In this document: piece by piece, positions 1 through 64,000 of the stretch
Position numbering within the stretch: position 1 is the stretch's first letter
Layout: each line of letters begins with the position of its first letter
Source of the DNA: an uncultured delta proteobacterium
GTDB lineage: Bacteria; Desulfobacterota; WTBG01; CAIYCZ01; CAIRTM01
Assembly (NCBI GenBank): GCA_963804955.1
Contig: CAWDSQ010000007.1
Coordinates: forward strand, 224,001-288,000
Length of the DNA stretch: 64,000 nt
Direction of reading: 5' to 3'
Notes under the pieces: model-generated
The model's input: the letters and a program-made list of their open reading frames with translations, nothing else
What the model was told of the DNA's origin: nothing
The model's database searches: none
Position numbers and translations under genes: made by a program

Positions 1-679
1 TAATGAGCAGAATGAAGGAACACTCCTCACTTTGATCCCGGACCTGCCGGCCCATCCCATTCTGGCAGGCGTCAATTCCTTCGACGGAGGATCTAACAGC
101 TACCATGATGTCGTAACCCTAACGGCTGGCGCGACCCAGGTGGCTCATTGGAGCAACGACGTTCCGCTGGTTGCCACGAAACAGAAGGCCACCGGGATAA
201 AAATCGTGGGTTTGAACTTTTTTCCACCCTCCAGCGATGCCAGATCGGACTTCTGGAATGCAACAACAGATGGCGCCCTGCTGATGGGCAACTCGCTGGG
301 CTGGGCGGCCTGTATTGATAATGACAATGACACCTATGGACAAGGCTGTGCTGCAGGGCCTGACTGCGACGATACGGATGTTTTTTACACCGACATCTGC
401 CAGGACTGCCAGGTAAAGGTTATTCCCAAAACCTTTGGCAGGCTGATTGGCGGCCAGGAGAAGAGCAGATGGCTGCTCATTATCGGGGAGCGGGGGATGG
501 ATTTCGGAGATAACGCCACGATCAGATGGGAGTCAAATGCGATAGAGGTTGTTAAGACGCATGTGTTTTTCAAACGGTTCATGTTAATGCAGGCGAAGTT
601 CAACGGTGAGCCGCTTGAGATGCAGGACTACCGTGTGCTCGTCAACAGCTGCGAAGGCAAGATCACCTGGGCGAGATGA
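1..679 (+). CDS. 5'-truncated, probably secreted protein with Cys/Asp-rich metal-binding motif and C-terminal domain of unknown function
   Basis: Frame is open from the window start; contains CIDNDNDTYGQGCAAGPDCDDTD; followed by a terminator. Confidence 0.7.
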   Translation, partial: NEQNEGTLLTLIPDLPAHPILAGVNSFDGGSNSYHDVVTLTAGATQVAHWSNDVPLVATKQKATGIKIVGLNFFPPSSDARSDFWNATTDGALLMGNSLGWAACIDNDNDTYGQGCAAGPDCDDTDVFYTDICQDCQVKVIPKTFGRLIGGQEKSRWLLIIGERGMDFGDNATIRWESNAIEVVKTHVFFKRFMLMQAKFNGEPLEMQDYRVLVNSCEGKITWAR

Positions 680-727
680 TTGCCGACAGCGTTTGCTGAG
701 GTTTTAATCTGCTGAAACCGAAACAAT

Positions 728-770
728 AAAAAGCCCCGTTCACTTTGTATCCTTTTGAACGGGGCTTTTA
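728..770 (+). terminator. Intrinsic terminator, possibly bidirectional
   Basis: AAAAAGCCCCGTTCA...TGAACGGGGCTTTTT inverted repeat with A/T tails. Confidence 0.75.
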
Positions 771-950
771 ATGCATGGTGGAATAAGAAAGCAGAGGCTA
801 CCGGTCTATATTATGGTGGTCCAAGTAAATTAAAAGAAGTCCACACTCGCATGTAAACGCCCTGGCCGCAATACGAGACTCAGTTTTTTGCATGTTAGAT
901 TTGGTAAGCTTGAATTTTTAAGTCTGTCGCCATTTTTCGCATTTTGAATT

Positions 951-971
951 CGGCGGGTTAGCACCCGTCCT
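951..971. repeat. GTAG-family REP hairpin interrupted by the IS110 element
   Basis: CGGCGGGTTAGCACCCGTCCT plus AC at 2515-2516 rebuilds ...CCCGTCCTAC; intact relative at 29034-29056. Confidence 0.75.
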
Positions 972-1084
972 TCTATGAGGACCGTTGTCAAGCCTCGGGT
1001 TAATTTTTTTTGTTTTTTTCTTTCTTTATCTTTTGATACTCATTCCGTTTTGGCCGGTTGGGCTTGTCGTTTTCCGGGAACCTT

Positions 1085-1245
1085 GCCCGGAACCACCTTC
1101 TATCCGTGCCGGTATTATAACCGTGCATCCACATACTGCGTGCGCCAATTGGCGTCAGTCCAACCAGTTTAAGAAGCCTTCAATCTACAAAGACGGTGCT
1201 TTTAGACCCAGGGCGGGTACGAAGGGCTTCACCAACTGGAATGCC
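1085..1245 (-). ncRNA. Putative bridge/seek RNA with target-binding and donor-binding loops (ends approximate)
   Basis: Minus-strand segments ACCCGCCCT (1210-1218) and TGTAG (1185-1189) match the target halves; CAGTAT (1133-1138) and ATAGAAG (1097-1103) match the donor halves; the target pair is enclosed by a stem and the donor pair flanks an internal hairpin. Confidence 0.75.
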
Positions 1246-1277
1246 TATCAAATCCTTTTCCTCCTGTTGTATGTCCT

Positions 1278-2420
1278 TTATGCCATCTTCAGTATCGCGC
1301 CTTCCGGCACGATGTCGTGATCAACATACTTCCACAGCGCTATGAGCAGTTTTCTGGCCAGCGCCACGATCCCTATTCGCCTCATCCGCTTGTTGCCCCC
1401 TCCAAAGCGCTCATGAAACCACGTGCTTAGCTTACTGCCAGGCTGCCATCTCAGCCATCCCCAGGCTAGCTCTATCAGCAAAGCTCGAATCCGCCGATTG
1501 CCCGCTTTGCTTATCCCTTGCTCAATCTGCATATCCCCGCTGCTGTAGGGCATTGGCGCAAGACCCGCTGCACCTCCCACCTGCTTCACATTCTTGAATT
1601 CCCGCCAGCCAAAAAACTCATAGATCAAATCCCATGAACTGATCGGCCCAATTGCCCGTATCCGGGCAAGCTTGCTTACCTTGCGCATTTGTTCAGGACT
1701 TGCCGCAAGCTGCCGCTTCTTTTCCTCTTGTATCTGCCTCAGCTGCCGGTCCAGCACCCCTATCCGTTCATACTCCCGCTTCATCTCCTGCACGATATGC
1801 TCTGGCAGTTTGCTGCCATCCCAGGCTCGCACTTCCTCAAGCAGCTTCAGGAATTTACTGCCTACCTCTGCATGTATCCCATACAATACAAGTAATGACT
1901 TTATCCGGCTTACATGTGCTCCCCGTTCCTTTAACAGCCGATCCCGCTCTCGGTTGAGTCGCCGTTCATCTTCCTGTTCCTGTGTCGGAACCCGTACCAC
2001 ACTCCAGACTTTCTGCTCTCCTCCCAAGTGCCGTATCAGCATGGTTAACAACTTTAACCCATCTACCCGGTCCGTCTTGGCCCGCCGATGCCGCCGGTTC
2101 ACTTCGATACTGGCCGAGTCCACCACGATATTCTTTATCCCTATGCTCTCCAAATACCGATGTATCCAAAACCCGTCTCGTCCCGATTCATAACAGCTGT
2201 ATATGGCGCAATCTTCATCCAGTCTAAAATGCTTCCGGGCCTTGACCAGCTCTTCCTTAAACTCTTCAAGATCTGCTGATGTTATTGTTCGCTCCCTCCT
2301 GCGTTGCCCGTCCCCAAACGTCAGTTTCCATTTCTTGTTGGACAGTTCAAGGGATATGTACAAAACCTGCTTACCTGTGCTATTCTTTGCCTCGGTTTGG
2401 ATCATTTGATTGTTCGCCAT
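1278..2420 (-). CDS. IS110-family transposase/recombinase (RuvC-like DEDD domain plus Tnp domain)
   Basis: 380 aa; motifs SLELS, YESG, KTDRVD, IGPIS, PYSSG..QGISKAGN, ALARKL. Confidence 0.95.
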   Translation of the reverse strand: MANNQMIQTEAKNSTGKQVLYISLELSNKKWKLTFGDGQRRRERTITSADLEEFKEELVKARKHFRLDEDCAIYSCYESGRDGFWIHRYLESIGIKNIVVDSASIEVNRRHRRAKTDRVDGLKLLTMLIRHLGGEQKVWSVVRVPTQEQEDERRLNRERDRLLKERGAHVSRIKSLLVLYGIHAEVGSKFLKLLEEVRAWDGSKLPEHIVQEMKREYERIGVLDRQLRQIQEEKKRQLAASPEQMRKVSKLARIRAIGPISSWDLIYEFFGWREFKNVKQVGGAAGLAPMPYSSGDMQIEQGISKAGNRRIRALLIELAWGWLRWQPGSKLSTWFHERFGGGNKRMRRIGIVALARKLLIALWKYVDHDIVPEGAILKMA

Positions 2421-2462
2421 GTTTGTCTCCTTTATGCTGAAAGTTATTGACGTGACTTTTTC

Positions 2463-2490
2463 AGCATATCCGAGACGTGACGCCTGTCAA
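2463..2490 (-). promoter_or_regulatory. Sigma70-like promoter for the IS110 transposase
   Basis: Minus strand TTGACA-N16-TATGCT upstream of AAGGAG RBS; both hexamers conserved in the second copy. Confidence 0.5.
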
Positions 2491-2752
2491 ATGATCCGTT
2501 CCTTCACAGTATCTACAGGCTTTGAGCGGCCAGTTGCCGCATGTTGTGCCTCCCAGCCGCCAGCAATATCTGGCCTCGCACAGAGCTTTAAATGTTGCGT
2601 ACGGGTCGCCTTTCGTCGTGACAAAATGTGATTTAATGTATTTTTCTTGCACGCCTAACTCTTTGAAATAACTAAAAGCCTTGGCTTATCTGTAGCTTTT
2701 CACCTCTAAGGTCGCCCCGATTAAAGCCGGAGTCGTCTCTGCCATATATTCA

Positions 2753-2780
2753 AGGTCTGCTGAAAAGCAGACCTTTTTTA
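2753..2780 (+). terminator. Intrinsic terminator-like hairpin
   Basis: AGGTCTGCT-GAAA-AGCAGACCT followed by T run. Confidence 0.55.
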
Positions 2781-2835
2781 TAGGTTAACCGGTGCCGCAA
2801 CATCTGCCTATGGGCTCGCAACGCACTGTAATAAC

Positions 2836-2864
2836 TTGACCTTGAGGCTAATTTTTAGTATGCT
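2836..2864 (+). promoter_or_regulatory. Sigma70-like promoter of the CoA transferase
   Basis: TTGACC-N17-TATGCT about 65 nt before the ATG. Confidence 0.5.
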
Positions 2865-2930
2865 TACAATTATTTTCCAGGTTTTGAATATCTGCATTTA
2901 TGTGCCATACAATCTTATTGGAGGTTTGCC

Positions 2931-4199
2931 ATGGAAGAAATGAAACCCGGACCACTGAGCGGCGTGACCATTCTTGATTTCACCTGGGTGCTTGCAGGTC
3001 CCTTCGCCACCAGAACACTCGCCGACATGGGCGCCTATGTTATCAAGGTGGAGCGCTACAAAGACGGCACCAATGAGCGGCATCTGCCGCTGATCGTTGA
3101 AAATGAAGGTGTCAAGCAAAGCTCCTACAATATCAATTGCAACCGCGGCAAAAAAAGTATCTGTATCAATCTCAAGGATCCCAAGGGCATGGAGCTGATT
3201 CACGAGCTCATCAAAAAATGCGATGTGCTTATGGAAAACTTCGCTCCCGGCGTCATGGACCGCCTGAAGCTGGATTATGACTCAGTAAAGAAGCTCAATC
3301 CCAAAATCATCTACTGCTCGGTTTCCTGCTTCGGCCACTGGGGCCCGTACTCCCATAAGCCAGGCTATGACATGATCGCCCAGGGCGCAAGCGGCTGGAC
3401 CGACCAGAGCGAGATTCCCCAGATCGCGCCCGTCTCCATAGGCGACATGAATGCAGCAGTGCATGCAGCCGTTGCCATCTGCGGCGCTCTGTACTGCCGC
3501 GAAAAGACCGGCATCGGACAGAACATCGATATCTCCATGATGGACTGCCTGTTCTCTTTTCATGAAAACACCCTGCCGTGGTATCTGCTGACCAGCGCCA
3601 TCGGCAAGCCTGTGGAGCCGCCCCGGATCGGCCGCCTGCATCCGGGCTATGCCCCGTACGGAATATACAAATGCAAAAACGGCTATATCGTCATCGCCTC
3701 CCTCACCCAGCCCCGCTGGGAAGGCATCGTGAAGGCCATGGGCGAAAAGTACAGCTGGCTGCTTGATGATCCCCGCGCAGCCACCGTTTCAACACGCTGC
3801 ACACAGGAAAACGCCCCCTTTATTCATGAGGTGGTTGAAGAGTGGACCATGTCATGCGCTTCAGCGGAAGAGGCCGAGCGCATTCTTGAAAAGCACGAGA
3901 CACCCTGCCTGCGCACGCGCACCATCAAGGAGCTTGCCGACAATGATGAGCATGTGAAGGCACGCGAAATGATGGTTGAGATCGAACAGCCGTTTGTCGG
4001 GAAAATGAAAATGTACGGCAGCCCGCTGAAGATGTCCGAAACGCCCTGCTGCGTACGCGGCCATGGCCCCCTGCTGGGCGAGCATACGCGGGAAGTGCTC
4101 GGAGATGTTCTCAAGTACGGCAAGGAGCAGATAGATGCGCTCTATTCAGGCGGAGTTTTGTTTCAGGAGCCTGCCGTGGAAATGCTTGAAAAAAAATAA
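2931..4199 (+). CDS. CoA-transferase family III (CaiB/BaiF)
   Basis: PLSGVTILDFTWVLAGPF, NRGKKSI, ENFAPG, PGYD, GDMNAA; GGAGG RBS. Confidence 0.95.
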   Translation: MEEMKPGPLSGVTILDFTWVLAGPFATRTLADMGAYVIKVERYKDGTNERHLPLIVENEGVKQSSYNINCNRGKKSICINLKDPKGMELIHELIKKCDVLMENFAPGVMDRLKLDYDSVKKLNPKIIYCSVSCFGHWGPYSHKPGYDMIAQGASGWTDQSEIPQIAPVSIGDMNAAVHAAVAICGALYCREKTGIGQNIDISMMDCLFSFHENTLPWYLLTSAIGKPVEPPRIGRLHPGYAPYGIYKCKNGYIVIASLTQPRWEGIVKAMGEKYSWLLDDPRAATVSTRCTQENAPFIHEVVEEWTMSCASAEEAERILEKHETPCLRTRTIKELADNDEHVKAREMMVEIEQPFVGKMKMYGSPLKMSETPCCVRGHGPLLGEHTREVLGDVLKYGKEQIDALYSGGVLFQEPAVEMLEKK

Positions 4200-4217
4200 A
4201 CTAAACGTGCATGAAAA

Positions 4218-4252
4218 TAAAAAAGGGACGGCCTGCAGGCCGTCCCTTTTTT
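4218..4252. terminator. Bidirectional terminator
   Basis: AAAAAAGGGACGGCC-TGCA-GGCCGTCCCTTTTTT between convergent genes. Confidence 0.8.
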
Positions 4253-4272
4253 ATTGCTGCCGCAGCTGCAGG

Positions 4273-4662
4273 TCAGGAGGAGGGGGAATGCCCTTCCAGT
4301 TTTTCTATCTGCTTTACGACATATTTGCGCAGCAGATAGGCCTGCCGCGAAATCCTAAAGAGGTCCTGCTCCAGCATGTACAGGTTGTCCATCTGCATAT
4401 TCTGGGCAATGGTTTTTATTGAACTGACCTCGCTTTCAATGGCTTCATGTCCCGGCTCGATATAGTGGCCCTTGTAAAAATAGTCCAGCAGCGAGACGAG
4501 ATCGGGGGCGTTTTTTTCGCCGCAGCTTTTGCAGACCAACTGCTGGGTGTCGTTGAGAAAAAGGTCAAAAGGGCGCTGCGGCTCGGTTTTTTTTCCACAC
4601 AGGGCGCACAGGCCTGCGCTCACGGAACTGCCCGGTTTGATGGCAAGCTTGATATGTTCCAT
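4273..4662 (-). CDS. Hypothetical protein with two CxxC pairs (possible Zn ribbon)
   Basis: 129 aa, AGGAGG RBS, CALC and CKSC. Confidence 0.7.
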   Translation of the reverse strand: MEHIKLAIKPGSSVSAGLCALCGKKTEPQRPFDLFLNDTQQLVCKSCGEKNAPDLVSLLDYFYKGHYIEPGHEAIESEVSSIKTIAQNMQMDNLYMLEQDLFRISRQAYLLRKYVVKQIEKLEGHSPSS

Positions 4663-4853
4663 GCCATATCCTCCTTTGGTATGTGTGACAGTTTTTATTC
4701 TATGTATATTTTAGCATATATTTGTTTGCAATTAACGTTTCCTGTAGAAAATGTTGCGAGTAACTTTTTCGAAACTCCCGTGTTGAAATATTAGAGTATT
4801 GCAGAAAACCATATGCTGATATTAAAAAAGACGATGTGCGAAGGGAGATTGTC

Positions 4854-5039
4854 ATGAATGAAATATATACCTGCATTGCTTCAGGGCTCCGGGATGCGGG
4901 CCTGCCTGCAAGCACATTTATTGTTGAGCAGTATCTGGGGCGCAATGATTTCAAAGGGCTTATTGATCTGCTGATGAAAGCGCAGGAGACATGCAGTCTT
5001 AACAACCTTATAAGCATTTCATATAAAGCAGTGGTCTGA
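4854..5039 (+). CDS. Small hypothetical protein
   Basis: GGGAG RBS before ATG 4854; terminator follows. Confidence 0.45.
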   Translation: MNEIYTCIASGLRDAGLPASTFIVEQYLGRNDFKGLIDLLMKAQETCSLNNLISISYKAVV

Positions 5040-5041
5040 AT

Positions 5042-5077
5042 AAAAAAAGAGACAAGCCGCGGCCCGTCTCTTTTTTT
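5042..5077. terminator. Bidirectional terminator
   Basis: AAAAAAAGAGAC...GTCTCTTTTTTT. Confidence 0.7.
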
Positions 5078-5106
5078 ATCTCTGGCGGCAGATCCATTGA
5101 ACTTCT

Positions 5107-6582
5107 TTAGTTCTCCTTAAAGCTCCACTGTGTTCCCTGGGCTGAATCTTTTAAAATAACACCTTTTTCTGCAAGGCCATTGCGGATTTCATCCGATCTG
5201 GCCCAGTTCTTCTCTTTGCGGGCCTGCAAACGCTCGGCAATAAGCTCCTCGATCTCCTGCTTGCTGATGCCGTGCGACGCGCTGCCCAGCTCCTTCAAAT
5301 TTTCAAAATAGGCAGCAGGCTGTTTCTGAAGAATCCCGAAAACCTTGCCGGCACGGGCAAAAACTTTCTGAGCCTCACGGGCAAGGGCTTCATCAAGAGC
5401 AAAGCCTGAGTCTTTTTTACACCGGTCAACAATGCCGTTGAGCGTACGGGTCAGGCTGTGAAGATGCCCGAGCGCGGCTGCCGTGTTGAAATCATCATCC
5501 ATGGCTTCCTTGAATTTTTCAGGCAGGCCGCGCGCTTCATCAAGCGCTGCCTTTTCAGCCGCCTCAAGTACGCCTTCATCCTTTGCCGCTGTTTTAATGG
5601 TCTGCAGGTCAAGCAGCAGTGTGTAAAACCGCTCAAGGCCTATTTTTGCCTCGGTAAGGTTCTGGTCGGAAAAATCAACCGGGCTTCGATAGTGATTGGA
5701 CAGCAAAAAGAGCCGCACAACTTCGGGATGGTAGCTTTGCAGCACATCGCGGATGGTCAGGAAATTTTTGAGCGACTTTGACATTTTTTCGTGGTTGATA
5801 TTCACAAAACCGTTGTGAACCCAGTACCGGGCAAAAGGCTTGCCTGTTGTGCACTCGGCCTGGGCGATTTCGTTTTCATGATGCGGGAACACCAGATCCA
5901 TGCCGCCGCCATGAATGTCGAATGTTTCGCCCAGGTATTTCTGGCTCATGGCAGAGCATTCTATATGCCAGCCCGGCCGGCCCTTGCCCCAGGGGCAGTC
6001 CCACCAAGGCTCTCCGGGTTTGCTTTTTTTCCACAGCGCAAAATCAACAGGGCTTCGTTTGCGCTCATCGATATCGACCCGTGCGCCCGACAGCAAATCA
6101 TCGAGGTTCTTGCCCGACAGCTTGCCGTAGTCTGAAAAATTGCGGACCGAAAAGTAGACATCGCCGTCAACCTCGTAGGCCTTGCCCTTGTCGATGAGCG
6201 CCTGCACCATGGTGATCATCTCGGGGATATGGTGCGTGGCGCGCGGCGTGTGCGTGGGCATCTCGACACCCAGCGCCTGCATGTCATTATCAAATTCTTT
6301 TATGAAGCGCTCGGACAGCTCGTTGAAGGCAATGCCCTGTTCATTGGCCCGGTTGATGATCTTGTCGTCAATATCGGTGTAGTTGCGCACGAACGTGACA
6401 TCATAGCCTGCTGACTTGAGATAGCGCTGGATAACGTCAAAAACGACCATGGCGCGGGCATGGCCGATATGGGAAAAGTCGTAAACGGTGACACCGCAGG
6501 CATACATGCCGACTTTGCCCTCGCAAAGGGGCACAAAAATTTCCTTTTTACGGGTCATGGTATTGTAGATTTTCAGTGCCAT
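5107..6582 (-). CDS. cysS: Cysteine--tRNA ligase
   Basis: CGVTVYD, HIGH, GRPGWHIECSAM, KMSKS. Confidence 0.98.
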   Translation of the reverse strand: MALKIYNTMTRKKEIFVPLCEGKVGMYACGVTVYDFSHIGHARAMVVFDVIQRYLKSAGYDVTFVRNYTDIDDKIINRANEQGIAFNELSERFIKEFDNDMQALGVEMPTHTPRATHHIPEMITMVQALIDKGKAYEVDGDVYFSVRNFSDYGKLSGKNLDDLLSGARVDIDERKRSPVDFALWKKSKPGEPWWDCPWGKGRPGWHIECSAMSQKYLGETFDIHGGGMDLVFPHHENEIAQAECTTGKPFARYWVHNGFVNINHEKMSKSLKNFLTIRDVLQSYHPEVVRLFLLSNHYRSPVDFSDQNLTEAKIGLERFYTLLLDLQTIKTAAKDEGVLEAAEKAALDEARGLPEKFKEAMDDDFNTAAALGHLHSLTRTLNGIVDRCKKDSGFALDEALAREAQKVFARAGKVFGILQKQPAAYFENLKELGSASHGISKQEIEELIAERLQARKEKNWARSDEIRNGLAEKGVILKDSAQGTQWSFKEN

Positions 6583-6638
6583 AGCTTGATCATCCTCACA
6601 AAAGCATTTTATTTTCAGCCTGCAGGCTTGCAGGTTGT

Positions 6639-7106
6639 TTATTCAACCAGTGCCACGGCCTGCGCCGATATGCCTTCACCGCGGCCTTCAAAGCCCATGC
6701 CTTCGGTCGTCGTTGCTTTAATATTGACGGCATCAGGGGCTATCTGCAGGGCAGTGGCGATAGTGCAGCGCATCCGGTCCATGTACGGAGCCAGCTTTGG
6801 CTGCTGCGCCACGATCACGGCATCGATATTGCCGCAGCGCAGGTCTTTTTCAGTAAGCTTGTTCCGGACTTCAACAAGCAGCCTGATGCTTGAGATGCCC
6901 CGGTAGCGCTCGTCAGTGTCGGGAAAATGCCTGCCGATATCGCCCAGGCCGGCGGCGCCAAGCAGGGCATCGCATAGTGCATGCAGCAGCACATCTGCAT
7001 CGGAATGCCCGAGGAGACCCTTTTCATACGGGATATGTACGCCGCCGAGAATAAGGGGCCGGCCCTCCACCAGTTTGTGTGCGTCATATCCTATGCCAAC
7101 TCTCAC
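6639..7106 (-). CDS. ispF: 2-C-methyl-D-erythritol 2,4-cyclodiphosphate synthase
   Basis: GIGYDAH, GHSDADV, GDIG, KATTTE. Confidence 0.97.
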
Positions 7107-7801
7107 GTATGCAGCCTCCTGTGCAGTATCGCTTCGGCAAACAGCAGATCTTCCTGCGTGGTGATTTTAATATTATCGTAGGAGCCCATGATGACCGACA
7201 CGGGCACGCCCAGCCTTTCAACCAGCGAAGCATCGTCAGTCCCGGCAAAGCCTTCTGCGCAGGCTCTGCGGTGCGCCTCGCAGATGAGCTCCCGCTCAAA
7301 GGTCTGGGGCGTCTGGATAAGGTACAGGCGGTCGCGCTCAAGCGTTTGCTCGATCACAGCCGTATCTTTTGCAACTATGGTAACCGTATCCTTAACCGGC
7401 ACAGCCATGGTCGTGGCGCGTTTGCGCCTGGTTATCTCAAGCGCGTCGCAAATCATCCGCACGGTAACAAAGGGGCGCGCGCCGTCGTGGATCATGACCA
7501 GATCGACCTCCCCGGATACAGCGGCAAGCCCATTGCGAACCGAGTCCTGCCGCCGGTCGCCGCCCGCCACCACGGTCACCGGTTTTGCTATGGCACAGCC
7601 CTTCACAACCTGCTGCCGGCAAAAATCCTCCTGGCCCGGGCTCACCGTAACAATCAGCTCTGCAATATCAGGTGCTTGTGCAAACACCCGCAGGGTGTGG
7701 GCAAGCAGCGGCATGCCCTGAAGCATGATGTAGGGCTTTTTGATGCTGCCGCCCATGCGTTCACCACTCCCGGCTGCGGTGATAATTGCCGCGGCTTTCA
7801 T
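7103..7801 (-). CDS. ispD: 2-C-methyl-D-erythritol 4-phosphate cytidylyltransferase
   Basis: [28 protein letters not shown]. Confidence 0.97.
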
Positions 7802-7885
7802 GTCACCTGCATCTCCATATAAAAAAAGCAGGCCCGAATGATATGGCCTGCTTTAATATTATCCAAATTTACATAAAAAGAAATG

Positions 7886-8381
7886 CTAATTTTCAAAGAT
7901 GGCCGCGATATTTTTCTCTACATGATCTTCTGTTGTTTTCTGGGCTATTGAAAGCTCTTTGACGAGCAGTCCTTTTGCGATATCCATCATACGGCGTTCG
8001 CCAAAAGAAAGGTCTTTGCCGATTTTCAGAAGAAACAGGTCACGCAGCACAGCCGCCACCTCATAGACCGATCCTGTTTTAATGCGATCCATATAATCGC
8101 GGTATCTGCGGTTCCAGGTCTGAGCATCCGGAGGCGCTGATTTTTTATCTTTTAGTATTTTATAAACTTTTGTTGCATCTTTATTGCTGATAACGCTTCT
8201 CAATGCCAACCTGCTCGACATTATCAGTCGGCACCATAATGGTCATACCATTGCCCAGTATGCGCATTATGTAAAATTTTTGTTTTTTATCGTGTCCAAC
8301 GGACATATCCTTTTCCTCAACAGCCTCTATAACACCTACGCCGTGGGTAGGATAGACCGCCATATCGCCTTTTTTAAACAT
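7886..8381 (-). CDS. carD: CarD family transcriptional regulator (one frameshift near 8215, probably a sequencing error)
   Basis: MFKKGDMAVYPTHGVGVI in one frame and WNRRYR...LSFGERRM in the next; conserved carD-ispD-ispF-cysS order. Confidence 0.9.
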
Positions 8382-8783
8382 AGAGCAATCCTCCCAATAA
8401 AATAAAATATATAATAAAAAAGTTAAGAACTTTGGCTGTTCCGTGGCCCCCCACGCCAAGTGCAGGATTTGTTATACATAATACAGTACGAAACGGTTTT
8501 TTTTCGTGCGGAACAGAAAATAGAATCAACCATGAATCTTATATCAAAAATTTAAAAAAAAGACAATGAAAAATATCAACTGCTAGGGGAGGGCTTAGGG
8601 CTTGATTGAAAAAAAATAAAGCAAATTAAGGACTTTGAATGGGGTTCTCCGGAGAGGCTTAAAAATGTTTTTATGTGCATGCCGGTAAACGACGGTGCAT
8701 CTATGGATACTTCGCCGGTATGCTGTGCATGGTAACCCGGAGCCGGCTTTATGCTGTCTGGCTACAGACAAGGCCCCGAACTT

Positions 8784-9050
8784 TTATCTGTTTATTCCGT
8801 TTTGCGTCTGCCGCAGTTCCCGCCGGAGTTTTTTTACCTCACGGCTGAGCCTGAACCGCTGTACGACATCAAGCAGGTTACCTGCCAGAACACCTATAAA
8901 AAACGGCGCAATGACAATTCCCCAGAGGGGGAATGTATCTGCCATGTCGCTGTAATAGGTCAGCGTTACGGCCTGGTTGTTGTGCATGGCAAAATAGATA
9001 AGAGCAAAAAGAACCGCAACAATGCCGCAGGTGTTAAGAAAAATTTTCAT
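8784..9050 (-). CDS. LapA-family small membrane protein
   Basis: Two hydrophobic helices, FAMHNNQAVTL, basic coiled tail. Confidence 0.7.
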   Translation of the reverse strand: MKIFLNTCGIVAVLFALIYFAMHNNQAVTLTYYSDMADTFPLWGIVIAPFFIGVLAGNLLDVVQRFRLSREVKKLRRELRQTQNGINR

Positions 9051-9087
9051 GACGCCTCAATACGCAGCACGCATGCTCTTTAGCACA

Positions 9088-9282
9088 TCAAGCTTTTTGG
9101 TCCTGCTGTTTTGATATGATGCCCGCTATCATCTCGCGGCGAAACCTCCACGAGTTTCCGACCCTGAATCCCGGCAGGTCGCCTTTTTTGACCAGTTTAT
9201 AGACCGTTATTTTTGAAAGCTTCAAAAATTCGGCCACTTCTTCAACTGTCATGATTTGTGAAGATTCTCTTGATGTTGTCAT
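9088..9282 (-). CDS. Excisionase-like helix-turn-helix DNA-binding protein
   Basis: MTVEEVAEFLKLSKITVYKLVKKGDLPGFRVGNSWRF. Confidence 0.85.
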   Translation of the reverse strand: MTTSRESSQIMTVEEVAEFLKLSKITVYKLVKKGDLPGFRVGNSWRFRREMIAGIISKQQDQKA

Positions 9283-9922
9283 AGCAAAGCTCTGCTCCCC
9301 TGAAATTTTTTTTAAACTGTTTGATGATTAAAAGGATTAGATTTAATGCTTCAACATTTTGAGATACCCTATTAATATCTTTTATAACACATAGAAAAAA
9401 ATAAATCAATAAAAATTTATTATAGCACAATTTAAATAAATAATAATAAAATGACCCCATCGAGTTTAAGGCAGTGGCATATAGAGTTTTTCGAAATACA
9501 CCATATCTGATAGCCGGAAAAGATTTTAGATGAAAAAACGTTTTGCTTAAAAGTTTCCTGTCAGCATTACCGAATGGGGAGAGTATGCGAAGGAGTCTTC
9601 TGCAACTGCTCTATATGACTTTTTTTGCTTTACAAGCAGCACAGTTGAGTATCGGCTGCAACCGCCGGATGTACTATTCAATATACAGTCAGTTGATTAT
9701 CTGTTAATAAATTATAAAAAGGCTCGAAACAATGGCTCTGTGACGTTCATTGCAAATAAGGGTATAAGGGATTATAATAAAATGACGCCTGATGCTTGAT
9801 TATATTGTCAGGAGCAGGGCAACATGCAGCCATTTTGATTTTTTTAAGTAGCGCACACGACAGGATAAAACGCCGGTAAGCGAAAATGCAGGTGCAAGCA
9901 GAGCACAACAAGAGGAATGCGT

Positions 9923-10294
9923 ATGTATGAGATATCAATTCAGACGGTTTTTTCAGCGGCGCATCGGCTGCGGAATTATCAGGGCGATTGTGAAGCCCTG
10001 CATGGCCATAACTGGAAGGTTCAAGTGACCGTGCAAACCCCTGCGCTTAATGACCTTGGCCTTGCCATTGATTTTAAAATGCTGAAAAAAATCACCAATG
10101 AAACGCTGGAACGCCTGGATCATGCCTGCCTCAATGATATTGCTCCGTTTTGCGATATCAACCCTTCATCGGAAAACATCGCCCGCGTGCTTTTTGAAGG
10201 CATGCAAGCAGGCATTGCGGCTTGTGGCGTCAGCCTTGTAAAGATTTCCGTCTGGGAATCGGATAATGCCTGGGCAACCTATTCTGAAGGGTAA
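9923..10294 (+). CDS. queD: 6-carboxy-5,6,7,8-tetrahydropterin synthase
   Basis: FSAAHRL, CEALHGHNW, LDH, PSSENIA, VWES. Confidence 0.93.
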   Translation: MYEISIQTVFSAAHRLRNYQGDCEALHGHNWKVQVTVQTPALNDLGLAIDFKMLKKITNETLERLDHACLNDIAPFCDINPSSENIARVLFEGMQAGIAACGVSLVKISVWESDNAWATYSEG

Positions 10295-10301
10295 TACGGC
10301 C

Positions 10302-11072
10302 ATGTCTCTCAAGGATATACAGAGCCAGAATGACCATCGCCGTATAGAAATCGACAAGGTCGGCGTCAAGGGCATACACTATCCCATAGTCGTGCTCGAC
10401 AAAATGAACAAGGTGCAGAACACCATAGCGACGATCAACATGTATGTGAGCCTTCCCCATCACTTTAAGGGCACCCATATGAGCCGCTTCATTGAGGTCC
10501 TGAACGCCTATCGCCACGGCATCAGCACGAAGAATATCTCGGAAATACTTATAAAAATAAAGGAGAAGCTCCGGTCCGAATCGGCGCACATCGAAATTTT
10601 CTTTCCTTTTTTTATCGAGAAACAAGCACCGGTCACCGGTGCTGCAAGCCTTATGGAATATACCTGTCATCTCGTTGGATCGCACCGCGAGAAGCTCGAT
10701 CTGATCGTCGGCGTAGAGGTTCCGGTCACAACCCTGTGCCCCTGCTCACGGGAAATCAGCAATTACGGGGCTCATAATCAGCGCAGCCTTGTGCGGGTTC
10801 AGGGGCGCTTCAAGAAATTTTTCTGGATAGAGGATCTGATAGCCCTCATTGAGCAGTGCGCTGTAAATGAAATTTATCCCCTGCTCAAGCGTCCGGACGA
10901 AAAGTTCGTAACTGAAAAGGCCTATGATAACCCCATGTTTGTTGAGGATATAGTGCGTTCTGTTGCCGCCCGGCTGGAGCTTGACAGCAATGTCATCTGG
11001 TATATGATCGAGTCGGAGAATTTCGAAAGCATACATAATCACAGCGCCTATGCGCTGGTAGAAAAACGATAA
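10302..11072 (+). CDS. folE2: GTP cyclohydrolase FolE2 (type IB)
   Basis: KGTHMSRF, TTLCPCS, AHNQRS, KRPDEK, ESIHNH. Confidence 0.95.
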   Translation: MSLKDIQSQNDHRRIEIDKVGVKGIHYPIVVLDKMNKVQNTIATINMYVSLPHHFKGTHMSRFIEVLNAYRHGISTKNISEILIKIKEKLRSESAHIEIFFPFFIEKQAPVTGAASLMEYTCHLVGSHREKLDLIVGVEVPVTTLCPCSREISNYGAHNQRSLVRVQGRFKKFFWIEDLIALIEQCAVNEIYPLLKRPDEKFVTEKAYDNPMFVEDIVRSVAARLELDSNVIWYMIESENFESIHNHSAYALVEKR

Positions 11073-11198
11073 CTGCTTGTGCCATAACCGTATGCGACAG
11101 CCGTGTTGGCCCGCACCGGATAGCCGGCAGCGATTGTACTGCGGGCAGGCAGGCATGCCGTCAGCTATGCTAAAACTCATCTTCAAGGAGGATCAGTC

Positions 11199-11933
11199 AT
11201 GAGTATATTCACGAAACGATGGGCCTGTGCCTCTGCTGCACTCATTTGCATACTGCTTGCGGCGCCAGGATATGCCGAAGCGATGCGTTTTGAATATTCT
11301 GCCGGCCAGGATGGTTTCCAGTTCAAATACCGCATACCTTTTTTGGGCTTTGGCAGGGTGAATCTGGCCGACCCGGCTGACCCGCCGGAGGCTATCAACA
11401 TCCGGTTTCTTTTTGTAAAACTGGCCACCATACAGTTGTCGATTGCTTCTGTAAACCCTGATGCAAAACAGCCCAATCTCACGCTGCGCTATGATATTTC
11501 AAGCCGGTTTTCGTCTTCACCGAAATCCGGCACTATTCCGGTTTCTTTTGGAGACGGAGGCCTCAGAATAAAGTTTTTTCGCCCATGGTTTTTATGGACC
11601 AGGGGCAATGATGCAGATATACGGCTGCTGCTGACCAGAAAAAAAACAAAGGCCGTGTTTGATTTTAGTTTGCCGAAGCTTGAGGGCACATGGGTGGATG
11701 AAGCCAACAGCCAGGACAATCAAATCCAGCAGTCAATAACCAACAATGATAATGAGACCTTTGCAGATATTACCATGACGTTTACCTATCTGCCGGCTTT
11801 TGTCACGAGAGTTAATTACTCTATAACCGTAACGCCCGACCCCGCGGGCGACCCTGATAATTCATCCAGTTTTGACGGCGATCTGGTGCTGCCCAATGGC
11901 AGTTATCATGCCTGGTTTAATGCTGCACAATAA
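11199..11933 (+). CDS. Hypothetical exported protein
   Basis: 244 aa, AGGAGG RBS, signal peptide ending GYA-EA. Confidence 0.7.
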   Translation: MSIFTKRWACASAALICILLAAPGYAEAMRFEYSAGQDGFQFKYRIPFLGFGRVNLADPADPPEAINIRFLFVKLATIQLSIASVNPDAKQPNLTLRYDISSRFSSSPKSGTIPVSFGDGGLRIKFFRPWFLWTRGNDADIRLLLTRKKTKAVFDFSLPKLEGTWVDEANSQDNQIQQSITNNDNETFADITMTFTYLPAFVTRVNYSITVTPDPAGDPDNSSSFDGDLVLPNGSYHAWFNAAQ

Positions 11934-11999
11934 AATGGCTCCAGCAGGAACTGTGGGCCGCCTGACTGGTGCCTTAAAAAAACCGGCATGAGCTATTAT

Positions 12000-12079
12000 T
12001 CCCCCTTTAGCAAAGGGGGTTGGGGGGATTTGTCAGATTGCAAAAAATCCCCCTGTATCCCCCTTTTCCAAAGGGGGAT
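12000..12079. repeat. Paired palindromic repeat (TCCCCCTTT..AAAGGGGG type)
   Basis: TCCCCCTTTAGCAAAGGGGG and TCCCCCTTTTCCAAAGGGGGA in an inverted arrangement. Confidence 0.65.
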
Positions 12080-12286
12080 GAAAACAGGCATATTTTTTTG
12101 TATACATACTATTGCCCCTCTTGTTTATGGGACGCTATACTCAGATTGATGCGCACTGCGCAGCCTGCAGACTCCTTCATTTGAAATGACAATGCGGCTG
12201 CACTATTTTGAGAAATGCTCGAAGGTTATCCGGCATTTTAAAAATATCACCAGCTGTATCTTATAAAGAATTTTATCTGAAATTGC

Positions 12287-13204
12287 ATGAAACAGCTCCG
12301 CATCGGCTATCTTTCCACGCTGTATCATACCTCCCATATCCTGAAGCACCAGGGCCGCATTGATGCCGGGCTTGGCGTTGCGGCGCAGTGGCAGCTGTTT
12401 GGAACAGGGCCTGCCATGGTCGAGGCTTTTGCCCGGGGAGAGCTCGACCTTGGCTATATAGGTCTTCCGCCTGCCATGATCGGCATCAGCCGGGGGCTTC
12501 CCCTGAAGTGCATCGCCGGCGGGCATATTGAGGGTACGGTGATGGTAGGCCCTGCTGACCTGGGCACTGCCCGGGACATGCACGACAGAAACGATATTCT
12601 TGCGCGGTTTGCAGGCAAAAAGATCGGCGCGCCTGCCCGCGGCTCGATTCATGATATTATCATCCGCCACCTTTTGCACACACAGGGCGTTGCCGGCGCT
12701 TCTGTGGTCAATTATCCGTGGGCCGATCTTATGCCGCAGGCCATTGCCGATGGCGAGATTGCAGCGGCAGTGGGCACGCCGCCCCTTGCGGCAGTGGCGC
12801 AGGCCTGGTACGGCCACAGCATCATCATCCCGCCCGGGCTTGTATGGCCTTTCAATCCCAGCTACGGCATTATCGTGCATGCGGATCTGCTGAATGAGAG
12901 AGATTTTCTGGATGGCTTTATCGGGCTGCATGAGCAGGCCTGCGCCTGCATGCGCGAGCAGCCGGGCGAGGCCGCACGGATTCTATCCCAGGCAGTGAAA
13001 GTCGTCGATGCGGCCTTTGTGCAGAGAGTGCTGGCTGTTTCGCCGCATTACTGCTCGGCACTGCCCGAGCCCTATCGCGCGGCAACCATGGCATTTGTTC
13101 CGGTGCTGCGGGAACTGGGGTATATAGACCGGGAGCTTGAGGAGCGGGAGGTTTTTGATCTTTCCTTCATCGGCCGGGTGCATGCCGGGCCCCACCATTA
13201 CTGA
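12287..13204 (+). CDS. ABC transporter substrate-binding protein, NitT/TauT/SsuA-like
   Basis: LRIGYL, TGPAMVEAFARGELDLGYIGLPP, GSIHD. Confidence 0.85.
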   Translation: MKQLRIGYLSTLYHTSHILKHQGRIDAGLGVAAQWQLFGTGPAMVEAFARGELDLGYIGLPPAMIGISRGLPLKCIAGGHIEGTVMVGPADLGTARDMHDRNDILARFAGKKIGAPARGSIHDIIIRHLLHTQGVAGASVVNYPWADLMPQAIADGEIAAAVGTPPLAAVAQAWYGHSIIIPPGLVWPFNPSYGIIVHADLLNERDFLDGFIGLHEQACACMREQPGEAARILSQAVKVVDAAFVQRVLAVSPHYCSALPEPYRAATMAFVPVLRELGYIDRELEEREVFDLSFIGRVHAGPHHY

Positions 13205-13899
13205 TCATCATGCTTCTTTTTGGCCGGGCAGCCCTCAACCACGACGGTGAATTCGCCTTTTATCACAGCGCTGCCCAGTTTATCTGCAATCACGGAAAGC
13301 GATCCGTATATAAATTCTTCATGCAGTTTGGTGAGCTCCCGGGCAACAACTGCGCGCCGCTCGCCAAGCACCTCCATCATATCGGCAATGGCTGCCTGAA
13401 TTCTATAGGGGGATTCATAGAAGATGAGCGTCCGCTCTTCGCCGGCTATTTTTTTAAGCAGATTCTTGCGCTTGCCCGACTTGGGCGGCAGAAATCCTTC
13501 AAAGGCAAAACGGTGCACGGCCAGGCCCGAGGCGCTCAGTGCTGCAATGGCAGCGCAGACGCCGGGCAGGGGCACGACGGTTATCGATTCGGCAATAGCC
13601 GCGGCAACAATGCGAAATCCCGGATCTGAAATGGTGGGCGTGCCTGCTTCTGAAACAAGGGCAATATTTTTCCCCTCCTTCAGCCGGCTTACAAGCCAGC
13701 CGGTTTTTACCTGCTCATTATGCTCAAAGTAGCTGGTAAGGGGCTTCTTTATGGTATAATGATTCAAAAGGATGGAGGTTTTGCGCGTATCCTCTGCGGC
13801 AATGAGATCAACCTCGGCGAGAATGCGCAGCGCCCGCATGGTGATATCTTCGAGATTGCCGATAGGGGTTGAAACGATATAGAGTGTGCCTGTTGACAT
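13198..13899 (-). CDS. rsmI: 16S rRNA C1402 2'-O-methyltransferase
   Basis: TPIGNLEDIT, AEDTR, SEAGTPTISDPG, YESP, RELTKLHEE. Confidence 0.95.
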   Translation of the reverse strand: MSTGTLYIVSTPIGNLEDITMRALRILAEVDLIAAEDTRKTSILLNHYTIKKPLTSYFEHNEQVKTGWLVSRLKEGKNIALVSEAGTPTISDPGFRIVAAAIAESITVVPLPGVCAAIAALSASGLAVHRFAFEGFLPPKSGKRKNLLKKIAGEERTLIFYESPYRIQAAIADMMEVLGERRAVVARELTKLHEEFIYGSLSVIADKLGSAVIKGEFTVVVEGCPAKKKHDDQ

Positions 13900-13968
13900 G
13901 CCTGCGCCTTTTTTGAATGAATTGTGATGCTCACGCAAAAAGTTAAAAAAACAGTCATTGCGGACGAA

Positions 13969-14148
13969 GTAGGGGCTCAAGATTTTGAGCCCCTGCGAAA
14001 AACAGAGATGTGATGCAAGGCTCGAAAAACGGTCAATGACAGCAGGTGCTTTTTTGTCATCGCGGGGCCACAGGCCGTGGCGATCTCATGTGCCGGTGCA
14101 GGACCGGGATTGCCGCGTCAGTCGCTCCGCTCTTTCCTTGCAATGACG
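13969..14148. repeat. REP-like hairpin plus GTCAT...ATGAC palindromic element
   Basis: GTAGGGGCTCAAGATTTTGAGCCCCTGC; TGTCATCGCG...GCAATGAC. Confidence 0.55.
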
Positions 14149-14226
14149 GTCATCGCGACTTATTTATAAGAGTAGCAGTTGTTGTAGCCGCAGTTTAATG
14201 CATCAGGGAGGTGCTGTCCACAGATT

Positions 14227-15436
14227 ATGAAAAAAAAGAGAACGGCAGTCAGCTTGTCACCGCAGCTCGAGCAGCTGCTCAGCAGCAATGCGGGCCTGGA
14301 AGACGGGCTGCGCAAAAACAAAAAATTGCTGCAGGAACTGGCGGGAGCAGTGAAGGCGCTCTCGGATGCCTATGTTGAGCCGGAGCAGTGTGACTGGAAA
14401 GCGCTCTACAAGAACACAGCAGCCGTCCATGCCTACCTGCTTTATTATCTGCCGGTAAATCTGGTCAAGCTTTTTCCGCTGCTGGATGAGCTTGCCAAAG
14501 GCGGCGCTTTCGATGTCGCGCAGCGGCAGCATATGTCCGTACTTGATATCGGGTGCGGCCCCGGCACTTTCATGCTCGGTCTGCTTGAATACTGTTGCCG
14601 GGCCGGCAGGCCGGAATCTGCCGGCCCTGTATCAATTTCTCTTACCGGCATCGACCGCAGCAAAGACAACCTGGCTGCGGCAGACAGGCTCATCCGGCAG
14701 TATTGCAGCCCCGGCTGTTTGCCTCCGGGCATGACGGTCACGGCATCGTTCAGGCAGGGCTCCGTGCTCTCACCGGATTTTTTGAACAGCCCCGAACTGT
14801 ATGATCTCATTATCGCCGGCAATGTGCTTGCAGAGCTGCAGGGAGAAGCTCTTTCCTCCTGTCTGGCTGCAATCACTGAGCATCTGGCCCCGGGCGGAGC
14901 GCTCATTATTGTAGATCCCGGTACGCGCCGCGCGGCACAGCGCCTGCTTGATGTCAGGAACATGCTTCTTCAGAATACCGGGTTGCGGCTGTATGCCCCC
15001 TGCCTCTGCGCCGCGCCCTGCCCCCTGCAGGATGACCCCGGGCAGTGGTGCCATGAAAAGCTGTTCTGGCAGCCCACGGAGGCTGTTCGCCTGATCGACA
15101 GCGTGCTTGGTTTCACCAAAGAAAAAGGGATCAAGTATTCATTTCTCAGTTTTGTAAAGAAGGATGTTGACACGGCTGAGCCTGTATGCCGGCATGGCGC
15201 AGGAAAAGATCTGGCGGGTCGGCAGCTATGTGATAAAAAATAAAGGTGAGCATCGGCTGTGGGTCTGCAATGGACGGCAGCGGCTGCTGCTGCGCCGCCT
15301 TGAACGCAATTGTTCAGAGACAAACAGTGATTTTGACCAGGCTGAGCGCGGCGATATTGTTTTTGTCGACGGAACCGTTGCCCGCGCTGCATTTCATGAT
15401 ATGCCGCGGGAGGCTGTTTTTACCATCCTGCAATGA
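14227..15436 (+). CDS. Rsm22-like SAM-dependent methyltransferase (frameshift near 15180)
   Basis: AYLLYYLP, LDIGCGPGT, IVDPGT, APC...CP...WCH, KYSFL; C-terminus continues in ORF 15164-15436. Confidence 0.75.
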
Positions 15437-15471
15437 TATGCGCTGAGGGTTCTGCACGCTGTTGCGAGTTG

Positions 15472-15602
15472 GTAGGGTGCGCCGTGCGCACCGATGACGG
15501 CAGGTTATTGTGTTGCTATGCCCGCGGTGTAAAAAACCGGATAGGCGACGTGGTTTTAAATTTGATTTTTGTTTAATTATCGGTGCGCACGGCGCACCCT
15601 AC
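15472..15602. repeat. Inverted REP doublet (REPIN-like)
   Basis: GTAGGGTGCGCCGTGCGCACCGAT and its exact reverse complement ATCGGTGCGCACGGCGCACCCTAC. Confidence 0.85.
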
Positions 15603-15721
15603 GCCCTGAACACACAGAACGAATCATATTGCAGCCGACCCCGCTAAAGCGGGGCGGCTGAGCTTTAGCGGTATAATTCTTGTTTTGAAGCCGGGATGTC
15701 CAGGAAAGAAAGCAAAAAGCT

Positions 15722-17038
15722 ATGCATACATCAGTTTTTTCACGCCGCGATTTTATTAAACTGACCGGCCTTACTGCCGCGGGGCTCGCTCTTGGCTGCG
15801 CGGTCAATCCCGTCACCGGGCAGTCGCAACTGATGCTTGTGTCTGAAGGGGATGAGGTTCAGCTCGACCGCCAGAGCTCGCCGTTTCAGCTTTCGGCAGA
15901 CTATGGCATGGTGCAGGACAGCGCTCTTGCTGCCTATGTCAGCGGGGTGGGCATGCGCCTTGCAAAACTTACCCACCGGCCGCAGATGCCCTATGCCTTC
16001 CGCACGGTCAATGCCGTGTATGTCAATGCCTATGCTTTTCCCGGCGGCACAATCGCCGCCACGCGGGGCATTTTGCTGAAACTCAGGAATGAGGCGGAGC
16101 TAGCGGCCCTTTTAGGGCATGAGCTGGGGCATGTGAATGCACGGCATACGGCGCAGCAGGCCTCAAAAAGCATGATTGCGCAGGCAGTGCTGGGCAGCGT
16201 TGCCATGATTGCGGGCACAACAAGCCAGGCTCTGGGAAATATTGCTTCGCAAATGGGCATGATCGGCGCGGGGGTGCTGCTTGCTTCCTACAGCCGTGAA
16301 GCCGAAAGGCAGGCAGACAGCCTCAGCATGGACTATGCCGTGCGCGCCGGCTACAGCCCCGAGGGCTGTGTCGGGCTCATGGACATGCTGAAAGGACTTT
16401 CCAAAAGCCGCTCCGGGGCTGTTGAGCTGCTGTTTTCCACGCATCCCATGAGCGAAGACCGCTATCAGGCCATGGCAGCGGAAGCATCGCAGAAATACGC
16501 CGCAGCCCGTACAAACCCCCTGTACCGCGAGCGGTATATGGATAACACGTCCCGCCTGCGCAGCCGGCAGGCTGCCATCGAGTCGATGCAGAAGGCAGAA
16601 GAGGAGCTTGCCAAAAAACAGTACGGCCCTGCCGAGGCGCTGCTGCGCCGGGCTCTTTCGCTTGCCCCTGATGATTATGCCGGGCTTCTCATCATGGCCA
16701 AGTGCCGGTTTATGCAGGAGCGCTACGGCGAGGCGCAGCGCTACGGGCAGCAGGCAAAGCAGGCTTACCCCGGCGAGGCGCAGGGCCACCAGGTGTGCGC
16801 GTATGCCTGCATGAAACTGAAAAAATATGACCTGGCGTATCAGGATTTTTCAACCGTCGAGCGCCTGCTGCCCGGCAATCCGGATAATGCTTTCAGCAAG
16901 GGATACTGCCTTGAGCAGATGGGCCGCAAGCCTGATGCTGCCAGGGAGTACCAGCGGTATCTCCAGAAGGTGCAGGAGGGTGACAAGGCCCGGTATGCCT
17001 ACCAGCGCCTGGTGCAGTGGGGGTATGTGAATGGATAG
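15722..17038 (+). CDS. M48 family metallopeptidase with TPRs and Tat/lipoprotein signal (BepA-like)
   Basis: SRRDFIK...LALGC, NAYAFPGG, HELGH, YSREAERQAD, STHP. Confidence 0.9.
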   Translation: MHTSVFSRRDFIKLTGLTAAGLALGCAVNPVTGQSQLMLVSEGDEVQLDRQSSPFQLSADYGMVQDSALAAYVSGVGMRLAKLTHRPQMPYAFRTVNAVYVNAYAFPGGTIAATRGILLKLRNEAELAALLGHELGHVNARHTAQQASKSMIAQAVLGSVAMIAGTTSQALGNIASQMGMIGAGVLLASYSREAERQADSLSMDYAVRAGYSPEGCVGLMDMLKGLSKSRSGAVELLFSTHPMSEDRYQAMAAEASQKYAAARTNPLYRERYMDNTSRLRSRQAAIESMQKAEEELAKKQYGPAEALLRRALSLAPDDYAGLLIMAKCRFMQERYGEAQRYGQQAKQAYPGEAQGHQVCAYACMKLKKYDLAYQDFSTVERLLPGNPDNAFSKGYCLEQMGRKPDAAREYQRYLQKVQEGDKARYAYQRLVQWGYVNG

Positions 17039-17083
17039 AGTATTTTTCTTTATTTTGCAGCCGAATTCTCCATAGCTGCCATT

Positions 17084-17182
17084 CCCGTTCGTGGTGAGCC
17101 CTGAGCTTGACGAAGGGTCGAACCATGAACGGAAAGGCGGCCCTTCGATCCTTCGACAGGCTCAGGATGCAGGGCGAACGGA
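17084..17182. repeat. Intergenic palindromic repeat (CCCTTCGAC...GCTCAGG family)
   Basis: CCGTTCG..CCCTGAGC..GTCGAA / CTTCGACAGGCTCAGG..CGAACGG. Confidence 0.55.
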
Positions 17183-17258
17183 TAGGAGTTTTTTTTGAAG
17201 ATATTTTTTTTGCAGGCTACAGTATTTAGAAAAATGCTCTCGTTAAGCTGCCAGCAAG

Positions 17259-17294
17259 AAAAAAGCCCCCGCGCCATAAGGCACAGGGGCTTTT
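17259..17294 (-). terminator. groEL terminator
   Basis: AAAAAAGCCCC...GGGGCTTTT. Confidence 0.7.
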
Positions 17295-17316
17295 GCTTGT
17301 AGCGGGTGAGTTTGGA

Positions 17317-18957
<1,641 letters not shown>

Positions 18958-18991
18958 CTAGCCTCCACTATATATTAATTGTTTATTTAAA

Positions 18992-19282
18992 TTACTTCTG
19001 GATGATGCCCAGGATATCGTCTTCGCGCAGGATCAGATGCTCTTCATTTTCGATTTTGATCTCGGTGCCTGCATATTTGCCGAACAGCACGATGTCGCCT
19101 GCCTTCACCTCGGGTGCAACGCGGGTGCCCTTTTCATTCAATTTTCCGGGGCCTACGGCTATAACCTTGCCCTCCATGGGCTTTTCTTTGGCGCTGTCGG
19201 GGATGATGATGCCGCCCTTGGTCTTTTCTTCGCCTTCCAGTCTTTTAACGATGATTCGGTCCTGCAGTGGTCTGATTTTCAT
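18992..19282 (-). CDS. groS: Co-chaperonin GroES
   Basis: [24 protein letters not shown]. Confidence 0.99.
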
Positions 19283-19525
19283 ACGTTTCCTCCTTTGACT
19301 ACTGTTTAATGGTTGCCTTAAACTTGAATAAATTCAAATAGTTAGGCTTTTTAGGGTGTTTTAGTGCACCGCGCATTAGCAAATGCTTGATAATATAAGG
19401 TATATCGTAACAGAGTCAAGGCAGGGTGGTCATTTTTTTTTAAAAAATGCGTGAGAAAGCCTGCTTGACTTGAAGACAGGAAGCTCTTATGTTTATCTTA
19501 AATAACGCTTTTGAAAGGAACGGCA

Positions 19526-20374
19526 ATGGGAAATCAGCTTAAAACCGCAGTTTTGCTTGGCGTTTTGACAGCCCTCATCATCATGTTCGGCAGCTCTGTG
19601 GGCGGCCAGAACGGCATGATGATAGCATTTGTTTTTGCCCTGGGTATGAATTTTTTCAGCTATTGGTTCAGCGACAAAATCGTTCTGCGGATGTACAAAG
19701 CACAGGAAGTCTCCGAGGCAGAGTCCCCCGAGCTTTTTGCCATAGTGCACCGGCTGACGGCAGCAGCCGGTCTTCCGATGCCCAAGCTGTATATTATCCC
19801 TGATGAGTCGCCCAATGCATTTGCCACGGGCCGAAACCCTGAGCATGCGGCTGTGGCCGTCACACAGGGTATCCTGAGGCTTCTGAGCCGCGATGAGCTC
19901 GAGGGCGTGCTTGCCCATGAGCTTGCTCATGTAAAAAATCGAGACATTCTTATCGGCACTGTGGCAGCCGTGCTGGCGGGTGTTATTACCTATATAGCCC
20001 ATATGGCTCAGTGGGCTGCCATGTTCGGCGGTTTTTCGCGCGATGATGATGAGGATGGCGGCGGAAGCCTGATCGGCACCATCATTCTTGCCATTGTCGC
20101 TCCCATAGCCGCGCTGATTATTCAGATGGCGATTTCGCGCTCCCGGGAATATCTTGCGGATGAAACCGGCGCACGTTTTGCCGGCACCCCCTCGGGGCTC
20201 GCCGGAGCGCTTGAAAAGCTCGATTATGCTTCGCAGCGCGTACCGCTCAAGGCCAATCCCGCCACGGAGAATATGTTCATTGTCAAGCCCTTTACCGGCG
20301 GCGGCATCATGAACCTGTTCAGCACCCATCCGCCTATTGAGGAGCGCATTCAGCGGCTGCGGGAGTTGCGGTAA
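19526..20374 (+). CDS. htpX: Zinc metalloprotease HtpX
   Basis: [30 protein letters not shown]. Confidence 0.95.
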
Positions 20375-20517
20375 CGAGCTATTGCGGATTTTAAAATGAG
20401 AATCTAACGGGTGCGGTCATCGCGCTCCCTACGATCCTGAACACCGAACTTATAACTTCGAACTTAAGCACGGGAACATCCTTACAGCCCCTAGAATCTT
20501 GAACTCTATAACAGGGG

Positions 20518-20874
20518 ATGATCATGGAAAACAGAGAAACCGATCACCGCCCCTGGGGCTACTATGAAGTTCTGAAGGATGAGCCGTTCTGCAAGGTAAA
20601 GAAGATCGTCGTGTATCCCGGCAAACGCCTCAGCCTGCAGCGCCACCGGCGCCGCAGCGAGCACTGGTTTATCGTTCAGGGCCTGGCATCGGTGACGCTT
20701 GATGACGCGGTGCTGCATATTGCTGCCGGTCAGGCCGTGGATATTCCCCGCGGGGCAAAACACCGTGTTGCCAATACCGCAGCCGATGAACTGGCCTTTA
20801 TTGAAATTCAGACGGGTGATTATTTTGGTGAAGACGATATAGAACGGCTGGAAGACGATTTCGGGAGAGCCTGA
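20518..20874 (+). CDS. Cupin protein, mannose-6-phosphate isomerase type II C-terminal domain
   Basis: RPWG, LSLQRH..RSEHW, EIQTGDYFGEDDIERLEDDFGR. Confidence 0.9.
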   Translation: MIMENRETDHRPWGYYEVLKDEPFCKVKKIVVYPGKRLSLQRHRRRSEHWFIVQGLASVTLDDAVLHIAAGQAVDIPRGAKHRVANTAADELAFIEIQTGDYFGEDDIERLEDDFGRA

Positions 20875-21308
20875 GAAATTTTGATGGTTTCAAGTTAGAA
20901 AAATCTTTACGTGTTCGAATTCCGAAGATGGATGCTTTTATATTTTCCCCGCGGATTACCTCAAATACTCCATTACGCAATTTCCCGGTTTAAACGTATC
21001 CGTTGGGGATCAAAAATGCGAACAGTCCTCAGACCTCCTGATATGCACGCAGCAATCTGTGCAGGTGGGGTATCCTAGCGGAAACATGCAGATAGTCTGC
21101 GCAAACACAGCATAGAAGCCTGGCTGTTTGCCGCTCATCCCCGGTCTTTCATGCCGTAACGAACATAACAGTGTGGCTTTCAACATGCGTCCTTTCAAAT
21201 CAATGGTTGTTTGCACGCACATTTTTCAAAAAATATTATTTATACCTCTTGCATAATTTCATTTAAAGCAGTATATCTGAAAAAAACCTTTAAGAAGTTT
21301 GCCGAATT

Positions 21309-22436
21309 ATGAAAAAGAAAATAATTATTGTTGTTATTGGATTGGCTGTACTGATCGGCATTATTGCCGGCATCAAAGGCCTTCAGATCGGCAAGATGAT
21401 GGGCCAGAAGCGGCCCGTACTTGTTGAGACCGTTACCGCAGCCGTAGTAGAGCACTCAGAATTGGGAATCAACACTTTCATCGGTCGGATCGCTGGTCGC
21501 GGTGCAGGGAGTAACAGTATCCGCGGAAATGGCGGGGAAGGTGGCCAGTATTGCTTTTGAGCCCGGCTCCAGCGGTGCAGGCGGGCGATTTGCTCGTGCA
21601 GCAGGATGTAGCAGCCGAGACCGCGCAGCTGCGCTCGGCGGAAGCAAGCCTTGCCCTTGCCAAAGTAAATTTCGAGCGCGCCACAAAACTGCTGCAGCAG
21701 AAAACCTATTCCCGGTCAGAGTATGACAGCGCAGATGCCCAGTTCAAGCAGGCCGCGGCACAGGCTGATAACTTAAAGGCTGTCATTGCAAAAAAAACCA
21801 TCCGGGCGCCGTTTGCCGGCGTACTCGGGATACGGCTGATAAATCTCGGGCAGATGCTCAGTGCCGGAGACGCCATCGTTTCGCTGCAGGCCCTTGATCC
21901 GGTATTTGTAAATTTTTCCCTTCCCCAGCAGCAGTTCTCAAAAATAAAAACCGGCCTGACCGTGCGCATCAAGACCGATGCGCTGCCGGGGCGGGTTCTC
22001 GATGGAACCATTACGGCTCTTAATCCGCAGGTTGAAGCTGCAACGCGCAATATCATGGTGCAGGGCAACGATAAAAAACTCCGAACTGCTGCTGCGGCCC
22101 GGCATGTTCGTAACCGTAACCCTGGTGCTGCCGGAGCAGCAGCCGGTGCTTGCCATACCCGCAACCGGGGTTTTAAACGCGCCCTACAGCGATTCGGTTT
22201 TTATTGTGGAAAAGGCCCCTGATAACAGCACCGCTGCAGGCGGCATGGTGGTTCGCCAGCAGTTTGTGCGGCTCGGCGAGCGGCAGGGCGATTTTGTAGC
22301 GGTACATGCCGGGCTGAAACAGGGCGACATGATTGTCAGCACCGGAGTGTTTAAGCTCCGCAACGGCCAGGCTGTTGCTGTTGATAATACGCTGGCACCC
22401 AAATTCGAACTTGCGCCCACACCCAAGGACAGATGA
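21309..22436 (+). CDS. RND efflux periplasmic adaptor (several frameshifts)
   Basis: N-terminal anchor; IRAPFAGVLG, LRPGMFV, GLKQGDMIV spread over successive frames. Confidence 0.85.
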
Positions 22437-22560
22437 AGTCAGAATCCAGAATCCAGGAGTCGGAACCCGGAAGAAAAGACTAAGTATCCGGAAGTTGGAG
22501 CAATAAAAATTTTTTATTTATTCTGAATTCTGCCTACGGACTTCCTTTAATGGTTATAGA

Positions 22561-25500
22561 ATGAAATTTACCGATCTGTTCATACGCCGCCCTGTTCTCG
22601 CGCTGGTTATTAATTTAATAATCATCATCGCTGGGTTGCAGGCTATCCGCTCTGTCAATGTCCGCCAGTTTCCGCGCAATGAAAACTCCTCCGTCACGGT
22701 CAAGACCGTGTATGTCGGGGCAAACGCCGAGCTGGTGCGCGGCTTTATCACCACGCCCCTTGAGCGCGCCATTGCCTCTGCCGACGGCATCGATTATATG
22801 CAGTCCCAAAGCAGCCAGGGTCTTTCAAGTATCACCATCCGGCTGAAGCTCAACTATGATCCGCTCAAGGCCCTTGCCGAGGTCAGCTCCAAGGTTGACC
22901 AGGTTCGGCAGGACCTTCCTCCCGAATCAGAAGTGCCGATCATTGATGTCGTATCGGCGGACAGCCAGTTTGCGGCAGCCTATCTCAGCTACGAGTCCGA
23001 CATTCTGGATCAGAACCAGATAACCGACTATCTCATCCGCATGGTGCAGCCCCGGCTTTCGGCCATTGAAGGCATGCAGCGGGCCCAGATCCTCGGCGAC
23101 CGCACATTTGCCATGCGCATCTGGCTGCAGCCCGAGCGCATGGCCGCCTTCAATATCAGCCCGCTGCAGGTCCGGCAGGTTCTGGCCTCCAACAATTATC
23201 TTGCCGCCGTCGGCCAGACAAAAGGCGCGCTCATTCAGGTGAACCTGACGGCCAATACCGATCTGCATACGGCCGAGGAGTTTAAAAAACTCGTGATCCG
23301 CGAACAGGACGGCGCAATCGTGCGGCTTGAGGACATAGCCCAGATCGCTCTCGGCGCCCAGGACTATGAATCCGAGGTTACGCTCTCGGGCCAGACCGCG
23401 GTTTTTATGGCCCTGTACCCGCTGCCCACTGCCAATACCCTCGATGTTATAAATCGCGTCCGCACGGAGATGGAAACAATAGAGAAAAATCTGCCCGAGC
23501 GGCATCCGGATGCGCATCGGCTATGACGCGACCGATTACATTAAAAACGCGATCAGCGAAGTGCTCGGCACGTTGATCGATACCCTGCTCATCGTCATGG
23601 TTGTTATCTTTCTGTTTCTCGGGTCGATGCGCGCCGGTGTTTATCCCGATCGTTGCCATTCCCTTGTCACTTATCGGCGCTGTTTTTGTAATGCAGGCCT
23701 TCGGCTTTACCATTAACCTGCTGACGCTGCTTGCTATCGTGCTGTCGGTGGGGCTGGTGGTTGATGACGCCATCGTGGTGGTTGAAAACGTGGAGCGCCA
23801 TTTGAGCGGAGGGCAAATCCCCCCTTGATGCGGCGCTGCTCGGGGCGCGCGAGCTTGTGGGCCCGATTATCGCCATGACGGTCACCTTAGCGGCAGTGTA
23901 TGCGCCCATCGGGCTGCAGGGCGGCCTTACCGGCGCTTTCTTCAGGGAATTTGCCTTTACCCTTGCCGGGCGCGGTCATGATTTCGGGCATTGTGGCGCT
24001 CACCCTGTCGCCCATGATGGCTTCAAAAATGCTCAAGCCGGGCTTGAGCGAGCATGGGCTTGCGGGCCGTATCGAGCGCGATTTTGCCCGGTTCAAGGAA
24101 CTGTACGGCCGCCTGCTGAACGTAACCCTGGATGCGCGGCCGGCAGTGTATGTGGTGTGGCTGGTGCTGAGCCTTGCGGCCATACCCATGTTTATCATGT
24201 CTCCCGCCGAGCTTGCTCCCATGGAGGATGAGGGCGCCATATTCAGCATTGTCGATGCTCCGGCAAATTCGGCCCTTGAACTGACCGCTCATTTTATCCA
24301 TGCTGCAGATAAAATTTTTCAGGCCATTCCTGAAACGGACTTTACCTTTGAGGTTATATTCCCCAGCTCGGGTTTCGGCGGTGTGATTACAAAACCCTGG
24401 AAGCGAGCGCAAGCGCACGGTGCAGCAGATACTGGCCGAGATGCAGCAGAAGCTGCGCTGCTATACCCGGCGTACGGCTTATGTCGATCACCCCGCCGCC
24501 ACTGCCCGGCGGAGGTGATTTTCCGGTCGAGTTTGTCATAACCTCGACAGCCAGGCCTGAAGAGATTCTCGCCATTGCCCAGCAGATGCAGCTGAAGGCT
24601 ATTGAGAGCCGCATGTTCGCTTTTCCGCCGCTTATTGATCTGAAAATGGATCAGCCGCCAGTCCGAGCTTGTCATTGATCGCGACAAGGTGGCGGACCTT
24701 GGCCTCAATCTCCAGCAGGTCGGCGCTGATGTGGCCTCGATGCTCGGGGGCAACTATGTCAACCGCTTTAATATTGCCGGTCGCAGCTATAAGGTCATCC
24801 CGCAGATCCAGCGCAGCGACCGTCTCAACCCGGACCAGCTGCAGGAGATGTATATCAACGGGCCCAAGGGCCAGCTCGTGCCGCTCCGTACGGTCGCGGA
24901 AATAAAAAACTCCACGGTTGCCCGGTCGCTCAACCGCTTTCAGCAGCTCAACAGCGTGAAAATCAGCGGCGTGGCAATACGCCCTCTTGATGAGGCGCTG
25001 GGTTTTCTTGAAGCCGAAGCCGCAAAAATTCTGCCCGACGGCTACACGATCGATTATACGGGCGAGTCGCGCCAGCTCAGGACCGAAGGGCAGAAATTTC
25101 TGCCGGCCTTTCGTCCTTGCCATGGTGCTTATTTTTCTGGTGCTTGCAGCACAGTTTAACAGCTTTCAGCGATCCGCTTGTCATTCTTGCCGGCTCAGTG
25201 CCCCTGGCCATGTTCGGCGCGCTTATCTTCATGTTTCTGAAAATGCCCAGCCCCAATGTACCATTTTTCACAAACGGCTGGACCACGACGCTCAATATTT
25301 ACTCTCAGGTGGGGCTGGTGACGCTGATCGGGCTTGTTTCAAAAAACGGCATTCTTATCGTCGAGTTTGCCAACAAACTGCAGGAGCAGGGCCTTGCCAA
25401 GCGCGCAGGCCGTAATCGAGGCTGCCAGACCCGCATCCGCCCGATTCTCATGATCAGTGTTGCAACCATTGCCGGCCACTTCCCTCTGACGCTGGTCACC

Positions 25501-25632
25501 GGCGCCGGCGCCGCAGCCAGAAACTCCATCGGCCTCGTGCTTGTGGGCGGCATGGCCATCGGCACCCTGTTTACCCTTTTTGTTATCCCCTCGATCTACA
25601 TGCTTATCGCCCGCGACCATTCAAAAAACTGA
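22561..25632 (+). CDS. RND efflux permease, AcrB/MexW-like (multiple frameshifts)
   Basis: [40 protein letters not shown]. Confidence 0.9.
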
Positions 25633-25806
25633 ATTCCTTTTTTCCGGCATGCGGCCGAGCACCTCGCCTGCCCCTGAGGCTGTGACGCCAGGCCCGTCAA
25701 TGAAAACGGCTCTCGTCCGCACCACGTGAAGCGCAATAAAAAATATTTCATAATATGAATAAAAAAGCTATACTTAAAACAACTGGAATATATTCCGTAC
25801 GGAGGC

Positions 25807-26552
25807 ATGATGAGAAGTCCTACGCGCAGCACTTTTTTCTTTTTTATACTCGCGCTGGCGCTGCTGCAGGGCAGCCGTGCTTACGCCGATACTGATCGGG
25901 CCCGCGACTGCTTATCTTCTGTTGATGCGGCAGCCCTGCCCCGCTACGCCGCCGGCAAGCTTGACGAAATAAAGCGCATGATTGCTTCTTTTCCCCGGAA
26001 CGAAATCAGCGCAAAAAATGAAGAGCAATCGTTGTATGAACTTATCCGTATTGTTAAGACAACGCAATCAAGCTATCATGCGGTCAACTACGATGTTTTT
26101 GGATGGAATGATGTGCTTGAGTTTTTGTACCGGACAAATGTGGCAGCGGTAAAAAGGGGGATTGCGGTCACCAGAACTTTTATTGTTTCAGATGATACTT
26201 TGCAGAATGCCGTCATGCTTGAAAATCTGCTGGACATTATGGCAACACACAGCAGGGACGGCATCAAGGTGTATTATGGCCTGCACCGGGAGATCATCAA
26301 AGACGCGGGGTATAATCAAATACGCTATGTATCGATGCCGGATTAAGCGATGGTGTGGTTCTGGCCCAGGTGAAGGCTGTCAGCATATACGGGCCGCAGC
26401 CTTCGTATCTTGATATAACGTGGGACAAGGAAATTTTAAAAAAGAAAAACCCCTTCCCGTTTTTGAAAAACAGCGCCCATATTTATCCCTATAATGAAGC
26501 TGCTGAAAAAAAGCTGCGCGGCCTTGCTGCAACTCCCGCGCCGGTGCAGTAG
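25807..26552 (+). CDS. Hypothetical exported protein (frameshift near 26345)
   Basis: GGAGG RBS, signal peptide ending AYA; two abutting ORFs. Confidence 0.55.
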
Positions 26553-26599
26553 GACGGGGCAGTGGTCCGCATGTTTAAAGACGGCCCCCAACTCTGCGT

Positions 26600-27271
26600 T
26601 TATATAATCAGGTAGGCAAGCAGGGTTATTTCTATTGATAGATGGGCAAGAAGGGGCAGGAGCACGTTTTTACGCTTATAGCTCCAGTAGGTGAGAACGA
26701 TGGATAAGAGCAGCATGCCCAATGCCTCCGGAATTGATTTTTGCAGATGAAACAGAAATTCAAAGGCCGGAATGAAACAGGGGCCGATTTTGCCCAGCAC
26801 TGCCTGCAGGTACTTCATGAGAAAAACGCGATGGAGAAATTCCCATCCGATCAGCCACGAGGACAGCCAGATAAGATAGCCCGTCGCATAGGACCACTTC
26901 ATTGCGCCGCTGAGATGTGATTGGGGCTGATAGTACTGGTTGAGCACCGGTATGAATTTGATGAGATAGACGCCGCAGGCGCCCAGCAGCATTAAAGCGA
27001 TCAGCAGCCAGGCATCGGTTTTTTTCCATCGAGCGAACGTAAAGACCCGGATGTCAAGATCCCGCCACATAAGCAGCACGGGAATGCCCAGCCACAAAAT
27101 CGCCGTCGACATTTCAAATCCGTTTTTTAATCGCCAGTAGAATATCGACCAGTCAATGATCCACTGGGTGTGATTCGTCGATAGCGAGTCAACCGTGAGG
27201 GCAAAAACGGCATACAGAACCATTATGATGGCGTATGCTGTTTTTGCAGGCCGCTGTTGAGCGTCTTTCAT
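26600..27271 (-). CDS. CPBP/Abi family intramembrane glutamic protease
   Basis: WEFLHR, FLFH, LAH motifs in a multi-TM protein. Confidence 0.8.
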   Translation of the reverse strand: MKDAQQRPAKTAYAIIMVLYAVFALTVDSLSTNHTQWIIDWSIFYWRLKNGFEMSTAILWLGIPVLLMWRDLDIRVFTFARWKKTDAWLLIALMLLGACGVYLIKFIPVLNQYYQPQSHLSGAMKWSYATGYLIWLSSWLIGWEFLHRVFLMKYLQAVLGKIGPCFIPAFEFLFHLQKSIPEALGMLLLSIVLTYWSYKRKNVLLPLLAHLSIEITLLAYLII

Positions 27272-27334
27272 ATGCAGGGGAATTAAGCTTATGTACGGTT
27301 TTTTCGATGTCCGGTATCCTTGCCAGTGCTGCCA

Positions 27335-27847
27335 TTATTTGAGATAGGTTTGGAGAACTGTTTTGAAGGTTTCTTCAGCGATGCCCGGTGCAGCCTGCCA
27401 CCAGATAACAGTCATGCCCTTTTGAAAGAAGAAATGCTTCAGTCCTGAGCCGGTTGTCTCATATATATCCTGCTCCGGGCCGGGCCTTTTAGCAGGAGGG
27501 CTGAAGCCTGCGGGACCGTCGGCCATTTTGGAGAGCATCCGCTCAAAGGCCCTGCGTGCCTGCTCATCATTCATGAAGGCGCTTATATAGAGAACATTGT
27601 TTGAATCTGCGCCCCCATAGTAGCCCACTGCCGAGGTGGAGCCGCTGTTAGCCTTGCCATGCATATTGTAGATAAGCTTATTGGCTTCAACGCCCTCAAC
27701 CGTGCGGGCAAGGGCAAGGCTGCCTATTGCGGCAGGCAGTTTGGGCGCCGGCGCTTTTTCAGGGCCGGCGCATGATGAAAAGAACGCTATGCAGAGCAGG
27801 CTTTGTGCCGCAATGCGGGCAACTGCTTGTATGGATTGTCTGTGCAT
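27335..27847 (-). CDS. Hypothetical lipoprotein
   Basis: Lipobox-like FSSC; 170 aa. Confidence 0.65.
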   Translation of the reverse strand: MHRQSIQAVARIAAQSLLCIAFFSSCAGPEKAPAPKLPAAIGSLALARTVEGVEANKLIYNMHGKANSGSTSAVGYYGGADSNNVLYISAFMNDEQARRAFERMLSKMADGPAGFSPPAKRPGPEQDIYETTGSGLKHFFFQKGMTVIWWQAAPGIAEETFKTVLQTYLK

Positions 27848-27890
27848 GTCATTATTTCCTTTTAATTTTTTTTGATAAGGTGCTCAATTT

Positions 27891-28613
27891 TCATCTAACA
27901 TTGGAAGCCGGTGCTGTGTCGGGAGAAATATAGAATTCCCGAAACGCTAAAATGCCCATGGTCACATAGCATATCGTTTTGGGAATCATCAGCATGCCCA
28001 CGGCAGGGAAACGGTCGAACAGGAAAACAACCGGGGCATAGCAGGCGAAAGAAACCAGTATGAGTATGGCAATTCGCCGCAGCAGCGTGTCGTTGGCCGC
28101 AAGTGAGTCACGGAGTATCAGGGCAGCCAGCCCGAGCTGCATGAGCATGAGCGGAATATTGCGGTATATGTACAGGGGGCCACCGCCGAAAGATTTGTTC
28201 CAGCCGTTGTCGGGATGCATCATGATGAAACAGCGAATGACGGCAAGGGCAAAAAGAGCCCAGCCCCATATGCCGATATCTTTTTTGTAGCGCGCAGCCC
28301 AGGCCAGTATCATCGCCCCGTAAAACAGCGTGAAGGTTACGGCAGTGGCCAGGCCGCCCAGCGGCACGAGAAATAAATTCGAGCCGAAGATGGTGACCGG
28401 CTCAGCAGTTTTGTTCAGGGCAAACGCCAGCACCTGGAAACCCACATGGGCCGCATCGCCGATGGCGAGAAAGAGAAAGGCCAAAAGGATGAATGCGGCG
28501 GTGCGCCTGTCGGAATCGGAAACCTGCCGCCTGCGCCGCCACATAGCCCCGACAAGACAGCAAATGGTGATCAGGTACAGCACATTGAAAGGCATTTCAA
28601 ATAAAGCGCGCAT
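27891..28613 (-). CDS. Hypothetical membrane protein
   Basis: About 7 TM segments; GDAAHV, RNIP, MIPKT; GAGGAG RBS. Confidence 0.75.
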   Translation of the reverse strand: MRALFEMPFNVLYLITICCLVGAMWRRRRQVSDSDRRTAAFILLAFLFLAIGDAAHVGFQVLAFALNKTAEPVTIFGSNLFLVPLGGLATAVTFTLFYGAMILAWAARYKKDIGIWGWALFALAVIRCFIMMHPDNGWNKSFGGGPLYIYRNIPLMLMQLGLAALILRDSLAANDTLLRRIAILILVSFACYAPVVFLFDRFPAVGMLMIPKTICYVTMGILAFREFYISPDTAPASNVR

Positions 28614-28706
28614 GATGGCAGTCTCCTCCTCTATGGGTTGTGTCAGTTCGTGGCGGTTGTAATCCGTCGTTTTTATTATGTTGTTATCAAAAATTATCTC
28701 AGATGT

Positions 28707-28999
28707 AGATACTATGAAGGAAAGGATCATTTGACAGGCGTCAGTCTCGGGTATGCTTATAAAGTCAGATCAATAACTTTTAGCATAAGGAGACAAACAT
28801 GGCGAACTATCAAATGATCCAAACCGAGGCAAAGGATAGCACAGGTAAGCAGGTTTTGTACATATCCCTTGAACTGTCCAACAAGAAATGGAAACTGACG
28901 TTTGGGGACGGGCAACGCAGGAGGGAGCGAACAATAACATCCGCAGATCTTGCAATGGTTCAGGAAGAGCTGGTCAAGGCGAGGAAGCATTTTAGACTG
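28707..28999 (+). mobile_element. Truncated IS110 copy (left end plus first ~66 transposase codons)
   Basis: High similarity to the reverse complement of 2220-2514, ending at TTTAGACTG. Confidence 0.9.
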
Positions 29000-29033
29000 T
29001 ATGCCAATCTGCCATTTTTTGCTTGTATGATTC

Positions 29034-29113
29034 CGGCGGGTTGGCGCCCGCCCTACGTTCTACCTTCTGTGTTTTGCATTATGTGGTGGATTCGCTGCGC
29101 TTAATCCACCCTA
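29034..29113. repeat. Two CTAC-ended REP hairpins; the first is an empty IS110 target
   Basis: CGGCGGGTTGGCGCCCGCCCTAC and GGTGGATT...AATCCACCCTAC. Confidence 0.7.
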
Positions 29114-29241
29114 CGGCTTCTGTACCCTGATTCCTGATCCCCGACCCCGGACCCTGCTTTTATTAATCCTTCACCTTTACGGTTGACATATGATAGTATA
29201 GATTATATTTCAGTTACAATCATTGTATCGGGAGAATTTTT

Positions 29242-29727
29242 ATGAACGAAATAGCTGAACTGCTGCAGAAAGACGCACGGCTCACAGCCGAAGACATCGC
29301 CTCCATGCTCAACAAGAGCGTCGAGGATGTGCGCGATAAGATTCGCCAGATGGAGGATGACGGCACCATTATTAAGTACAGCGCCGTCATCAATGAAGAG
29401 AAGCTGCCGAAGCAGAAGGACAAGGTCGTTGCTTTTATTGAAATACAGGTGCAGCCCGAGCGCGAAAAGGGCTTTGACGCCATTGCCGAGCGCATTTACC
29501 AGTTTCCGCAGGTTACGTCGCTGTATCTTATGTCGGGCCGCTATGACCTGCTGGTCGTGGTGGAGGGAGACAACCTGAAGGATGTGGCTTTTTTCGTGTC
29601 CGACAAGCTTTCAACCCTGGATAATGTCAAGAGCACGGCCACCCATTTTCTACTGAAGAAGTACAAGGAAAACGGCACCATGCTGTTCAAACAAAACAAG
29701 CTGGAGCGGCTCAATGTTGCGCTTTAA
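29242..29727 (+). CDS. Lrp/AsnC family transcriptional regulator
   Basis: LLQKDAR HTH; YLMSGRYDL; TATHFLLKKYK. Confidence 0.92.
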   Translation: MNEIAELLQKDARLTAEDIASMLNKSVEDVRDKIRQMEDDGTIIKYSAVINEEKLPKQKDKVVAFIEIQVQPEREKGFDAIAERIYQFPQVTSLYLMSGRYDLLVVVEGDNLKDVAFFVSDKLSTLDNVKSTATHFLLKKYKENGTMLFKQNKLERLNVAL

Positions 29728-30856
29728 CAACCGCATCGAGCAGATGCCGCCATCGGGCATCCGCAAATTTTTTGATCTCGTGATCGACGCCAAGGATATT
29801 ATCTCCCTTGGCGTGGGCGAGCCGGATTTTGTCACGCCCTGGCATGTGCGCGAGCGGGTGTTCTATTCCCTGGAGCAGGGCCGCACGAGCTATACCTCGA
29901 ACTGGGGCCTCATGGAGCTGCGCAAGGAAACGGCAAAATATCTCAAAGACCGCTTTGCCGTGACATATGACGCCAACGAAATTATGATTACCGTGGGCGT
30001 GAGCGAAGCTGTGGATATCGCCCTGCGCACGATATTAAACGAGGGCGATGAGGTAATTCTGCCCGAGCCCACCTATGTGTGCTACCGGCCCCTTGCCGAG
30101 CTTGCGGGCGCAAAGGCCGTGGCGGTGAGCAACCCGAGCTTCAAGATCACGGCAGATGATATTGAAAAAGCCGTAACGCCAAAAAGCAAGGTGATAATAC
30201 TGTCCTATCCCTCAAATCCAACGGGCTACACCATCGACCGGGCCGAAATCGAAAAGATAGCCGAGATTGCCCGGAAGCATGACCTGTGGATTATTTCAGA
30301 CGAAATTTATGGCGAGCTCACCTATGAAAAAGAGCACTTCTCCATAGCGGCGGTACCGGGCATGAAGGACCGCGTTATCCTCATGAACGGATTCTCCAAG
30401 GCCTTTGCCATGACAGGCTGGCGCCTTGGCTATATTGCAGCGTCAAACGATTTTCTTGAGCAGGCCGTAAAAATCCATCAGTATGCCGCTCTGTGCGCTC
30501 CCATCATGGCCCAGTACGCAGCCATTGAATCTCTGCAGCGGGGCATGCCTGAAATGGAAGAGATGAAAAAAAGCTACTGGCGGCGGCGCAATTATATGTT
30601 CGAAGCGCTCAATAAAATAGGCATGACGGTGAACCGGCCCGAAGGCGCGTTCTATATCTTTCCTTCCATCGAGTGCTCAAAGCTCTCCTCGGAGGATTTC
30701 GCCCTGGGGCTGCTGGAAAAGCAGCGCGTGGCTGTTATTCCCGGTGATGTATTCGGCCTTGGCGGCGAGGGCCGCGTTCGCATCTGCTATGCCATCGACT
30801 TTGAGCTTTTGAAGGAGTCTGTGGCGAGGATGGAAAAATTTATTAAATCTTTATAG
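29714..30856 (+). CDS. PLP-dependent aminotransferase class I/II
   Basis: SLGVGEPDF, PSNPTG, SDEIY, GFSKAFAMTGWRLG. Confidence 0.95.
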   Translation: MLRFNNRIEQMPPSGIRKFFDLVIDAKDIISLGVGEPDFVTPWHVRERVFYSLEQGRTSYTSNWGLMELRKETAKYLKDRFAVTYDANEIMITVGVSEAVDIALRTILNEGDEVILPEPTYVCYRPLAELAGAKAVAVSNPSFKITADDIEKAVTPKSKVIILSYPSNPTGYTIDRAEIEKIAEIARKHDLWIISDEIYGELTYEKEHFSIAAVPGMKDRVILMNGFSKAFAMTGWRLGYIAASNDFLEQAVKIHQYAALCAPIMAQYAAIESLQRGMPEMEEMKKSYWRRRNYMFEALNKIGMTVNRPEGAFYIFPSIECSKLSSEDFALGLLEKQRVAVIPGDVFGLGGEGRVRICYAIDFELLKESVARMEKFIKSL

Positions 30857-30862
30857 AAAAAT

Positions 30863-30889
30863 GAAGCGCCCCTGCAGGGGCGTTTTTTT
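30863..30889 (+). terminator. Intrinsic terminator
   Basis: GCGCCCC-TGCA-GGGGCG followed by T7. Confidence 0.7.
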
Positions 30890-30907
30890 ATTGAGACGGG
30901 AGTATGT

Positions 30908-31465
30908 ATGAAGTGCCTGTACTGCGCCGAGGAGATCAAAGACGAGGCGAAGCTGTGCCGGTTCTGCGGAGCGCGCCTGTCTGACGGCCAGTGGCAGCCT
31001 CCTTCCGCACCGGCGGGAGCCGCAGGCCGGCGCAGCTTCACCATGCTCACCACGGGCTGGCTGCTGGCGCTGTCCGGTGCGTGGATGCTGGTCATGTGCA
31101 ACTCCCCGGTGCCGCTGTTCGGCTCGGTGCGCGGCGGTATCGTCGCTGTGCTGTACAACGGTGTTTTCGGCGTGCTTATGCTGGCCATGGGATATGCTCT
31201 GGCCGGCCGCAAGCCATGGGCTCTTACGGCAACGGCTGCCGCCACTGCCGCCTATACGCTGGACAAGGTGCTTTTTATTTTCGATACTCCCGCGCGGCTC
31301 GCATCACTGAAAGATGGTTCGCAGCTGCTTAATTCCCTGGGCCCGGGAATGGACTCAATGGTTGATCAGGTGGCGGTGGTGATGGCGGCTTCGTTCCTGG
31401 CGGGCTGGTGGGGGCTTGTTATCTATATTTATCTCAAGCGCGGCTATTTCCGGCAGGATGCATAG
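30908..31465 (+). CDS. Zinc-ribbon membrane protein
   Basis: CLYCAEEIKDEAKLCRFCG plus about 4 TM helices. Confidence 0.8.
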   Translation: MKCLYCAEEIKDEAKLCRFCGARLSDGQWQPPSAPAGAAGRRSFTMLTTGWLLALSGAWMLVMCNSPVPLFGSVRGGIVAVLYNGVFGVLMLAMGYALAGRKPWALTATAAATAAYTLDKVLFIFDTPARLASLKDGSQLLNSLGPGMDSMVDQVAVVMAASFLAGWWGLVIYIYLKRGYFRQDA

Positions 31466-31527
31466 CTCACATCGGGTGGGTGAAACTCAATATTTAGGAA
31501 TTAAGTAAAAAAAGTTCCTCGCCCCCG

Positions 31528-31736
31528 GAGCCTGTGTCGCAATTGATTTATTTGGTTATCTCCAATGCTGAACCTGTATGTGGTCGTTAATTTCATCGCA
31601 AAATTTTGTCATTTCGAAGGAGCGGAGCGACTGAGAAATCTTAAGCACATGCAAAGATCTCTCCCGCAGTCTGCCCTGAGCGAAGTCGAAGGGGTCGAGA
31701 CATGAATATAAAAACAGAGCTTTCGTTCAGCCACTA
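31528..31736 (-). mobile_element. Composite MITE remnant
   Basis: GAGCCTGTGTCGCAATT end at 31528; 31607-31736 is the reverse complement of the outer element at 56307-56619. Confidence 0.7.
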
Positions 31737-31841
31737 TATAGCTCCGGGCTGCTGGAGAAGGGCCTCCGTACAGGCAAAAACAGCATCACGATTCGCTTCA
31801 CGAAGAGAGATATTCTGGGGTATGGATACACTGCCATAAAA

Positions 31842-33374
31842 CTATTTCAAGCTGCCCGTGCAAACGCTGCCGGCACAGGCCGCCCTGCCCTGCGGCTGCT
31901 CGAATACAACCTGGCCGGATACCTGCGGCGCATCGATAAAACCGTAATGCCGCCCCATCCAGTAGGGCAAAATAAAATCAAGTCCGGTGGCCTCATTCAG
32001 GCCCCCGGTGTTCACCTCCCCGTCACCCGTGCCAAACGGGTCCTTCTGCCAGATGAAATACTCCGTCGGCTTGCGCAGATGCACCGGTACGACAAAGTCG
32101 CTCACATCGCCGTAGAGCAGCACCGGCCGCGGCGGATAATAGTCTTTGCCGTGCAGCGGCGAGCTCCAGTCGCGCAGCGGCTTCAGCGACAGTTCCCGCA
32201 GGCTGCGGGTTGCCTCATCCAGCCTGGACGCATCACCTGATGCAGCGGCATACAAAAAGTTAAAATGGGTGTTCCTGTGGTTCTGCACATAGCGCCAGAT
32301 ATGCTTTTCCATATAGTCCGCAACGGTAGCCCTGCGCCGGCGGTCATTGTCCAAAAGGTGTACGGTAAAGCTCCGGGCGAACCTGAGGTTATAGGAAAAA
32401 TAGCCGTCAAGCAGGCTCCTGCGGTTAAACAGCGCTTCGGCATTGCCGTCGTTCAGGCAGAAGGCCCCGGCAAAAGCTCTTTTGTACAGCCGGTCAATGC
32501 GCTTGTACTCAGCCCCGCCAACCCCTTCGCGCTGCTCCAGCGCGGCCCGGTACACCGCCAGCAGCTGCACCCGCAGCAGCCCTGACACCAGAATGGCTGT
32601 GGTTCCTGTTGTGCCCTCATGGTCTTTGATCACGAACCCGGTCGCCTGGAGCCGCCCCCACACGGCGCGGATCACGGCCTGCAGAATGTCTCTGACCTGC
32701 TGCACAGCGGCTGCGGTCTGCGCGCTGTAGCCGGCAGGCTCAAGCTCTGCCAGAGCAACGCCTATACCATACAGAATGCCGGTCAGCTGGTCTCGGGTAG
32801 CCCGGGTATAATAGATCATCGCTGGATAGCAGGCCGACGGGTTGCCGATGTCCGGAATATCAGTTGGGCTCTCATATACATAGCCGCGGTCGATCCGGTC
32901 CTGCCAGGCCTCGGGATAGCGCCACTGCGCGGCCTGCGCAGCGGGAAACGCACACCGGGCAATCACGCCCGGCGTACCGCTCACATGGGTCAGGATATGC
33001 AGGCCGCGCGCAGCTTCAAACACCGCGTCAAGATCGCGAGCCTCGCCTGTCGTGATGAAGCGGTAGACCGCACCGGCGAGATAAAATCCGGTAAAGATGG
33101 CGCTGTCGCCGCCTGTTCCGTACAGGGATGGCTCTCCATCCGCCTCCTCAGCATACCGGCCCTGCCAGATAATGCCGTTCACACTGTGATGCGCCTGATA
33201 GTTTTCCTCAAGCATGGCTGCCCGCGCATACAGATCCCCGTTGCTGACCGCATCGGGATCAAGATCAAGAAGATAGCTTAAATCCTGCGCATGGGCGGCA
33301 GGGCACAGTATGCCCGCAGTCTGGCTGCCGGCCAGCACCATGAGCGCGAGCAGTTTCAGGCAAAGCTTTTGCAT
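31842..33374 (-). CDS. Hypothetical exported protein, about 510 aa, helix-rich
   Basis: Signal peptide ending AHA; GDSAIFTG, TRDQLTG, WQKDPF, LPYWMGR. Confidence 0.8.
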   Translation of the reverse strand: MQKLCLKLLALMVLAGSQTAGILCPAAHAQDLSYLLDLDPDAVSNGDLYARAAMLEENYQAHHSVNGIIWQGRYAEEADGEPSLYGTGGDSAIFTGFYLAGAVYRFITTGEARDLDAVFEAARGLHILTHVSGTPGVIARCAFPAAQAAQWRYPEAWQDRIDRGYVYESPTDIPDIGNPSACYPAMIYYTRATRDQLTGILYGIGVALAELEPAGYSAQTAAAVQQVRDILQAVIRAVWGRLQATGFVIKDHEGTTGTTAILVSGLLRVQLLAVYRAALEQREGVGGAEYKRIDRLYKRAFAGAFCLNDGNAEALFNRRSLLDGYFSYNLRFARSFTVHLLDNDRRRRATVADYMEKHIWRYVQNHRNTHFNFLYAAASGDASRLDEATRSLRELSLKPLRDWSSPLHGKDYYPPRPVLLYGDVSDFVVPVHLRKPTEYFIWQKDPFGTGDGEVNTGGLNEATGLDFILPYWMGRHYGFIDAPQVSGQVVFEQPQGRAACAGSVCTGSLK

Positions 33375-33612
33375 GGCATCTCCTGACAGATACAGGCACC
33401 GGCGATTCAAGAAGTACGAAATCCGGCAGCAACTCACTGTGGAATATTCTACATAAGGATATAGTGCGAGGCCGGCTGTGAGTCAAGGGTACTGCCTGAA
33501 GCAAGTGCCCGCAGAGGGCGGTACGTAAAAACTGAAAAAGCAGCACGCTGCGAAGGTACGGCGTGGTTTCCGGCTTTAAGCGGTATGTACCGCACTGTCT
33601 TTCGGTGCAGCC

Positions 33613-33728
33613 GAAACACGGTTCAGTTTGCATCATAGGGGATTGATACTTGATGGAACATGCTGCAGCCGGATAGGTCACTGTGCTTTAGAACACACCG
33701 GGGCGAGATACCGGCGGTGAAAACGTGA
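33613..33728 (+). pseudogene. Degenerate 3' tail of UmuC/Y-family polymerase (DUF4113-like), copy 1
   Basis: Homologous to 41226-41397 (ACGGTTCAGTTTGCATCAT...GAGATACCGG). Confidence 0.6.
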
Positions 33729-33864
33729 GTCGGTCAGGTATCGCAGGCCGGATATTGATTTTATCATGGACGCCACCCGGGGATTCTGATACATACTACC
33801 TGCTCAAGCACCCGCCTGCCGGGGGAGGGCTTTTGCCTGCTGTACGAAGGGAGATTATACCGCT

Positions 33865-34341
33865 ATGCACCGTAAGATATTTAAAGCAATACTGAAAGCA
33901 ATGCCGAAATCCGGCGGCACGGATACCGGCCGCAGCAGCAGTGCAGACAGAGAGCTGCAGATTGCAACCTGCGCGCTTCTTCTTGACATTGCTCATGCTG
34001 ACAATGAGTTTTCACCGGAAGAGGAGCTGAAAATAGAGCAGCTTATGCGCGGTCATTTCGCGCTGTCGGAAGAGGCTTTTCTTGAAATAAAAAAGCTCTC
34101 CGAGCAGAAGCTCAAAGGCAGCATCGACCTGTGGCAGTTTGCCAAAACAATAAAAGAGCAGTATTCCTACCGGCAAAAAGAGAAAATTATCGAGATGCTG
34201 TGGGCTGTTATTTACACTGACGACTCGCTGCATGCCCACGAAGACTATCTTGTGCACAAGCTTGCAACAGTGCTCAACCTTGATCATGGAAAGCTGATTG
34301 ACGCAAAGATGAAAATCCTCGGGCAAAGAAAGGCGGACTGA
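33865..34341 (+). CDS. TerB family protein
   Basis: ALLLDIAHADNEFSPEE, IEMLWAVIYTD...HEDYLV. Confidence 0.85.
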   Translation: MHRKIFKAILKAMPKSGGTDTGRSSSADRELQIATCALLLDIAHADNEFSPEEELKIEQLMRGHFALSEEAFLEIKKLSEQKLKGSIDLWQFAKTIKEQYSYRQKEKIIEMLWAVIYTDDSLHAHEDYLVHKLATVLNLDHGKLIDAKMKILGQRKAD

Positions 34342-34475
34342 AACAGCAGGTATTGAAAGAGTTGCCCGCGAAAAAGCGGGACGTCACCCTGAATAGTTCC
34401 TGCAATACAGTTAATTCAGCAACGTTCCCTGGCTGCCCCTTGAAGTTATTGATATAGTTATGGGACGCACCCTGG

Positions 34476-35081
34476 TCATTCCCTGCCGTCATTCACCCTG
34501 TCTATATTCTGCCGCTGGCGTATTAAAAAATTGCTGCTCGGAGCCCCGGTGGATGGCGCTGGTGATGCATCCCCTGCAGCCCCCGCTTTATTGGGTGTTA
34601 CTACAGCTTTTGTAACAGTGCTGCTATTTTGACCCGGCGGTTTCAGCTGTGGATCTGACCAAACCCCCAGTGAACGTTTTTGGGCCAGGCTTACAGACAA
34701 ATCGTAGGGATGTTTTTTATTTTTCTCCAGTAACGGCCAGGCTAACCCTTTCCGGACAAGCTCCCGGTTAATGGAATCCTGCTTTTTGGAAGAAAAAACT
34801 TCTGCGGTTATGATATTTTCTTGAGAACTGATCATAGTAATTCTGAGCATCTGGTTTAAAGCAAGACTTTCAAGATAGCGCTTTGCCTCAGCCCCGAATT
34901 TTTGTTGAGGCTCCGGAGCAATAATATATGCCAGCTGCACGGTATACTGTTTTCCATTTGCACGTATCAAGAGCGTGTCAGCATCTACCACCGTCTCGCA
35001 GACCGCATTAAAGTTCTCGGCAAAGGCCGGACAGGCCAGGAGCATAATCCCTGCAATAAAGAAAAAATATTTTTTAAGCAT
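34476..35081 (-). CDS. Thermonuclease (SNase) family protein, exported, catalytic motifs degenerate
   Basis: VVDADT, LAYIIAPE..QKFGAEA, INRELVRKGLAW, GVWS. Confidence 0.8.
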   Translation of the reverse strand: MLKKYFFFIAGIMLLACPAFAENFNAVCETVVDADTLLIRANGKQYTVQLAYIIAPEPQQKFGAEAKRYLESLALNQMLRITMISSQENIITAEVFSSKKQDSINRELVRKGLAWPLLEKNKKHPYDLSVSLAQKRSLGVWSDPQLKPPGQNSSTVTKAVVTPNKAGAAGDASPAPSTGAPSSNFLIRQRQNIDRVNDGRE

Positions 35082-35178
35082 ACTAATCTCTCCCCTGGTA
35101 GTGTTCTTAATGTCGTCAGCACACCAGCGCCACAGGCTATGTTCCCTGAAAAAGGCAGCCAATCAAGCCACCCTCTAT

Positions 35179-35344
35179 GAGATTGTGTCGCAATTAAAAA
35201 AAGATGTCATCTCGACCAAAGGGAGAGATCTTTGCCTGAAGCAAAAGCAAAGCCTTAAGATTGCTGCGCGGTGGCGCAACCTGCGGTCTCACCGCCTGCG
35301 GCGGATTCGAAATGACAGTACAAAACTAATTATGACACAGCCTC
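35179..35344. mobile_element. MITE copy 1, TSD TAT
   Basis: GAGATTGTGTCGCAATT...AATTATGACACAGCCTC flanked by TAT/TAT. Confidence 0.8.
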
Positions 35345-35970
35345 TATGCTGGCGGTTGCTGCCTGCCTCCCCGCCACCGGCTCGAACCATCGCATGTCTC
35401 TTCTTGTTTAATAGGGTCAAAGTCAGGCTGCCGTCAAGGGCTTCATTGATATTTTCGGCATTATTGCAATAAATCTGAATGAGTTTCCGGCCATTGCTGC
35501 TGTGGTTTTGAGTAAAGAAAGGCGGCCTGAAACAGGCATTCATTGACAAAAAAAAACCGGCTGCAACAACCGCCGGCCAAAACACCTGAAAAACAGTGCT
35601 GTGGGGGTGTTGAAAAACCCCATTAAGTCATTCTGAGCGCAGCGAAGAATCTCTATCTTTTTGAATTTTCTAAGCCCGAATGGGACCTTCACTTTGCAGA
35701 TGCGCTCCTGAAAACCATGGCTATCCCCTGTTTTCCTGTCCGCAAAAGCCGTCACCACCAAAAAAAATCATGAATAAAATTTTTTGCGTGCTATATAGAA
35801 ATCTTAAGCAGCAATGCACGGGCACAAGATAGTGCGCTAAAGACACTTCAGGGTCAGGAGTCTCGTCTGACCTCCGCCCCGCTGTGGAGCACAGAGTTTG
35901 TTGTAAATTTTTTATCATATCTACAAATAGAGTTAAATGAAGTTAAACGTATAAAGCAGAAGAGGGTTCT

Positions 35971-37002
35971 ATGCAGCTAATAAAATCAATATCCCTGCTG
36001 TCTGTGATCGGCTCTCTGTTTCTGTGCTCATCTGCCTTTGCCTATCAATCGGGGAACTTTACGTACACGGTAACAAACCAAACGGTCACAATCACTGGCT
36101 ATTCCGGTCCCGGCGGAGCAGTTGCAATTCCAGATACCATTACCAGCATGCCGGTAAGCGGCATCGGGGATAGTGCGTTTTATTGTCAAACCCGTATGAC
36201 CGGTGTCACCATCCCGAACAGCGTTACGAGGATTGGAGCACAGGCGTTTCGAAACTGCACCGGTTTGACCAGCGTTAGCATACCGGGAAGCGTTACGAGC
36301 ATTGGGACATATGCGTTTCAATTTTGCAGCGGCCTGACCAGCCTTACCATACAAAATGGCGTTACGAGCATTGGCTACAGTGCGTTTGGAAATTGCACGG
36401 CCTTAATAAGCGTAACCATACCGGGCAGTGTGAGAAGCATTGCTGGTTCTGCGTTTTCATACTGCGACAGTTTGAGCGGTGCATATTTTTACGGAAATGC
36501 GCCGGCGATGGGGCCGAATGTTTTCCTTAACTGCGCAGGCGGTTTTACCGTTTACTATACTGCCGGAGCCACGGGGTTTACCAATCCGTGGTATGGCTAT
36601 CCAACGGAGGAGTCTAACCCGCCTCCGTCAACCAGCACCACTGTGCCGGTAGCGACGACAGTGCCAGCAAGCACAACGACGAAGCCGTCCACGTCAACGA
36701 CGTCCGCATCAACGAGTATAAGCACAACATCATCATCGGCTGCTTCATCAACAACTACTACTCCGCCGAAGTCCACCACAACCTCTGCACCGCCGAAGCC
36801 AACCACCTCCACTACCAGTGCCTGCAACGTATCAGGTGATACCGATGGCGACGGTATGCCCGATACGCTCGATAACTGCCCGAATGGTTTCAATCCCAAT
36901 CAGCTGGATGCGAATGGTAACGACATAGGAGATTGCTGCGACCCGGCACCCGGCTGCGGCGGCGACGGACAGGCAACATGTGATACGGTGTGCGGGCAGT
37001 AG
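35971..37002 (+). CDS. BspA-type leucine-rich repeat surface protein with Thr/Ser linker and TSP3-like Ca-binding repeat
   Basis: Signal peptide; repeated VTIPxSVTxIGxxAFxxCxxL; DTDGDGMPDTLDNCP. Confidence 0.9.
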   Translation: MQLIKSISLLSVIGSLFLCSSAFAYQSGNFTYTVTNQTVTITGYSGPGGAVAIPDTITSMPVSGIGDSAFYCQTRMTGVTIPNSVTRIGAQAFRNCTGLTSVSIPGSVTSIGTYAFQFCSGLTSLTIQNGVTSIGYSAFGNCTALISVTIPGSVRSIAGSAFSYCDSLSGAYFYGNAPAMGPNVFLNCAGGFTVYYTAGATGFTNPWYGYPTEESNPPPSTSTTVPVATTVPASTTTKPSTSTTSASTSISTTSSSAASSTTTTPPKSTTTSAPPKPTTSTTSACNVSGDTDGDGMPDTLDNCPNGFNPNQLDANGNDIGDCCDPAPGCGGDGQATCDTVCGQ

Positions 37003-37043
37003 TCGGAGTATGGGGTAACGGATTAATCCTCTGAAGAATCATC

Positions 37044-37082
37044 AAGGCCCAACTACCAGAGATGGTGGTTGGGCCTTTTTTG
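37044..37082 (+). terminator. Intrinsic terminator
   Basis: AAGGCCCAACTACCA-GAGA-TGGTGGTTGGGCC followed by T6. Confidence 0.8.
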
Positions 37083-37111
37083 TAAAAGTCCACAGGAGAT
37101 GTCACTACAGT

Positions 37112-37252
37112 GATGCTCTGAGTCAATGCTATGACCGCAGCAAGGTTCAGTTTGCATCATCTGGGATTGCTAAGCGCAGGAAAATGCTGCAGTCGTATAA
37201 ATCCCCGTGCCACACCGCAAGCTGGAGCGGGATACCGGAGGGAAGGCGATAG
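37112..37252 (+). pseudogene. Degenerate UmuC 3' tail, copy 2
   Basis: Homologous to 41226-41397. Confidence 0.6.
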
Positions 37253-37415
37253 TTAAGGCAGATGGCGCAGGCCGGATAGTGATTTAATCATGGTCTTTAT
37301 ATGCTCTTGAGACCAAGCCGTGCAAGAAGCTATTGTGTTAAACAGCCTCCCTTTTTCTCCCATCCCCTGCAGCCCTGAGGATGAGCCATGAGCAGAGCTG
37401 TGTGCGCCACCTCTG

Positions 37416-37823
37416 CTACAGCACCGCCTGCTGTTTATACAGCGCATTGGGCAGGCACTGCATGGTCGCTTTGATCAGATCTTCCTGCTGGAAAGGTTTG
37501 CTCAGATATCCGTCAAACATGCCGCTTATCCGTTCCGTCACGTCACCGGAGGCATGGCCGGTCATGACCAGCAGCGGAATGTTTTTAACAGCTTTATCAG
37601 TTTTCAAAATGACGACCGCCTCGTAGCCGTTCATCACCGGCATCTGTATGTCCAGCAGAATCAGGTCGGGCGCGCACGCGCGGGCCATATCAACAGCATC
37701 CCGGCCATTAGCTCCCTCGATCAGATCAAAGTCGTACTCATCGTAAAACAATTTGATCAGCTCACGGATATGCGCAGTGTCATCGACAATCAGTATGCGC
37801 GGCTTTCCAGACATTGCAGTCAT
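37416..37823 (-). CDS. Single-domain response regulator
   Basis: ILIVDD, LLDIQMPVMNG, MTG, SKP. Confidence 0.92.
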   Translation of the reverse strand: MTAMSGKPRILIVDDTAHIRELIKLFYDEYDFDLIEGANGRDAVDMARACAPDLILLDIQMPVMNGYEAVVILKTDKAVKNIPLLVMTGHASGDVTERISGMFDGYLSKPFQQEDLIKATMQCLPNALYKQQAVL

Positions 37824-38091
37824 AGCAGTCCCCTTCTTTCATTGGATTAACTCTACAGAAGTACAACCCTGTCCTTCGTGCAAAAAAACCCCTTCCTGAA
37901 GCTGAAAAAAGGCCGGCTGTGACATACATTTTCACTACCGGCAGTCTCTGATTATTCAGCACCTGTGCTGTCTGCCGTTATGCCCTCATGCGCTCTTTTC
38001 GGTTGTCTGCGACGCTGCGTTTCTCTGCATGTTTTCAATACAGAGAGCACCTCCGGCCATAGAGAACAAAACATGTTTTATTCAATTTTTA

Positions 38092-38108
38092 TTACATATA
38101 CTGTGCCA
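38092..38108 (-). promoter_or_regulatory. Possible sigma54 promoter
   Basis: Minus strand TTGGCACAGTATATGTA; the -12 element deviates from TTGC. Confidence 0.3.
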
Positions 38109-38506
38109 ACAACAATGCCGTCTTTGCTTGCAACTCCATTGACAATAAAAAATTTAAAAATCATTCTAAATTAAATGATTTTTTTTGAAAAATATCTGGA
38201 AGGATTCTTTTTCAGTCCTGAGAAATGATGGCTAAAGCCGGCATCTATTCAAAATGAGTAATAATTGGCAAATAAAATTACTCATAATGAATACGACATG
38301 CTGCTGTAAAAAACCGTATCTCTCTCCATCAAAAAACAACAGTACAAAACAGCCCCCCGAGATGTGAACTGAAAAGCCGGCCACGACAGGTCAGGCCGGA
38401 GGGCAGCCAGAGGCCCGATGGTTTACATACTGTTCCGGCAGGTGCAGGCGGCAACAAGGCAAGACCGGGGAGGGGCAAGGCTGCGAAAATTCCAAACTGC
38501 TAAGCT

Positions 38507-38869
38507 TTACTGGAACGCAAGGGATACTTCCGGATTTCTTTTAACAAGCTGGCGGATCATGATGTCGCTTAATATACTCGTGAACTTTATGCCGCCTGTT
38601 ACCTTATATGGGCTTTCCTTTACCCACATGACTTCGGCCTCAACAGGAATATGCAGGATCGTGTTTGGTATGGAAATTTCCATTACAAGAACAACTCCGC
38701 GCTTAATGCTTTCAGTCTGCGGAAAGTTTACAGTCGCACCGCTTGAGCTCAGATTTATAATCCGGCATTCATACTGCCGCGTGTCCTGTTCCCTGATGGA
38801 GCAGCGCGTTTTGAGGTTAACATCAAAACGAGCCTTGGCGCGCATATGTGCATATGAAGATTTTCCCAT
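38507..38869 (-). CDS. PilZ domain protein
   Basis: RAKAR (RxxxR) and NLSSSG motifs. Confidence 0.85.
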   Translation of the reverse strand: MGKSSYAHMRAKARFDVNLKTRCSIREQDTRQYECRIINLSSSGATVNFPQTESIKRGVVLVMEISIPNTILHIPVEAEVMWVKESPYKVTGGIKFTSILSDIMIRQLVKRNPEVSLAFQ

Positions 38870-39458
38870 ATTTTAATTGTTCCTGTGCCGATTTTAAATT
38901 GTATGTAATAAAAAGTAAAAATGCAGACTAAAAGAGGTCTGCCCGGACAACATAGCCTGCTCTGTTTTTTATCCGACATCTGCCTGTGGGACGAAGAATA
39001 GAAAAAAACACCCCATAAAGCAATAGCACCAGAGGCTATTATTTAGGCACTAAGGGGCCTGAGGAGCGGGGGCAGAAAAAATATTGCCAATCATGTCTGT
39101 TGCGGGCCTGAACCGGTGCCTGCATTTCGGGCGAGACATTCCCGAACCGGCATTACGAGATTTACAGCCCTTCGAATATTTTGAACAAAACGATAAAAAA
39201 GAGCGGCTGTGCGTGTCGTGCACATCCGCCCTGTATCATCTGACTCTTTTGATGCCGATTTAAAATACCTGCACCCGGTTTTCCACCTGCAAATGCGGCA
39301 CCCGTTTGAACTCCTTTGCATTGCTGGCAACAGGCAACTACCGACTTCTGAAATTTTATGTTTAGCCAGAAAGTCAAGAAACAATCAGCGGCTGTTGTCC
39401 CCCTATTGTTGTTCGCAGGCCTGATAGTAATTTATGTATGAACGTCCCCTGGTCAGCC

Positions 39459-39752
39459 CTATGCGCCAACTGCGGCACGCAGTTCTCCAACTTTTATTTT
39501 CTTCTGCCCGGCATGCCAGAGGTCGAGTTTTGACTGCATATACAACCAGCTTTCCGGCGTGGTGCCTGTTGCAAGGGCGATTTTTACGGCCATGTCCGGT
39601 GTCACAGGACCCCTGCCGTTTAAAATTGCAGACAGTGTTTTACGCGACGTGCGCAAACGTTTTGCGGCTTCCGTTATCGTAAGTCCCAGGGGGACCAAAA
39701 CATCCTCCCGTAAAACTTCTCCGGGATGTGTGGGTTTGCGTTTGTTAATCAT
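39459..39752 (-). CDS. higA: HigA family antitoxin
   Basis: PTHPGEVLRED, HTH, VTPDMA, WLYMQ. Confidence 0.92.
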   Translation of the reverse strand: MINKRKPTHPGEVLREDVLVPLGLTITEAAKRLRTSRKTLSAILNGRGPVTPDMAVKIALATGTTPESWLYMQSKLDLWHAGQKKIKVGELRAAVGA

Positions 39753-39774
39753 GATGTGTGCTCCTTGAAAATAG

Positions 39775-40053
39775 TCAGTGATAATCCCTGTAATCGACGA
39801 TCACAGCATCTGCCCCTTCAAATTGAAAAGTAACCCGCCAGTTGCCGTTTACCCGGACCGACCAGGAGTCCTTCTCTTTGCCCGGCAGCCGGTGCAGTTT
39901 AAAGCCGGGCAGATTCATGTCCTCGGGGCATGCTGATGCGTCCAGGCGGTCAAGTATGCGGGCCAGCCTGGGGGCATGGTCCGGCATTATTTTACTGCAG
40001 TCATCATGGTGGAAAAACTTTTCCAGCCCTTTATGCCTGAATGATTTAATCAT
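39775..40053 (-). CDS. higB: HigB-like (RelE/ParE superfamily) toxin
   Basis: MIKSFRHKGL, PGFKLH, WSVRVNGNWRVTF, DYH; operator-like palindrome TGTAAC-N7-GTTACA at 40070-40088. Confidence 0.92.
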   Translation of the reverse strand: MIKSFRHKGLEKFFHHDDCSKIMPDHAPRLARILDRLDASACPEDMNLPGFKLHRLPGKEKDSWSVRVNGNWRVTFQFEGADAVIVDYRDYH

Positions 40054-40261
40054 GTCTCCATATATAACATGTAACCTAATGCGTTACAAGCAGTTTTAGC
40101 AATTGCCAGTGTATGCTGCTGTTGGCATGCGGATCAGCATGAAAACTGTGCATAGCGCGGATAGTAAAAACAAAGCGTGCTGACACCTGTTCTTGTTTTT
40201 TCGTTCTATGGTTTTCCCGATGGATGTTCCCGGTTGTTTTTTAGACCCACTAAAATACAGG

Positions 40262-40289
40262 TTGCATAATATATAAAAACTTATATAAT
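40262..40289 (+). promoter_or_regulatory. TA promoter with overlapping operator
   Basis: TTGCAT...TATAAT with internal IR TATATAA-AAAC-TTATATA. Confidence 0.5.
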
Positions 40290-40296
40290 TGAAAAT

Positions 40297-40872
40297 ATGA
40301 ATACTGTCGTGAAAGCACTTAAGTTCATTGGGTCGAGTCTGGACGATCTACGGAATTTCCCGGATGAAGCCCGGCGGGCTGCCGGATTTGAGTTTCATGC
40401 GGTTCAAAGCGGTTTTGATCCAAACGACTGGAAGCCCATGCAGGCCATCGGCCCCGGCGTAAAAGAGATTCGTATTCATGTGCTGGGCGAGTGGCGCGTT
40501 ATCTATGTAGCTTAGCCAACAACCACCCGCATAGAGCCTGTGTCGCAATTTACTTTGCTGTCATCTCGACCGAAGGGAGAGATCTTTGTAGTAAGTAAAA
40601 TCAAGGGGCTTAAGATTTCTCACCGCCTGCGGCGGATTCGAAATGACATTAATAAATCAATTGTGACACAGCCTCATAGCGGGGGGGGGATTTCGCTAAA
40701 GCGAAATCAAAAAACACATAGTGTTTATGTTGCCTTTTTCAGAAACGCATGTTTCTGAAATCAGTTCAGCGACGCAGTTTATGTGCTGCACGCATTCAAG
40801 AAAAAAAGTCAAAAAACGAGCCGCCAGGATATCGAACTGGCGCGTCAAAGGTACAACCGCATTGGAGGTTAA
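40297..40872 (+). pseudogene. RelE/Gp49-like toxin interrupted by a ~250 bp insertion
   Basis: ...GVKEIRI...WRVIYVA stops at 40513; FSDAVYVLHAFKKKSQKT...ELARQR resumes near 40765. Confidence 0.85.
40534..40675. mobile_element. MITE copy 2, TSD ATA
   Basis: GAGCCTGTGTCGCAATT...AATTGTGACACAGCCTC flanked by ATA/ATA. Confidence 0.85.
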
Positions 40873-40876
40873 AGTA

Positions 40877-41161
40877 ATGAACGATGACATTATTAAATCT
40901 TCCGGCAGCGTTTTTGCTGATCTCGGTTTTCCACCGGATGAAGCCGCTATTCTTCAGATGCGTGCCGACCTTATGGCTGATCTGCGCAAACTCATCAAAG
41001 CGAAAAAATTAACGCAGGCCAAAGCGGCAACAATTTTCGGGGTGACGCAGTCCAGGGTATCAGATCTCATGCGCGGCAAATGGGAGAGATTCAGTCTTGA
41101 AATGCTCATTACGCTTGCAACAAAGGCGGGCATGCATGTCAGCTTGAAAACAGCGGCATAA
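40877..41161 (+). CDS. XRE/HTH antitoxin
   Basis: SSGSVFADLGF, LTQAKAA, QSRVSDL, FSLEML. Confidence 0.9.
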   Translation: MNDDIIKSSGSVFADLGFPPDEAAILQMRADLMADLRKLIKAKKLTQAKAATIFGVTQSRVSDLMRGKWERFSLEMLITLATKAGMHVSLKTAA

Positions 41162-41225
41162 CGCTGGCTTCAAAACAAAGGGCGCTGACCCCTGTTCTTG
41201 TTTTTGCTGAGCGGAGAGGGAATTT

Positions 41226-41397
41226 ATTAGATCAAAAAGCCATGATGCAGGCAATAGATTCCCTGAATCAACGCTATGGCCGCAACACGGTTCAGTTTGC
41301 ATCATCGGGCATAGATAAGCGCTGGAAAATGCTGCAGTCGCAAAAATCGCCGTGCTTTACCACATGACGGGGCGAGATACCGGCTGTGAAGGCATGA
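41226..41397 (+). pseudogene. UmuC 3' tail (DUF4113-like), copy 3, best preserved
   Basis: Translates as MMQAIDSLNQRYGRNTVQFASSGIDKRWKMLQSQKSPCFTT*RGEIPAVKA*. Confidence 0.75.
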
Positions 41398-41433
41398 GAC
41401 AGACAGGCGGTGCAGGCCAGATAGTGATTTATG

Positions 41434-41536
41434 TATGAACGCCCCGCAGTCCTACTCAAACAATTCAACTAATTCAACAACGTTAAGTTCCTAAAAAATT
41501 TTCTTGAAAAGCATTAAATACAACCGTCCCCTTTTA
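41434..41536 (+). repeat. ~103 bp direct repeat, copy A
   Basis: Near-identical to 46422-46525. Confidence 0.85.
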
Positions 41537-41602
41537 GATGTTTACAGCCAATTTCTGCAACCTGGGGGGGGGAGGGCGTTTGTGTACTTTGTAGGATGGC
41601 CC

Positions 41603-42723
41603 CTAAGTGCCGTCATTCTCAACAAGTGAATAGCTTGTGCTTCTGCCTCCTGCGGGATCCTTCTTCAGCAGGTTCTGTTTCACAAGGTCATCAATATCGC
41701 GACCGGCAGTATCCTGAGAACATTTTGTGATTTTTGCCCATTTTGACGACGTGAGTTTTCCTTCGAATCCATCAATCAATAGATTGAGCATATGTCGTTG
41801 GCGATCGTTCAACGGCTGCTGCGCAAGTTTTTTCCAAAGAGTTGCTTTGCGGATGACATTTGCCAATATGGTCTCGGCGCCATCGAACGCTCGATTGAGG
41901 CAGCTCAGGAACCAATCGAGATATTCCGTGATATCAAGATCGCCTTTCTGCATTTCTTCCAGACGAGTCGTAGTATTTTCCCTGTTCTGCCTTTATCTGG
42001 GCAGAGATGCTGTAAAAGCGCTGAGCGCTGCGCTCTGAGCGAGCCAGCATCATGTCAGCGAGCGCGCGACCGATGCGACCGTTTCCATCGTCGAAGGGAT
42101 GAATGGTCTCAAACCAAAGATGCGCTGTGGCGGCTTTAAGAATGGGATCGACATTGGGTTGCTCTGTATTAAACCACTTTATGAACGCACCCATTTCTTT
42201 ATCGATACGCGTTGCGGCAGGCGCTTCGTAGTGAACATGTTCGCGTCCATAGGGGCCGGAAACAACCTGCATGGGCCCGGATTCAGCCGTTCGCCATTTG
42301 CCGACAGTAATCTTCAAAAGGCCGCTGTATCCTGTCGGGAACAATGCTGCGTGCCAACCGAAGAGCCTCTCTTTTGTAATCGGTTTATCGTAGTTCTGTG
42401 TTGCATCGATGATCATTTGAACAACACCATCGACATTTCTGTCTGACGGTGTCAGTGCGCCGATATCGACGCCAAGCCGCCGCGCGAGAGAAGAACGAAC
42501 CTGATCCCGATTGAGCTGCTGCCCTTCAATTTCGCTGGATTTTACGACTTCCTCCGTCAGGGTGTCGCAAAACGGCTTCGTCGCGCAGCTTGATGCCGAA
42601 AGCCTCTATGCGCCCAAAGAGCTGCCCTTGCCGATAACGTACAGCAGCGAGTTTTTGTGCAAGATGGTCGTTATCCCAACGAAAATGGGGCCAATCGGCT
42701 CTTTGATATATGTAGGTAGTCAT
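41603..42723 (-). CDS. Fic family protein with DUF4172-type N-terminus (frameshifted)
   Basis: YIYQRADWPHFRWD; HPFDDGNGRIGR; C-terminal wHTH (SQDTAGRDI, GGRSTSY). Confidence 0.88.
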
Positions 42724-43062
42724 AATCTCCGCACCTTTCGCGTAGATTATAGCACTTTTTCTCCGCATAAGCAATCATATTCGCCGCATATATTGCGGAG
42801 AATAAAGCGGCTAATCTCCGCAATTGATTGATCCTTGCTTTGGGCTGGGCAGACTAGAGATGAGGGTTGTTCAATACAAAGTTTGCCGCAGGAAGCACTT
42901 CCTGGGTGGGGGGATTTAGTAAGTGGTTGCCTGCTCTAACTCCCGCACGTTGTGCAAAATATGTATTCAGGAGCTGCGGAAAAGCTAAGTCAACAACGTC
43001 CCCCTAGTTAGACCTTTCTGCTCTATGTTAGTAGATGATAAAACCCTTTTTCAAATACCCCT

Positions 43063-44061
43063 TTACAGCCGGTTGCGACGTCTGGCTGAATGCCGATCCA
43101 TGCGCGAATGTTCGTCATCCTGCTTCCTGCCTGCGGGCTTTGCAAAAGCTGCAAGGTGCAGTATGTGCCCCTGGTGCTCAAAGGCAAACCCGATCACCGA
43201 GTCCGATTCAAGCCGTATGTCTTCACCCTCAGATACGGATTTGCGATGCTCTGCTGTTGCATCTGCCATGCCGGCGATAAACTGCCTTGCTGCGTCACCA
43301 TGAGATCCTTCAAGCTTCAGATCAGGATCATACCAGTCCGTGGCATCAAGGGCGTAGCTCTTCACAAGCTTTGCAAACACCTTCCCGAACGTGTCGGGTC
43401 CGGCAAAGCTGTCAAGGCCTGCAACTTTCCCGTTTATCAGAAATACAGCACCGGCCTGATTTTCGGCCCTGGTAAAGTTTTGCAGGTAGTCTTCAAGGGA
43501 AATTCTGTCCTTTTCGTAAATTTCTGACATGGCCATGCTACCGGATACGGCCTTCCTGCGCCGCGCCTTCTTGTCTATGGAATTCCATATCTCTCCCTGG
43601 TCAGAACAATAGGAGGCATTAATTTTGAGCGAGTGGTTTACGTGAACGGCCTTCTCCGCCCTGATATTCGGACAGAGCAGGCGCTCATGGCTGAAAAACT
43701 TGCCGGAGGCGTAGGACCACCGGCCCTGTTCCACGCAGCTCACCGGGATTATCACCTTTGACATGGCAGCGATGAGAATGGTGGCGTTGACGATACGGTT
43801 CTGCTTGGCCCCTACCAGCTCTTCGCCGTCCAGGATGAGCACCTGCTTGCTTGCCTTATTGATCACCTGCAGCTCAGGCACTGAGCCTCCCGTGCTCACC
43901 TCTCCAACTTCGATGAGCCCGCCCTGCAGCGCCTCGTCAAGAAGCAGGTAGTCGGCCTGTTCCGTACCACTGGTCAAAAGCGGCACCATGCTCAAATTTT
44001 TATAGGCTTGAGCCGGCCCCGTGGTGATGGTTGTGATATAGGTTTTAAGACTTTCGTTCAT
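43063..44061 (-). CDS. ARPP-1/DUF6569-like protein
   Basis: GSVPEL, LDGEELVGAKQNR, PVSCVEQGRW, SDQGEIW, SYALDA; family assignment from recall. Confidence 0.75.
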   Translation of the reverse strand: MNESLKTYITTITTGPAQAYKNLSMVPLLTSGTEQADYLLLDEALQGGLIEVGEVSTGGSVPELQVINKASKQVLILDGEELVGAKQNRIVNATILIAAMSKVIIPVSCVEQGRWSYASGKFFSHERLLCPNIRAEKAVHVNHSLKINASYCSDQGEIWNSIDKKARRRKAVSGSMAMSEIYEKDRISLEDYLQNFTRAENQAGAVFLINGKVAGLDSFAGPDTFGKVFAKLVKSYALDATDWYDPDLKLEGSHGDAARQFIAGMADATAEHRKSVSEGEDIRLESDSVIGFAFEHQGHILHLAAFAKPAGRKQDDEHSRMDRHSARRRNRL

Positions 44062-44099
44062 GGCCTCTCCTTTGACTTTTCCGGTTAATCTTACCTTTA

Positions 44100-44131
44100 A
44101 GAATAGCAGGGCACTGTGTCAGGGAAGGTCA
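44100..44131 (-). promoter_or_regulatory. Candidate WYL-activated promoter of the ARPP-1-like gene
   Basis: Minus strand TGACC-TTCCC-TGACAC-N10-TATTCT. Confidence 0.45.
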
Positions 44132-44219
44132 AAACGAATTAAAAAATATTGTTATTTATTGTAAAAAATTGATATATTTTAATTTCATTGTGGTCTTTTT
44201 TTACGTCAGGGAGGATTTT

Positions 44220-45197
44220 ATGCCACGAGGAGATCAGCTGGCGCGTCAGTGGAAAATTATTCAGACCATAGTCTCGTCAAAAAAAGGCAAAACGGCAACC
44301 GAGCTGGCAACCGAACTCGAAGCAAACCCGCGAACCGTCTACCGCGACCTTCAGGCATTGCAGACAGCGGGGTTTCCGATATACACGGAAAGAGTGGGCG
44401 ATAAAAATTGCTGGACACTGCTTGATGCCATTAAAAACCAGATCCCGGTCCCGTTCGCATTTACCGAGCTCATGGCTCTGTATTTTTCAACCGATATGCT
44501 CAAAGCCCTTCACAATACAATTTTTTATGAAAACCTGGACTCACTGGCTAAAAAAATAAAAACCATCCTGCCTCCCGAGTCGCACAGATTCCTTGAAAAC
44601 GCGCGCAAGACTTTTTCTGTTCAGAAGAAGCACTATAAGGACTACGGCGGCTTCAAAGAGATAATCAACAAGGCTTCAGATGCCGCGCTGAAGCAGAAAT
44701 GCGTCACACTTGTCTACTGCTCCATGCCGGAGAAAAAAGAGACCCGGCGCACCGTAGATCCCTACCGCATCTGGTTTTTCAATGAGACCTTTTACCTGAT
44801 CGGCTACTGCCACCTGCGCAAGGAGCTCCGCTCTTTTGTGCTCGACCGGGTCAAATCCCTCACCGTTACTGATGAGGAGTTTGTCATCCCTGAAGATTTT
44901 GATTTTGATGCCCTGATGAAGGGCAGCTTCGGCGTTATCACCGGCCCGACTGAATCCGTGCGGATACAATTTGAGAAAGAAGTGGCCGGCTATATTGAAG
45001 AAAAGGTGTGGCACAGCAGCCAGCGCATTAACCGGGCCTCTGACGGGGCAATTATCTTTGAGGCCGACGTTGCAATAAATGAAGAATTTAAAAACTGGAT
45101 TTTAAACTGGGGATCAAACGCGATGGTTCTGGCGCCCGCATCGCTTGTTGCGGAGATTCAGGCAGAGATCGCCAAAATGGCTAACAGGTATAGCTGA
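44220..45197 (+). CDS. HTH-WYL-WCX transcriptional regulator
   Basis: RTVYRDL HTH; VDPYRIW..FYLIGYCHLRKELRSFVLDRV; WILNWG...VLAP. Confidence 0.93.
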   Translation: MPRGDQLARQWKIIQTIVSSKKGKTATELATELEANPRTVYRDLQALQTAGFPIYTERVGDKNCWTLLDAIKNQIPVPFAFTELMALYFSTDMLKALHNTIFYENLDSLAKKIKTILPPESHRFLENARKTFSVQKKHYKDYGGFKEIINKASDAALKQKCVTLVYCSMPEKKETRRTVDPYRIWFFNETFYLIGYCHLRKELRSFVLDRVKSLTVTDEEFVIPEDFDFDALMKGSFGVITGPTESVRIQFEKEVAGYIEEKVWHSSQRINRASDGAIIFEADVAINEEFKNWILNWGSNAMVLAPASLVAEIQAEIAKMANRYS

Positions 45198-45364
45198 TTT
45201 ATGGATGGATGCCCCCAGGATATTTCCTGCAGCACAGATAATTCAACTAATTCAACAACGCCCTTTATGCTCCCAATATGAAGCTAATAAAGAGGGGGAT
45301 GCAGGTAACCCCTATTCCAAGTGGCCACGACTAGGGGGTTTTGGGTGGCCGCCGGGGTTTATTT

Positions 45365-45775
45365 TTAAATAATACTTAAAATCGGCTCAAGACGCGGGTC
45401 AATGGCTTTCAAAAGTTTGGAAAATTTATCCAGGGATGGCTTTACTTTACCCTGTTCATATCTGCTGTAGGCAGCCGGTGAATTTGAACCAAGATTTTTC
45501 GCAACATCACGTACGCTCAAGTGAAGGCTGCTGCGTTGCTGTTTGAGCGCCAGGGCCATAAGCAGGGTGTCATTGCTGGAGCCCACCATGAAAGTATCTG
45601 CCGCCCCCTCTGTAACGGAAACAGTAAAGCCTTTTTCATCAATGATTGATTCAATGGCATCCTTTGCCATAAAATAAGCATCTTTTCGGCTCTTTCCCTG
45701 AGTATAAATCTTCAGCAAGGGTATTTCTACTGCCCACCATTTACCTGACCGGACAAGTTTGCCTTCTATTTTCAT
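45365..45775 (-). CDS. hicB: HicB-like antitoxin with C-terminal HTH
   Basis: WAVEIP...TQGKSRKDAYFMAKDAI; YSRYEQG. Confidence 0.8.
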   Translation of the reverse strand: MKIEGKLVRSGKWWAVEIPLLKIYTQGKSRKDAYFMAKDAIESIIDEKGFTVSVTEGAADTFMVGSSNDTLLMALALKQQRSSLHLSVRDVAKNLGSNSPAAYSRYEQGKVKPSLDKFSKLLKAIDPRLEPILSII

Positions 45776-45972
45776 GTGCTCTCCTTTCTCTTGTTACCCG
45801 GATTGGCCAGCGCTGTTTTTACGATGGCCTCAGCGGTATATTCATTAATCTCTGTGTGCCGGGGCACCGGAATTTTCTGCTCTCCGTTTGTCCATTTCTC
45901 ATGGCTGCCGCCCTCGCCGTATTTCCACCAGCCAAGTTCTTGCAACCGCTTGATGAGAACTTTCTTTTTCAT
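45772..45972 (-). CDS. hicA: HicA family toxin
   Basis: GW....GGSHEKW, VPRHTEI. Confidence 0.88.
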   Translation of the reverse strand: MKKKVLIKRLQELGWWKYGEGGSHEKWTNGEQKIPVPRHTEINEYTAEAIVKTALANPGNKRKEST

Positions 45973-46135
45973 ATTTTATATTGTATACATATTTATATAC
46001 ATTGCAAGTGTAAATAAACCGCTTCATTTTATTAGTGGCTGTTGTCCCGGATAAATTCCGTGAAGTGTCTGTCAAACAGGGGTAAGTTCAGCTGTCCACG
46101 ATTATTGCCTGAAAAACAAAACACCCTTTAATCCA

Positions 46136-46371
46136 GGATACAGTTTAAGAAAGAAGTGGCCGGCTATATTGAAGAAAAGGTGTGGCACAGCAGCCAGCGC
46201 ATAACCCGGGCACCTGACGGGTCAATTATCTTTGAGGCCGACGTTGCAATAAATGAAGAATTTAAAAACTGGATTTTAAACTGGGGATCAAACGCGATGG
46301 TTCTTGCGCCCGCATCGCTTGTCTCGGAGATTCAGGCTGAGATCGCCAGAATGGCTGGAAGGTACAGCTGA
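46136..46371 (+). pseudogene. Second copy of the last 236 bp of the WYL gene
   Basis: Aligns without gaps to 44962-45197 with about 16 substitutions counted by eye. Confidence 0.9.
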
Positions 46372-46421
46372 GGAGATTTGCTAGAAAACGAAACGGACTG
46401 AGCGATTTCAATTTGCTACAA

Positions 46422-46525
46422 TATGAACGCCTCGCAGACCTACTCAAGCAATTCAACTAATTCAACAACGTTATGCTCCCTAAAAAATTTTCTTGAAAAG
46501 GATTAAATAGAACCGTCCCCTTTTA
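46422..46525 (+). repeat. ~103 bp direct repeat, copy B
   Basis: Near-identical to 41434-41536. Confidence 0.85.
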
Positions 46526-46612
46526 CTTAAAGGAACTATTGGCGACAAATCCTTCGGCTTCCTGAGCGGCATCAAGCATGTGTTGAAGTCTTATTCTGTC
46601 ATCAGGCCTCAT
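46523..46612 (-). pseudogene. Truncated HepT/DUF86 toxin (29 codons)
   Basis: [19 protein letters not shown] overlapping the MNT stop; ends at repeat copy B. Confidence 0.75.
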
Positions 46613-46907
46613 ACTGCACCTCGGCCGTACTCAGAATCTCTTTGCGAAAGTACCGGCTTAATTCCTGCGGGGTGCGAAGGTCGGCCTTGTTGCCGAGCAA
46701 ATCGCTGAGTTCATTTTCCATATGGCAAAGAGAAAAAAAACCCGGCAGCATTTCATCGTAAAATTCAACCAGCAGATCAATATCGCTGTCCGGCCTCATC
46801 GCCCCTTTCAGGGCAGAGCCGAAAAGAGATAACCTTTTAATGCCATTGCGCCGGCAGAATTCAATGAGCCGGTCACGCGAAATTCGCTGATCGATTATGT
46901 TCGACAT
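46602..46907 (-). CDS. MNT minimal nucleotidyltransferase antitoxin
   Basis: LFGS...[18 protein letters not shown]. Confidence 0.9.
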
Positions 46908-47060
46908 ACATGCCTCGCCATTAATTTAGAGGGGTCCGGGTATCCACCCCTGGCTAATCAGGGACTCCCTGTTTGCTGTTTATAGACCTCTGCTTTTATT
47001 TCACCGCAAAAATTCCGTTGTTGACACAGTGCACAAACTCCCCCTTTTTGCATGTGTATT

Positions 47061-48014
47061 TTACCCCAACTCCTTATATTCTGTCAGCCTTTTAAATCGC
47101 CACTCCAGCCCGTCCATGCGGGGATAATATTTTTTATCCCTCGGCAGGATGATGGGCTTTTTATCCAGATCGAGCAATTCCTGGTAATCGCGGTTGCGTT
47201 TGTCGAGAAGCTTTGAAACATGCCACTTCAAATCCGGGCCGGGGGAAAGGATGTTTTTGTCCAGCGCCCAGTGAAAGCTGGGGGCAAGGGCAATGCCGTT
47301 GCAGGGATCATTGTCGCGTGATTCGGAGAAGGGGATAATATGCGCGGCTTCAACCATGACCGACCCATCGGGCAGGATCACCCGCCAGCCCGAGGCGGCG
47401 CAGCGGTAGTCATATGCTTCGCGCACCACGCGTGAAAACGCCGCATCGCGGACTTTGTCGTTGTAGGTGCTGCAACATTCAGCCACTTTTTCAGGTTCCT
47501 TCAGGCAGTTTTCATATACTGCTATCTGCTGCTCTTCGGCTACAACGGTGCGGATCTGTTCGCGGCTTGCCGGGAACCACCGGTCTATGAGAGTTTGTCG
47601 CAAAATATCGCGATCCGGGGCAGAGGAGATCAGGCTGAACAGATCATCATCAAGGAATGCATATTCAAAATTTTCCGTTATCTGCGATGGGCCGCGCACG
47701 GTTGACAGCGCTGCGACTACAGCCTCGCGGCCGGGAATCGGCTTGAGATGCCAGAAGGATTCCCCTTTGTATAGATGAAAAAATGGAAAATACGGATTGC
47801 AGGCATCGCCTGGCTGCTGCACTGTCTGGAAAAATGATTTAAAAATATCAAGAAGGTTTTGGTTATAGAGGATTTTATTTTCTTTGAGAAACCCTGCCTC
47901 GGCCAGGGCCAGTACGGCCAGCAGCATGACCGGCTTGTGGGGGCTGACATGCTCCCCTGAACGGTTTACATGCAGCTTCGAGAAGGCGTGTATGTAGTAT
48001 TCAAGATCAGGCAT
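47061..48014 (-). CDS. HNH endonuclease with N-terminal SBD-like domain (modification-dependent restriction candidate)
   Basis: SPHKPVMLL, PYFPFFHL..W; RDAAF, EAAHIIP, NGIAL...H. Confidence 0.8.
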   Translation of the reverse strand: MPDLEYYIHAFSKLHVNRSGEHVSPHKPVMLLAVLALAEAGFLKENKILYNQNLLDIFKSFFQTVQQPGDACNPYFPFFHLYKGESFWHLKPIPGREAVVAALSTVRGPSQITENFEYAFLDDDLFSLISSAPDRDILRQTLIDRWFPASREQIRTVVAEEQQIAVYENCLKEPEKVAECCSTYNDKVRDAAFSRVVREAYDYRCAASGWRVILPDGSVMVEAAHIIPFSESRDNDPCNGIALAPSFHWALDKNILSPGPDLKWHVSKLLDKRNRDYQELLDLDKKPIILPRDKKYYPRMDGLEWRFKRLTEYKELG

Positions 48015-48138
48015 GGCAGCTCATGTAATAATGAATATTATTGAACTGTTCTTGTGAAGCAGGAAGAGTATAAAATAGAATAAAAGGCTAAAGCAACTAC
48101 TCTTTTGTTATTTTTAAATAAATCAGTAAAATCTTTGC

Positions 48139-48298
48139 GAGCTGTGAGTTGGGAGTCGTGAGTTGGGAGTTGTGAGTTCGGAGTTCGGAGCGCAGGGGCA
48201 CGGTGCACGTGCCGTAAAGTTCGGAGTTGGGAGTTGGGAGCGTAGGGGCACGGTGCGCGTGCCGTAAAGTTGGGAGTCGTGAGTTCGGAGTTCGGAGT
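48139..48298. repeat. Degenerate GAGTTSG heptamer array with two REP-like hairpins
   Basis: GAGTTGG/GAGTCGT/GAGTTCG units; GYAGGGGCACGGTGCRCGTGCCGTA twice. Confidence 0.75.
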
Positions 48299-48348
48299 AA
48301 AAATTCAGCAGCCGGGAGTCAGAAAAAACAGCCACCTCTCCCCCATCA

Positions 48349-48489
48349 GAGACTGTGTCGCAATTAACTTTGCTGTCATCTCGACCGAAGGGAGAGATCT
48401 TTGTAGTAAGTAAAATCAAGGGCTTAAGATTTCTCACCGCCTGCGGCGGATTCGAAATGACATTAATAAATCAATTGTGACACAGCCTC
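48349..48489. mobile_element. MITE copy 3, TSD TCA
   Basis: GAGACTGTGTCGCAATT...AATTGTGACACAGCCTC flanked by TCA/TCA; interior nearly identical to copy 2. Confidence 0.85.
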
Positions 48490-48629
48490 TCAGTGGCGTA
48501 GGGGGAGAAAACCGGCAAGTTGGAAATTGCTGCACTACGGAGGCAGAAGATTGCTCATTATGGCGGGGACGAATCCCGACTGCAATCGGGACGACCTTCG
48601 GCCTCAGGTTCTGCTCTTACCCTTAACTA

Positions 48630-48662
48630 AAAAAAGCACTTAACCGATGAGGCTAAGTGCTT
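48630..48662 (-). terminator. Terminator of the tRNA operon
   Basis: AAAAAAGCACTTA...TAAGTGCTT. Confidence 0.65.
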
Positions 48663-48670
48663 GAAAAATG

Positions 48671-48747
48671 TGGCGGGGACGACGGGACTCGAACCCGCGA
48701 CCTTCGGCGTGACAGGCCGACGTACTAACCAACTGTACTACGCCCCC
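48671..48747 (-). tRNA. tRNA-Asp(GTC)
   Basis: Cloverleaf GGGGGCG...CGTCCCC-G-CCA, GTTCGA T-loop, anticodon GTC. Confidence 0.95.
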
Positions 48748-48774
48748 GCGTATCATATGCTGTTGTCAAATTTA

Positions 48775-48847
48775 TGGGCGATACTGGGTTCGAACCAGTG
48801 ACCCTCGGCTTGTAAGGCCGATGCTCTCCCAGTTGAGCTAATCGCCC
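48775..48847 (-). tRNA. tRNA-Val(TAC)
   Basis: GGGCGAT...ATCGCCC-A, anticodon TAC, CCA not encoded. Confidence 0.95.
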
Positions 48848-48925
48848 TAAAAGAGATAACTTATCTCAAATAATTTCAAAAGTCAAACAAGAAAACAAAA
48901 AAAGCACAGCGCCCTGCCCCGTCTT

Positions 48926-51369
48926 TTACTGCTGCACCGGCGGGAGGATAACTTTCTGCGGCGCCTTTTCCGCAAAAAACTGCTTTTCATCGACCGCCTG
49001 CCCGGCAAAGGCCTCGGCTGAGGCCGGCACCAGGGCAAGGCGGATGACCTCATCCATATGATCGACCATGACGATTTTCAGGTCTTTGAGAATCTTCTCC
49101 GGGATATCCTTCAGGTCTTTTTCATTTTCCCGGGGAATAAGCACCGTGGAGATAAGGCCGCGGTTGGCGGCAAAAATTTTCTCTTTCAAGCCGCCGATCG
49201 GGAGCACCCGGCCGCGCAGCGTAATCTCGCCGGTCATGGCAATGTCCTTTTTGACCTCCACGCGGGTCAGGGCCGATATGATGGCGGTTGTGATGGCAAT
49301 GCCGGCCGACGGCCCGTCCTTGGGTATGGCCCCCTCGGGCACATGTATATGCAGGTCGATGAGCTGATAAAAATCCTTTTCAAGGCCGAGCAGCTGCGCC
49401 CGCGAGCGCACATAGCTCATGGCCGCCTGTGCCGACTCCTTCATCACATCTCCCAGCTTGCCCGTGATGATCAGATCGCCCTTGCCGGGCATGACCGCCA
49501 CCTCTATGAACAGCAGCTCGCCGCCGACTTCGGTCCAGGCAAGGCCCGTCGAGATGCCCACCTTGTTCTTTTCTTCAGCAGTGCCGTAGCGGAACCGGGG
49601 AACGCCCAGATACTTCTCCACCGAGGTCTTATCAACTTTCACCTTCCGCTCTCCGGCCTCCTGCGCGCCCTGGCGGACAAGATCGGTTGCCACCTTGCGG
49701 CATATGGATGCCAGTTCCCGCTCAAGGTTGCGCACGCCCGCCTCCCGGGTATAGCGCCGGATGATATGCAGAACCGAATTATCGGAAAAGTCAAGCTGCT
49801 CGGCCTTCAGGCCGTTGGCCTCAAGCTGCTTGGGAACAAGGTACTGCTTGGCAATCGCGAGCTTCTCGCTTTCCATATAGCCGGCAATGCGGATGATCTC
49901 CATGCGGTCCTGCAGCGCCGGGGGTATGCCCTGCAGCGTATTGGCCGTTGTTATGAACATGACCCCGGAAAGATCATAGTCCATATCGATATAGTGATCA
50001 TTGAAGGTGTCGTTCTGCTCGGGGTCCAGCACCTCCAGCAGCGCCGACGACGGGTCGCCGCGGAAGTCGGTGCTCATCTTATCGACCTCATCCAGCAGAA
50101 ACACCGGGTTATCAGTGCCTGCTTTCTTGAGCGACTGCAGAATCTTGCCCGGCAGCGCCCCGATATAGGTGCGGCGATGCCCCCTGATTTCGGCCTCGTC
50201 GCGCACGCCCCCGAGGGACAGGCGCACAAACCGCCGGCCGGTCGCCCGGGCTATGGATTTCCCAAGCGATGTTTTCCCCACGCCCGGCGGCCCCACAAAG
50301 CAGAGTATGGGCCCTTTGAGCTTCTGCACCAGGCTTTCTACGGCCAGGTATTCCAGTATCCGCTCTTTGGGCTCTTTCAGGCCGTAGTGATCGTCGTTTA
50401 ATATCTTTTCGGCAGGGCCTATGTCCATCTTCACCTCGGACTTTTCGCCCCAGGGCAGCGACAGAATCCACTCGATATAGTTGCGCACCACATTCAATCT
50501 CAGCAGACATGGGCGGCATCATCTTCAGCTTTTTGATCTCCTTTTCGACCCGGGTGCGGGCCTCCTCGGAAAGCTGCTTTTTGCTCTGCAGCTTCTCTTC
50601 CAGCTCATCAATTTCCGCCTGCCGGTCATCGGTATCGCCTATTTCCTTCTGAATGGCGCGCATCTGCTCGTTCAGGTAATAGTCCTTCTGGGTTTTCTCC
50701 ATCTGCCGCTTGACGCGGGTCTTGATGCGCTGCTCGGTGCGAATGAGCTCCATGGCGCTTTCCATGATGGCATATACCCGCTCAAGCCGCTCGCACACAT
50801 CGGTCAGCTCAAGAATCTGCTGTTTATCGGAAAGGCTTATGTTGAGCTGCGGCGCGATAAGATCGGCAAGCCGGGAGGGGTCATCAACGGTTGCAGCTGT
50901 TGCCACCAGATCAGAGGGTATGCGCTTGGTGAATTTGGCGAAATTATCAAGAGACTCGAGAATCATGGCATTGAGCGCCTTGACCTCGTTTGCGTCCCGG
51001 CAGGTGTCATCAATTTCTTCGACAAGGGCTGAAAACGATTCATCCTCCACCAGAAATCTGGTGATGCGGCCGCGTTTTTTGCCCTCAACAAGCACCTTTA
51101 TGCTGCCGTCGGGCAGCTTGAGCATCTGAAGAATCGTGGCCAGCACGCCGACCGTATAGACGGTGTCCTGGCTGGGGCTGTCGATGGAGGCATCTTTCTG
51201 CGTCACCAGAAAAATGGTCTTGCCCTGCTCAAGGGCTTTTTCAACAGCGGTGATGGAGCGCTCCCGCCCGACAAACAGCGGCGACACCATATGGGGAAAA
51301 ACAACGATGTCCCGCAGGGGCATCATCATGTAGACAACCGCATGTTCCTTGTTGTGATTTAAAAATCAT
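48926..51369 (-). CDS. lon: Lon protease (frameshifts near 51335 and 50495)
   Basis: [38 protein letters not shown]. Confidence 0.95.
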
Positions 51370-51457
51370 GGCCGGACCTTTCAAAAAAAAACTGAGGGCA
51401 GGGAGCCCGTCTGCCGGCAGTCCACAGCCCTCAGCATCCATGCTCCATCGAAAAAAG

Positions 51458-52718
51458 CTACGCTGATTCCTTCTGCTTGCTGTACACCAGCAGAGGCTTT
51501 GTCCCCTTGGTCACCACATCCTCACTGATGAGGCATTCCTCGACATCGGTGCGAGGAGGGCAGATCATACATCACGTCGAGCATGATTTCCTCCAGAATG
51601 GCGCGCAGCCCGCGCGCTCCCGACTTGCGCCGCATGGCAAGGTCGGCAATGGCCCCGAGCACCTCGCCGGTAAAACGCAGGGTGACGTTTTCAAGCTCGA
51701 AGAGCTTTTCATACTGCTTGGTAATGGCATTGCGCGGGCGGGTGAGAATTTCAATAAGCGCTGCCCGGTCCAGATCGTCAAGCGTTGCCAGCACCGGGAG
51801 CCTGCCCACAAATTCCGGTATGAGGCCGTATTTAATGAGATCTTCGGGCTGCACTTCAGAAAGGACCTCGCCGATAGTGCGCTTTATATTCTTTTTCATC
51901 TCGGCGCCGAAGCCGATGGTCTTTTTGCCCGTGCGCTGCTGAATCACCGACTCAAGGCCGTTGAAAGCGCCGCCGCAGATAAATAAAATATTGGAGGTGT
52001 CAACCTGCAGAAAATCCTGCTGCGGGTGCTTGCGGCCGCCCTTGGGAGGCACATTGGCAACGGTGCCCTCGATGATTTTCAGCAGCGCCTGCTGCACGCC
52101 TTCGCCCGACACATCGCGCGTGATGGACGGCGTGTCGGACTTGCGGGATATCTTGTCGATTTCATCGATATAGACGATGCCGCGCGAGGCCTTTTCGATA
52201 TTATAGTCGGCAGCCTGCAGAAGGCTCAGTATGATATTCTCCACGTCCTCGCCCACATAGCCCGCCTCGGTCAGCGACGTGGCATCGGCTATGGTAAAGG
52301 GCACATGCAGCATGCGCGCAAGGGTCTGGGCAAGCAGCGTCTTGCCCGTGCCCGTGGAGCCGATCAGCAGAATATTGCTCTTCTGCAGCTCGACGTCATC
52401 CTTGCCCTTGCGATAGTCGATCCGGCGGTAGTGATTGTACACGGCAACGGAGAGGATCTTTTTGGCCTTGTCCTGCCCGATGACATACTGGTCCAGAAAC
52501 TTCTTGATCTCATAGGGCTTGGGCACCGCTGTCTGGCGCGCCGAAAGCGACTCGCGCTCCTGCTCTTCGGCTATGATGTCATTGCACAGCTCGATGCACT
52601 CGTCGCAGATATACACCGACGGCCCTGCGACCAGCTTTTTGACCTCTTCCTGGCTCTTGCCGCAAAATGAACAGAACAGATGGCTGCCTTTGCCTCCCAG
52701 CGTTTTCTTCGTGGCCAT
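51458..52718 (-). CDS. clpX: ATP-dependent Clp protease ATP-binding subunit ClpX (frameshift near 51555)
   Basis: CSFCGK zinc finger, [11 protein letters not shown] loop, GARGLR. Confidence 0.96.
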
Positions 52719-52733
52719 GATCTACCTCAACCC

Positions 52734-53354
52734 TCAGGTGGTGGTTATTTCCCGTTTTTCTATGACCTTATCAACTATACCATATTCGCGCGCCTGCTCG
52801 CCGCTCAGAAAATAGTCGCGGTCGGTATCCTGATGGATTTTCTCCATGGTCTGGCCCGTATGGCGCACAAGAATCTCCTCAAGCTCCTGGCGCGTGCGGA
52901 TGATTTCGCGGGCATGAATGTCGATGTCCGTTGCCTGCCCCTGATAGCCGCCCATGGGCTGGTGCAGCATGATCCGCGAGTGCGGCAGGGCGAAGCGCTT
53001 GCCCTGAGCCCCGGCAGTGAGCAGCACGGCGCCCATGCTTGCCGCCTGGCCGAAGCACAGCGTTGATATGGGCGACCGGAGGTACTGCATGGTGTCATAG
53101 ATTGCCATGCCCGAGGTCACCAAACCGCCCGGCGAATTGATATAGAGATGAATGTCCTTCTCCGGGTCCTCGGACTCCAGAAACAGCATCTGGGCAATGA
53201 TGATATTGGCCACATGATCATCAATGGCGCTGCCGAGGAAAATGATGCGGTCTTTCAGAAGCCGCGAGTAGATGTCATAGGACCGCTCGCCCCGGTTGGT
53301 CTGCTCGACCACGAACGGAATGAGCTGATTGGTCGTTTGCGGTACACCATTCAT
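52734..53354 (-). CDS. clpP: Clp protease proteolytic subunit
   Basis: [22 protein letters not shown]. Confidence 0.97.
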
Positions 53355-53397
53355 ATCATGTTCCCTGCTGTGCTGTAGTGTGCAAGATGGCCCCCCG

Positions 53398-54675
53398 TTA
53401 CTTTTCGGTTATTTGTGCTTTTGCTGTAATAAAATCTATCGCTTTTTTTTCAAGAATCTGCGGCCGCAGCACCTCGGGGTCCAGGGCGGCCTTTACCGCT
53501 GCCACATCCTGGCCGTACTGAGCCGCAAGCTCATCGTATTTTTTCTCAATATCGGCATCATCAACCTGTCAGGCCTTCTTTTGCGGCAATGGCTTCAAGA
53601 ATAAGCGCCGCCTTCACCTGCCGCTCCGCCGCGCCCCGGTAGCGCTCAAGCAGCGTGCCCGCATTCTGCCCCAGGCTCTCAAGCTTGATGCCCTGCTGCG
53701 CCAGCATCTGCTGGGTCTCCATTACCATATTGCGCGCCTGCATGTCGATAAGGGCTTTGGGCACATCAAATGCGTTCTTCTCGATGAGCGCATCAAAAAT
53801 CTTTTCTTTAAAGCCATGCTCCGCCTGATTGCGCTTGCGGGTAAGAATCTCCTCGGACATGGCTTTTTTGAGATCATCAAGACAGGAATACTTCTGGCTC
53901 AGGTCCCGGGCGAATTCATCATCAAGCACGGGCAGCACCCGCTCTTTAATGCCCTTCAGCAGGACCTTCACATCCACCTGTTTCCCGGCATACTCCTTAT
54001 TGGCAAAGTCTTCGGGCAGCTGCAGCGAAAAGCTCCGCTCCGTCGCCCGCCTGCATGCCCGCAACCTGTGCGGCAAAGCCGGGCAGATAGGCTGTGTCGG
54101 TGGTTTCCAGAAAAAAGTCCTTCTGGGGGCCGCCGCCATAGGGTTTTCCCTCGCAGCTGGCATCGAGATCGAAAATGCCGAAATCGCCCTGCGCAAGGCT
54201 GCGGCCCTCAACATCTTTCAGTGTAGCATATGTGCTGCGCAATCCTTCAAGTGCGGACGCAAGCTCCTCATCTCCACCTTCGGCGATCTTCTCGCGCTCA
54301 AGCTCAAGGCCTTCATAGCCCTGCGGCACTATGGCGGGCTTCACCTCGAAAACAGCCGTATAGGAAAACTCCTTGTCGCGCTCGATGCCGGCGTTTTCAA
54401 TCTTTGGCTGCGACACAGGGGCTGTTTTTGCTTCATCAATGGCCCGGGGATAGGACTCCTGCAGAATCTTGGATATAACATCCTCTTCAACCTGGGCCTT
54501 GAAATACTTCTCCAAGCAGAGACATGGGCGCCTTGCCGGGCCGGAAGCCCTTCAGGCGCACATTCTTTTTAAGCTCTTTGTATGCCTGCTCAAACTGGCC
54601 TGCTACCGTTTCCTGGGGCACGACGACGGTCAATCTTTTTTCAATGTCACTAACATGGGTTACGTCTACTTTCAT
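53398..54675 (-). CDS. tig: Trigger factor (several frameshifts)
   Basis: GFRPGKAP signature; LDDEFA; position upstream of clpP. Confidence 0.92.
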
Positions 54676-54700
54676 TATCTCCTCATTTCATTTCTTTTCA

Positions 54701-54779
54701 TGCGAGAGGGGGGATTTGAACCCCCACGGTTTCCCGCTGGATCCTAATTCCAGTGCGTCTGCCATTCCGCCACTCTCGC
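54701..54779 (-). tRNA. tRNA-Leu(TAG)
   Basis: GCGAGAG...CTCTCGC-A, anticodon loop ATTAGGA, variable arm. Confidence 0.92.
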
Positions 54780-55092
54780 TAGTTCATGGGGTACGCACTA
54801 CGTATGGCAATCCATTTTTGGAAGTATCTTTTAATAGTATTTTTGACCTTTAGTGTCAAGAAGTTTGGTTAAGCACAAAATTAAAAATTATAGAAAAATT
54901 AAAGGGTTTTGCGCGCTTAAGGGAAATAGTGCTCATTCAGTGTTCATTTATAATATTTTTATTCTTTCGCAGATTCAGGCTGCGCAACAAGACCTTTTTC
55001 TGCCGGGCCGGACTTGCCATCAGGGCTGTTCCATGCAATGATTATCATTAATACTGTTCTTCGATTGCTTCCAGCAGGTAAAGGAGCTCCCC

Positions 55093-55584
55093 GTGCCGGA
55101 TCACAAGCTTGTTGCCGACTACCTGAGAAAATGTTTCGTCAGCGTCGACGGCCTCTGGTTTATGAAAATCGAAGAAGATGCCGGCTTTGAAAAAGCTCTG
55201 GAAATCGACATAGCGGTCTGGAAGGTGCTCCCCAAAATCGAGGCACGCACCATACAGGAGCTTCTTACGCTCGGGCAGGGCATCGAGGCGCTGCACAGGG
55301 CGCTTGACTTCAAGCTCAGGGCCGAGCTTTACAGCCATACTTTGTCACCCGTCCGCGCAGAGGCTTTCACCCTTGACGTTCATGACTGCCCCTGGGTAAA
55401 ACATATAAAAAAGGCCGGCAGAGCCCATTTCATTGAGCGCATAGCAGCGTCAATCTGCCCGGCTGAATACGGCGCCTTCACCGCCGAGTTCGGCACAAGC
55501 ATTTCAATAGATCATCAGCACGGCGACTGCGCACAACACGGAATTTGCCGCTTTGCCTTTCACGTGAAAAAACATACTGAATAA
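55093..55584 (+). CDS. DUF6125/V4R-like small-molecule-binding protein
   Basis: VDGLWF, DIAVW, DCPW, IC, CRFAF; AAGGAG RBS before GTG. Confidence 0.7.
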   Translation: MPDHKLVADYLRKCFVSVDGLWFMKIEEDAGFEKALEIDIAVWKVLPKIEARTIQELLTLGQGIEALHRALDFKLRAELYSHTLSPVRAEAFTLDVHDCPWVKHIKKAGRAHFIERIAASICPAEYGAFTAEFGTSISIDHQHGDCAQHGICRFAFHVKKHTE

Positions 55585-55605
55585 AAATAAAAGGAGCAAA
55601 AATTT

Positions 55606-56013
55606 ATGAACTGGGATTTTACGGGTGCTCAGGTTGTGAAGGGTGAGGTGGCCTACAGCCTTGAAGAGTTCAGAAAAGATCTGTACGCCGAAGTGAAGGA
55701 AAATTTTTCAGACTACGATAAAGCGGACCTCGACGGAATATATCAGCTTGCCTACGATGTCTGCTACTGCACGGCCACGCAGCGCAAGCTCGGCGAGCTG
55801 CTTGCCCACTGCAAACAGATGGGCATAAAGGCCGACTTGAAGTATCTCATGCTCATACGGGATTCCAATCTCAACAATATCGATATGCTGAAGGCAATAT
55901 TTGCCCGGAAGGTCTCGGAGTTTATGGATGCGGGCGCAAGCGGTGAAGAAGCGCTCAAAAAGCTGGACGAGTATCACCGTCAGGTTCTTGCAGGCGCCGA
56001 TGACGAGGGCTAG
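55606..56013 (+). CDS. Hypothetical protein
   Basis: 135 aa, AAGGAG RBS. Confidence 0.75.
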   Translation: MNWDFTGAQVVKGEVAYSLEEFRKDLYAEVKENFSDYDKADLDGIYQLAYDVCYCTATQRKLGELLAHCKQMGIKADLKYLMLIRDSNLNNIDMLKAIFARKVSEFMDAGASGEEALKKLDEYHRQVLAGADDEG

Positions 56014-56072
56014 AGCATTTAACAGAATACTATAAACAAGTATTCATGCAGTATCGAGAAACACGCACCCCG

Positions 56073-56140
56073 GTCATTCCGGCTTGTCCGCAATCATTCT
56101 TCCGCGAACCGGAAGGGATTCCCGTCAAGCGGGAATGACA
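56073..56140. repeat. GTCATTCC...GGAATGAC palindromic element (relative at 58043-58110)
   Basis: GTCATTCCGGCTTG...CAAGCGGGAATGACA. Confidence 0.65.
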
Positions 56141-56306
56141 GCAATGAATCACTACCGCTGACATATTCACCCGCGTCAAGCAGTTCATGAATCTCAAGAA
56201 TAATTCATGCAAGCGCAAGCCTCCGGGAACAGCCGTTTCGCGATTATTATGAATAGGCTGCTGGCTGCAGCGGTTTATTTAACCGATCCGCTCATCAATT
56301 CAGAAT

Positions 56307-56619
56307 TAGTGGCTGAACGAAAACTCTGTTTTTATATCCATGTCATCTCGACCGAGAGCCTGTGTCGCAATTAACTTTGCTGTCATCTCGACCCCTTCGG
56401 CTTTGCTCAGGGCAGGCTCCGGGAGAGATCTTTGTAGTAAGTAAAATCAAGGGCTTGAGATTTCTCACCGCCTGCGGCGGATTCGAAATGACTTTAATAA
56501 ATCAATTGCGACACAGTCTCCGAAGGGAGAGATCTTTGCATGTGCTTAAGATTTCTCAGTCGCTCCGCTCCTTCGAAATGACAGTTTTCGCTGACAGAGG
56601 GGTTTTCGTTCAGACACTA
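56307..56619. mobile_element. Second MITE type hosting MITE copy 4
   Basis: TIR TAGTGGCTGAACGAAAAC / GTTTTCGTTCAGACACTA. Confidence 0.75.
56356..56520. mobile_element. MITE copy 4, TSD CGA
   Basis: GAGCCTGTGTCGCAATT...AATTGCGACACAGTCTC flanked by CGA/CGA. Confidence 0.85.
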
Positions 56620-56717
56620 ATTAAATCAATTGGTCATTCTCACCTCATTTGCCGTTTTCAGCAAAACGCGTTATTATGAGAGAATGCCGCCAGAGAAGGC
56701 CGGCACATAAGGGTTTT

Positions 56718-57953
56718 ATGCAGCACGATTTTTTATCCCTTGTTCTTCGGTTTGTCGTTTCATTCGTGACCGTTCAGGCCATTGCCGTTGCAGGCTGTAT
56801 CTTTGCCTTCAAAAAGCACAGAAGCAGCCGGACCTGGCTTGCCGTTCTTGCAGCCATGCTGTACCTGAATTGCGCCTATCTCTTCCTTTTCACTCCTGTC
56901 GAGCTTCGGCAGCAGTTCGGCGCAGCAATCGATTACGCTCTCATCTATCCCTTTTTTGCCTACATGCTTATCTGCATGGCCCTTGCGCCGCTGTTTGTTG
57001 CCGCAGCCGCCGTGTCAGGTATGGGGAAAATTTTTTCCCGCTTTGGCGGCACAATCCCTCCGGCGCAGCCAGCGCCTGATTACAATGGCCAGCGCAGGGA
57101 ATTTTTAAAAATGATGACGGCAGGCATCGCCCTGCCCGTTGCCGCTCCGTCGCTGTACGGCCTGTATGTCGGCAGCGCGCAGATGAAAATTGATGATGTA
57201 TCGATTGCCTTCCCTGACCTGCCAGCCGGGCTCGACGGCTTCACCATCATCCAGATAAGCGACCTGCATGTGGGCCCGTTTATGGACAGCGCGATGCTTC
57301 AGTCGATTGTCAGGGGCATCAATGCCATGGCGCCCGATCTTGTAGCTGTTACCGGCGATATCATCAACTGGGGCTCCGCCTACATTGACGACGCGGCTGA
57401 CGGCCTTGCGGGGTTGCAGGCTGAATACGGTGTCTATGCCGTGCTCGGGAACCATGATTTTTATTGCGATACCGTCAGCCTGTGCAGCAAGCTCGAAAAA
57501 GCAGGTGTGCAGATACTGCGCAACGGGTGGCGGGAGATCAGGCCCGAAGGCGGCGGCCTGCTGCAGCTTGCCGGCATCGACGATCCGGGAGGCCGCTTGA
57601 GACGCGACCCCAATATCGGCAACCTGAAAAAAGCGCTTGATCAGGCGCCTGACGCAGGGTTCAGGATTCTGCTTTCCCACCGGCCCACTGTTTTTGATGC
57701 GGCTGCGGATATGGGCATGCGCCTCACCCTTGCAGGCCATACCCATGCCGGCCAGATGATCTCGCCCTTTGGCAACGGGCGCAACTGGTCATTTGCAAAA
57801 CTTTTTTATGAGCGGGATTATGGCCTGTATGACCGGAACGGCTCCTATCTCTATATCAACAGGGGCCTTGGCGTTGTCGGGCCGCCCCTGCGCATCAACT
57901 GCCCGCGGGAAATTACCAGGATAGTTCTGCGCAGGGGAAACACGCAGGTCTAA
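56718..57953 (+). CDS. Membrane-bound metallophosphoesterase (YkuE-like)
   Basis: SDLH, TGD, GNHD, SHRP, GHTHAGQ. Confidence 0.9.
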   Translation: MQHDFLSLVLRFVVSFVTVQAIAVAGCIFAFKKHRSSRTWLAVLAAMLYLNCAYLFLFTPVELRQQFGAAIDYALIYPFFAYMLICMALAPLFVAAAAVSGMGKIFSRFGGTIPPAQPAPDYNGQRREFLKMMTAGIALPVAAPSLYGLYVGSAQMKIDDVSIAFPDLPAGLDGFTIIQISDLHVGPFMDSAMLQSIVRGINAMAPDLVAVTGDIINWGSAYIDDAADGLAGLQAEYGVYAVLGNHDFYCDTVSLCSKLEKAGVQILRNGWREIRPEGGGLLQLAGIDDPGGRLRRDPNIGNLKKALDQAPDAGFRILLSHRPTVFDAAADMGMRLTLAGHTHAGQMISPFGNGRNWSFAKLFYERDYGLYDRNGSYLYINRGLGVVGPPLRINCPREITRIVLRRGNTQV

Positions 57954-58296
57954 AGCAGGGGGGCATCGTTCATCGGCAACGGCAGGTGGTCGCATACGGG
58001 TGCATGTATCTTTTGCCTGTAGCCGGTAGAAAAAGCATCTCAGTCATCCCGGCTTGTCCGGTATCATGTTCCGCACACTACAAGAAATCCCCGCCAGGCG
58101 GGAATGACAGGAAATGGAGGCAGGCTGCACAGTCATCCTGCGGCTTTTATTTCTGTTTACAGCATTCAGGTAATTGCTCTGCATGCGCCCCATGCGCTGA
58201 AGTTCGGCTGTGTTGATTATTAGCTCGATGGCCAGGGGAGGAAATCGACATGGCAGAGCCGGACGGACATGATCAGGGCGGCTTTTCCCGCCCGGC

Positions 58297-59233
58297 CTAC
58301 TTGTTATCCCCGTTTGCAAAAACCCCATAGCAGTTGCGCGCGGGAGGGGTGCCTCTTTTTTCAATTGATACGGTAACGCCTCTATCGGGCCTGATTTTTC
58401 GGTTAAGCCCAACCAGGGACCTGACCGCTTTCCATCCGATTTGCTTCATTTCCGCAAGCCCGGTGATTTCCTCGATAGCGGTTCTGTTATCGTAGGGGTC
58501 GGGGCGGTATGACCGGGATGAAATCAGCGCATCGTAGATGTCGCAGACGATGACTATTTCCACCATGATCGGCCTGAGGTGTATGCCGCGGGGTATGCCG
58601 GAGCCGTCTCTTCTTTCGTGATGGTCCCTGGCAACTATCGCAGCCAGATGCCTCGGGTCCCGGTAAAAGCAGCTGAGCAGCACATAGCCTGCTGTCGTGT
58701 GATGATCCAGGCTGCTTCGTTCGGCCCTTGTAAGCGGGGTTTCTTTTTTCAAAAGATACAGGGGCACGCAGATTTTGCCGATATCATGCGTGGGCCCGGT
58801 TGAAACAAATTTCAGCCATTGCCGGTCATCGGGCAGCAATTGCCTGGCTATAAGCGCCGAAAGAGTGAAAACCCTGAGCAGGTGGCAATAGGTGTAATAG
58901 TTGGCGGTCTTGAAATAATCAAGCATCTCCAGCACCTGCGCGGGCAGCTGAAAATTTTCCAGCATGCTGATGACTTCGCGGCATCCCGGCGCCTTGGAGA
59001 AGATCAAATCATAGGGCGGGCGCTTTAGCTGATGCAGGAGATCACGCTTTATCGTTGCATGCTTGAACAAATACCGGTTCTGTCTGCGATGCTGCTTTGT
59101 TTGCAGGGATGAGGTCAGTTAAGTTCCTGGAGGACAGGACGGTTCCTGCCGGCATCTGAAGCCGTTTGTCCGGTGAGCTAACCGGAAACTTGAGCCGCAA
59201 GGAAGCACGGGAAGATTCTTCATGAATTCGCAC
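58297..59233 (-). CDS. HD-GYP-like domain protein (frameshift near 59075; start uncertain)
   Basis: HDIGK, HHERRDGSGIP, DIYDAL.S.RSYR. Confidence 0.85.
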
Positions 59234-59558
59234 GCACAGTGTCTCCCTTCTTTCGTGGCAGATTATCGACCGCAATAATTTTCGACGTTTACTGCATTGA
59301 CAGAAATGCGCTTCGGCATGGGGCAACTATAGTAGAACGAAAAAAGTGCGTCAAGCAAGAACTGAGCCCCTCGGGCTGCTGAAAAAACCTTTTCCGCATG
59401 AGCTGAACCAATTCACTGGCAGACATACAAAGCTGGGGCATGTCGGCCGCAGCGAGCTCCCGTGCCGATTGGATTTCCGCCGTTGGAGCGGATGCAAAAT
59501 GGCAGGCGGTGCATTCCGGGTCTTTATTGCATGGCAGCTGTTGCTCCGGGCTGCACCA

Positions 59559-60065
59559 TCACTTTTTTTCTATGGTGACGGGAACGCGGCAGCGGCCCCA
59601 GGCAAGGGCGTCGTCGTGGGAATCGTAAAACAGGTCAATGCGGTCGGGGCCTTTGATCGCCGAGCCCCTGTCCTCGACAATCCCTTCACCGTAGCCGGGT
59701 ATGAGCATGATCGTTCCGAAGGGATAGTAGCCGGTGTCGGCTGCAATCGTTCCCGGATGTGGAAACAGCAGCCAGGGGAAAAACACGATGCGAAACGGGA
59801 TGACCCAGGGCCGCTTCAGGCTGTCGACTGAAAAAAGCCCGGGGTAATACTGGCGCGGTGTCGCGCCGCTGGCGGTTTTGCCGTGATAGGGCTTGCCCGC
59901 GTCCGGGCCGCTTGCGTAGTACCGGTTCCAGAAGTTCAGCTTCAGGTATGCCCAGCTGCCGCGCGTCCAGCCGCAGCACTTTTTGCACCCGCAGTAAGCG
60001 GTCGTTTCCATGGTGCGCTCGACATGCGCGCATCCCGCCGCAAGCAGCATGCCGCAGAACAGCAA
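59559..60065 (-). CDS. 3D-domain lipoprotein (start uncertain)
   Basis: TTAYC, IAAD, VEDRGSAIKG..IDLF. Confidence 0.85.
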   Translation of the reverse strand: MLFCGMLLAAGCAHVERTMETTAYCGCKKCCGWTRGSWAYLKLNFWNRYYASGPDAGKPYHGKTASGATPRQYYPGLFSVDSLKRPWVIPFRIVFFPWLLFPHPGTIAADTGYYPFGTIMLIPGYGEGIVEDRGSAIKGPDRIDLFYDSHDDALAWGRCRVPVTIEKK

Positions 60066-60185
60066 AACTATTCAGCGCCCGGGCTCATTTTTGCCTGCTC
60101 ATGTATGCCATGCAGTCGTAATGTGCAGGCCGGGCAAAATCCGCCGCGGCGGATGCCCTGCTCGCCGGCTTGTAAAAATCGCCGC

Positions 60186-61046
60186 TCACCCATGAAACAC
60201 CACTGCCGCTAAAACGGCAGCAAAGGCAAGAATGCTTACGCAGCCGTTGGCTGTAAAAAATGCGGCATTCATGCGGGAAAGGTCATCAGGTTTGACGATG
60301 CTGTTTTCATACCAGAGAAAACCGGCGATGACGGCACAGGCCCGCATAGAAAACAGCCCCGAGAGAAAAGAAAAACCCCATAAGGCCGAAAAAAATCACG
60401 GTGAGGCCATGCAGTAGTTTGGTCAGTTGCAGCGCCAGCGGTATGCCGAAGCGAACGGGCACGGAATGGAGCCCTTCCCGTGCATCAAACTCATAATCCT
60501 GACAGCTGTAGAGAATATCAAAACCGGCGGTCCAGAACATGACGCCGATCGACAGCATCCAGATGCCTGCTGTGGGCAGGGTGTTGGTCGCTGCAACCCA
60601 GGAGCCCATGGGCGCAAGACCCAGGCACAGGCCGAGCACGCCGTGGCAGGCCCAGGTGAAGCGCTTGGTGAGCGAGTAGAATGCCATGGGCGCCAGCACA
60701 ACAGGCCAGAGCCTGCGGCACAGGCCGGGCAGAAAAAAAACAGCGATAAAAAAAACCGCAAGAGAACTGCGGCAACAAAAAGCAGAGTTTCCGGAACGCT
60801 CACCAGCCCCGCAGGGAGTGCGCGGCCGGCGGTGCGGGGATTTTTTTTATCGATGGCGATGTCAAAAAGGCGGTTGAGGGCCATGGCAAAGCTGCGGGCG
60901 CCGACCATGGCAAGGGTAATCCAGAAAAAGGTTGAAACCGGCGGCAGGCCCCCTGCCCCCAGTATCATGCCGATATAGGCAAAAGGCAGGGCGAATATCG
61001 TGTGCTCGAACTTTATCATGTCGAGCAGGGTCGCGAGCTTACCCAA
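60186..61046 (-). CDS. ubiA: UbiA-family prenyltransferase, MqnP-like (frameshifted)
   Basis: IKFEHTIFALPF, NRLFDIAIDKKNPRT, GFDILYSCQD. Confidence 0.88.
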
Positions 61047-62481
61047 GGCCGTAGTCCTTCCAGCGGCGGGTCACCAGCTCGCGCGTTGCCTCATCCATGA
61101 CGATCTCTTCGGGCCAGCTGCGGCTGTGGCCTTCGGCAGGAAGCTTGCGCGTGGCATCGACGCCGGTTTTGGAGCCGAACACCGGCACAGGGGCGGCATG
61201 ATCAAGCACGTCGAGCGGCCCTTTGGTGAAAAACAGATCCCGCTCGGGGTCGACATTGCTGAAGGCTTTCCAGGCAGCCTCGGAGCAGCTCTGCACATCC
61301 ACGTCTGCATCAAAAATCACAATGAGTTTGGTGAACATCATCTGCCCCAGGCCCCACAGGGCCGAGGCGACTTTGCGCGCATGGCCGGGGTACTCTTTTT
61401 TGATCGACACCAGCACGCAGTTGTGAAAAACGCCCTCGCACGGGAAAATTGATATCAACAATCTCCGGCAGCTGCAGCTTTATAAGCGGCAGGAAAATGC
61501 GCTCGGTGGCCTTCCCGAGAAAATAGTCCTCCATGGGCGGCTTGCCCACGATGGTTGCCGGGTACACGGGCGAGCGGCGCCTCGTGATGGCCCGCAGGGT
61601 AAACACCGGGTACTGATCGGCATCGGAATAGAAGCCCGTATGGTCGCCGAAGGGGCCTTCTATGCTGGTCTCTGCGCTCACGGTGCCCTCGAGCACGAAC
61701 TCGGCATGGGCCGGCACCATGAGATCAACGGTTGCGGCCTTCACGGTTTCAACGGGGCTGTTGCGCAGAAATCCGGCAAACATGAGTTCATCAAGGCCCG
61801 GCGGCAGGGGCGCGGTGGCCAGTAGAGCGTTGCCGGATCGCAGCCCAGGGCGATGGCGACTTCGGTATCACGGCCCCGTGCAAGGTTTAAGCGGTGATGG
61901 CCCGCTCCGTCATGATGCAGGTGCCAGTGCATGAAAGCGCGGCGCTCGTCGATTATCTGCATGCGGTACATGCCCATGTTCTGAACGCCCGTTTCGGGAT
62001 GCTTCGTAATGACCAGCGGCAGCGTCACAAAGCGGCCCGCGTCTTTGGGCCAGCACTGCAGCACGGGCAGGCTTTTCAGCAGGGGGCCGTCTTTTTCTAT
62101 GACCTCCTGGCACGGCCCCGAGCGCACGCTTCTGGGCTGAAAATTTTTTATGTCCTTCATGCTCCACAGAAGCTTCATTTTGTCCATGAGCGTGTCGGGC
62201 ATGGCGGTGGGGATAAAGGACATGACCCGCCGGGCAATCTCGTCAAAGCTCTCAACGCCAAAGGCAAAGCAGGCCCGCTCAAGAGTGCCGAACAGGTTTA
62301 TTGCAAGGGGATACGGGCGAATTCTTCACGCGCTCAAACAGCAGCGCCGGGCCGCCGCTCTTTACACAGCGGTCGGCGATTTCGGTTATTTCAAGCACGG
62401 CGTCAACCTCGGCTGTATGCGCTTGAGCTGGCCGGCGGCGTCGAGCTTGTGAAGATAGTCCTGCAGATCAGTAAATGCCAT
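61039..62481 (-). CDS. ubiD: UbiD-family decarboxylase, menaquinone (MqnL-like) type (frameshifted)
   Basis: WPKDAGRF, NMGMYR, EGPFGDHTGFY, GKPPMED, DVLDHA. Confidence 0.9.
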
Positions 62482-62499
62482 AGGTGCTGTCCATTCGGT

Positions 62500-63771
62500 T
62501 CATTCTGAGGTTATTGTGCGACAGGGGCGGTTCGCGAACCGCCCCTGCACAGCCATTCCAGAAACACCAGTCCCCGTGAGCGGGACGAACCCTGCGGCTA
62601 GGCTCAGTTGCCTGCAGTGCTGCAGAAGACCCAGGTTGCTCAAAAACTGCAGCAGGCGGGCAACCAGCCCCGGCACAGGCCGAAGCCAGTTGCGCCGGGC
62701 GTACAGCCTCGACGTTTTTCATTTCTCCCGCTGCAACGGTCACGGTCTCTTCATATTCCGTGGCAACAACCGGAAAGATAAAAGACGCGAAAGCGCGGTT
62801 TCGGCATAGGGCCCCACGCTGGAGCCGCCGGTAAAAAGCGGATAGACGGGTTCCACAAAAAAGCTGTAGGTGCCGGGCGTCAGGTACATTTCAAATGAGC
62901 CGTCGCCCTGCATGCAGTAGTCGGAAACGCTGGAAAACCGGCTCATGAGCTCATCGCCCTCTTTCACCGCAACAATATTGGCGCCCCGGGCCGGCAGGCC
63001 TCTCAGCCAGTGACAGCTCGCCGCTGATGCGGCCGTAGGCAGCCTCCACAATGCTGTCTTCAGCCGGATAGAGCATCGTGAGGGCGGCCTTGTCGTCGGG
63101 GTTGAGGTCCCCAAGCGGCGAATCGTCGTCGGTTGCTGTAGGAAACATGGTCGGGATATAGATATCGTTTTCCGTGACATCGTCATGCACATACTGCAGA
63201 TTGATCTGGCTGTGGTCAAGGCCGATAAAATGGCCGAATTCATGCACAAAGGTCGCCTTGAAAACCGCAGGGGTGAAAACCCCGGTAAAGCGGCCGTTGA
63301 GCAGCGACAGGCCTTCGGTATAGTACCAGCCCTCGACGGAATCATAGTCAGAGGCCGAGCCGGAGAATCCGATAATAATCTCGCTTGCCCCGCTGCCGTA
63401 TAAAGAGTCGATGATGCCGCCGTCGGAGTCGAAAATAACCGGATTGATCCCGTCGGTATCATCGATAAATGCCTCGATATTATCTTGCGTTACATCGGCG
63501 GCAAGAGAGCCAGCGTTCTGAAAGCTGATGCGGCCGTGGGAACTGCCTGCCAGACGCCGAAGCAGTCATCGACTATAGCCGTTGCCTGACTGTTTGAAAA
63601 ATCGCCCAGAAGCGCCCTGGTCGATCGAATAGGGTATGGGCATGGCGCTTGCAGGAAACACGACCGGGGTGCAGTTCCTGTTGGTCAGCAGAGGGCCGCC
63701 GGCATAGGCCGCAGGCGAGACCTGCAGCAGGAGCTATGGCCGAAAGAAGCAGAAAGCGCTGATTTTTTCAT
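62500..63771 (-). CDS. Exported metzincin/matrixin-like metalloprotease (frameshifted; 3' end approximate)
   Basis: Signal peptide ending AYA; HEFGHFIGLDHS and Met-turn PTMFP. Confidence 0.75.
62521..62549. repeat. REP-like hairpin
   Basis: CAGGGGCGGTTCGCGAACCGCCCCTG. Confidence 0.6.
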
Positions 63772-63796
63772 GGCTGCACCTGCCTGCCGGCAACTA

Positions 63797-64000
63797 TCAC
63801 GGCGATAAGATCCATGAGCTCCTGATGCCGCAGGGCGCCGCCGCCCCGTCGAGGCTGCGCTGCCTGATGCCCGGGAAGGTCGCGCCGGGGCAGATTTTTT
63901 CCATGTTCATGCCCTTGAAAAGGCGGCTGTTGCCCCGCTCATTGGCAACCGTTTTTTCTCCGCCGCGCAGCGTTTGCAACCATGAACACCCCCTGCCCGA
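63797..64000 (-). CDS. Probable 3' end of a gene starting beyond the window
   Basis: Open frame to the window edge, same strand as downstream genes; no recognisable motif. Confidence 0.35.
   Translation of the reverse strand, partial: SGRGCSWLQTLRGGEKTVANERGNSRLFKGMNMEKICPGATFPGIRQRSLDGAAAPCGIRSSWILSP

Follow-up and report, generated by a model that had tools for sequence, protein, structure and literature searches.

A 64,000-nucleotide (nt) stretch of DNA from an uncultured delta proteobacterium (GCA_963804955.1, CAWDSQ010000007.1, positions 224,001–288,000, forward strand; hereafter referred to as the window) contains an IS110-family element inserted beside a REP-like hairpin. We describe its layout as IS1111-like, because a short LE, the transposase gene and a long RE follow one another and the ends carry subterminal inverted repeats. 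Coordinates are given on the + strand, and the RNA discussed below is read on the minus (transposase) strand. The locus comprises the following features.

952–971, + strand: target half-site, consisting of the REP-like hairpin GGCGGGT-TAGC-ACCCGTC (952–969) and the core CT (970–971); this flank is common to all four genomic copies
972–2514, − strand: whole IS110-family element, 1543 bp with one copy of the CT core counted
972–1277, − strand: RE non-coding tail, 306 nt, 3′ of the transposase
973–980, + strand: RE arm of the subterminal inverted repeat, CTATGAGG, read from the sequence and the copy alignment
1278–2420, − strand: transposase (recombinase) gene, an open reading frame of 380 residues, intact in the window copy
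2421–2514, − strand: LE, about 92 nt without the core (2421–2512)
2501–2509: LE arm of the subterminal inverted repeat, CCTTCACAG in the window copy and CCTTCATAG in the other copies
2513–2517, + strand: second core copy CT (2513–2514) and right target ACA (2515–2517), from the copy alignment and empty REP sites

Element boundaries and target site

The host genome holds four full copies of the element and one fragment. Aligned with their flanks, the four copies are co-terminal and the flanks diverge outside them, with the left junction reading GGCGGGTTRGCACCCGCC-CT|TCTATGAGG... and the right junction ...CAYAGTAT-CT|AC on the + strand. There are 16 REP-like sites in the genome, of which four are occupied and three are empty with the ending ...CTAC, the empty sites reading ...ACCCGCC-CT-AC. 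From the four-copy alignment and the empty sites, we thus assigned CT as the core, 972–2514 as the element and the 3′ arm of the REP hairpin as the target. The element is bounded by this 2-nt core at 970–971 and 2513–2514, without further target duplication or long terminal inverted repeats, the flanking-core arrangement of IS110 elements, and the junctions assumed in an earlier, sequence-only reading of the locus were correct. On the right side, CTAC alone is common to the four copies, and A2517 fits the guide in the window copy only.

The subterminal repeat arms, CTATGAGG and CCTTCA(C/T)AG, form an imperfect 8–9-bp repeat with one indel, within the 7–17-bp range that serves as the IS1111 criterion, and the ends conserved across the family are CCTCATAG and CTATGAAGG. 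Among the four host copies, the RNA core is 100% identical, whereas the transposase genes of the other copies carry 9–22 substitutions. The window copy has T968 where its guide expects C, and its LE repeat reads CTGTGA, compared with CTATGA in the three other copies and nearly all relatives.

Remnants and repeats accompany these copies. In one full copy (L004, G000:C30:22288-26860), a 1-nt insertion near the equivalent of window position 2101 introduces ten stops into the transposase frame, and the RNA core is unchanged. A truncated second copy in the window (28705–29003, + strand) consists of the LE junction TGTAG|ATACTATG and about the first 65 transposase codons, is 93% identical to the full copy and lacks the RNA gene; about 30 nt beyond its end at 29003 lies an unoccupied REP target in the opposite orientation, GGCGGGTTGGCGCCCGCC-CT-AC (29035–29056). 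At L002 (G000:C24), a solo LE junction, GTAG|ATACTATGAAGGAA, is found 36 bp upstream of the true LE and may have been left behind when the element earlier inserted or excised. Finally, the host flanks at 2519–2594 and 863–919 are repeated elsewhere in the genome, with 84–88% identity on C26 and C30 and 82% on C22, which suggests that the REP target belongs to a larger repeated unit.

RNA architecture

The RE tail contains a two-module RNA core, which is recognized over its full length by a covariance model (R1, described below). Its segments, all on the − strand unless stated otherwise, are as follows.

1089–1239: bridge/seek RNA core, comprising closing stem, target loop, linker hairpin and donor loop (R1, 117 bits, full model)
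1164–1239: target-binding module, in which P1 and P2 close an internal loop
1234–1239 and 1164–1169: P1, CCAGUU (1239–1234) paired with AACUGG (1169–1164) in the fold; on the + strand, AACTGG and CCAGTT
1221–1230 and 1173–1181: P2, GAAGCCCUUC (1230–1221) paired with GAAGGCUUC (1181–1173); on the + strand, GAAGGGCTTC and GAAGCCTTC
1195–1208: distal hairpin of the target module, from the fold
1210–1218: LTG, ACCCGCCCU (1218–1210), in the same sense as the + strand left target (7 nt) and CT
963–971, + strand: DNA partner of the LTG, ACCCGTCCT, target arm and core
1185–1189: RTG, UGUAG (1189–1185), the reverse complement of CT and ACA; its DNA partner is CTACA at 2513–2517
1183–1184: handshake positions of the target loop (TBL), AU, identical to the first two LE bases
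1143–1154: linker hairpin between the two loops, CGCC-AAUU-GGCG, 87% paired in 95 distinct rows
1131–1139: LDG, GCAGUAUGU (1139–1131); its DNA partner is ACAGTATCT at 2506–2514
1133–1136: effective part of the LDG, GUAU, which pairs with LE bases 1–4
1106–1129: distal hairpin of the donor loop (DBL), CGGU-UAUAAU-ACCG at about 1109–1125, 97–99% paired, with all five inner pairs changed on both sides
1097–1103: RDG, AUAGAAG (1103–1097), identical to the RE terminus and core on the transposase strand; its DNA partner is CTTCTAT at 970–976
1095–1096: handshake positions of the DBL, GU, with G1096 equal to the first base of the right flank
1072–1092: 3′ hairpin, UUCCGGG-CAAGGUU-CCCGGAA, from single-sequence folds

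The sequence-only reading had proposed these two bipartite loops with their guide segments and stems, and direct reading of the sequence located every motif and stem that it listed. In folds of the tail, a check that it had suggested, the stems and hairpins are seen, but minimum free energy (MFE) folds of the window RNA are no better than those of shuffled sequences (z = −0.80 and −0.33). MFE folding alone is thus not distinctive; the structure is supported by homologues and not by thermodynamics. In the family alignment (95 distinct rows), the five inner helices are 87–99% paired with many compensatory changes, inner P2 and the target distal hairpin reaching 91–99%. Over the whole structure, 311 cells are changed on both sides, compared with 143 in shuffles; the structure outscores all 500 shuffles on four of five measures, and the proportion of paired cells drops from 79.9% to 33–44% when the partners are slid by 1–3 columns. 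The G–U pairs are consistent with the transposase strand only. The outer helices P1 and P2, which the earlier reading had named as the closing stems of loop 1, are present in the window RNA. They align poorly across the family (47–59% paired), and their support lies in per-sequence duplex energies, which are −21.4 kcal/mol for cognate and −13.7 kcal/mol for non-cognate closing stems among 90 distinct RNAs. A search by eye revealed no convincing stem closing the donor loop.

The 3′ hairpin may mark the 3′ end of the RNA. A hairpin with an MFE of −8 or lower lies 3′ of the DBL in 76% of 90 relatives, with a mean z-score of only −0.9. About 25 nt past the window hairpin, a AACCGGCC-like motif (about 1040–1056, − strand) is conserved in many relatives. 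A scan of 700–2900 against Rfam (E up to 10) returned only chance-level matches, none of them relevant.

Distribution of the RNA family

Relatives were collected from metagenome-assembled genomes (MAGs) of several phyla (34 loci, 39–58% identity) and from metagenomes, where 592 of 601 candidates were relatives and the best 80 were taken further. The covariance model R1 was built from 25 sequences and searched against 100 sources; L012-L016, L038, L040, L043-L045, L057, L078, L095, L122 and L123 were left out on grounds of source number, short downstream DNA or duplication. In 99 of the 100 sources, 98 of them relatives' loci, R1 gave a match that lies 3′ of the transposase and shares its strand; the match spanned the full model in 98. 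The positive sources include 26 MAG loci from several phyla and 73 of the 80 metagenome loci; the single source without a match was L028. When R1 was run with stricter filters on 150 further genomes from the same phylum, it gave no match, so that the element is sporadic in that phylum, a result that is silent on its absence elsewhere.

Guide–DNA covariation

In the window, the LTG matches its own flank and core at 8/9 positions, as the sequence-only reading had noted, and the consensus target ACCCGCC+CT, present in the other three copies and at the empty site C24(-):75042, at 9/9. It matches a further empty site, C7:253034, which differs upstream, at 8/9. The RDG matches its partner at 7/7. 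In 20,000 mononucleotide shuffles of the 306-nt tail, 262 contained the LTG at no more than one mismatch and 1008 the exact RDG; LTG and RTG occurred within 50 nt of each other in 13, LDG (at most two mismatches) and RDG in 51, and both loops, with all four guide matches, in none.

We then compared guides and DNA across the relatives. Their junctions were located not by the guides but by two generic motifs of the element ends, AG|A...TATG on the upstream side and, downstream of the RNA, ATAGRAG, which left the tested positions free. Guide matches were scored as Hamming counts on the covariance-model alignment. Elements with a TTAG-type RE candidate alone (for example, L048 and L067) were scored as having no RE, and L023 and L101, in which the RNA is interrupted by an insertion or cut by a contig end, were excluded from the guide statistics. 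Since related sequences are not independent, the shuffle counts given below overstate significance.

Both target guides track the host DNA. The LTG matches the right flank at 5.76 of 7 positions on average, compared with 3.18 in shuffles (0/5000 shuffles reach this value; n = 84, 70 distinct LTGs), although in 14 of the 84 elements only 3–4 of 7 positions match. For the RTG and the left flank, the corresponding values are 3.72 and 1.51 of 5 (0/5000; n = 79, 49 distinct RTGs), and the highest-ranking mutual-information pairs involve RTG positions, whose identity is 0.94 to left-flank position −1 and 0.85 to position −2. Natural retargeting is seen among L018, L042 and L056, whose LTGs AUUACGG, GUUACUG and AUAGCUG face the flanks CCGTAAT, CAGTAAC and CAGCTAT. 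These three and L049, L052 and L062 are close relatives, two of them in one MAG, with differing LTG 7-mers that each fit their own flank.

The donor guides behave unequally. Across the family, RDG and RE terminus hardly vary, and RDG position 5 (A or G) equals the last RE base in 85/85 elements, ten of them G–G. In the LDG, positions 4–6 covary with LE bases 2–4 (0/2000 shuffles each) and position 7 is a conserved U facing an invariant base, whereas positions 1–3 and the core positions 8 and 9 match the donor at chance level in the family guide statistics. The extra LDG match at position 2 in the window copy is due to its private LE substitution. Donor recognition may thus rest largely on the RDG and on contacts between the protein and the inverted repeats, the LDG being weak.

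The bases following the 3′ guides are linked to the opposite DNA partner. The first base past the RTG is invariably A, the same as LE base 1, and the second equals LE base 2 in 87% of elements, compared with 73% in shuffles (0/5000). The base past the RDG agrees with the first base of the flank in 77% of elements, compared with 32% in shuffles (0/5000), with U opposite G in 12 further cases, and is the third-highest mutual-information pair. In an unbiased scan of all RNA columns against 40 DNA positions, contacts of the model account for six of the top ten pairs, on the expected strands, and a few non-model pairs score level with the weaker model contacts.

Together with the conserved RNA and the helix changes, this guide covariation means that the region's proposed role as a bispecific guide was supported in every computational test run. 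The covariation between guide segments, flanks and ends that the earlier reading had called for in homologues exists for the LTG, the RTG, RDG position 5 and LDG positions 4–6. Its UGUAG is the reverse complement of core and right flank CTACA, and its ATAGAAG is the exact reverse complement of CTTCTAT. Its 7/9 donor match for the LDG was overstated: positions 4–6 covary and position 7 is conserved, and the remaining positions do not depart from chance.

The recombinase

The transposase passes the NCBIfam model NF033542, 'IS110 family RNA-guided transposase', at 171 bits (cutoff 140). Among Pfam models, it matches PF02371 at 1.8e-16 and, weakly and under the cutoff, PF01548 (24.7 bits). Its C-terminal domain, including a YSSG motif, matches chains of solved structures, those of ISCro4 (4e-8) and IS621 (1e-7). 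In an alignment with 14 relatives, from which L029 was left out because its translation contains stop codons, E25, E78 and D120 are invariant and D117 is near-invariant. The catalytic residues of IS621 are D11, E60, D102, D105 and S241 (PMC11208158), and we assigned the corresponding residues to these by motif, without a structure. Residue 25 (window ~2346–2348) is a Glu within an L-E-L-S motif, at the place of Asp11 in IS621, and appears from the sequence to be the first acidic residue of a RuvC-like tetrad.

The protein is 50% identical to a copy on a Cupriavidus plasmid and only 24–29% identical, over 43–77% of its length, to the named enterobacterial ISEc45, ISSso6 and ISEc66. Compared by motif and by eye only, it resembles the ISfinder elements ISRel9, ISMno20, ISAzs35, ISMno25 and ISGdi7 and unnamed entries of Supplementary Table 1 of Durrant et al. 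(rows 962–976) in the motifs GRDGFW, RRAKTDR.D and EQGISKAGN, and by eye the unnamed row 970 resembles it closely. IS1111A (row 398), IS4321 (row 556) and IS621 (row 219) stand elsewhere in that table, whose row order is not a tree. As judged from sequence, the recombinase appears to belong to a clade separate from the named enterobacterial IS110/IS1111 elements.

Expression and promoters

A 151-nt contig from a lake-water metatranscriptome covers 1086–1236 with one difference and includes no other part of the element. It is a weak hint of RNA expression, because contigs are blind to strand and ends and DNA may contaminate RNA libraries. In another sequencing run, a 312-nt contig over 2110–2416 with ten differences most likely derives from a relative's transposase. 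No weight attaches to the portions of the element that such contigs leave uncovered.

We found no promoter-like site directly upstream of the RNA. Two other sites were noted.

2463–2490, − strand: promoter-like TTGACA-16-TATGCT inside LE, upstream of the transposase gene, with 10/12 matches
986–991, − strand: −35-like TTGACA, 14 nt from the RE end as counted on the sequence

The first is weak by itself, since one such site was found in a region where 1.6 are expected by chance. The second would, in a circle joining RE to LE, give TTGACA-17-TACTGT (TACTAT in the other copies), a putative junction promoter. Among the 85 relatives with a located RE, TTGACA (at most one mismatch) ending 11–17 nt from the RE end gave 85 matches, counted per match and not per element, most of them at 16–17 nt. 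The geometry of a junction promoter may differ within the family, as the hexamer lies at 14 nt here and mostly at 16–17 nt elsewhere.

Alternative explanations

The matches could be by-products of terminal repeats in a 3′ UTR or a regulatory structure of the transposase mRNA, a reading in line with the failure to find a separate promoter and with the occurrence of CCTTCTAT in the RNA gene as well as at the RE junction. Inner repeats, however, cannot explain how 70 distinct LTGs and 49 distinct RTGs track host flanks, nor do any of the 20,000 shuffles reproduce both loops, and we regard this explanation as very improbable. A closer competitor, although still an unlikely one, is a seekRNA that guides by target only, through loop 1, with the second module serving as a protein-binding scaffold and the transposase reading the ends by way of the subterminal inverted repeats and the target halves that flank them. 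The chance-level donor match at LDG positions 1–3, 8 and 9 fits such a scaffold, and the near-invariance of the RDG and the RE terminus means that their identity could reflect a conserved protein site. Moreover, an 82-nt seekRNA was enough for ISEc11 transposition, with the target required in the donor flanks (PMC11187229). What speaks against a pure scaffold is that, in all 85 elements, RDG position 5 follows the last RE base in its switch from A to G, that LDG positions 4–6 covary with LE bases 2–4, and that the base past the RDG tracks the target while the base past the RTG tracks LE, a cross-talk that a scaffold does not predict.

A different question is whether the window copy itself is a decaying, poorly mobile element within a family whose RNA is real, a reading that is compatible with a bispecific guide and that we consider doubtful, if far from negligible. 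It draws on T968 in place of the expected C, on the deviant LE repeat, and on the frameshifted L004 and the truncated copy at 28705–29003. Set against these are the intact reading frame, the RNA core shared with the other copies, and the behaviour of IS621, which tolerates some single mismatches, though perfect matches are strongly favoured (PMC11208160). Given the target mismatch and the LE substitution, the window copy may nonetheless be a poor donor.

Mechanistic model

We consider it highly likely that 972–2514 is an IS110-family element with an IS1111-like layout, whose 3′ non-coding end encodes a bispecific bridge (seek) RNA. Drawing on the sequence anatomy, element boundaries, conservation, and structural and guide–DNA covariation described above, we propose that an RNA of about 150–170 nt, transcribed on the transposase strand, would act as the bispecific guide. 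In its internal target loop, closed by a stem of about 15 bp, the 9-nt LTG would pair with one strand of the REP arm and the CT core, and the 4–5-nt RTG with the other strand, at the core and right target. In the donor loop, the 7-nt RDG would pair with the core and RE terminus and the short LDG (about 4 nt) with the LE bases next to the core. Just 3′ of the RTG, one or two bases would match LE, and one base 3′ of the RDG would match the target, a handshake as in IS621 that would stabilise the exchanged strands. The recombinase, with a putative RuvC-like E-E-D-D tetrad and the Ser of YSSG, would act at the CT core, exchanging strands of the circularised element with those of REP sites of the form ACCCGCC-CT-AC. 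RNA production, protein binding, the circular intermediate and the chemistry are expected by analogy with IS621, ISEc11 and ISEc21.

Relationship to known systems

Bridge and seek RNAs of IS110/IS1111 elements have already been published (PMC11208160, PMC11187229), and the natural, potentially reprogrammable guide envisaged in the sequence-only reading is a published property of these elements and not a new idea. Bridge RNAs, sited in RE, were predicted in 93% of IS1111-group elements in a study that also describes the two-strand guide scheme, long 5′ and short 3′ (Durrant et al. 2024, PMC11208160). Handshake guides and catalytic residues have been described as well (Hiraizumi et al. 2024, PMC11208158). 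In IS1111 elements, the seekRNA is located 3′ of the transposase, and within it the segment matching the top strand comes 5′ of the one matching the bottom strand (Siddiquee et al. 2024, PMC11187229).

The present element shares with IS621 (PMC11208160, PMC11208158) the CT core, the REP target, the 9-nt LTG and 4–5-nt RTG, and the arrangement of two loops, each with a longer 5′ guide in the sense of LT/LD and core and a shorter 3′ guide that is the reverse complement of core and RT/RD. The handshake positions 3′ of the RTG and RDG also agree, as does a protein with a RuvC-like domain and a Tnp domain carrying the catalytic Ser. In contrast to IS621, whose RNA is in LE, the RNA here lies in RE, 3′ of the transposase, and the assignment of guides to strands is inverted relative to the transposase direction, although it equals the IS621 scheme when viewed from the opposite DNA orientation. 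In addition, the LDG is effectively about 4 nt, mostly without a core match, there is no clear donor-loop closing stem, the subterminal inverted repeats are longer, and the 380-residue protein is related in sequence in the C-terminal domain only (E = 1e-7) and has Glu as its first acidic residue.

In other respects, the element resembles the IS1111 seekRNA elements ISEc11, ISPa11, ISKpn4 and ISPst6 (PMC11187229): it has a long non-coding region 3′ of the transposase (306 nt, compared with about 92 for LE) and subterminal repeats, and its LTG, which can pair with the transposase-sense strand, is positioned 5′ of the RTG, the two matches overlapping at the insertion point. Natural retargeting among relatives and a −35 near the RE end suggesting a junction promoter are further likenesses (PMC11187229). 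It differs from them in the length of its transposase (380 compared with 330–350 residues), in the ~24–29% identity, over part of the length, to named enterobacterial IS110/IS1111 proteins and, relative to the account in PMC11187229 of target matches only, in possessing a second, donor-matching loop with covariation. By description and not by sequence, it is also similar to ISPpu9/Ssr9 of Pseudomonas putida, an IS110-family member that resides in REP sequences and has a small-RNA gene 3′ of the transposase (Pares-Guillen et al. 2025, PMC12288879).

ISRel9, ISMno20, ISAzs35, ISMno25 and ISGdi7 are absent from the six elements inspected in PMC11208160, and the main texts of the literature searched do not mention them. 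The bridge RNA of this clade thus appears not to have been individually described, although Supplementary Table 5 of Durrant et al. may list a predicted RNA for ISRel9, ISMno25 or ISGdi7. The DBL motif was not found in the Durrant supplementary files, nor were the peptide motifs in the Siddiquee source data.

Sequence comparison supports well the conclusion that the window RNA is a real, natural bridge/seek RNA, which belongs to a system already known and comes from a clade on which we found no experimental study. More tentatively, with the balance tilted against it, the ISRel9/ISMno25/ISGdi7-like clade, with more than 590 metagenomic relatives, might be deep-branching and constitute a third architectural type. 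Such a type would combine an IS1111-like layout with its own recombinase lineage, with Glu for the first catalytic Asp, and with a hybrid donor recognition, in which a 7-nt RDG and an LDG of about 4 nt without core pairing act alongside a protein that reads the subterminal repeats. It would keep the IS621 handshake, and its RNA would be a discrete species of about 150 nt, in amounts far exceeding those of the transposase mRNA.

The established picture of how IS110/IS1111 elements work is left unchanged by our analysis. What it contributes is a natural bridge RNA, fully annotated, from a clade without an experimental study that we could find, and an alignment of about 100 relatives together with the targets and donors of each. 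Orthologues of this kind can feed the engineering of programmable recombinases and the comparison of IS110-type with IS1111-type architecture. In the host genome, four REP-targeted insertions are accounted for, and across the family the handshake positions and the two-strand target reading of IS621 are conserved far from IS621, whereas the left donor guide is not.

Follow-up and report, generated by a model that had tools for sequence, protein, structure and literature searches.

Junction motifs of a toxin-antitoxin and defence island are terminal repeats of TIRYT/TIRtron-type transposases

We analysed a 64-kb stretch of DNA (the window) from an uncultured delta proteobacterium (genome G000), which includes an island of short gene modules with repeated motifs at their junctions. 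We identify these motifs as the terminal inverted repeats (TIRs) that belong to three Y1/HUH transposase genes related to one another. The genes are of the TIRYT/TIRtron kind (TnpA-Y1 subclass 2.1, relatives of RAYT), a family of single-tyrosine (HUH) transposases that is known but has received little study. The original prediction, that sites of this type belong to no named system, is contradicted by the TIRYT/TIRtron terminal repeats described in the parts of two papers available to us (PMC3733652, PMC6006769). Going by the same parts, TIRYT/TIRtron (Di Nocera et al. 2013, PMC3733652) is taken to be the same as both subclass 2.1 of TnpA-Y1, in Quentin et al. 2018 (PMC6006769), and RAYT group 1, in Bertels et al. 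2017 (PMC5581495, likewise in part).

The part of the window from about 31.5 kb to a tRNA-Asp gene is a variable region of the chromosome, composed of small accessory modules with tight boundaries. These are mostly toxin-antitoxin (TA) and defence-type genes and, in congeners, are found in different neighbourhoods. The left part (31454–33599) starts at the breakpoint (31453/31454) of an inversion of 34.7 kb by which the sequence differs from three congeners. It also contains a MITE (about 31530–31700) and a 531-aa ORF (31842–33437, minus strand), with no Pfam family, that is multi-copy in genome G004. The modules identified by Pfam (33865–48014) are TerB (33865–34341), SNase (34476–35162), LRR_5 (35971–37002), a response regulator (37416–37823), PilZ (38507–38869), HigA/HigB (39459–40053), RelE-like Gp49 (40297–40515) with HTH_37 to 41161, Fic (41603–42774, in three frames), ARPP-1 (43063–44061), WYL (44169–45197), HicB/HicA (45365–45972), MNT (46602–46907) and HNH_2 (47061–48014). 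HepT apart, this is the list originally predicted. A MITE unrelated to the motifs (40509–40762, TIR TGTGTCGCAATT...) splits the Gp49 toxin gene. Other copies are at 35168–35358 and 48338–48503, and the joint 40508>40763, without this MITE, is present in public runs X3 and X4. The right border (48561–48747, minus strand) comprises tRNA-Asp (48671–48747), with its 3' end adjoining the island, and, 65 nt away, a partial and diverged duplicate of the 3' half of this gene (48561–48602). The corresponding interval is filled with other sequence in G004 (about 1.6 kb) and G007 (about 2.4 kb). No further tRNA-Asp fragment was found inside the island or at its left end.

As predicted, there was no integrase or transposase among the 24 island ORFs scanned. 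Six-frame searches detected no Y1_Tnp inside the island and no Phage_integrase on its 560-kb contig, C7. The junctions have no hairpin potential, folding no better than shuffled sequences (z from -0.9 to +2.1). The absence of both a tyrosine recombinase on the contig and folding at the junctions means that this is not an integron.

Three recurring same-strand junction motifs had been proposed, and two are far above chance. Allowing up to one mismatch, TAATTCAACAACG has five matches at the predicted positions, all on the plus strand, compared to 0.05 expected. For ATGRAYGYCYC there are four matches, again all plus, compared to 0.68 expected, and four or more occurred in 0 of 100 shuffles; two weaker variants of it are at 33766 and 40220. 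The bare YGTCCC(C) motif, for which genome-wide 8-mer counts were also made, is not enriched by itself (for YGTCCCC, 10 matches and 11.65 expected). A Hamming scan of the window with a longer consensus gave 10 matches, all on the plus strand and within 34404–46525, compared to 0–1 in each of 20 shuffles. Across the whole of G000, the same consensus has 49 matches, 10 of them in the 15 kb of the island; a shuffled genome gave 15.

Full elements are IS-like and about 1.1 kb long. Between TIRs of 25–30 bp, they encode a Y1 (HUH) transposase of 320–335 aa whose C-terminal region is of the helix-turn-helix type. The TIRs are of three sub-types, with a common outer end, GGGGACG(T), and different inner parts: type A (motif M1, ...ATTCATTTATTCATGGACGTCCCCT), type B (M2, AATTCAACnnAnTCAACAACGTCCCC) and type C (M3, ATAGAACCGTCCCCTTTA). 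Inverted copies of M1 flank intact 335-aa type-A genes, in two copies in G004 and also in G007. The same flanks are found for the G000 type-A gene (C20:65070–66022), which is in three frames. At loci L031 and L058, M2 is immediately 3' of the stop codon of a Y1_Tnp gene (Pfam E-values 2e-11 and 8e-11), with an inverted copy upstream. Inverted copies of M3 are on both flanks of an intact 233-aa gene in G000 (C30:145770–146470). No type-B gene was found in the G000 assembly, which is 87% complete. The guess of an HUH transposase encoded in trans is borne out by the C30 and C20 genes. At nine of 10 further loci in the family, TIRs start with GGGGACG or differ from it by one base (GGGGACA in G014), and such transposase genes are present in 14 of the family's 17 genomes. 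Counting one genome per species, the 21-mer has at least 128 unique instances; of those 128, 73 continue to a TCCC-like end and 14 are behind the transposase gene.

The HUH motif is conserved in four of the five type-A, -B and -C copies checked for it, and HUH and Y-x-x-x-N-P are conserved in the alignment. REP_Tyr_transpos is the nearest NCBIfam model (59–80 bits, where the cut-off is 80 bits). In five of six proteins, residues 255–320, approximately, have sub-threshold matches to Bac_DnaA_C or HTH_23. The available parts of the published descriptions give TnpA-Y1 subclass 2.1, or TIRYT, Bac_DnaA_C, HTH_23 or HTH_28 domains and TIRs of the form GGGG[AT][CG]A[CG] (PMC6006769, PMC3733652). Hence, as far as those parts go, the C-terminal matches, though sub-threshold, fit the description.

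Within the island, motifs take the form of right-end copies standing alone, of M1-M2 doublets or of an M1-M2-M3 block of about 103 nt, in a single orientation. The following are all on the plus strand. A umuC 3' fragment (33603–33719; DUF4113, with stops) precedes a 34-mer, GCAGGCC...ATGGACGCC, with a weak M1 (33743–33776). A degenerate M2 (34404–34429), in right-end orientation, is 53 nt past the TerB stop. The second umuC fragment (37112–37240) is followed by a degenerate M1 34-mer (37267–37300). At 39385–39459, a GGCTGTTGTCCCCCTATTGTT remnant precedes a 34-mer with a complete M1 (39430–39450). The third umuC fragment (41239–41388; DUF4113, 70 bits, one TGA), where nucleotide homology to intact umuC of G004 and G005 starts near 41206, leads to junction block A (41412–41536; M1 41427–41447, M2 41462–41487, M3 41513–41536). 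Part of block A (41434–41536) is repeated as block B (46422–46525). A solo M2 outer half, TAAGTCAACAACGTCCCC (42986–43003), is 60 nt from the ARPP-1 stop. Immediately 3' of the WYL stop is an M1-M2 doublet (45197–45265), and a public contig (run X1) spans WYL, this doublet and HicB. A diverged left-end-type copy, M4 (GGCTGTTGTCCCGGATAAATT, 46037–46057), precedes a WYL/WCX 3' fragment (46136–46371), 93% identical to 44962–45197.

MNT-HepT had been predicted as a pair. MNT is a Pfam match. Beside it there is no whole HepT gene; a probable 5' remnant of 29 codons (46526–46612, minus strand) breaks off precisely at the outer end of block B, which provides its stop codon. The remnant has no Pfam match and a weak colinear match to the N-termini of the three HepT of this genome. 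The other half is absent from the far side of block B. The claim that genes are cut at motifs holds for this remnant, three umuC 3' pieces and one WYL 3' piece, but not for Gp49 and probably not for Fic. Public contigs are one base shorter at 41962 and 42566, beside the Fic frame breaks, and the window has broken housekeeping genes as well. Consequently, the Fic frame breaks are likely assembly indel errors.

Motif units habitually adjoin, or nest in, one another. Of 13 full elements, two are inserted in another TIRYT gene and one is in tandem with another. In public metagenomes, loci L195 and L199 have a 132-nt unit alone in common (96% identity), with unrelated flanks on both sides. Similarly, L203 and L191 have a 73-nt M1-M2 unit alone in common (89%), again between unrelated flanks. 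At L195, a 60-nt type-A LE-RE mini-element is 11 nt upstream of the 132-nt unit.

Strain breakpoints, expected to coincide with motifs, do so in part. Five of the 12 examined are no more than about 10 nt from the end of a unit, and units cover only a few percent of the island. Three of the five are between G000 and G004: one follows M4 and the others are within M1 and within M3. The fourth is the left edge of HigBA, where homology with G005 begins near 39460, 8–9 nt past the M1 outer end, and the fifth is the HepT cut at the end of block B. The other seven are away from motifs: at both sides of TerB, the right edge of HigBA, the left edges of HicAB and HNH, and the left edge of ARPP-1 in G006 and in run X1. 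M4 and the M1/M2 block are common to G000 and G004, with homology stopping just past M4; the interval is 385 nt in G000 and about 1.7 kb, with two genes, in G004.

On balance, we favour the explanation that the motifs are non-autonomous remains of TIRYT/TIRtron elements, in units that probably shape junctions and do not carry cassettes. Gene-less units, mobilised in trans by a TIRYT, would insert beside existing ends in dispensable DNA. Nicking or recombination at unit ends could then generate local deletions and module replacement, and these may leave 5'-truncated tails (three umuC, one WYL) and the HepT stump. Several observations sit poorly with this. No transposition or nicking event was observed, and no excision or circle joint was seen at motifs in public contigs, a weak test as these are short. 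Most breakpoints examined are away from motifs. At their truncated side, the umuC and WYL fragments are not in contact with a TIR end, so a simple adjacent-deletion model fails to explain them. A type-B gene was not detected in the assembly, whose type-A copy is split over three frames. Y1 enzymes are known from hairpin substrates, whereas the junctions lack hairpins. Strand choice agrees with GC skew at 10 of 13 loci only.

It is possible, though unlikely, that the units are passive passengers: selfish mini-elements accumulating in dispensable spacer, with modules gained, lost and truncated by homologous or illegitimate recombination, or by older integrase events at the tRNA. The 73- and 132-nt units alone between unrelated flanks, and the seven breakpoints elsewhere, would fit, as would the similarly scattered MITE. 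Motif clusters elsewhere in G000 (C5:194–210 kb, C11, C30) are also among mixed accessory genes, beyond TA and defence. Conversely, the five breakpoints at unit ends, the HepT stump stopping exactly at a block end, and the single orientation of all copies across 12 kb argue against passengers.

We consider improbable the serial capture of whole modules, at a common site type, by a Y1/HUH transposase in trans, giving an integrase-free analogue of an integron array, as originally proposed. The motifs are indeed co-oriented HUH-transposase ends, boundaries are tight around ORFs, modules recur in other contexts, and the interval beyond M4 contains two genes in G004. TA genes are also interspersed in same-orientation arrays in other MAGs (L037, L066, L075, L080, L083), and the three umuC pieces vary at the 5' end but are constant on the TIR side, comparable to the repeated tnpA tail plus right end at L058. 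Yet no module bounded by a matched pair of ends was observed, and many module edges have no motif. HicAB is between two outward-facing ends, and so outside, rather than inside, any element. The 13 island genes scanned are on mixed strands (eight minus, five plus), whereas all motifs are plus, and public contigs contain no circular or excised forms, albeit in a weak test. A decayed tandem array of integrase-type islands at tRNA-Asp, each once with a umuDC operon near one end, would account for the tRNA copy, the different DNA beside it in G004 and G007, and three diverged umuC tails (63–78% identical), implying at least three donor segments, but is very improbable given a contig without tyrosine recombinase, no more tRNA-Asp fragments, and the unexplained TIR identity of the motifs.

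Comparison with known systems places the island accordingly. Integron cassette arrays, including integrase-less attC clusters, also have short, mostly single-function modules, many TA pairs, tight boundaries and a recurring same-strand junction sequence. However, the island has no IntI on its contig, no attC-like hairpin and mixed gene orientation, and its junction sequence is a transposon end. IS200/IS605 elements (IS608, ISDra2) have a transposase of the same superfamily and behave strand-specifically, which would fit the single motif orientation, but they have sub-terminal hairpins, no TIRs and a short transposase without the HTH tail. REP/REPIN-RAYT systems and BIME mosaics, in Gammaproteobacteria, have a related transposase, inverted copies of its own repeat on both gene flanks, and short gene-less derivatives in intergenic DNA, sometimes in mosaic clusters. 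Here, by contrast, repeats are non-palindromic, the GTAG tag is absent, copies number tens rather than hundreds, and some genomes have several copies of the gene (at least two full type-A copies in G004). Integron-like elements in Pseudomonas rulB/umuC also pair a umuC-family gene with variable cargo but, in the available part of the description, involve three tyrosine recombinases, insertion near the 5' part of rulB and a GAT repeat (Rhodes et al. 2014, PMC4542609); the island keeps only the last 40–60 umuC codons and no recombinase. The likeness to TIRYT/TIRtron, as far as the parts consulted describe it (PMC3733652, PMC6006769, PMC5581495), extends to the Y1_Tnp core, the long protein with its DnaA_C/HTH_23-like tail, the gene between long non-palindromic TIRs starting GGGG[AT][CG], and moderately abundant solo, paired and clustered TIRs. 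The outer end here, GGGGACGT, differs from the published consensus at the last two positions. The island also differs in having three end sub-types stacked head to tail in one orientation, and in the concentration of ends in a TA/defence patchwork and beside truncated genes, which those parts do not mention. We conclude that the island adds a new example to an element type already known, and does not represent a new integron-like system.

The island genes, between 33.8 and 48.0 kb, are those named in the original prediction. We obtained Pfam matches for TerB, SNase, LRR_5, a response regulator, PilZ, HigBA, Gp49 (RelE-like) with HTH_37, Fic, ARPP-1, WYL, HicAB, MNT and an HNH_2 protein. Elsewhere the window has ordinary backbone genes (cysS, ispF, carD, groEL, acrB, lon, clpX and clpP), and the variable region ends at tRNA-Asp and tRNA-Val. 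As proposed, we found no integrase or transposase inside: there was none among 24 scanned island ORFs, and a six-frame search of the island detected no Y1_Tnp. Similarly, none of the 7 Phage_integrase matches in the genome is on C7, the contig containing the window (C7:224001-288000). The only Rfam families in 31000-49500 are two tRNAs; the junction motifs match none. A 34-nt hairpin-like repeat (AAAACAAAG...CTGTTCTTGTTTTT), which bears no relation to these motifs, occurs at two module edges (40167-40200 and 41172-41205, 91% identical).

The motifs said to recur at module boundaries fared unequally. Two are above chance, with every copy in the window on the plus strand: TAATTCAACAACG, allowing up to 1 mismatch, occurs 5 times (expected 0.05), and ATGRAYGYCYC 4 times (expected 0.68), a count reached in 0 of 100 shuffles. 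Conversely, bare YGTCCCC is not enriched, with 10 occurrences against 11.65 expected. Hence, it is by itself uninformative. We also scanned for longer consensus forms, namely M1 (21 nt), M2 (26 nt), M3 (24 nt) and M4 (21 nt, a diverged left-end-type copy). All 10 matches in the window are on the plus strand within 34404-46525, while 20 shuffles gave 0-1. Genome-wide there are 49 matches, versus 15 in a shuffled genome. Further clusters are on contigs C5 (194-210 kb), C11, C24, C29 and C30; at C5, every M1 and M2 copy is on the minus strand. False matches in a loose motif scan came from tandem 14-nt and 50-nt repeats (GAGTTGGGAGTCGT...) at 48133-48317, and from related heptamer arrays (AATTCAACCAAT...-like), which lie upstream of genes at C19:49507, C30:181074, C20:96763 and elsewhere. 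A repeat search identified larger units. An M1-M2-M3 block of about 103 nt is present twice (41434-41536 and 46422-46525, 88-96% identical), a 34-mer with M1 at its end four times, and a 184-nt unit as three diverged copies. The final 236 nt of the WYL gene are also duplicated, with 93% identity.

Outside this genome, other genera of the family have the M2 core (22-26 nt) at 96-100% conservation, between flanks that are unrelated. Scanning one genome per species with M2 returned more than 122 loci. Among the matches listed, record titles are mostly Thermodesulfobacteriota, Desulfobacterales and Nitrospirota, with some chance matches elsewhere. Also among the matches listed, which comprise 128 unique instances from other genomes, 73 have the family end, and the motif directly follows the stop codon of a gene ending ...GVSTSAISK... 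in 14 of the 128. Such genes encode Y1_Tnp (IS200-like) proteins of about 325 aa, with an inverted motif copy upstream. All three end types are arranged in this way. Inverted ends were found at 3 of 3 type B (M2) loci. For type A (M1), inverted copies flank intact 335-aa genes at 3 of 3 loci in congeners, two in G004 and one in G007. Type C (M3) copies flank a 233-aa Y1 gene in the genome under study, at C30:145770-146470. The same genome has a type-A copy at C20:65070-66022, with M1 inverted on both sides and the gene in three frames. Hence, the Y1/HUH transposase genes expected outside the island do exist. Across the family, 14 of 17 genomes have such genes, and 9 of 10 further loci have inverted ends; the interior of the end varies, while the start is GGGGACG or a one-base variant (GGGGACA in G014). 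From its sequence, this shared outer end of the terminal inverted repeat (TIR) is the YGTCCC(C) of the original prediction. Note that a 531-aa ORF at 31842-33437, on the minus strand and with no Pfam family, is present three times in G004; the copy on contig C315 is 1.6 kb away from a type-A element.

The encoded proteins have the features of Y1 transposases. Pfam Y1_Tnp was matched by all 8 full-length proteins scanned. The catalytic tyrosine motif Y-x-x-x-N-P (YIHLNP or YVELNP) is present in 5 of 5 copies, and HxH in 4 of 5 checked, with NVH in the G004:C315 copy. The closest curated model is the REP-associated tyrosine transposase, with a score just below the cut-off. In 5 of 6 proteins, the C-terminal 60 residues (about 255-320) gave Bac_DnaA_C or HTH_23 matches, none of which reaches the Pfam cut-off (E 5e-4 to 0.03); the 233-aa type-C protein does not have this region. 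In the portions consulted, Di Nocera et al. 2013 (PMC3733652) describe TIRtrons as RAYT-like genes between long TIRs, many with GGGGWSAS, and the TIR families as moderately abundant, occurring as single copies, dimers or clusters. Equally, the consulted parts of Quentin et al. 2018 (PMC6006769) describe the members of TnpA-Y1 subclass 2.1 as long, lacking REP hairpins and ending in a Bac_DnaA_C, HTH_23 or HTH_28 tail; the TIRYT-type is given as the second largest Y1 subclass, in 14.9% of strains. The transposases with island motifs share the Y1_Tnp core, with HUH and catalytic tyrosine, and long TIRs that both flank the gene and form a dispersed repeat family (solo, dimer or cluster). They differ in that the outer end, GGGGACG(T), fits only the first six positions of the published GGGG[AT][CG]A[CG]. 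In our view, the identity of the motifs as TIRYT/TIRtron ends is settled. The claim that no named system has these sites thus gives way to the descriptions in those parts of PMC3733652 and PMC6006769. Our literature search, which does not establish absence, listed no publication that connects TIRYT ends with cassette junctions. To our knowledge, TIRYT-type transposases have no demonstrated function.

Other known systems fit less well. IS200/IS605 elements have sub-terminal hairpins, no TIRs and a transposase of about 130-150 aa. Here, TIRs are present, hairpins are absent and the proteins have 233-335 aa. They scored 23-28 bits with the NCBIfam transpos_IS200 model, against a cut-off of 55. 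REP/REPIN sequences are short palindromic repeats, with a GTAG (or CGTC) tag, that fold as hairpins. The island motifs have neither hairpin nor GTAG tag. In integrons, attC sites are imperfect inverted repeats that fold in single strands, and the recombinase is the tyrosine recombinase IntI. In this case, there is no Phage_integrase match on C7 and the junctions have no attC-like fold. Indeed, all 8 junction or element-end sequences examined as single-stranded DNA fold no better than shuffles (z -0.89 to +2.14), including junction blocks at 41405-41545 (both strands), 46410-46535 and 45185-45275 (z +0.96 to +2.14). We therefore rejected attC and REP hairpins; the island is not an integron. The hallmarks of a tRNA-integrated island are an integrase beside the tRNA and, at each island end, a direct repeat of the tRNA 3' end. 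There is no integrase here, no tRNA-Asp fragment at the left end, and the sole fragment is 65 nt from the tRNA, so an att duplication bounding the island was rejected. This fragment (48561-48602) is a diverged, partial copy of the 3' half of the tRNA-Asp gene (48671-48747). Other DNA separates them in two congeners: about 1.6 kb in G004, and about 2.4 kb with one gene in G007. The gap is a second, smaller variable slot.

The units occur in several forms. Two inverted ends make a full element when about 1 kb apart, and a gene-less mini-element when 20-300 nt apart. Same-orientation arrays, as in the island, exist in other metagenome-assembled genomes (loci L037, L066, L075, L080 and L083), with HicAB, RelB/PIN, ParE, YafQ, RhuM and unrelated genes between copies. 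In one metagenome, two contigs have in common only a 132-nt unit (M1...M2, 96% identity), and two others only a 73-nt M1-M2 doublet (89%); the flanks are unrelated on both sides. Since doublets of the island type are found in unrelated contexts, as discrete gene-less units, mobility is suggested. Units are often neighbours: at L195, the 132-nt unit is preceded, after a gap of 11 nt, by a type-A mini-element of 60 nt. A metagenome scan with a 30-nt block pattern gave 0 matches, and one with a 21-mer gave 23 loci. Among 13 full elements, 2 interrupt another TIRYT gene and 1 stands in tandem with such a gene. The two insertions are in the 5' part of the gene, after residues ~66 and ~51, and the tandem case involves a distant relative (loci L176 in G006:C34, L181 in G002:C11 and L173 in G001:C13). 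The type-A element of G007 has an M2-type end 85 nt past its right end. Tandem duplications, either of 10-14 nt or of the entire end, are frequent immediately beyond the TIR outer end, and some left ends are doubled (L058, L093, L131, L144, G007:C132, G004:C315 and C30:146463-146500 of the genome under study). Repeated cutting and rejoining may have left these traces, or slippage may have done so. Element strand agrees with replication strand at 10 loci and disagrees at 3; we rejected a bias as not significant.

If the ends shape the island, breakpoints between strains might coincide with them, as originally predicted. The same modules are on other contigs, or in changed order, in the congeners. 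On a G004 contig ending at tRNA-Asp, HNH_2, an M2 block, HicAB and M4 are shared with the island. Between M4 and the M1/M2 block, G004 has about 1.7 kb with two genes, and the island 385 nt, the WYL tail among them. HicAB is flanked by a right-end copy on one side and a left-end-type copy on the other, both with outer ends facing it. Hence, it is outside any element rather than cargo. The prediction held for 5 of 12 breakpoints, none of them more than about 10 nt from a unit end. Three are against G004, one following M4 and the others within M1 and M3; the remaining two are the HigBA left edge (against G005) and the putative HepT truncation. It did not hold for the other 7: both TerB edges, the HigBA right edge, the HicAB and HNH left edges, and the ARPP-1 left edge in G006 and in public run X1. 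Note that the G006 assembly is without the tRNA-Asp/lon locus, and its homologies end at ORF ends; the G005 contig stops 100 nt past the tRNA. No public run has half of the island's words (best share 0.19), and the Logan contigs of these runs, which are short, include no joint at a motif. One contig of run X2 is listed as joining 39373 to 47080.

Larger rearrangements were also apparent. A 34.7-kb segment of C7 (220737-255453, to window position 31453) is inverted relative to G004, G006 and G007, in which the dinB-like gene is abutted by an aminotransferase/Zn-ribbon block. Copies of a miniature element (MITE) are at both breakpoints, C7:220840-221200 and window ~31530-31700. Separately, stretches of at least 44 nt at 2283-2327 (plus) and 28886-28936 (minus) are identical and inverted. 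Since the first is the end of an IS110-family transposase ORF (1278-2417), these are probably two copies of the IS, with 26 kb of backbone between them.

Genes were also predicted to be cut at or near the motifs. For the putative HepT remnant this is so: a 29-codon ORF downstream of MNT, resembling the HepT N-terminus, ends exactly at the outer end of the block at 46422-46525, which supplies its stop codon. The resemblance is a weak colinear alignment, with no Pfam or six-frame profile match. Conversely, Gp49 is split by the MITE, which is unrelated. This element (150-190 nt, ends TGTGTCGCAATT / AATTGTGACACA) is dispersed on more than 20 contigs, with window copies at 35168-35358, 40509-40762 and 48338-48503, one of which splits the toxin gene. 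An uninterrupted Gp49 exists in G007 and in contigs of two public runs (joint 40508>40763). The frame breaks of Fic (41603-42774) coincide with positions, 41962 and 42566, at which public contigs differ by one base. Because lon (48926-51329), carD (7886-8456) and acrB (22561-25629) are likewise split into overlapping or adjacent ORFs, the Fic breaks are probably assembly indels. Since this assembly probably has indel errors, its apparent pseudogenes should not be trusted.

The least explained feature is the 184-nt unit, which is the 3' end of umuC (Pfam DUF4113). Fragments are at 33603-33719, 37112-37240 and 41239-41388, with in-frame stops in 2 of 3. Their start points in the gene differ, while the downstream sequence and M1 are common to all. 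Hence, the TIR-side end is kept in three diverged copies, and a different length of the 5' side is lost in each. Intact umuC genes with the same tail are in G004 and G005; none was found in the 87%-complete assembly under study. We rejected rulB integron-like elements, which, in the part of PMC4542609 consulted, have three recombinases and a 5'-proximal insertion point. A resident umuC as integration target was also rejected, because the sole IMS-domain gene of the genome (C7:218757) is dinB-like and complete, and has a C-terminus of its own. Similarly, transposase-mediated adjacent deletion was rejected as a source of gene tails, since the truncated sides do not abut TIR ends. The pattern would fit one-ended copying or capture anchored at the right end. 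At L058, a tnpA tail and right end are repeated, resembling the umuC tails.

The co-orientation, the stacking and the breakpoints that in part coincide with unit ends suggest that the units play a role: they may insert next to existing ends, and unit ends may be hot spots for local deletion and replacement. Alternatively, it is possible that TIR units are passive passengers, which pile up without shaping the modules; 7 of 12 breakpoints lie away from unit ends and 5 coincide with them. A stronger version of the active role is that TIRYT ends are recombination sites for HUH-driven, integrase-free stacking and swapping of small toxin-antitoxin (TA) and defence cassettes in one orientation. Each event, anchored at the right end, would take variable upstream DNA along, which would account for the 5'-truncated umuC and WYL tails. 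The result would be an integron analogue, widespread in Thermodesulfobacteriota and Nitrospirota. We consider this improbable; the evidence does not demonstrate capture of whole gene cassettes by the transposase.

We conclude that the island is a further case of the known TIRYT/TIRtron repeat family, in a tRNA-adjacent TA/defence patchwork, and no new class of system. Recurring junction motifs need not, therefore, mean a new recombination system. For TIRYT-type transposases, the island is a clear and testable case: three related end types, starting GGGGACG, are co-oriented at the seams of the patchwork, and some strain breakpoints and one truncation are exactly at outer ends. If the ends play no part, the locus is still a useful annotated example. 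If they promote local rearrangement, this would go some way to explaining the integrase-free remodelling of such islands.
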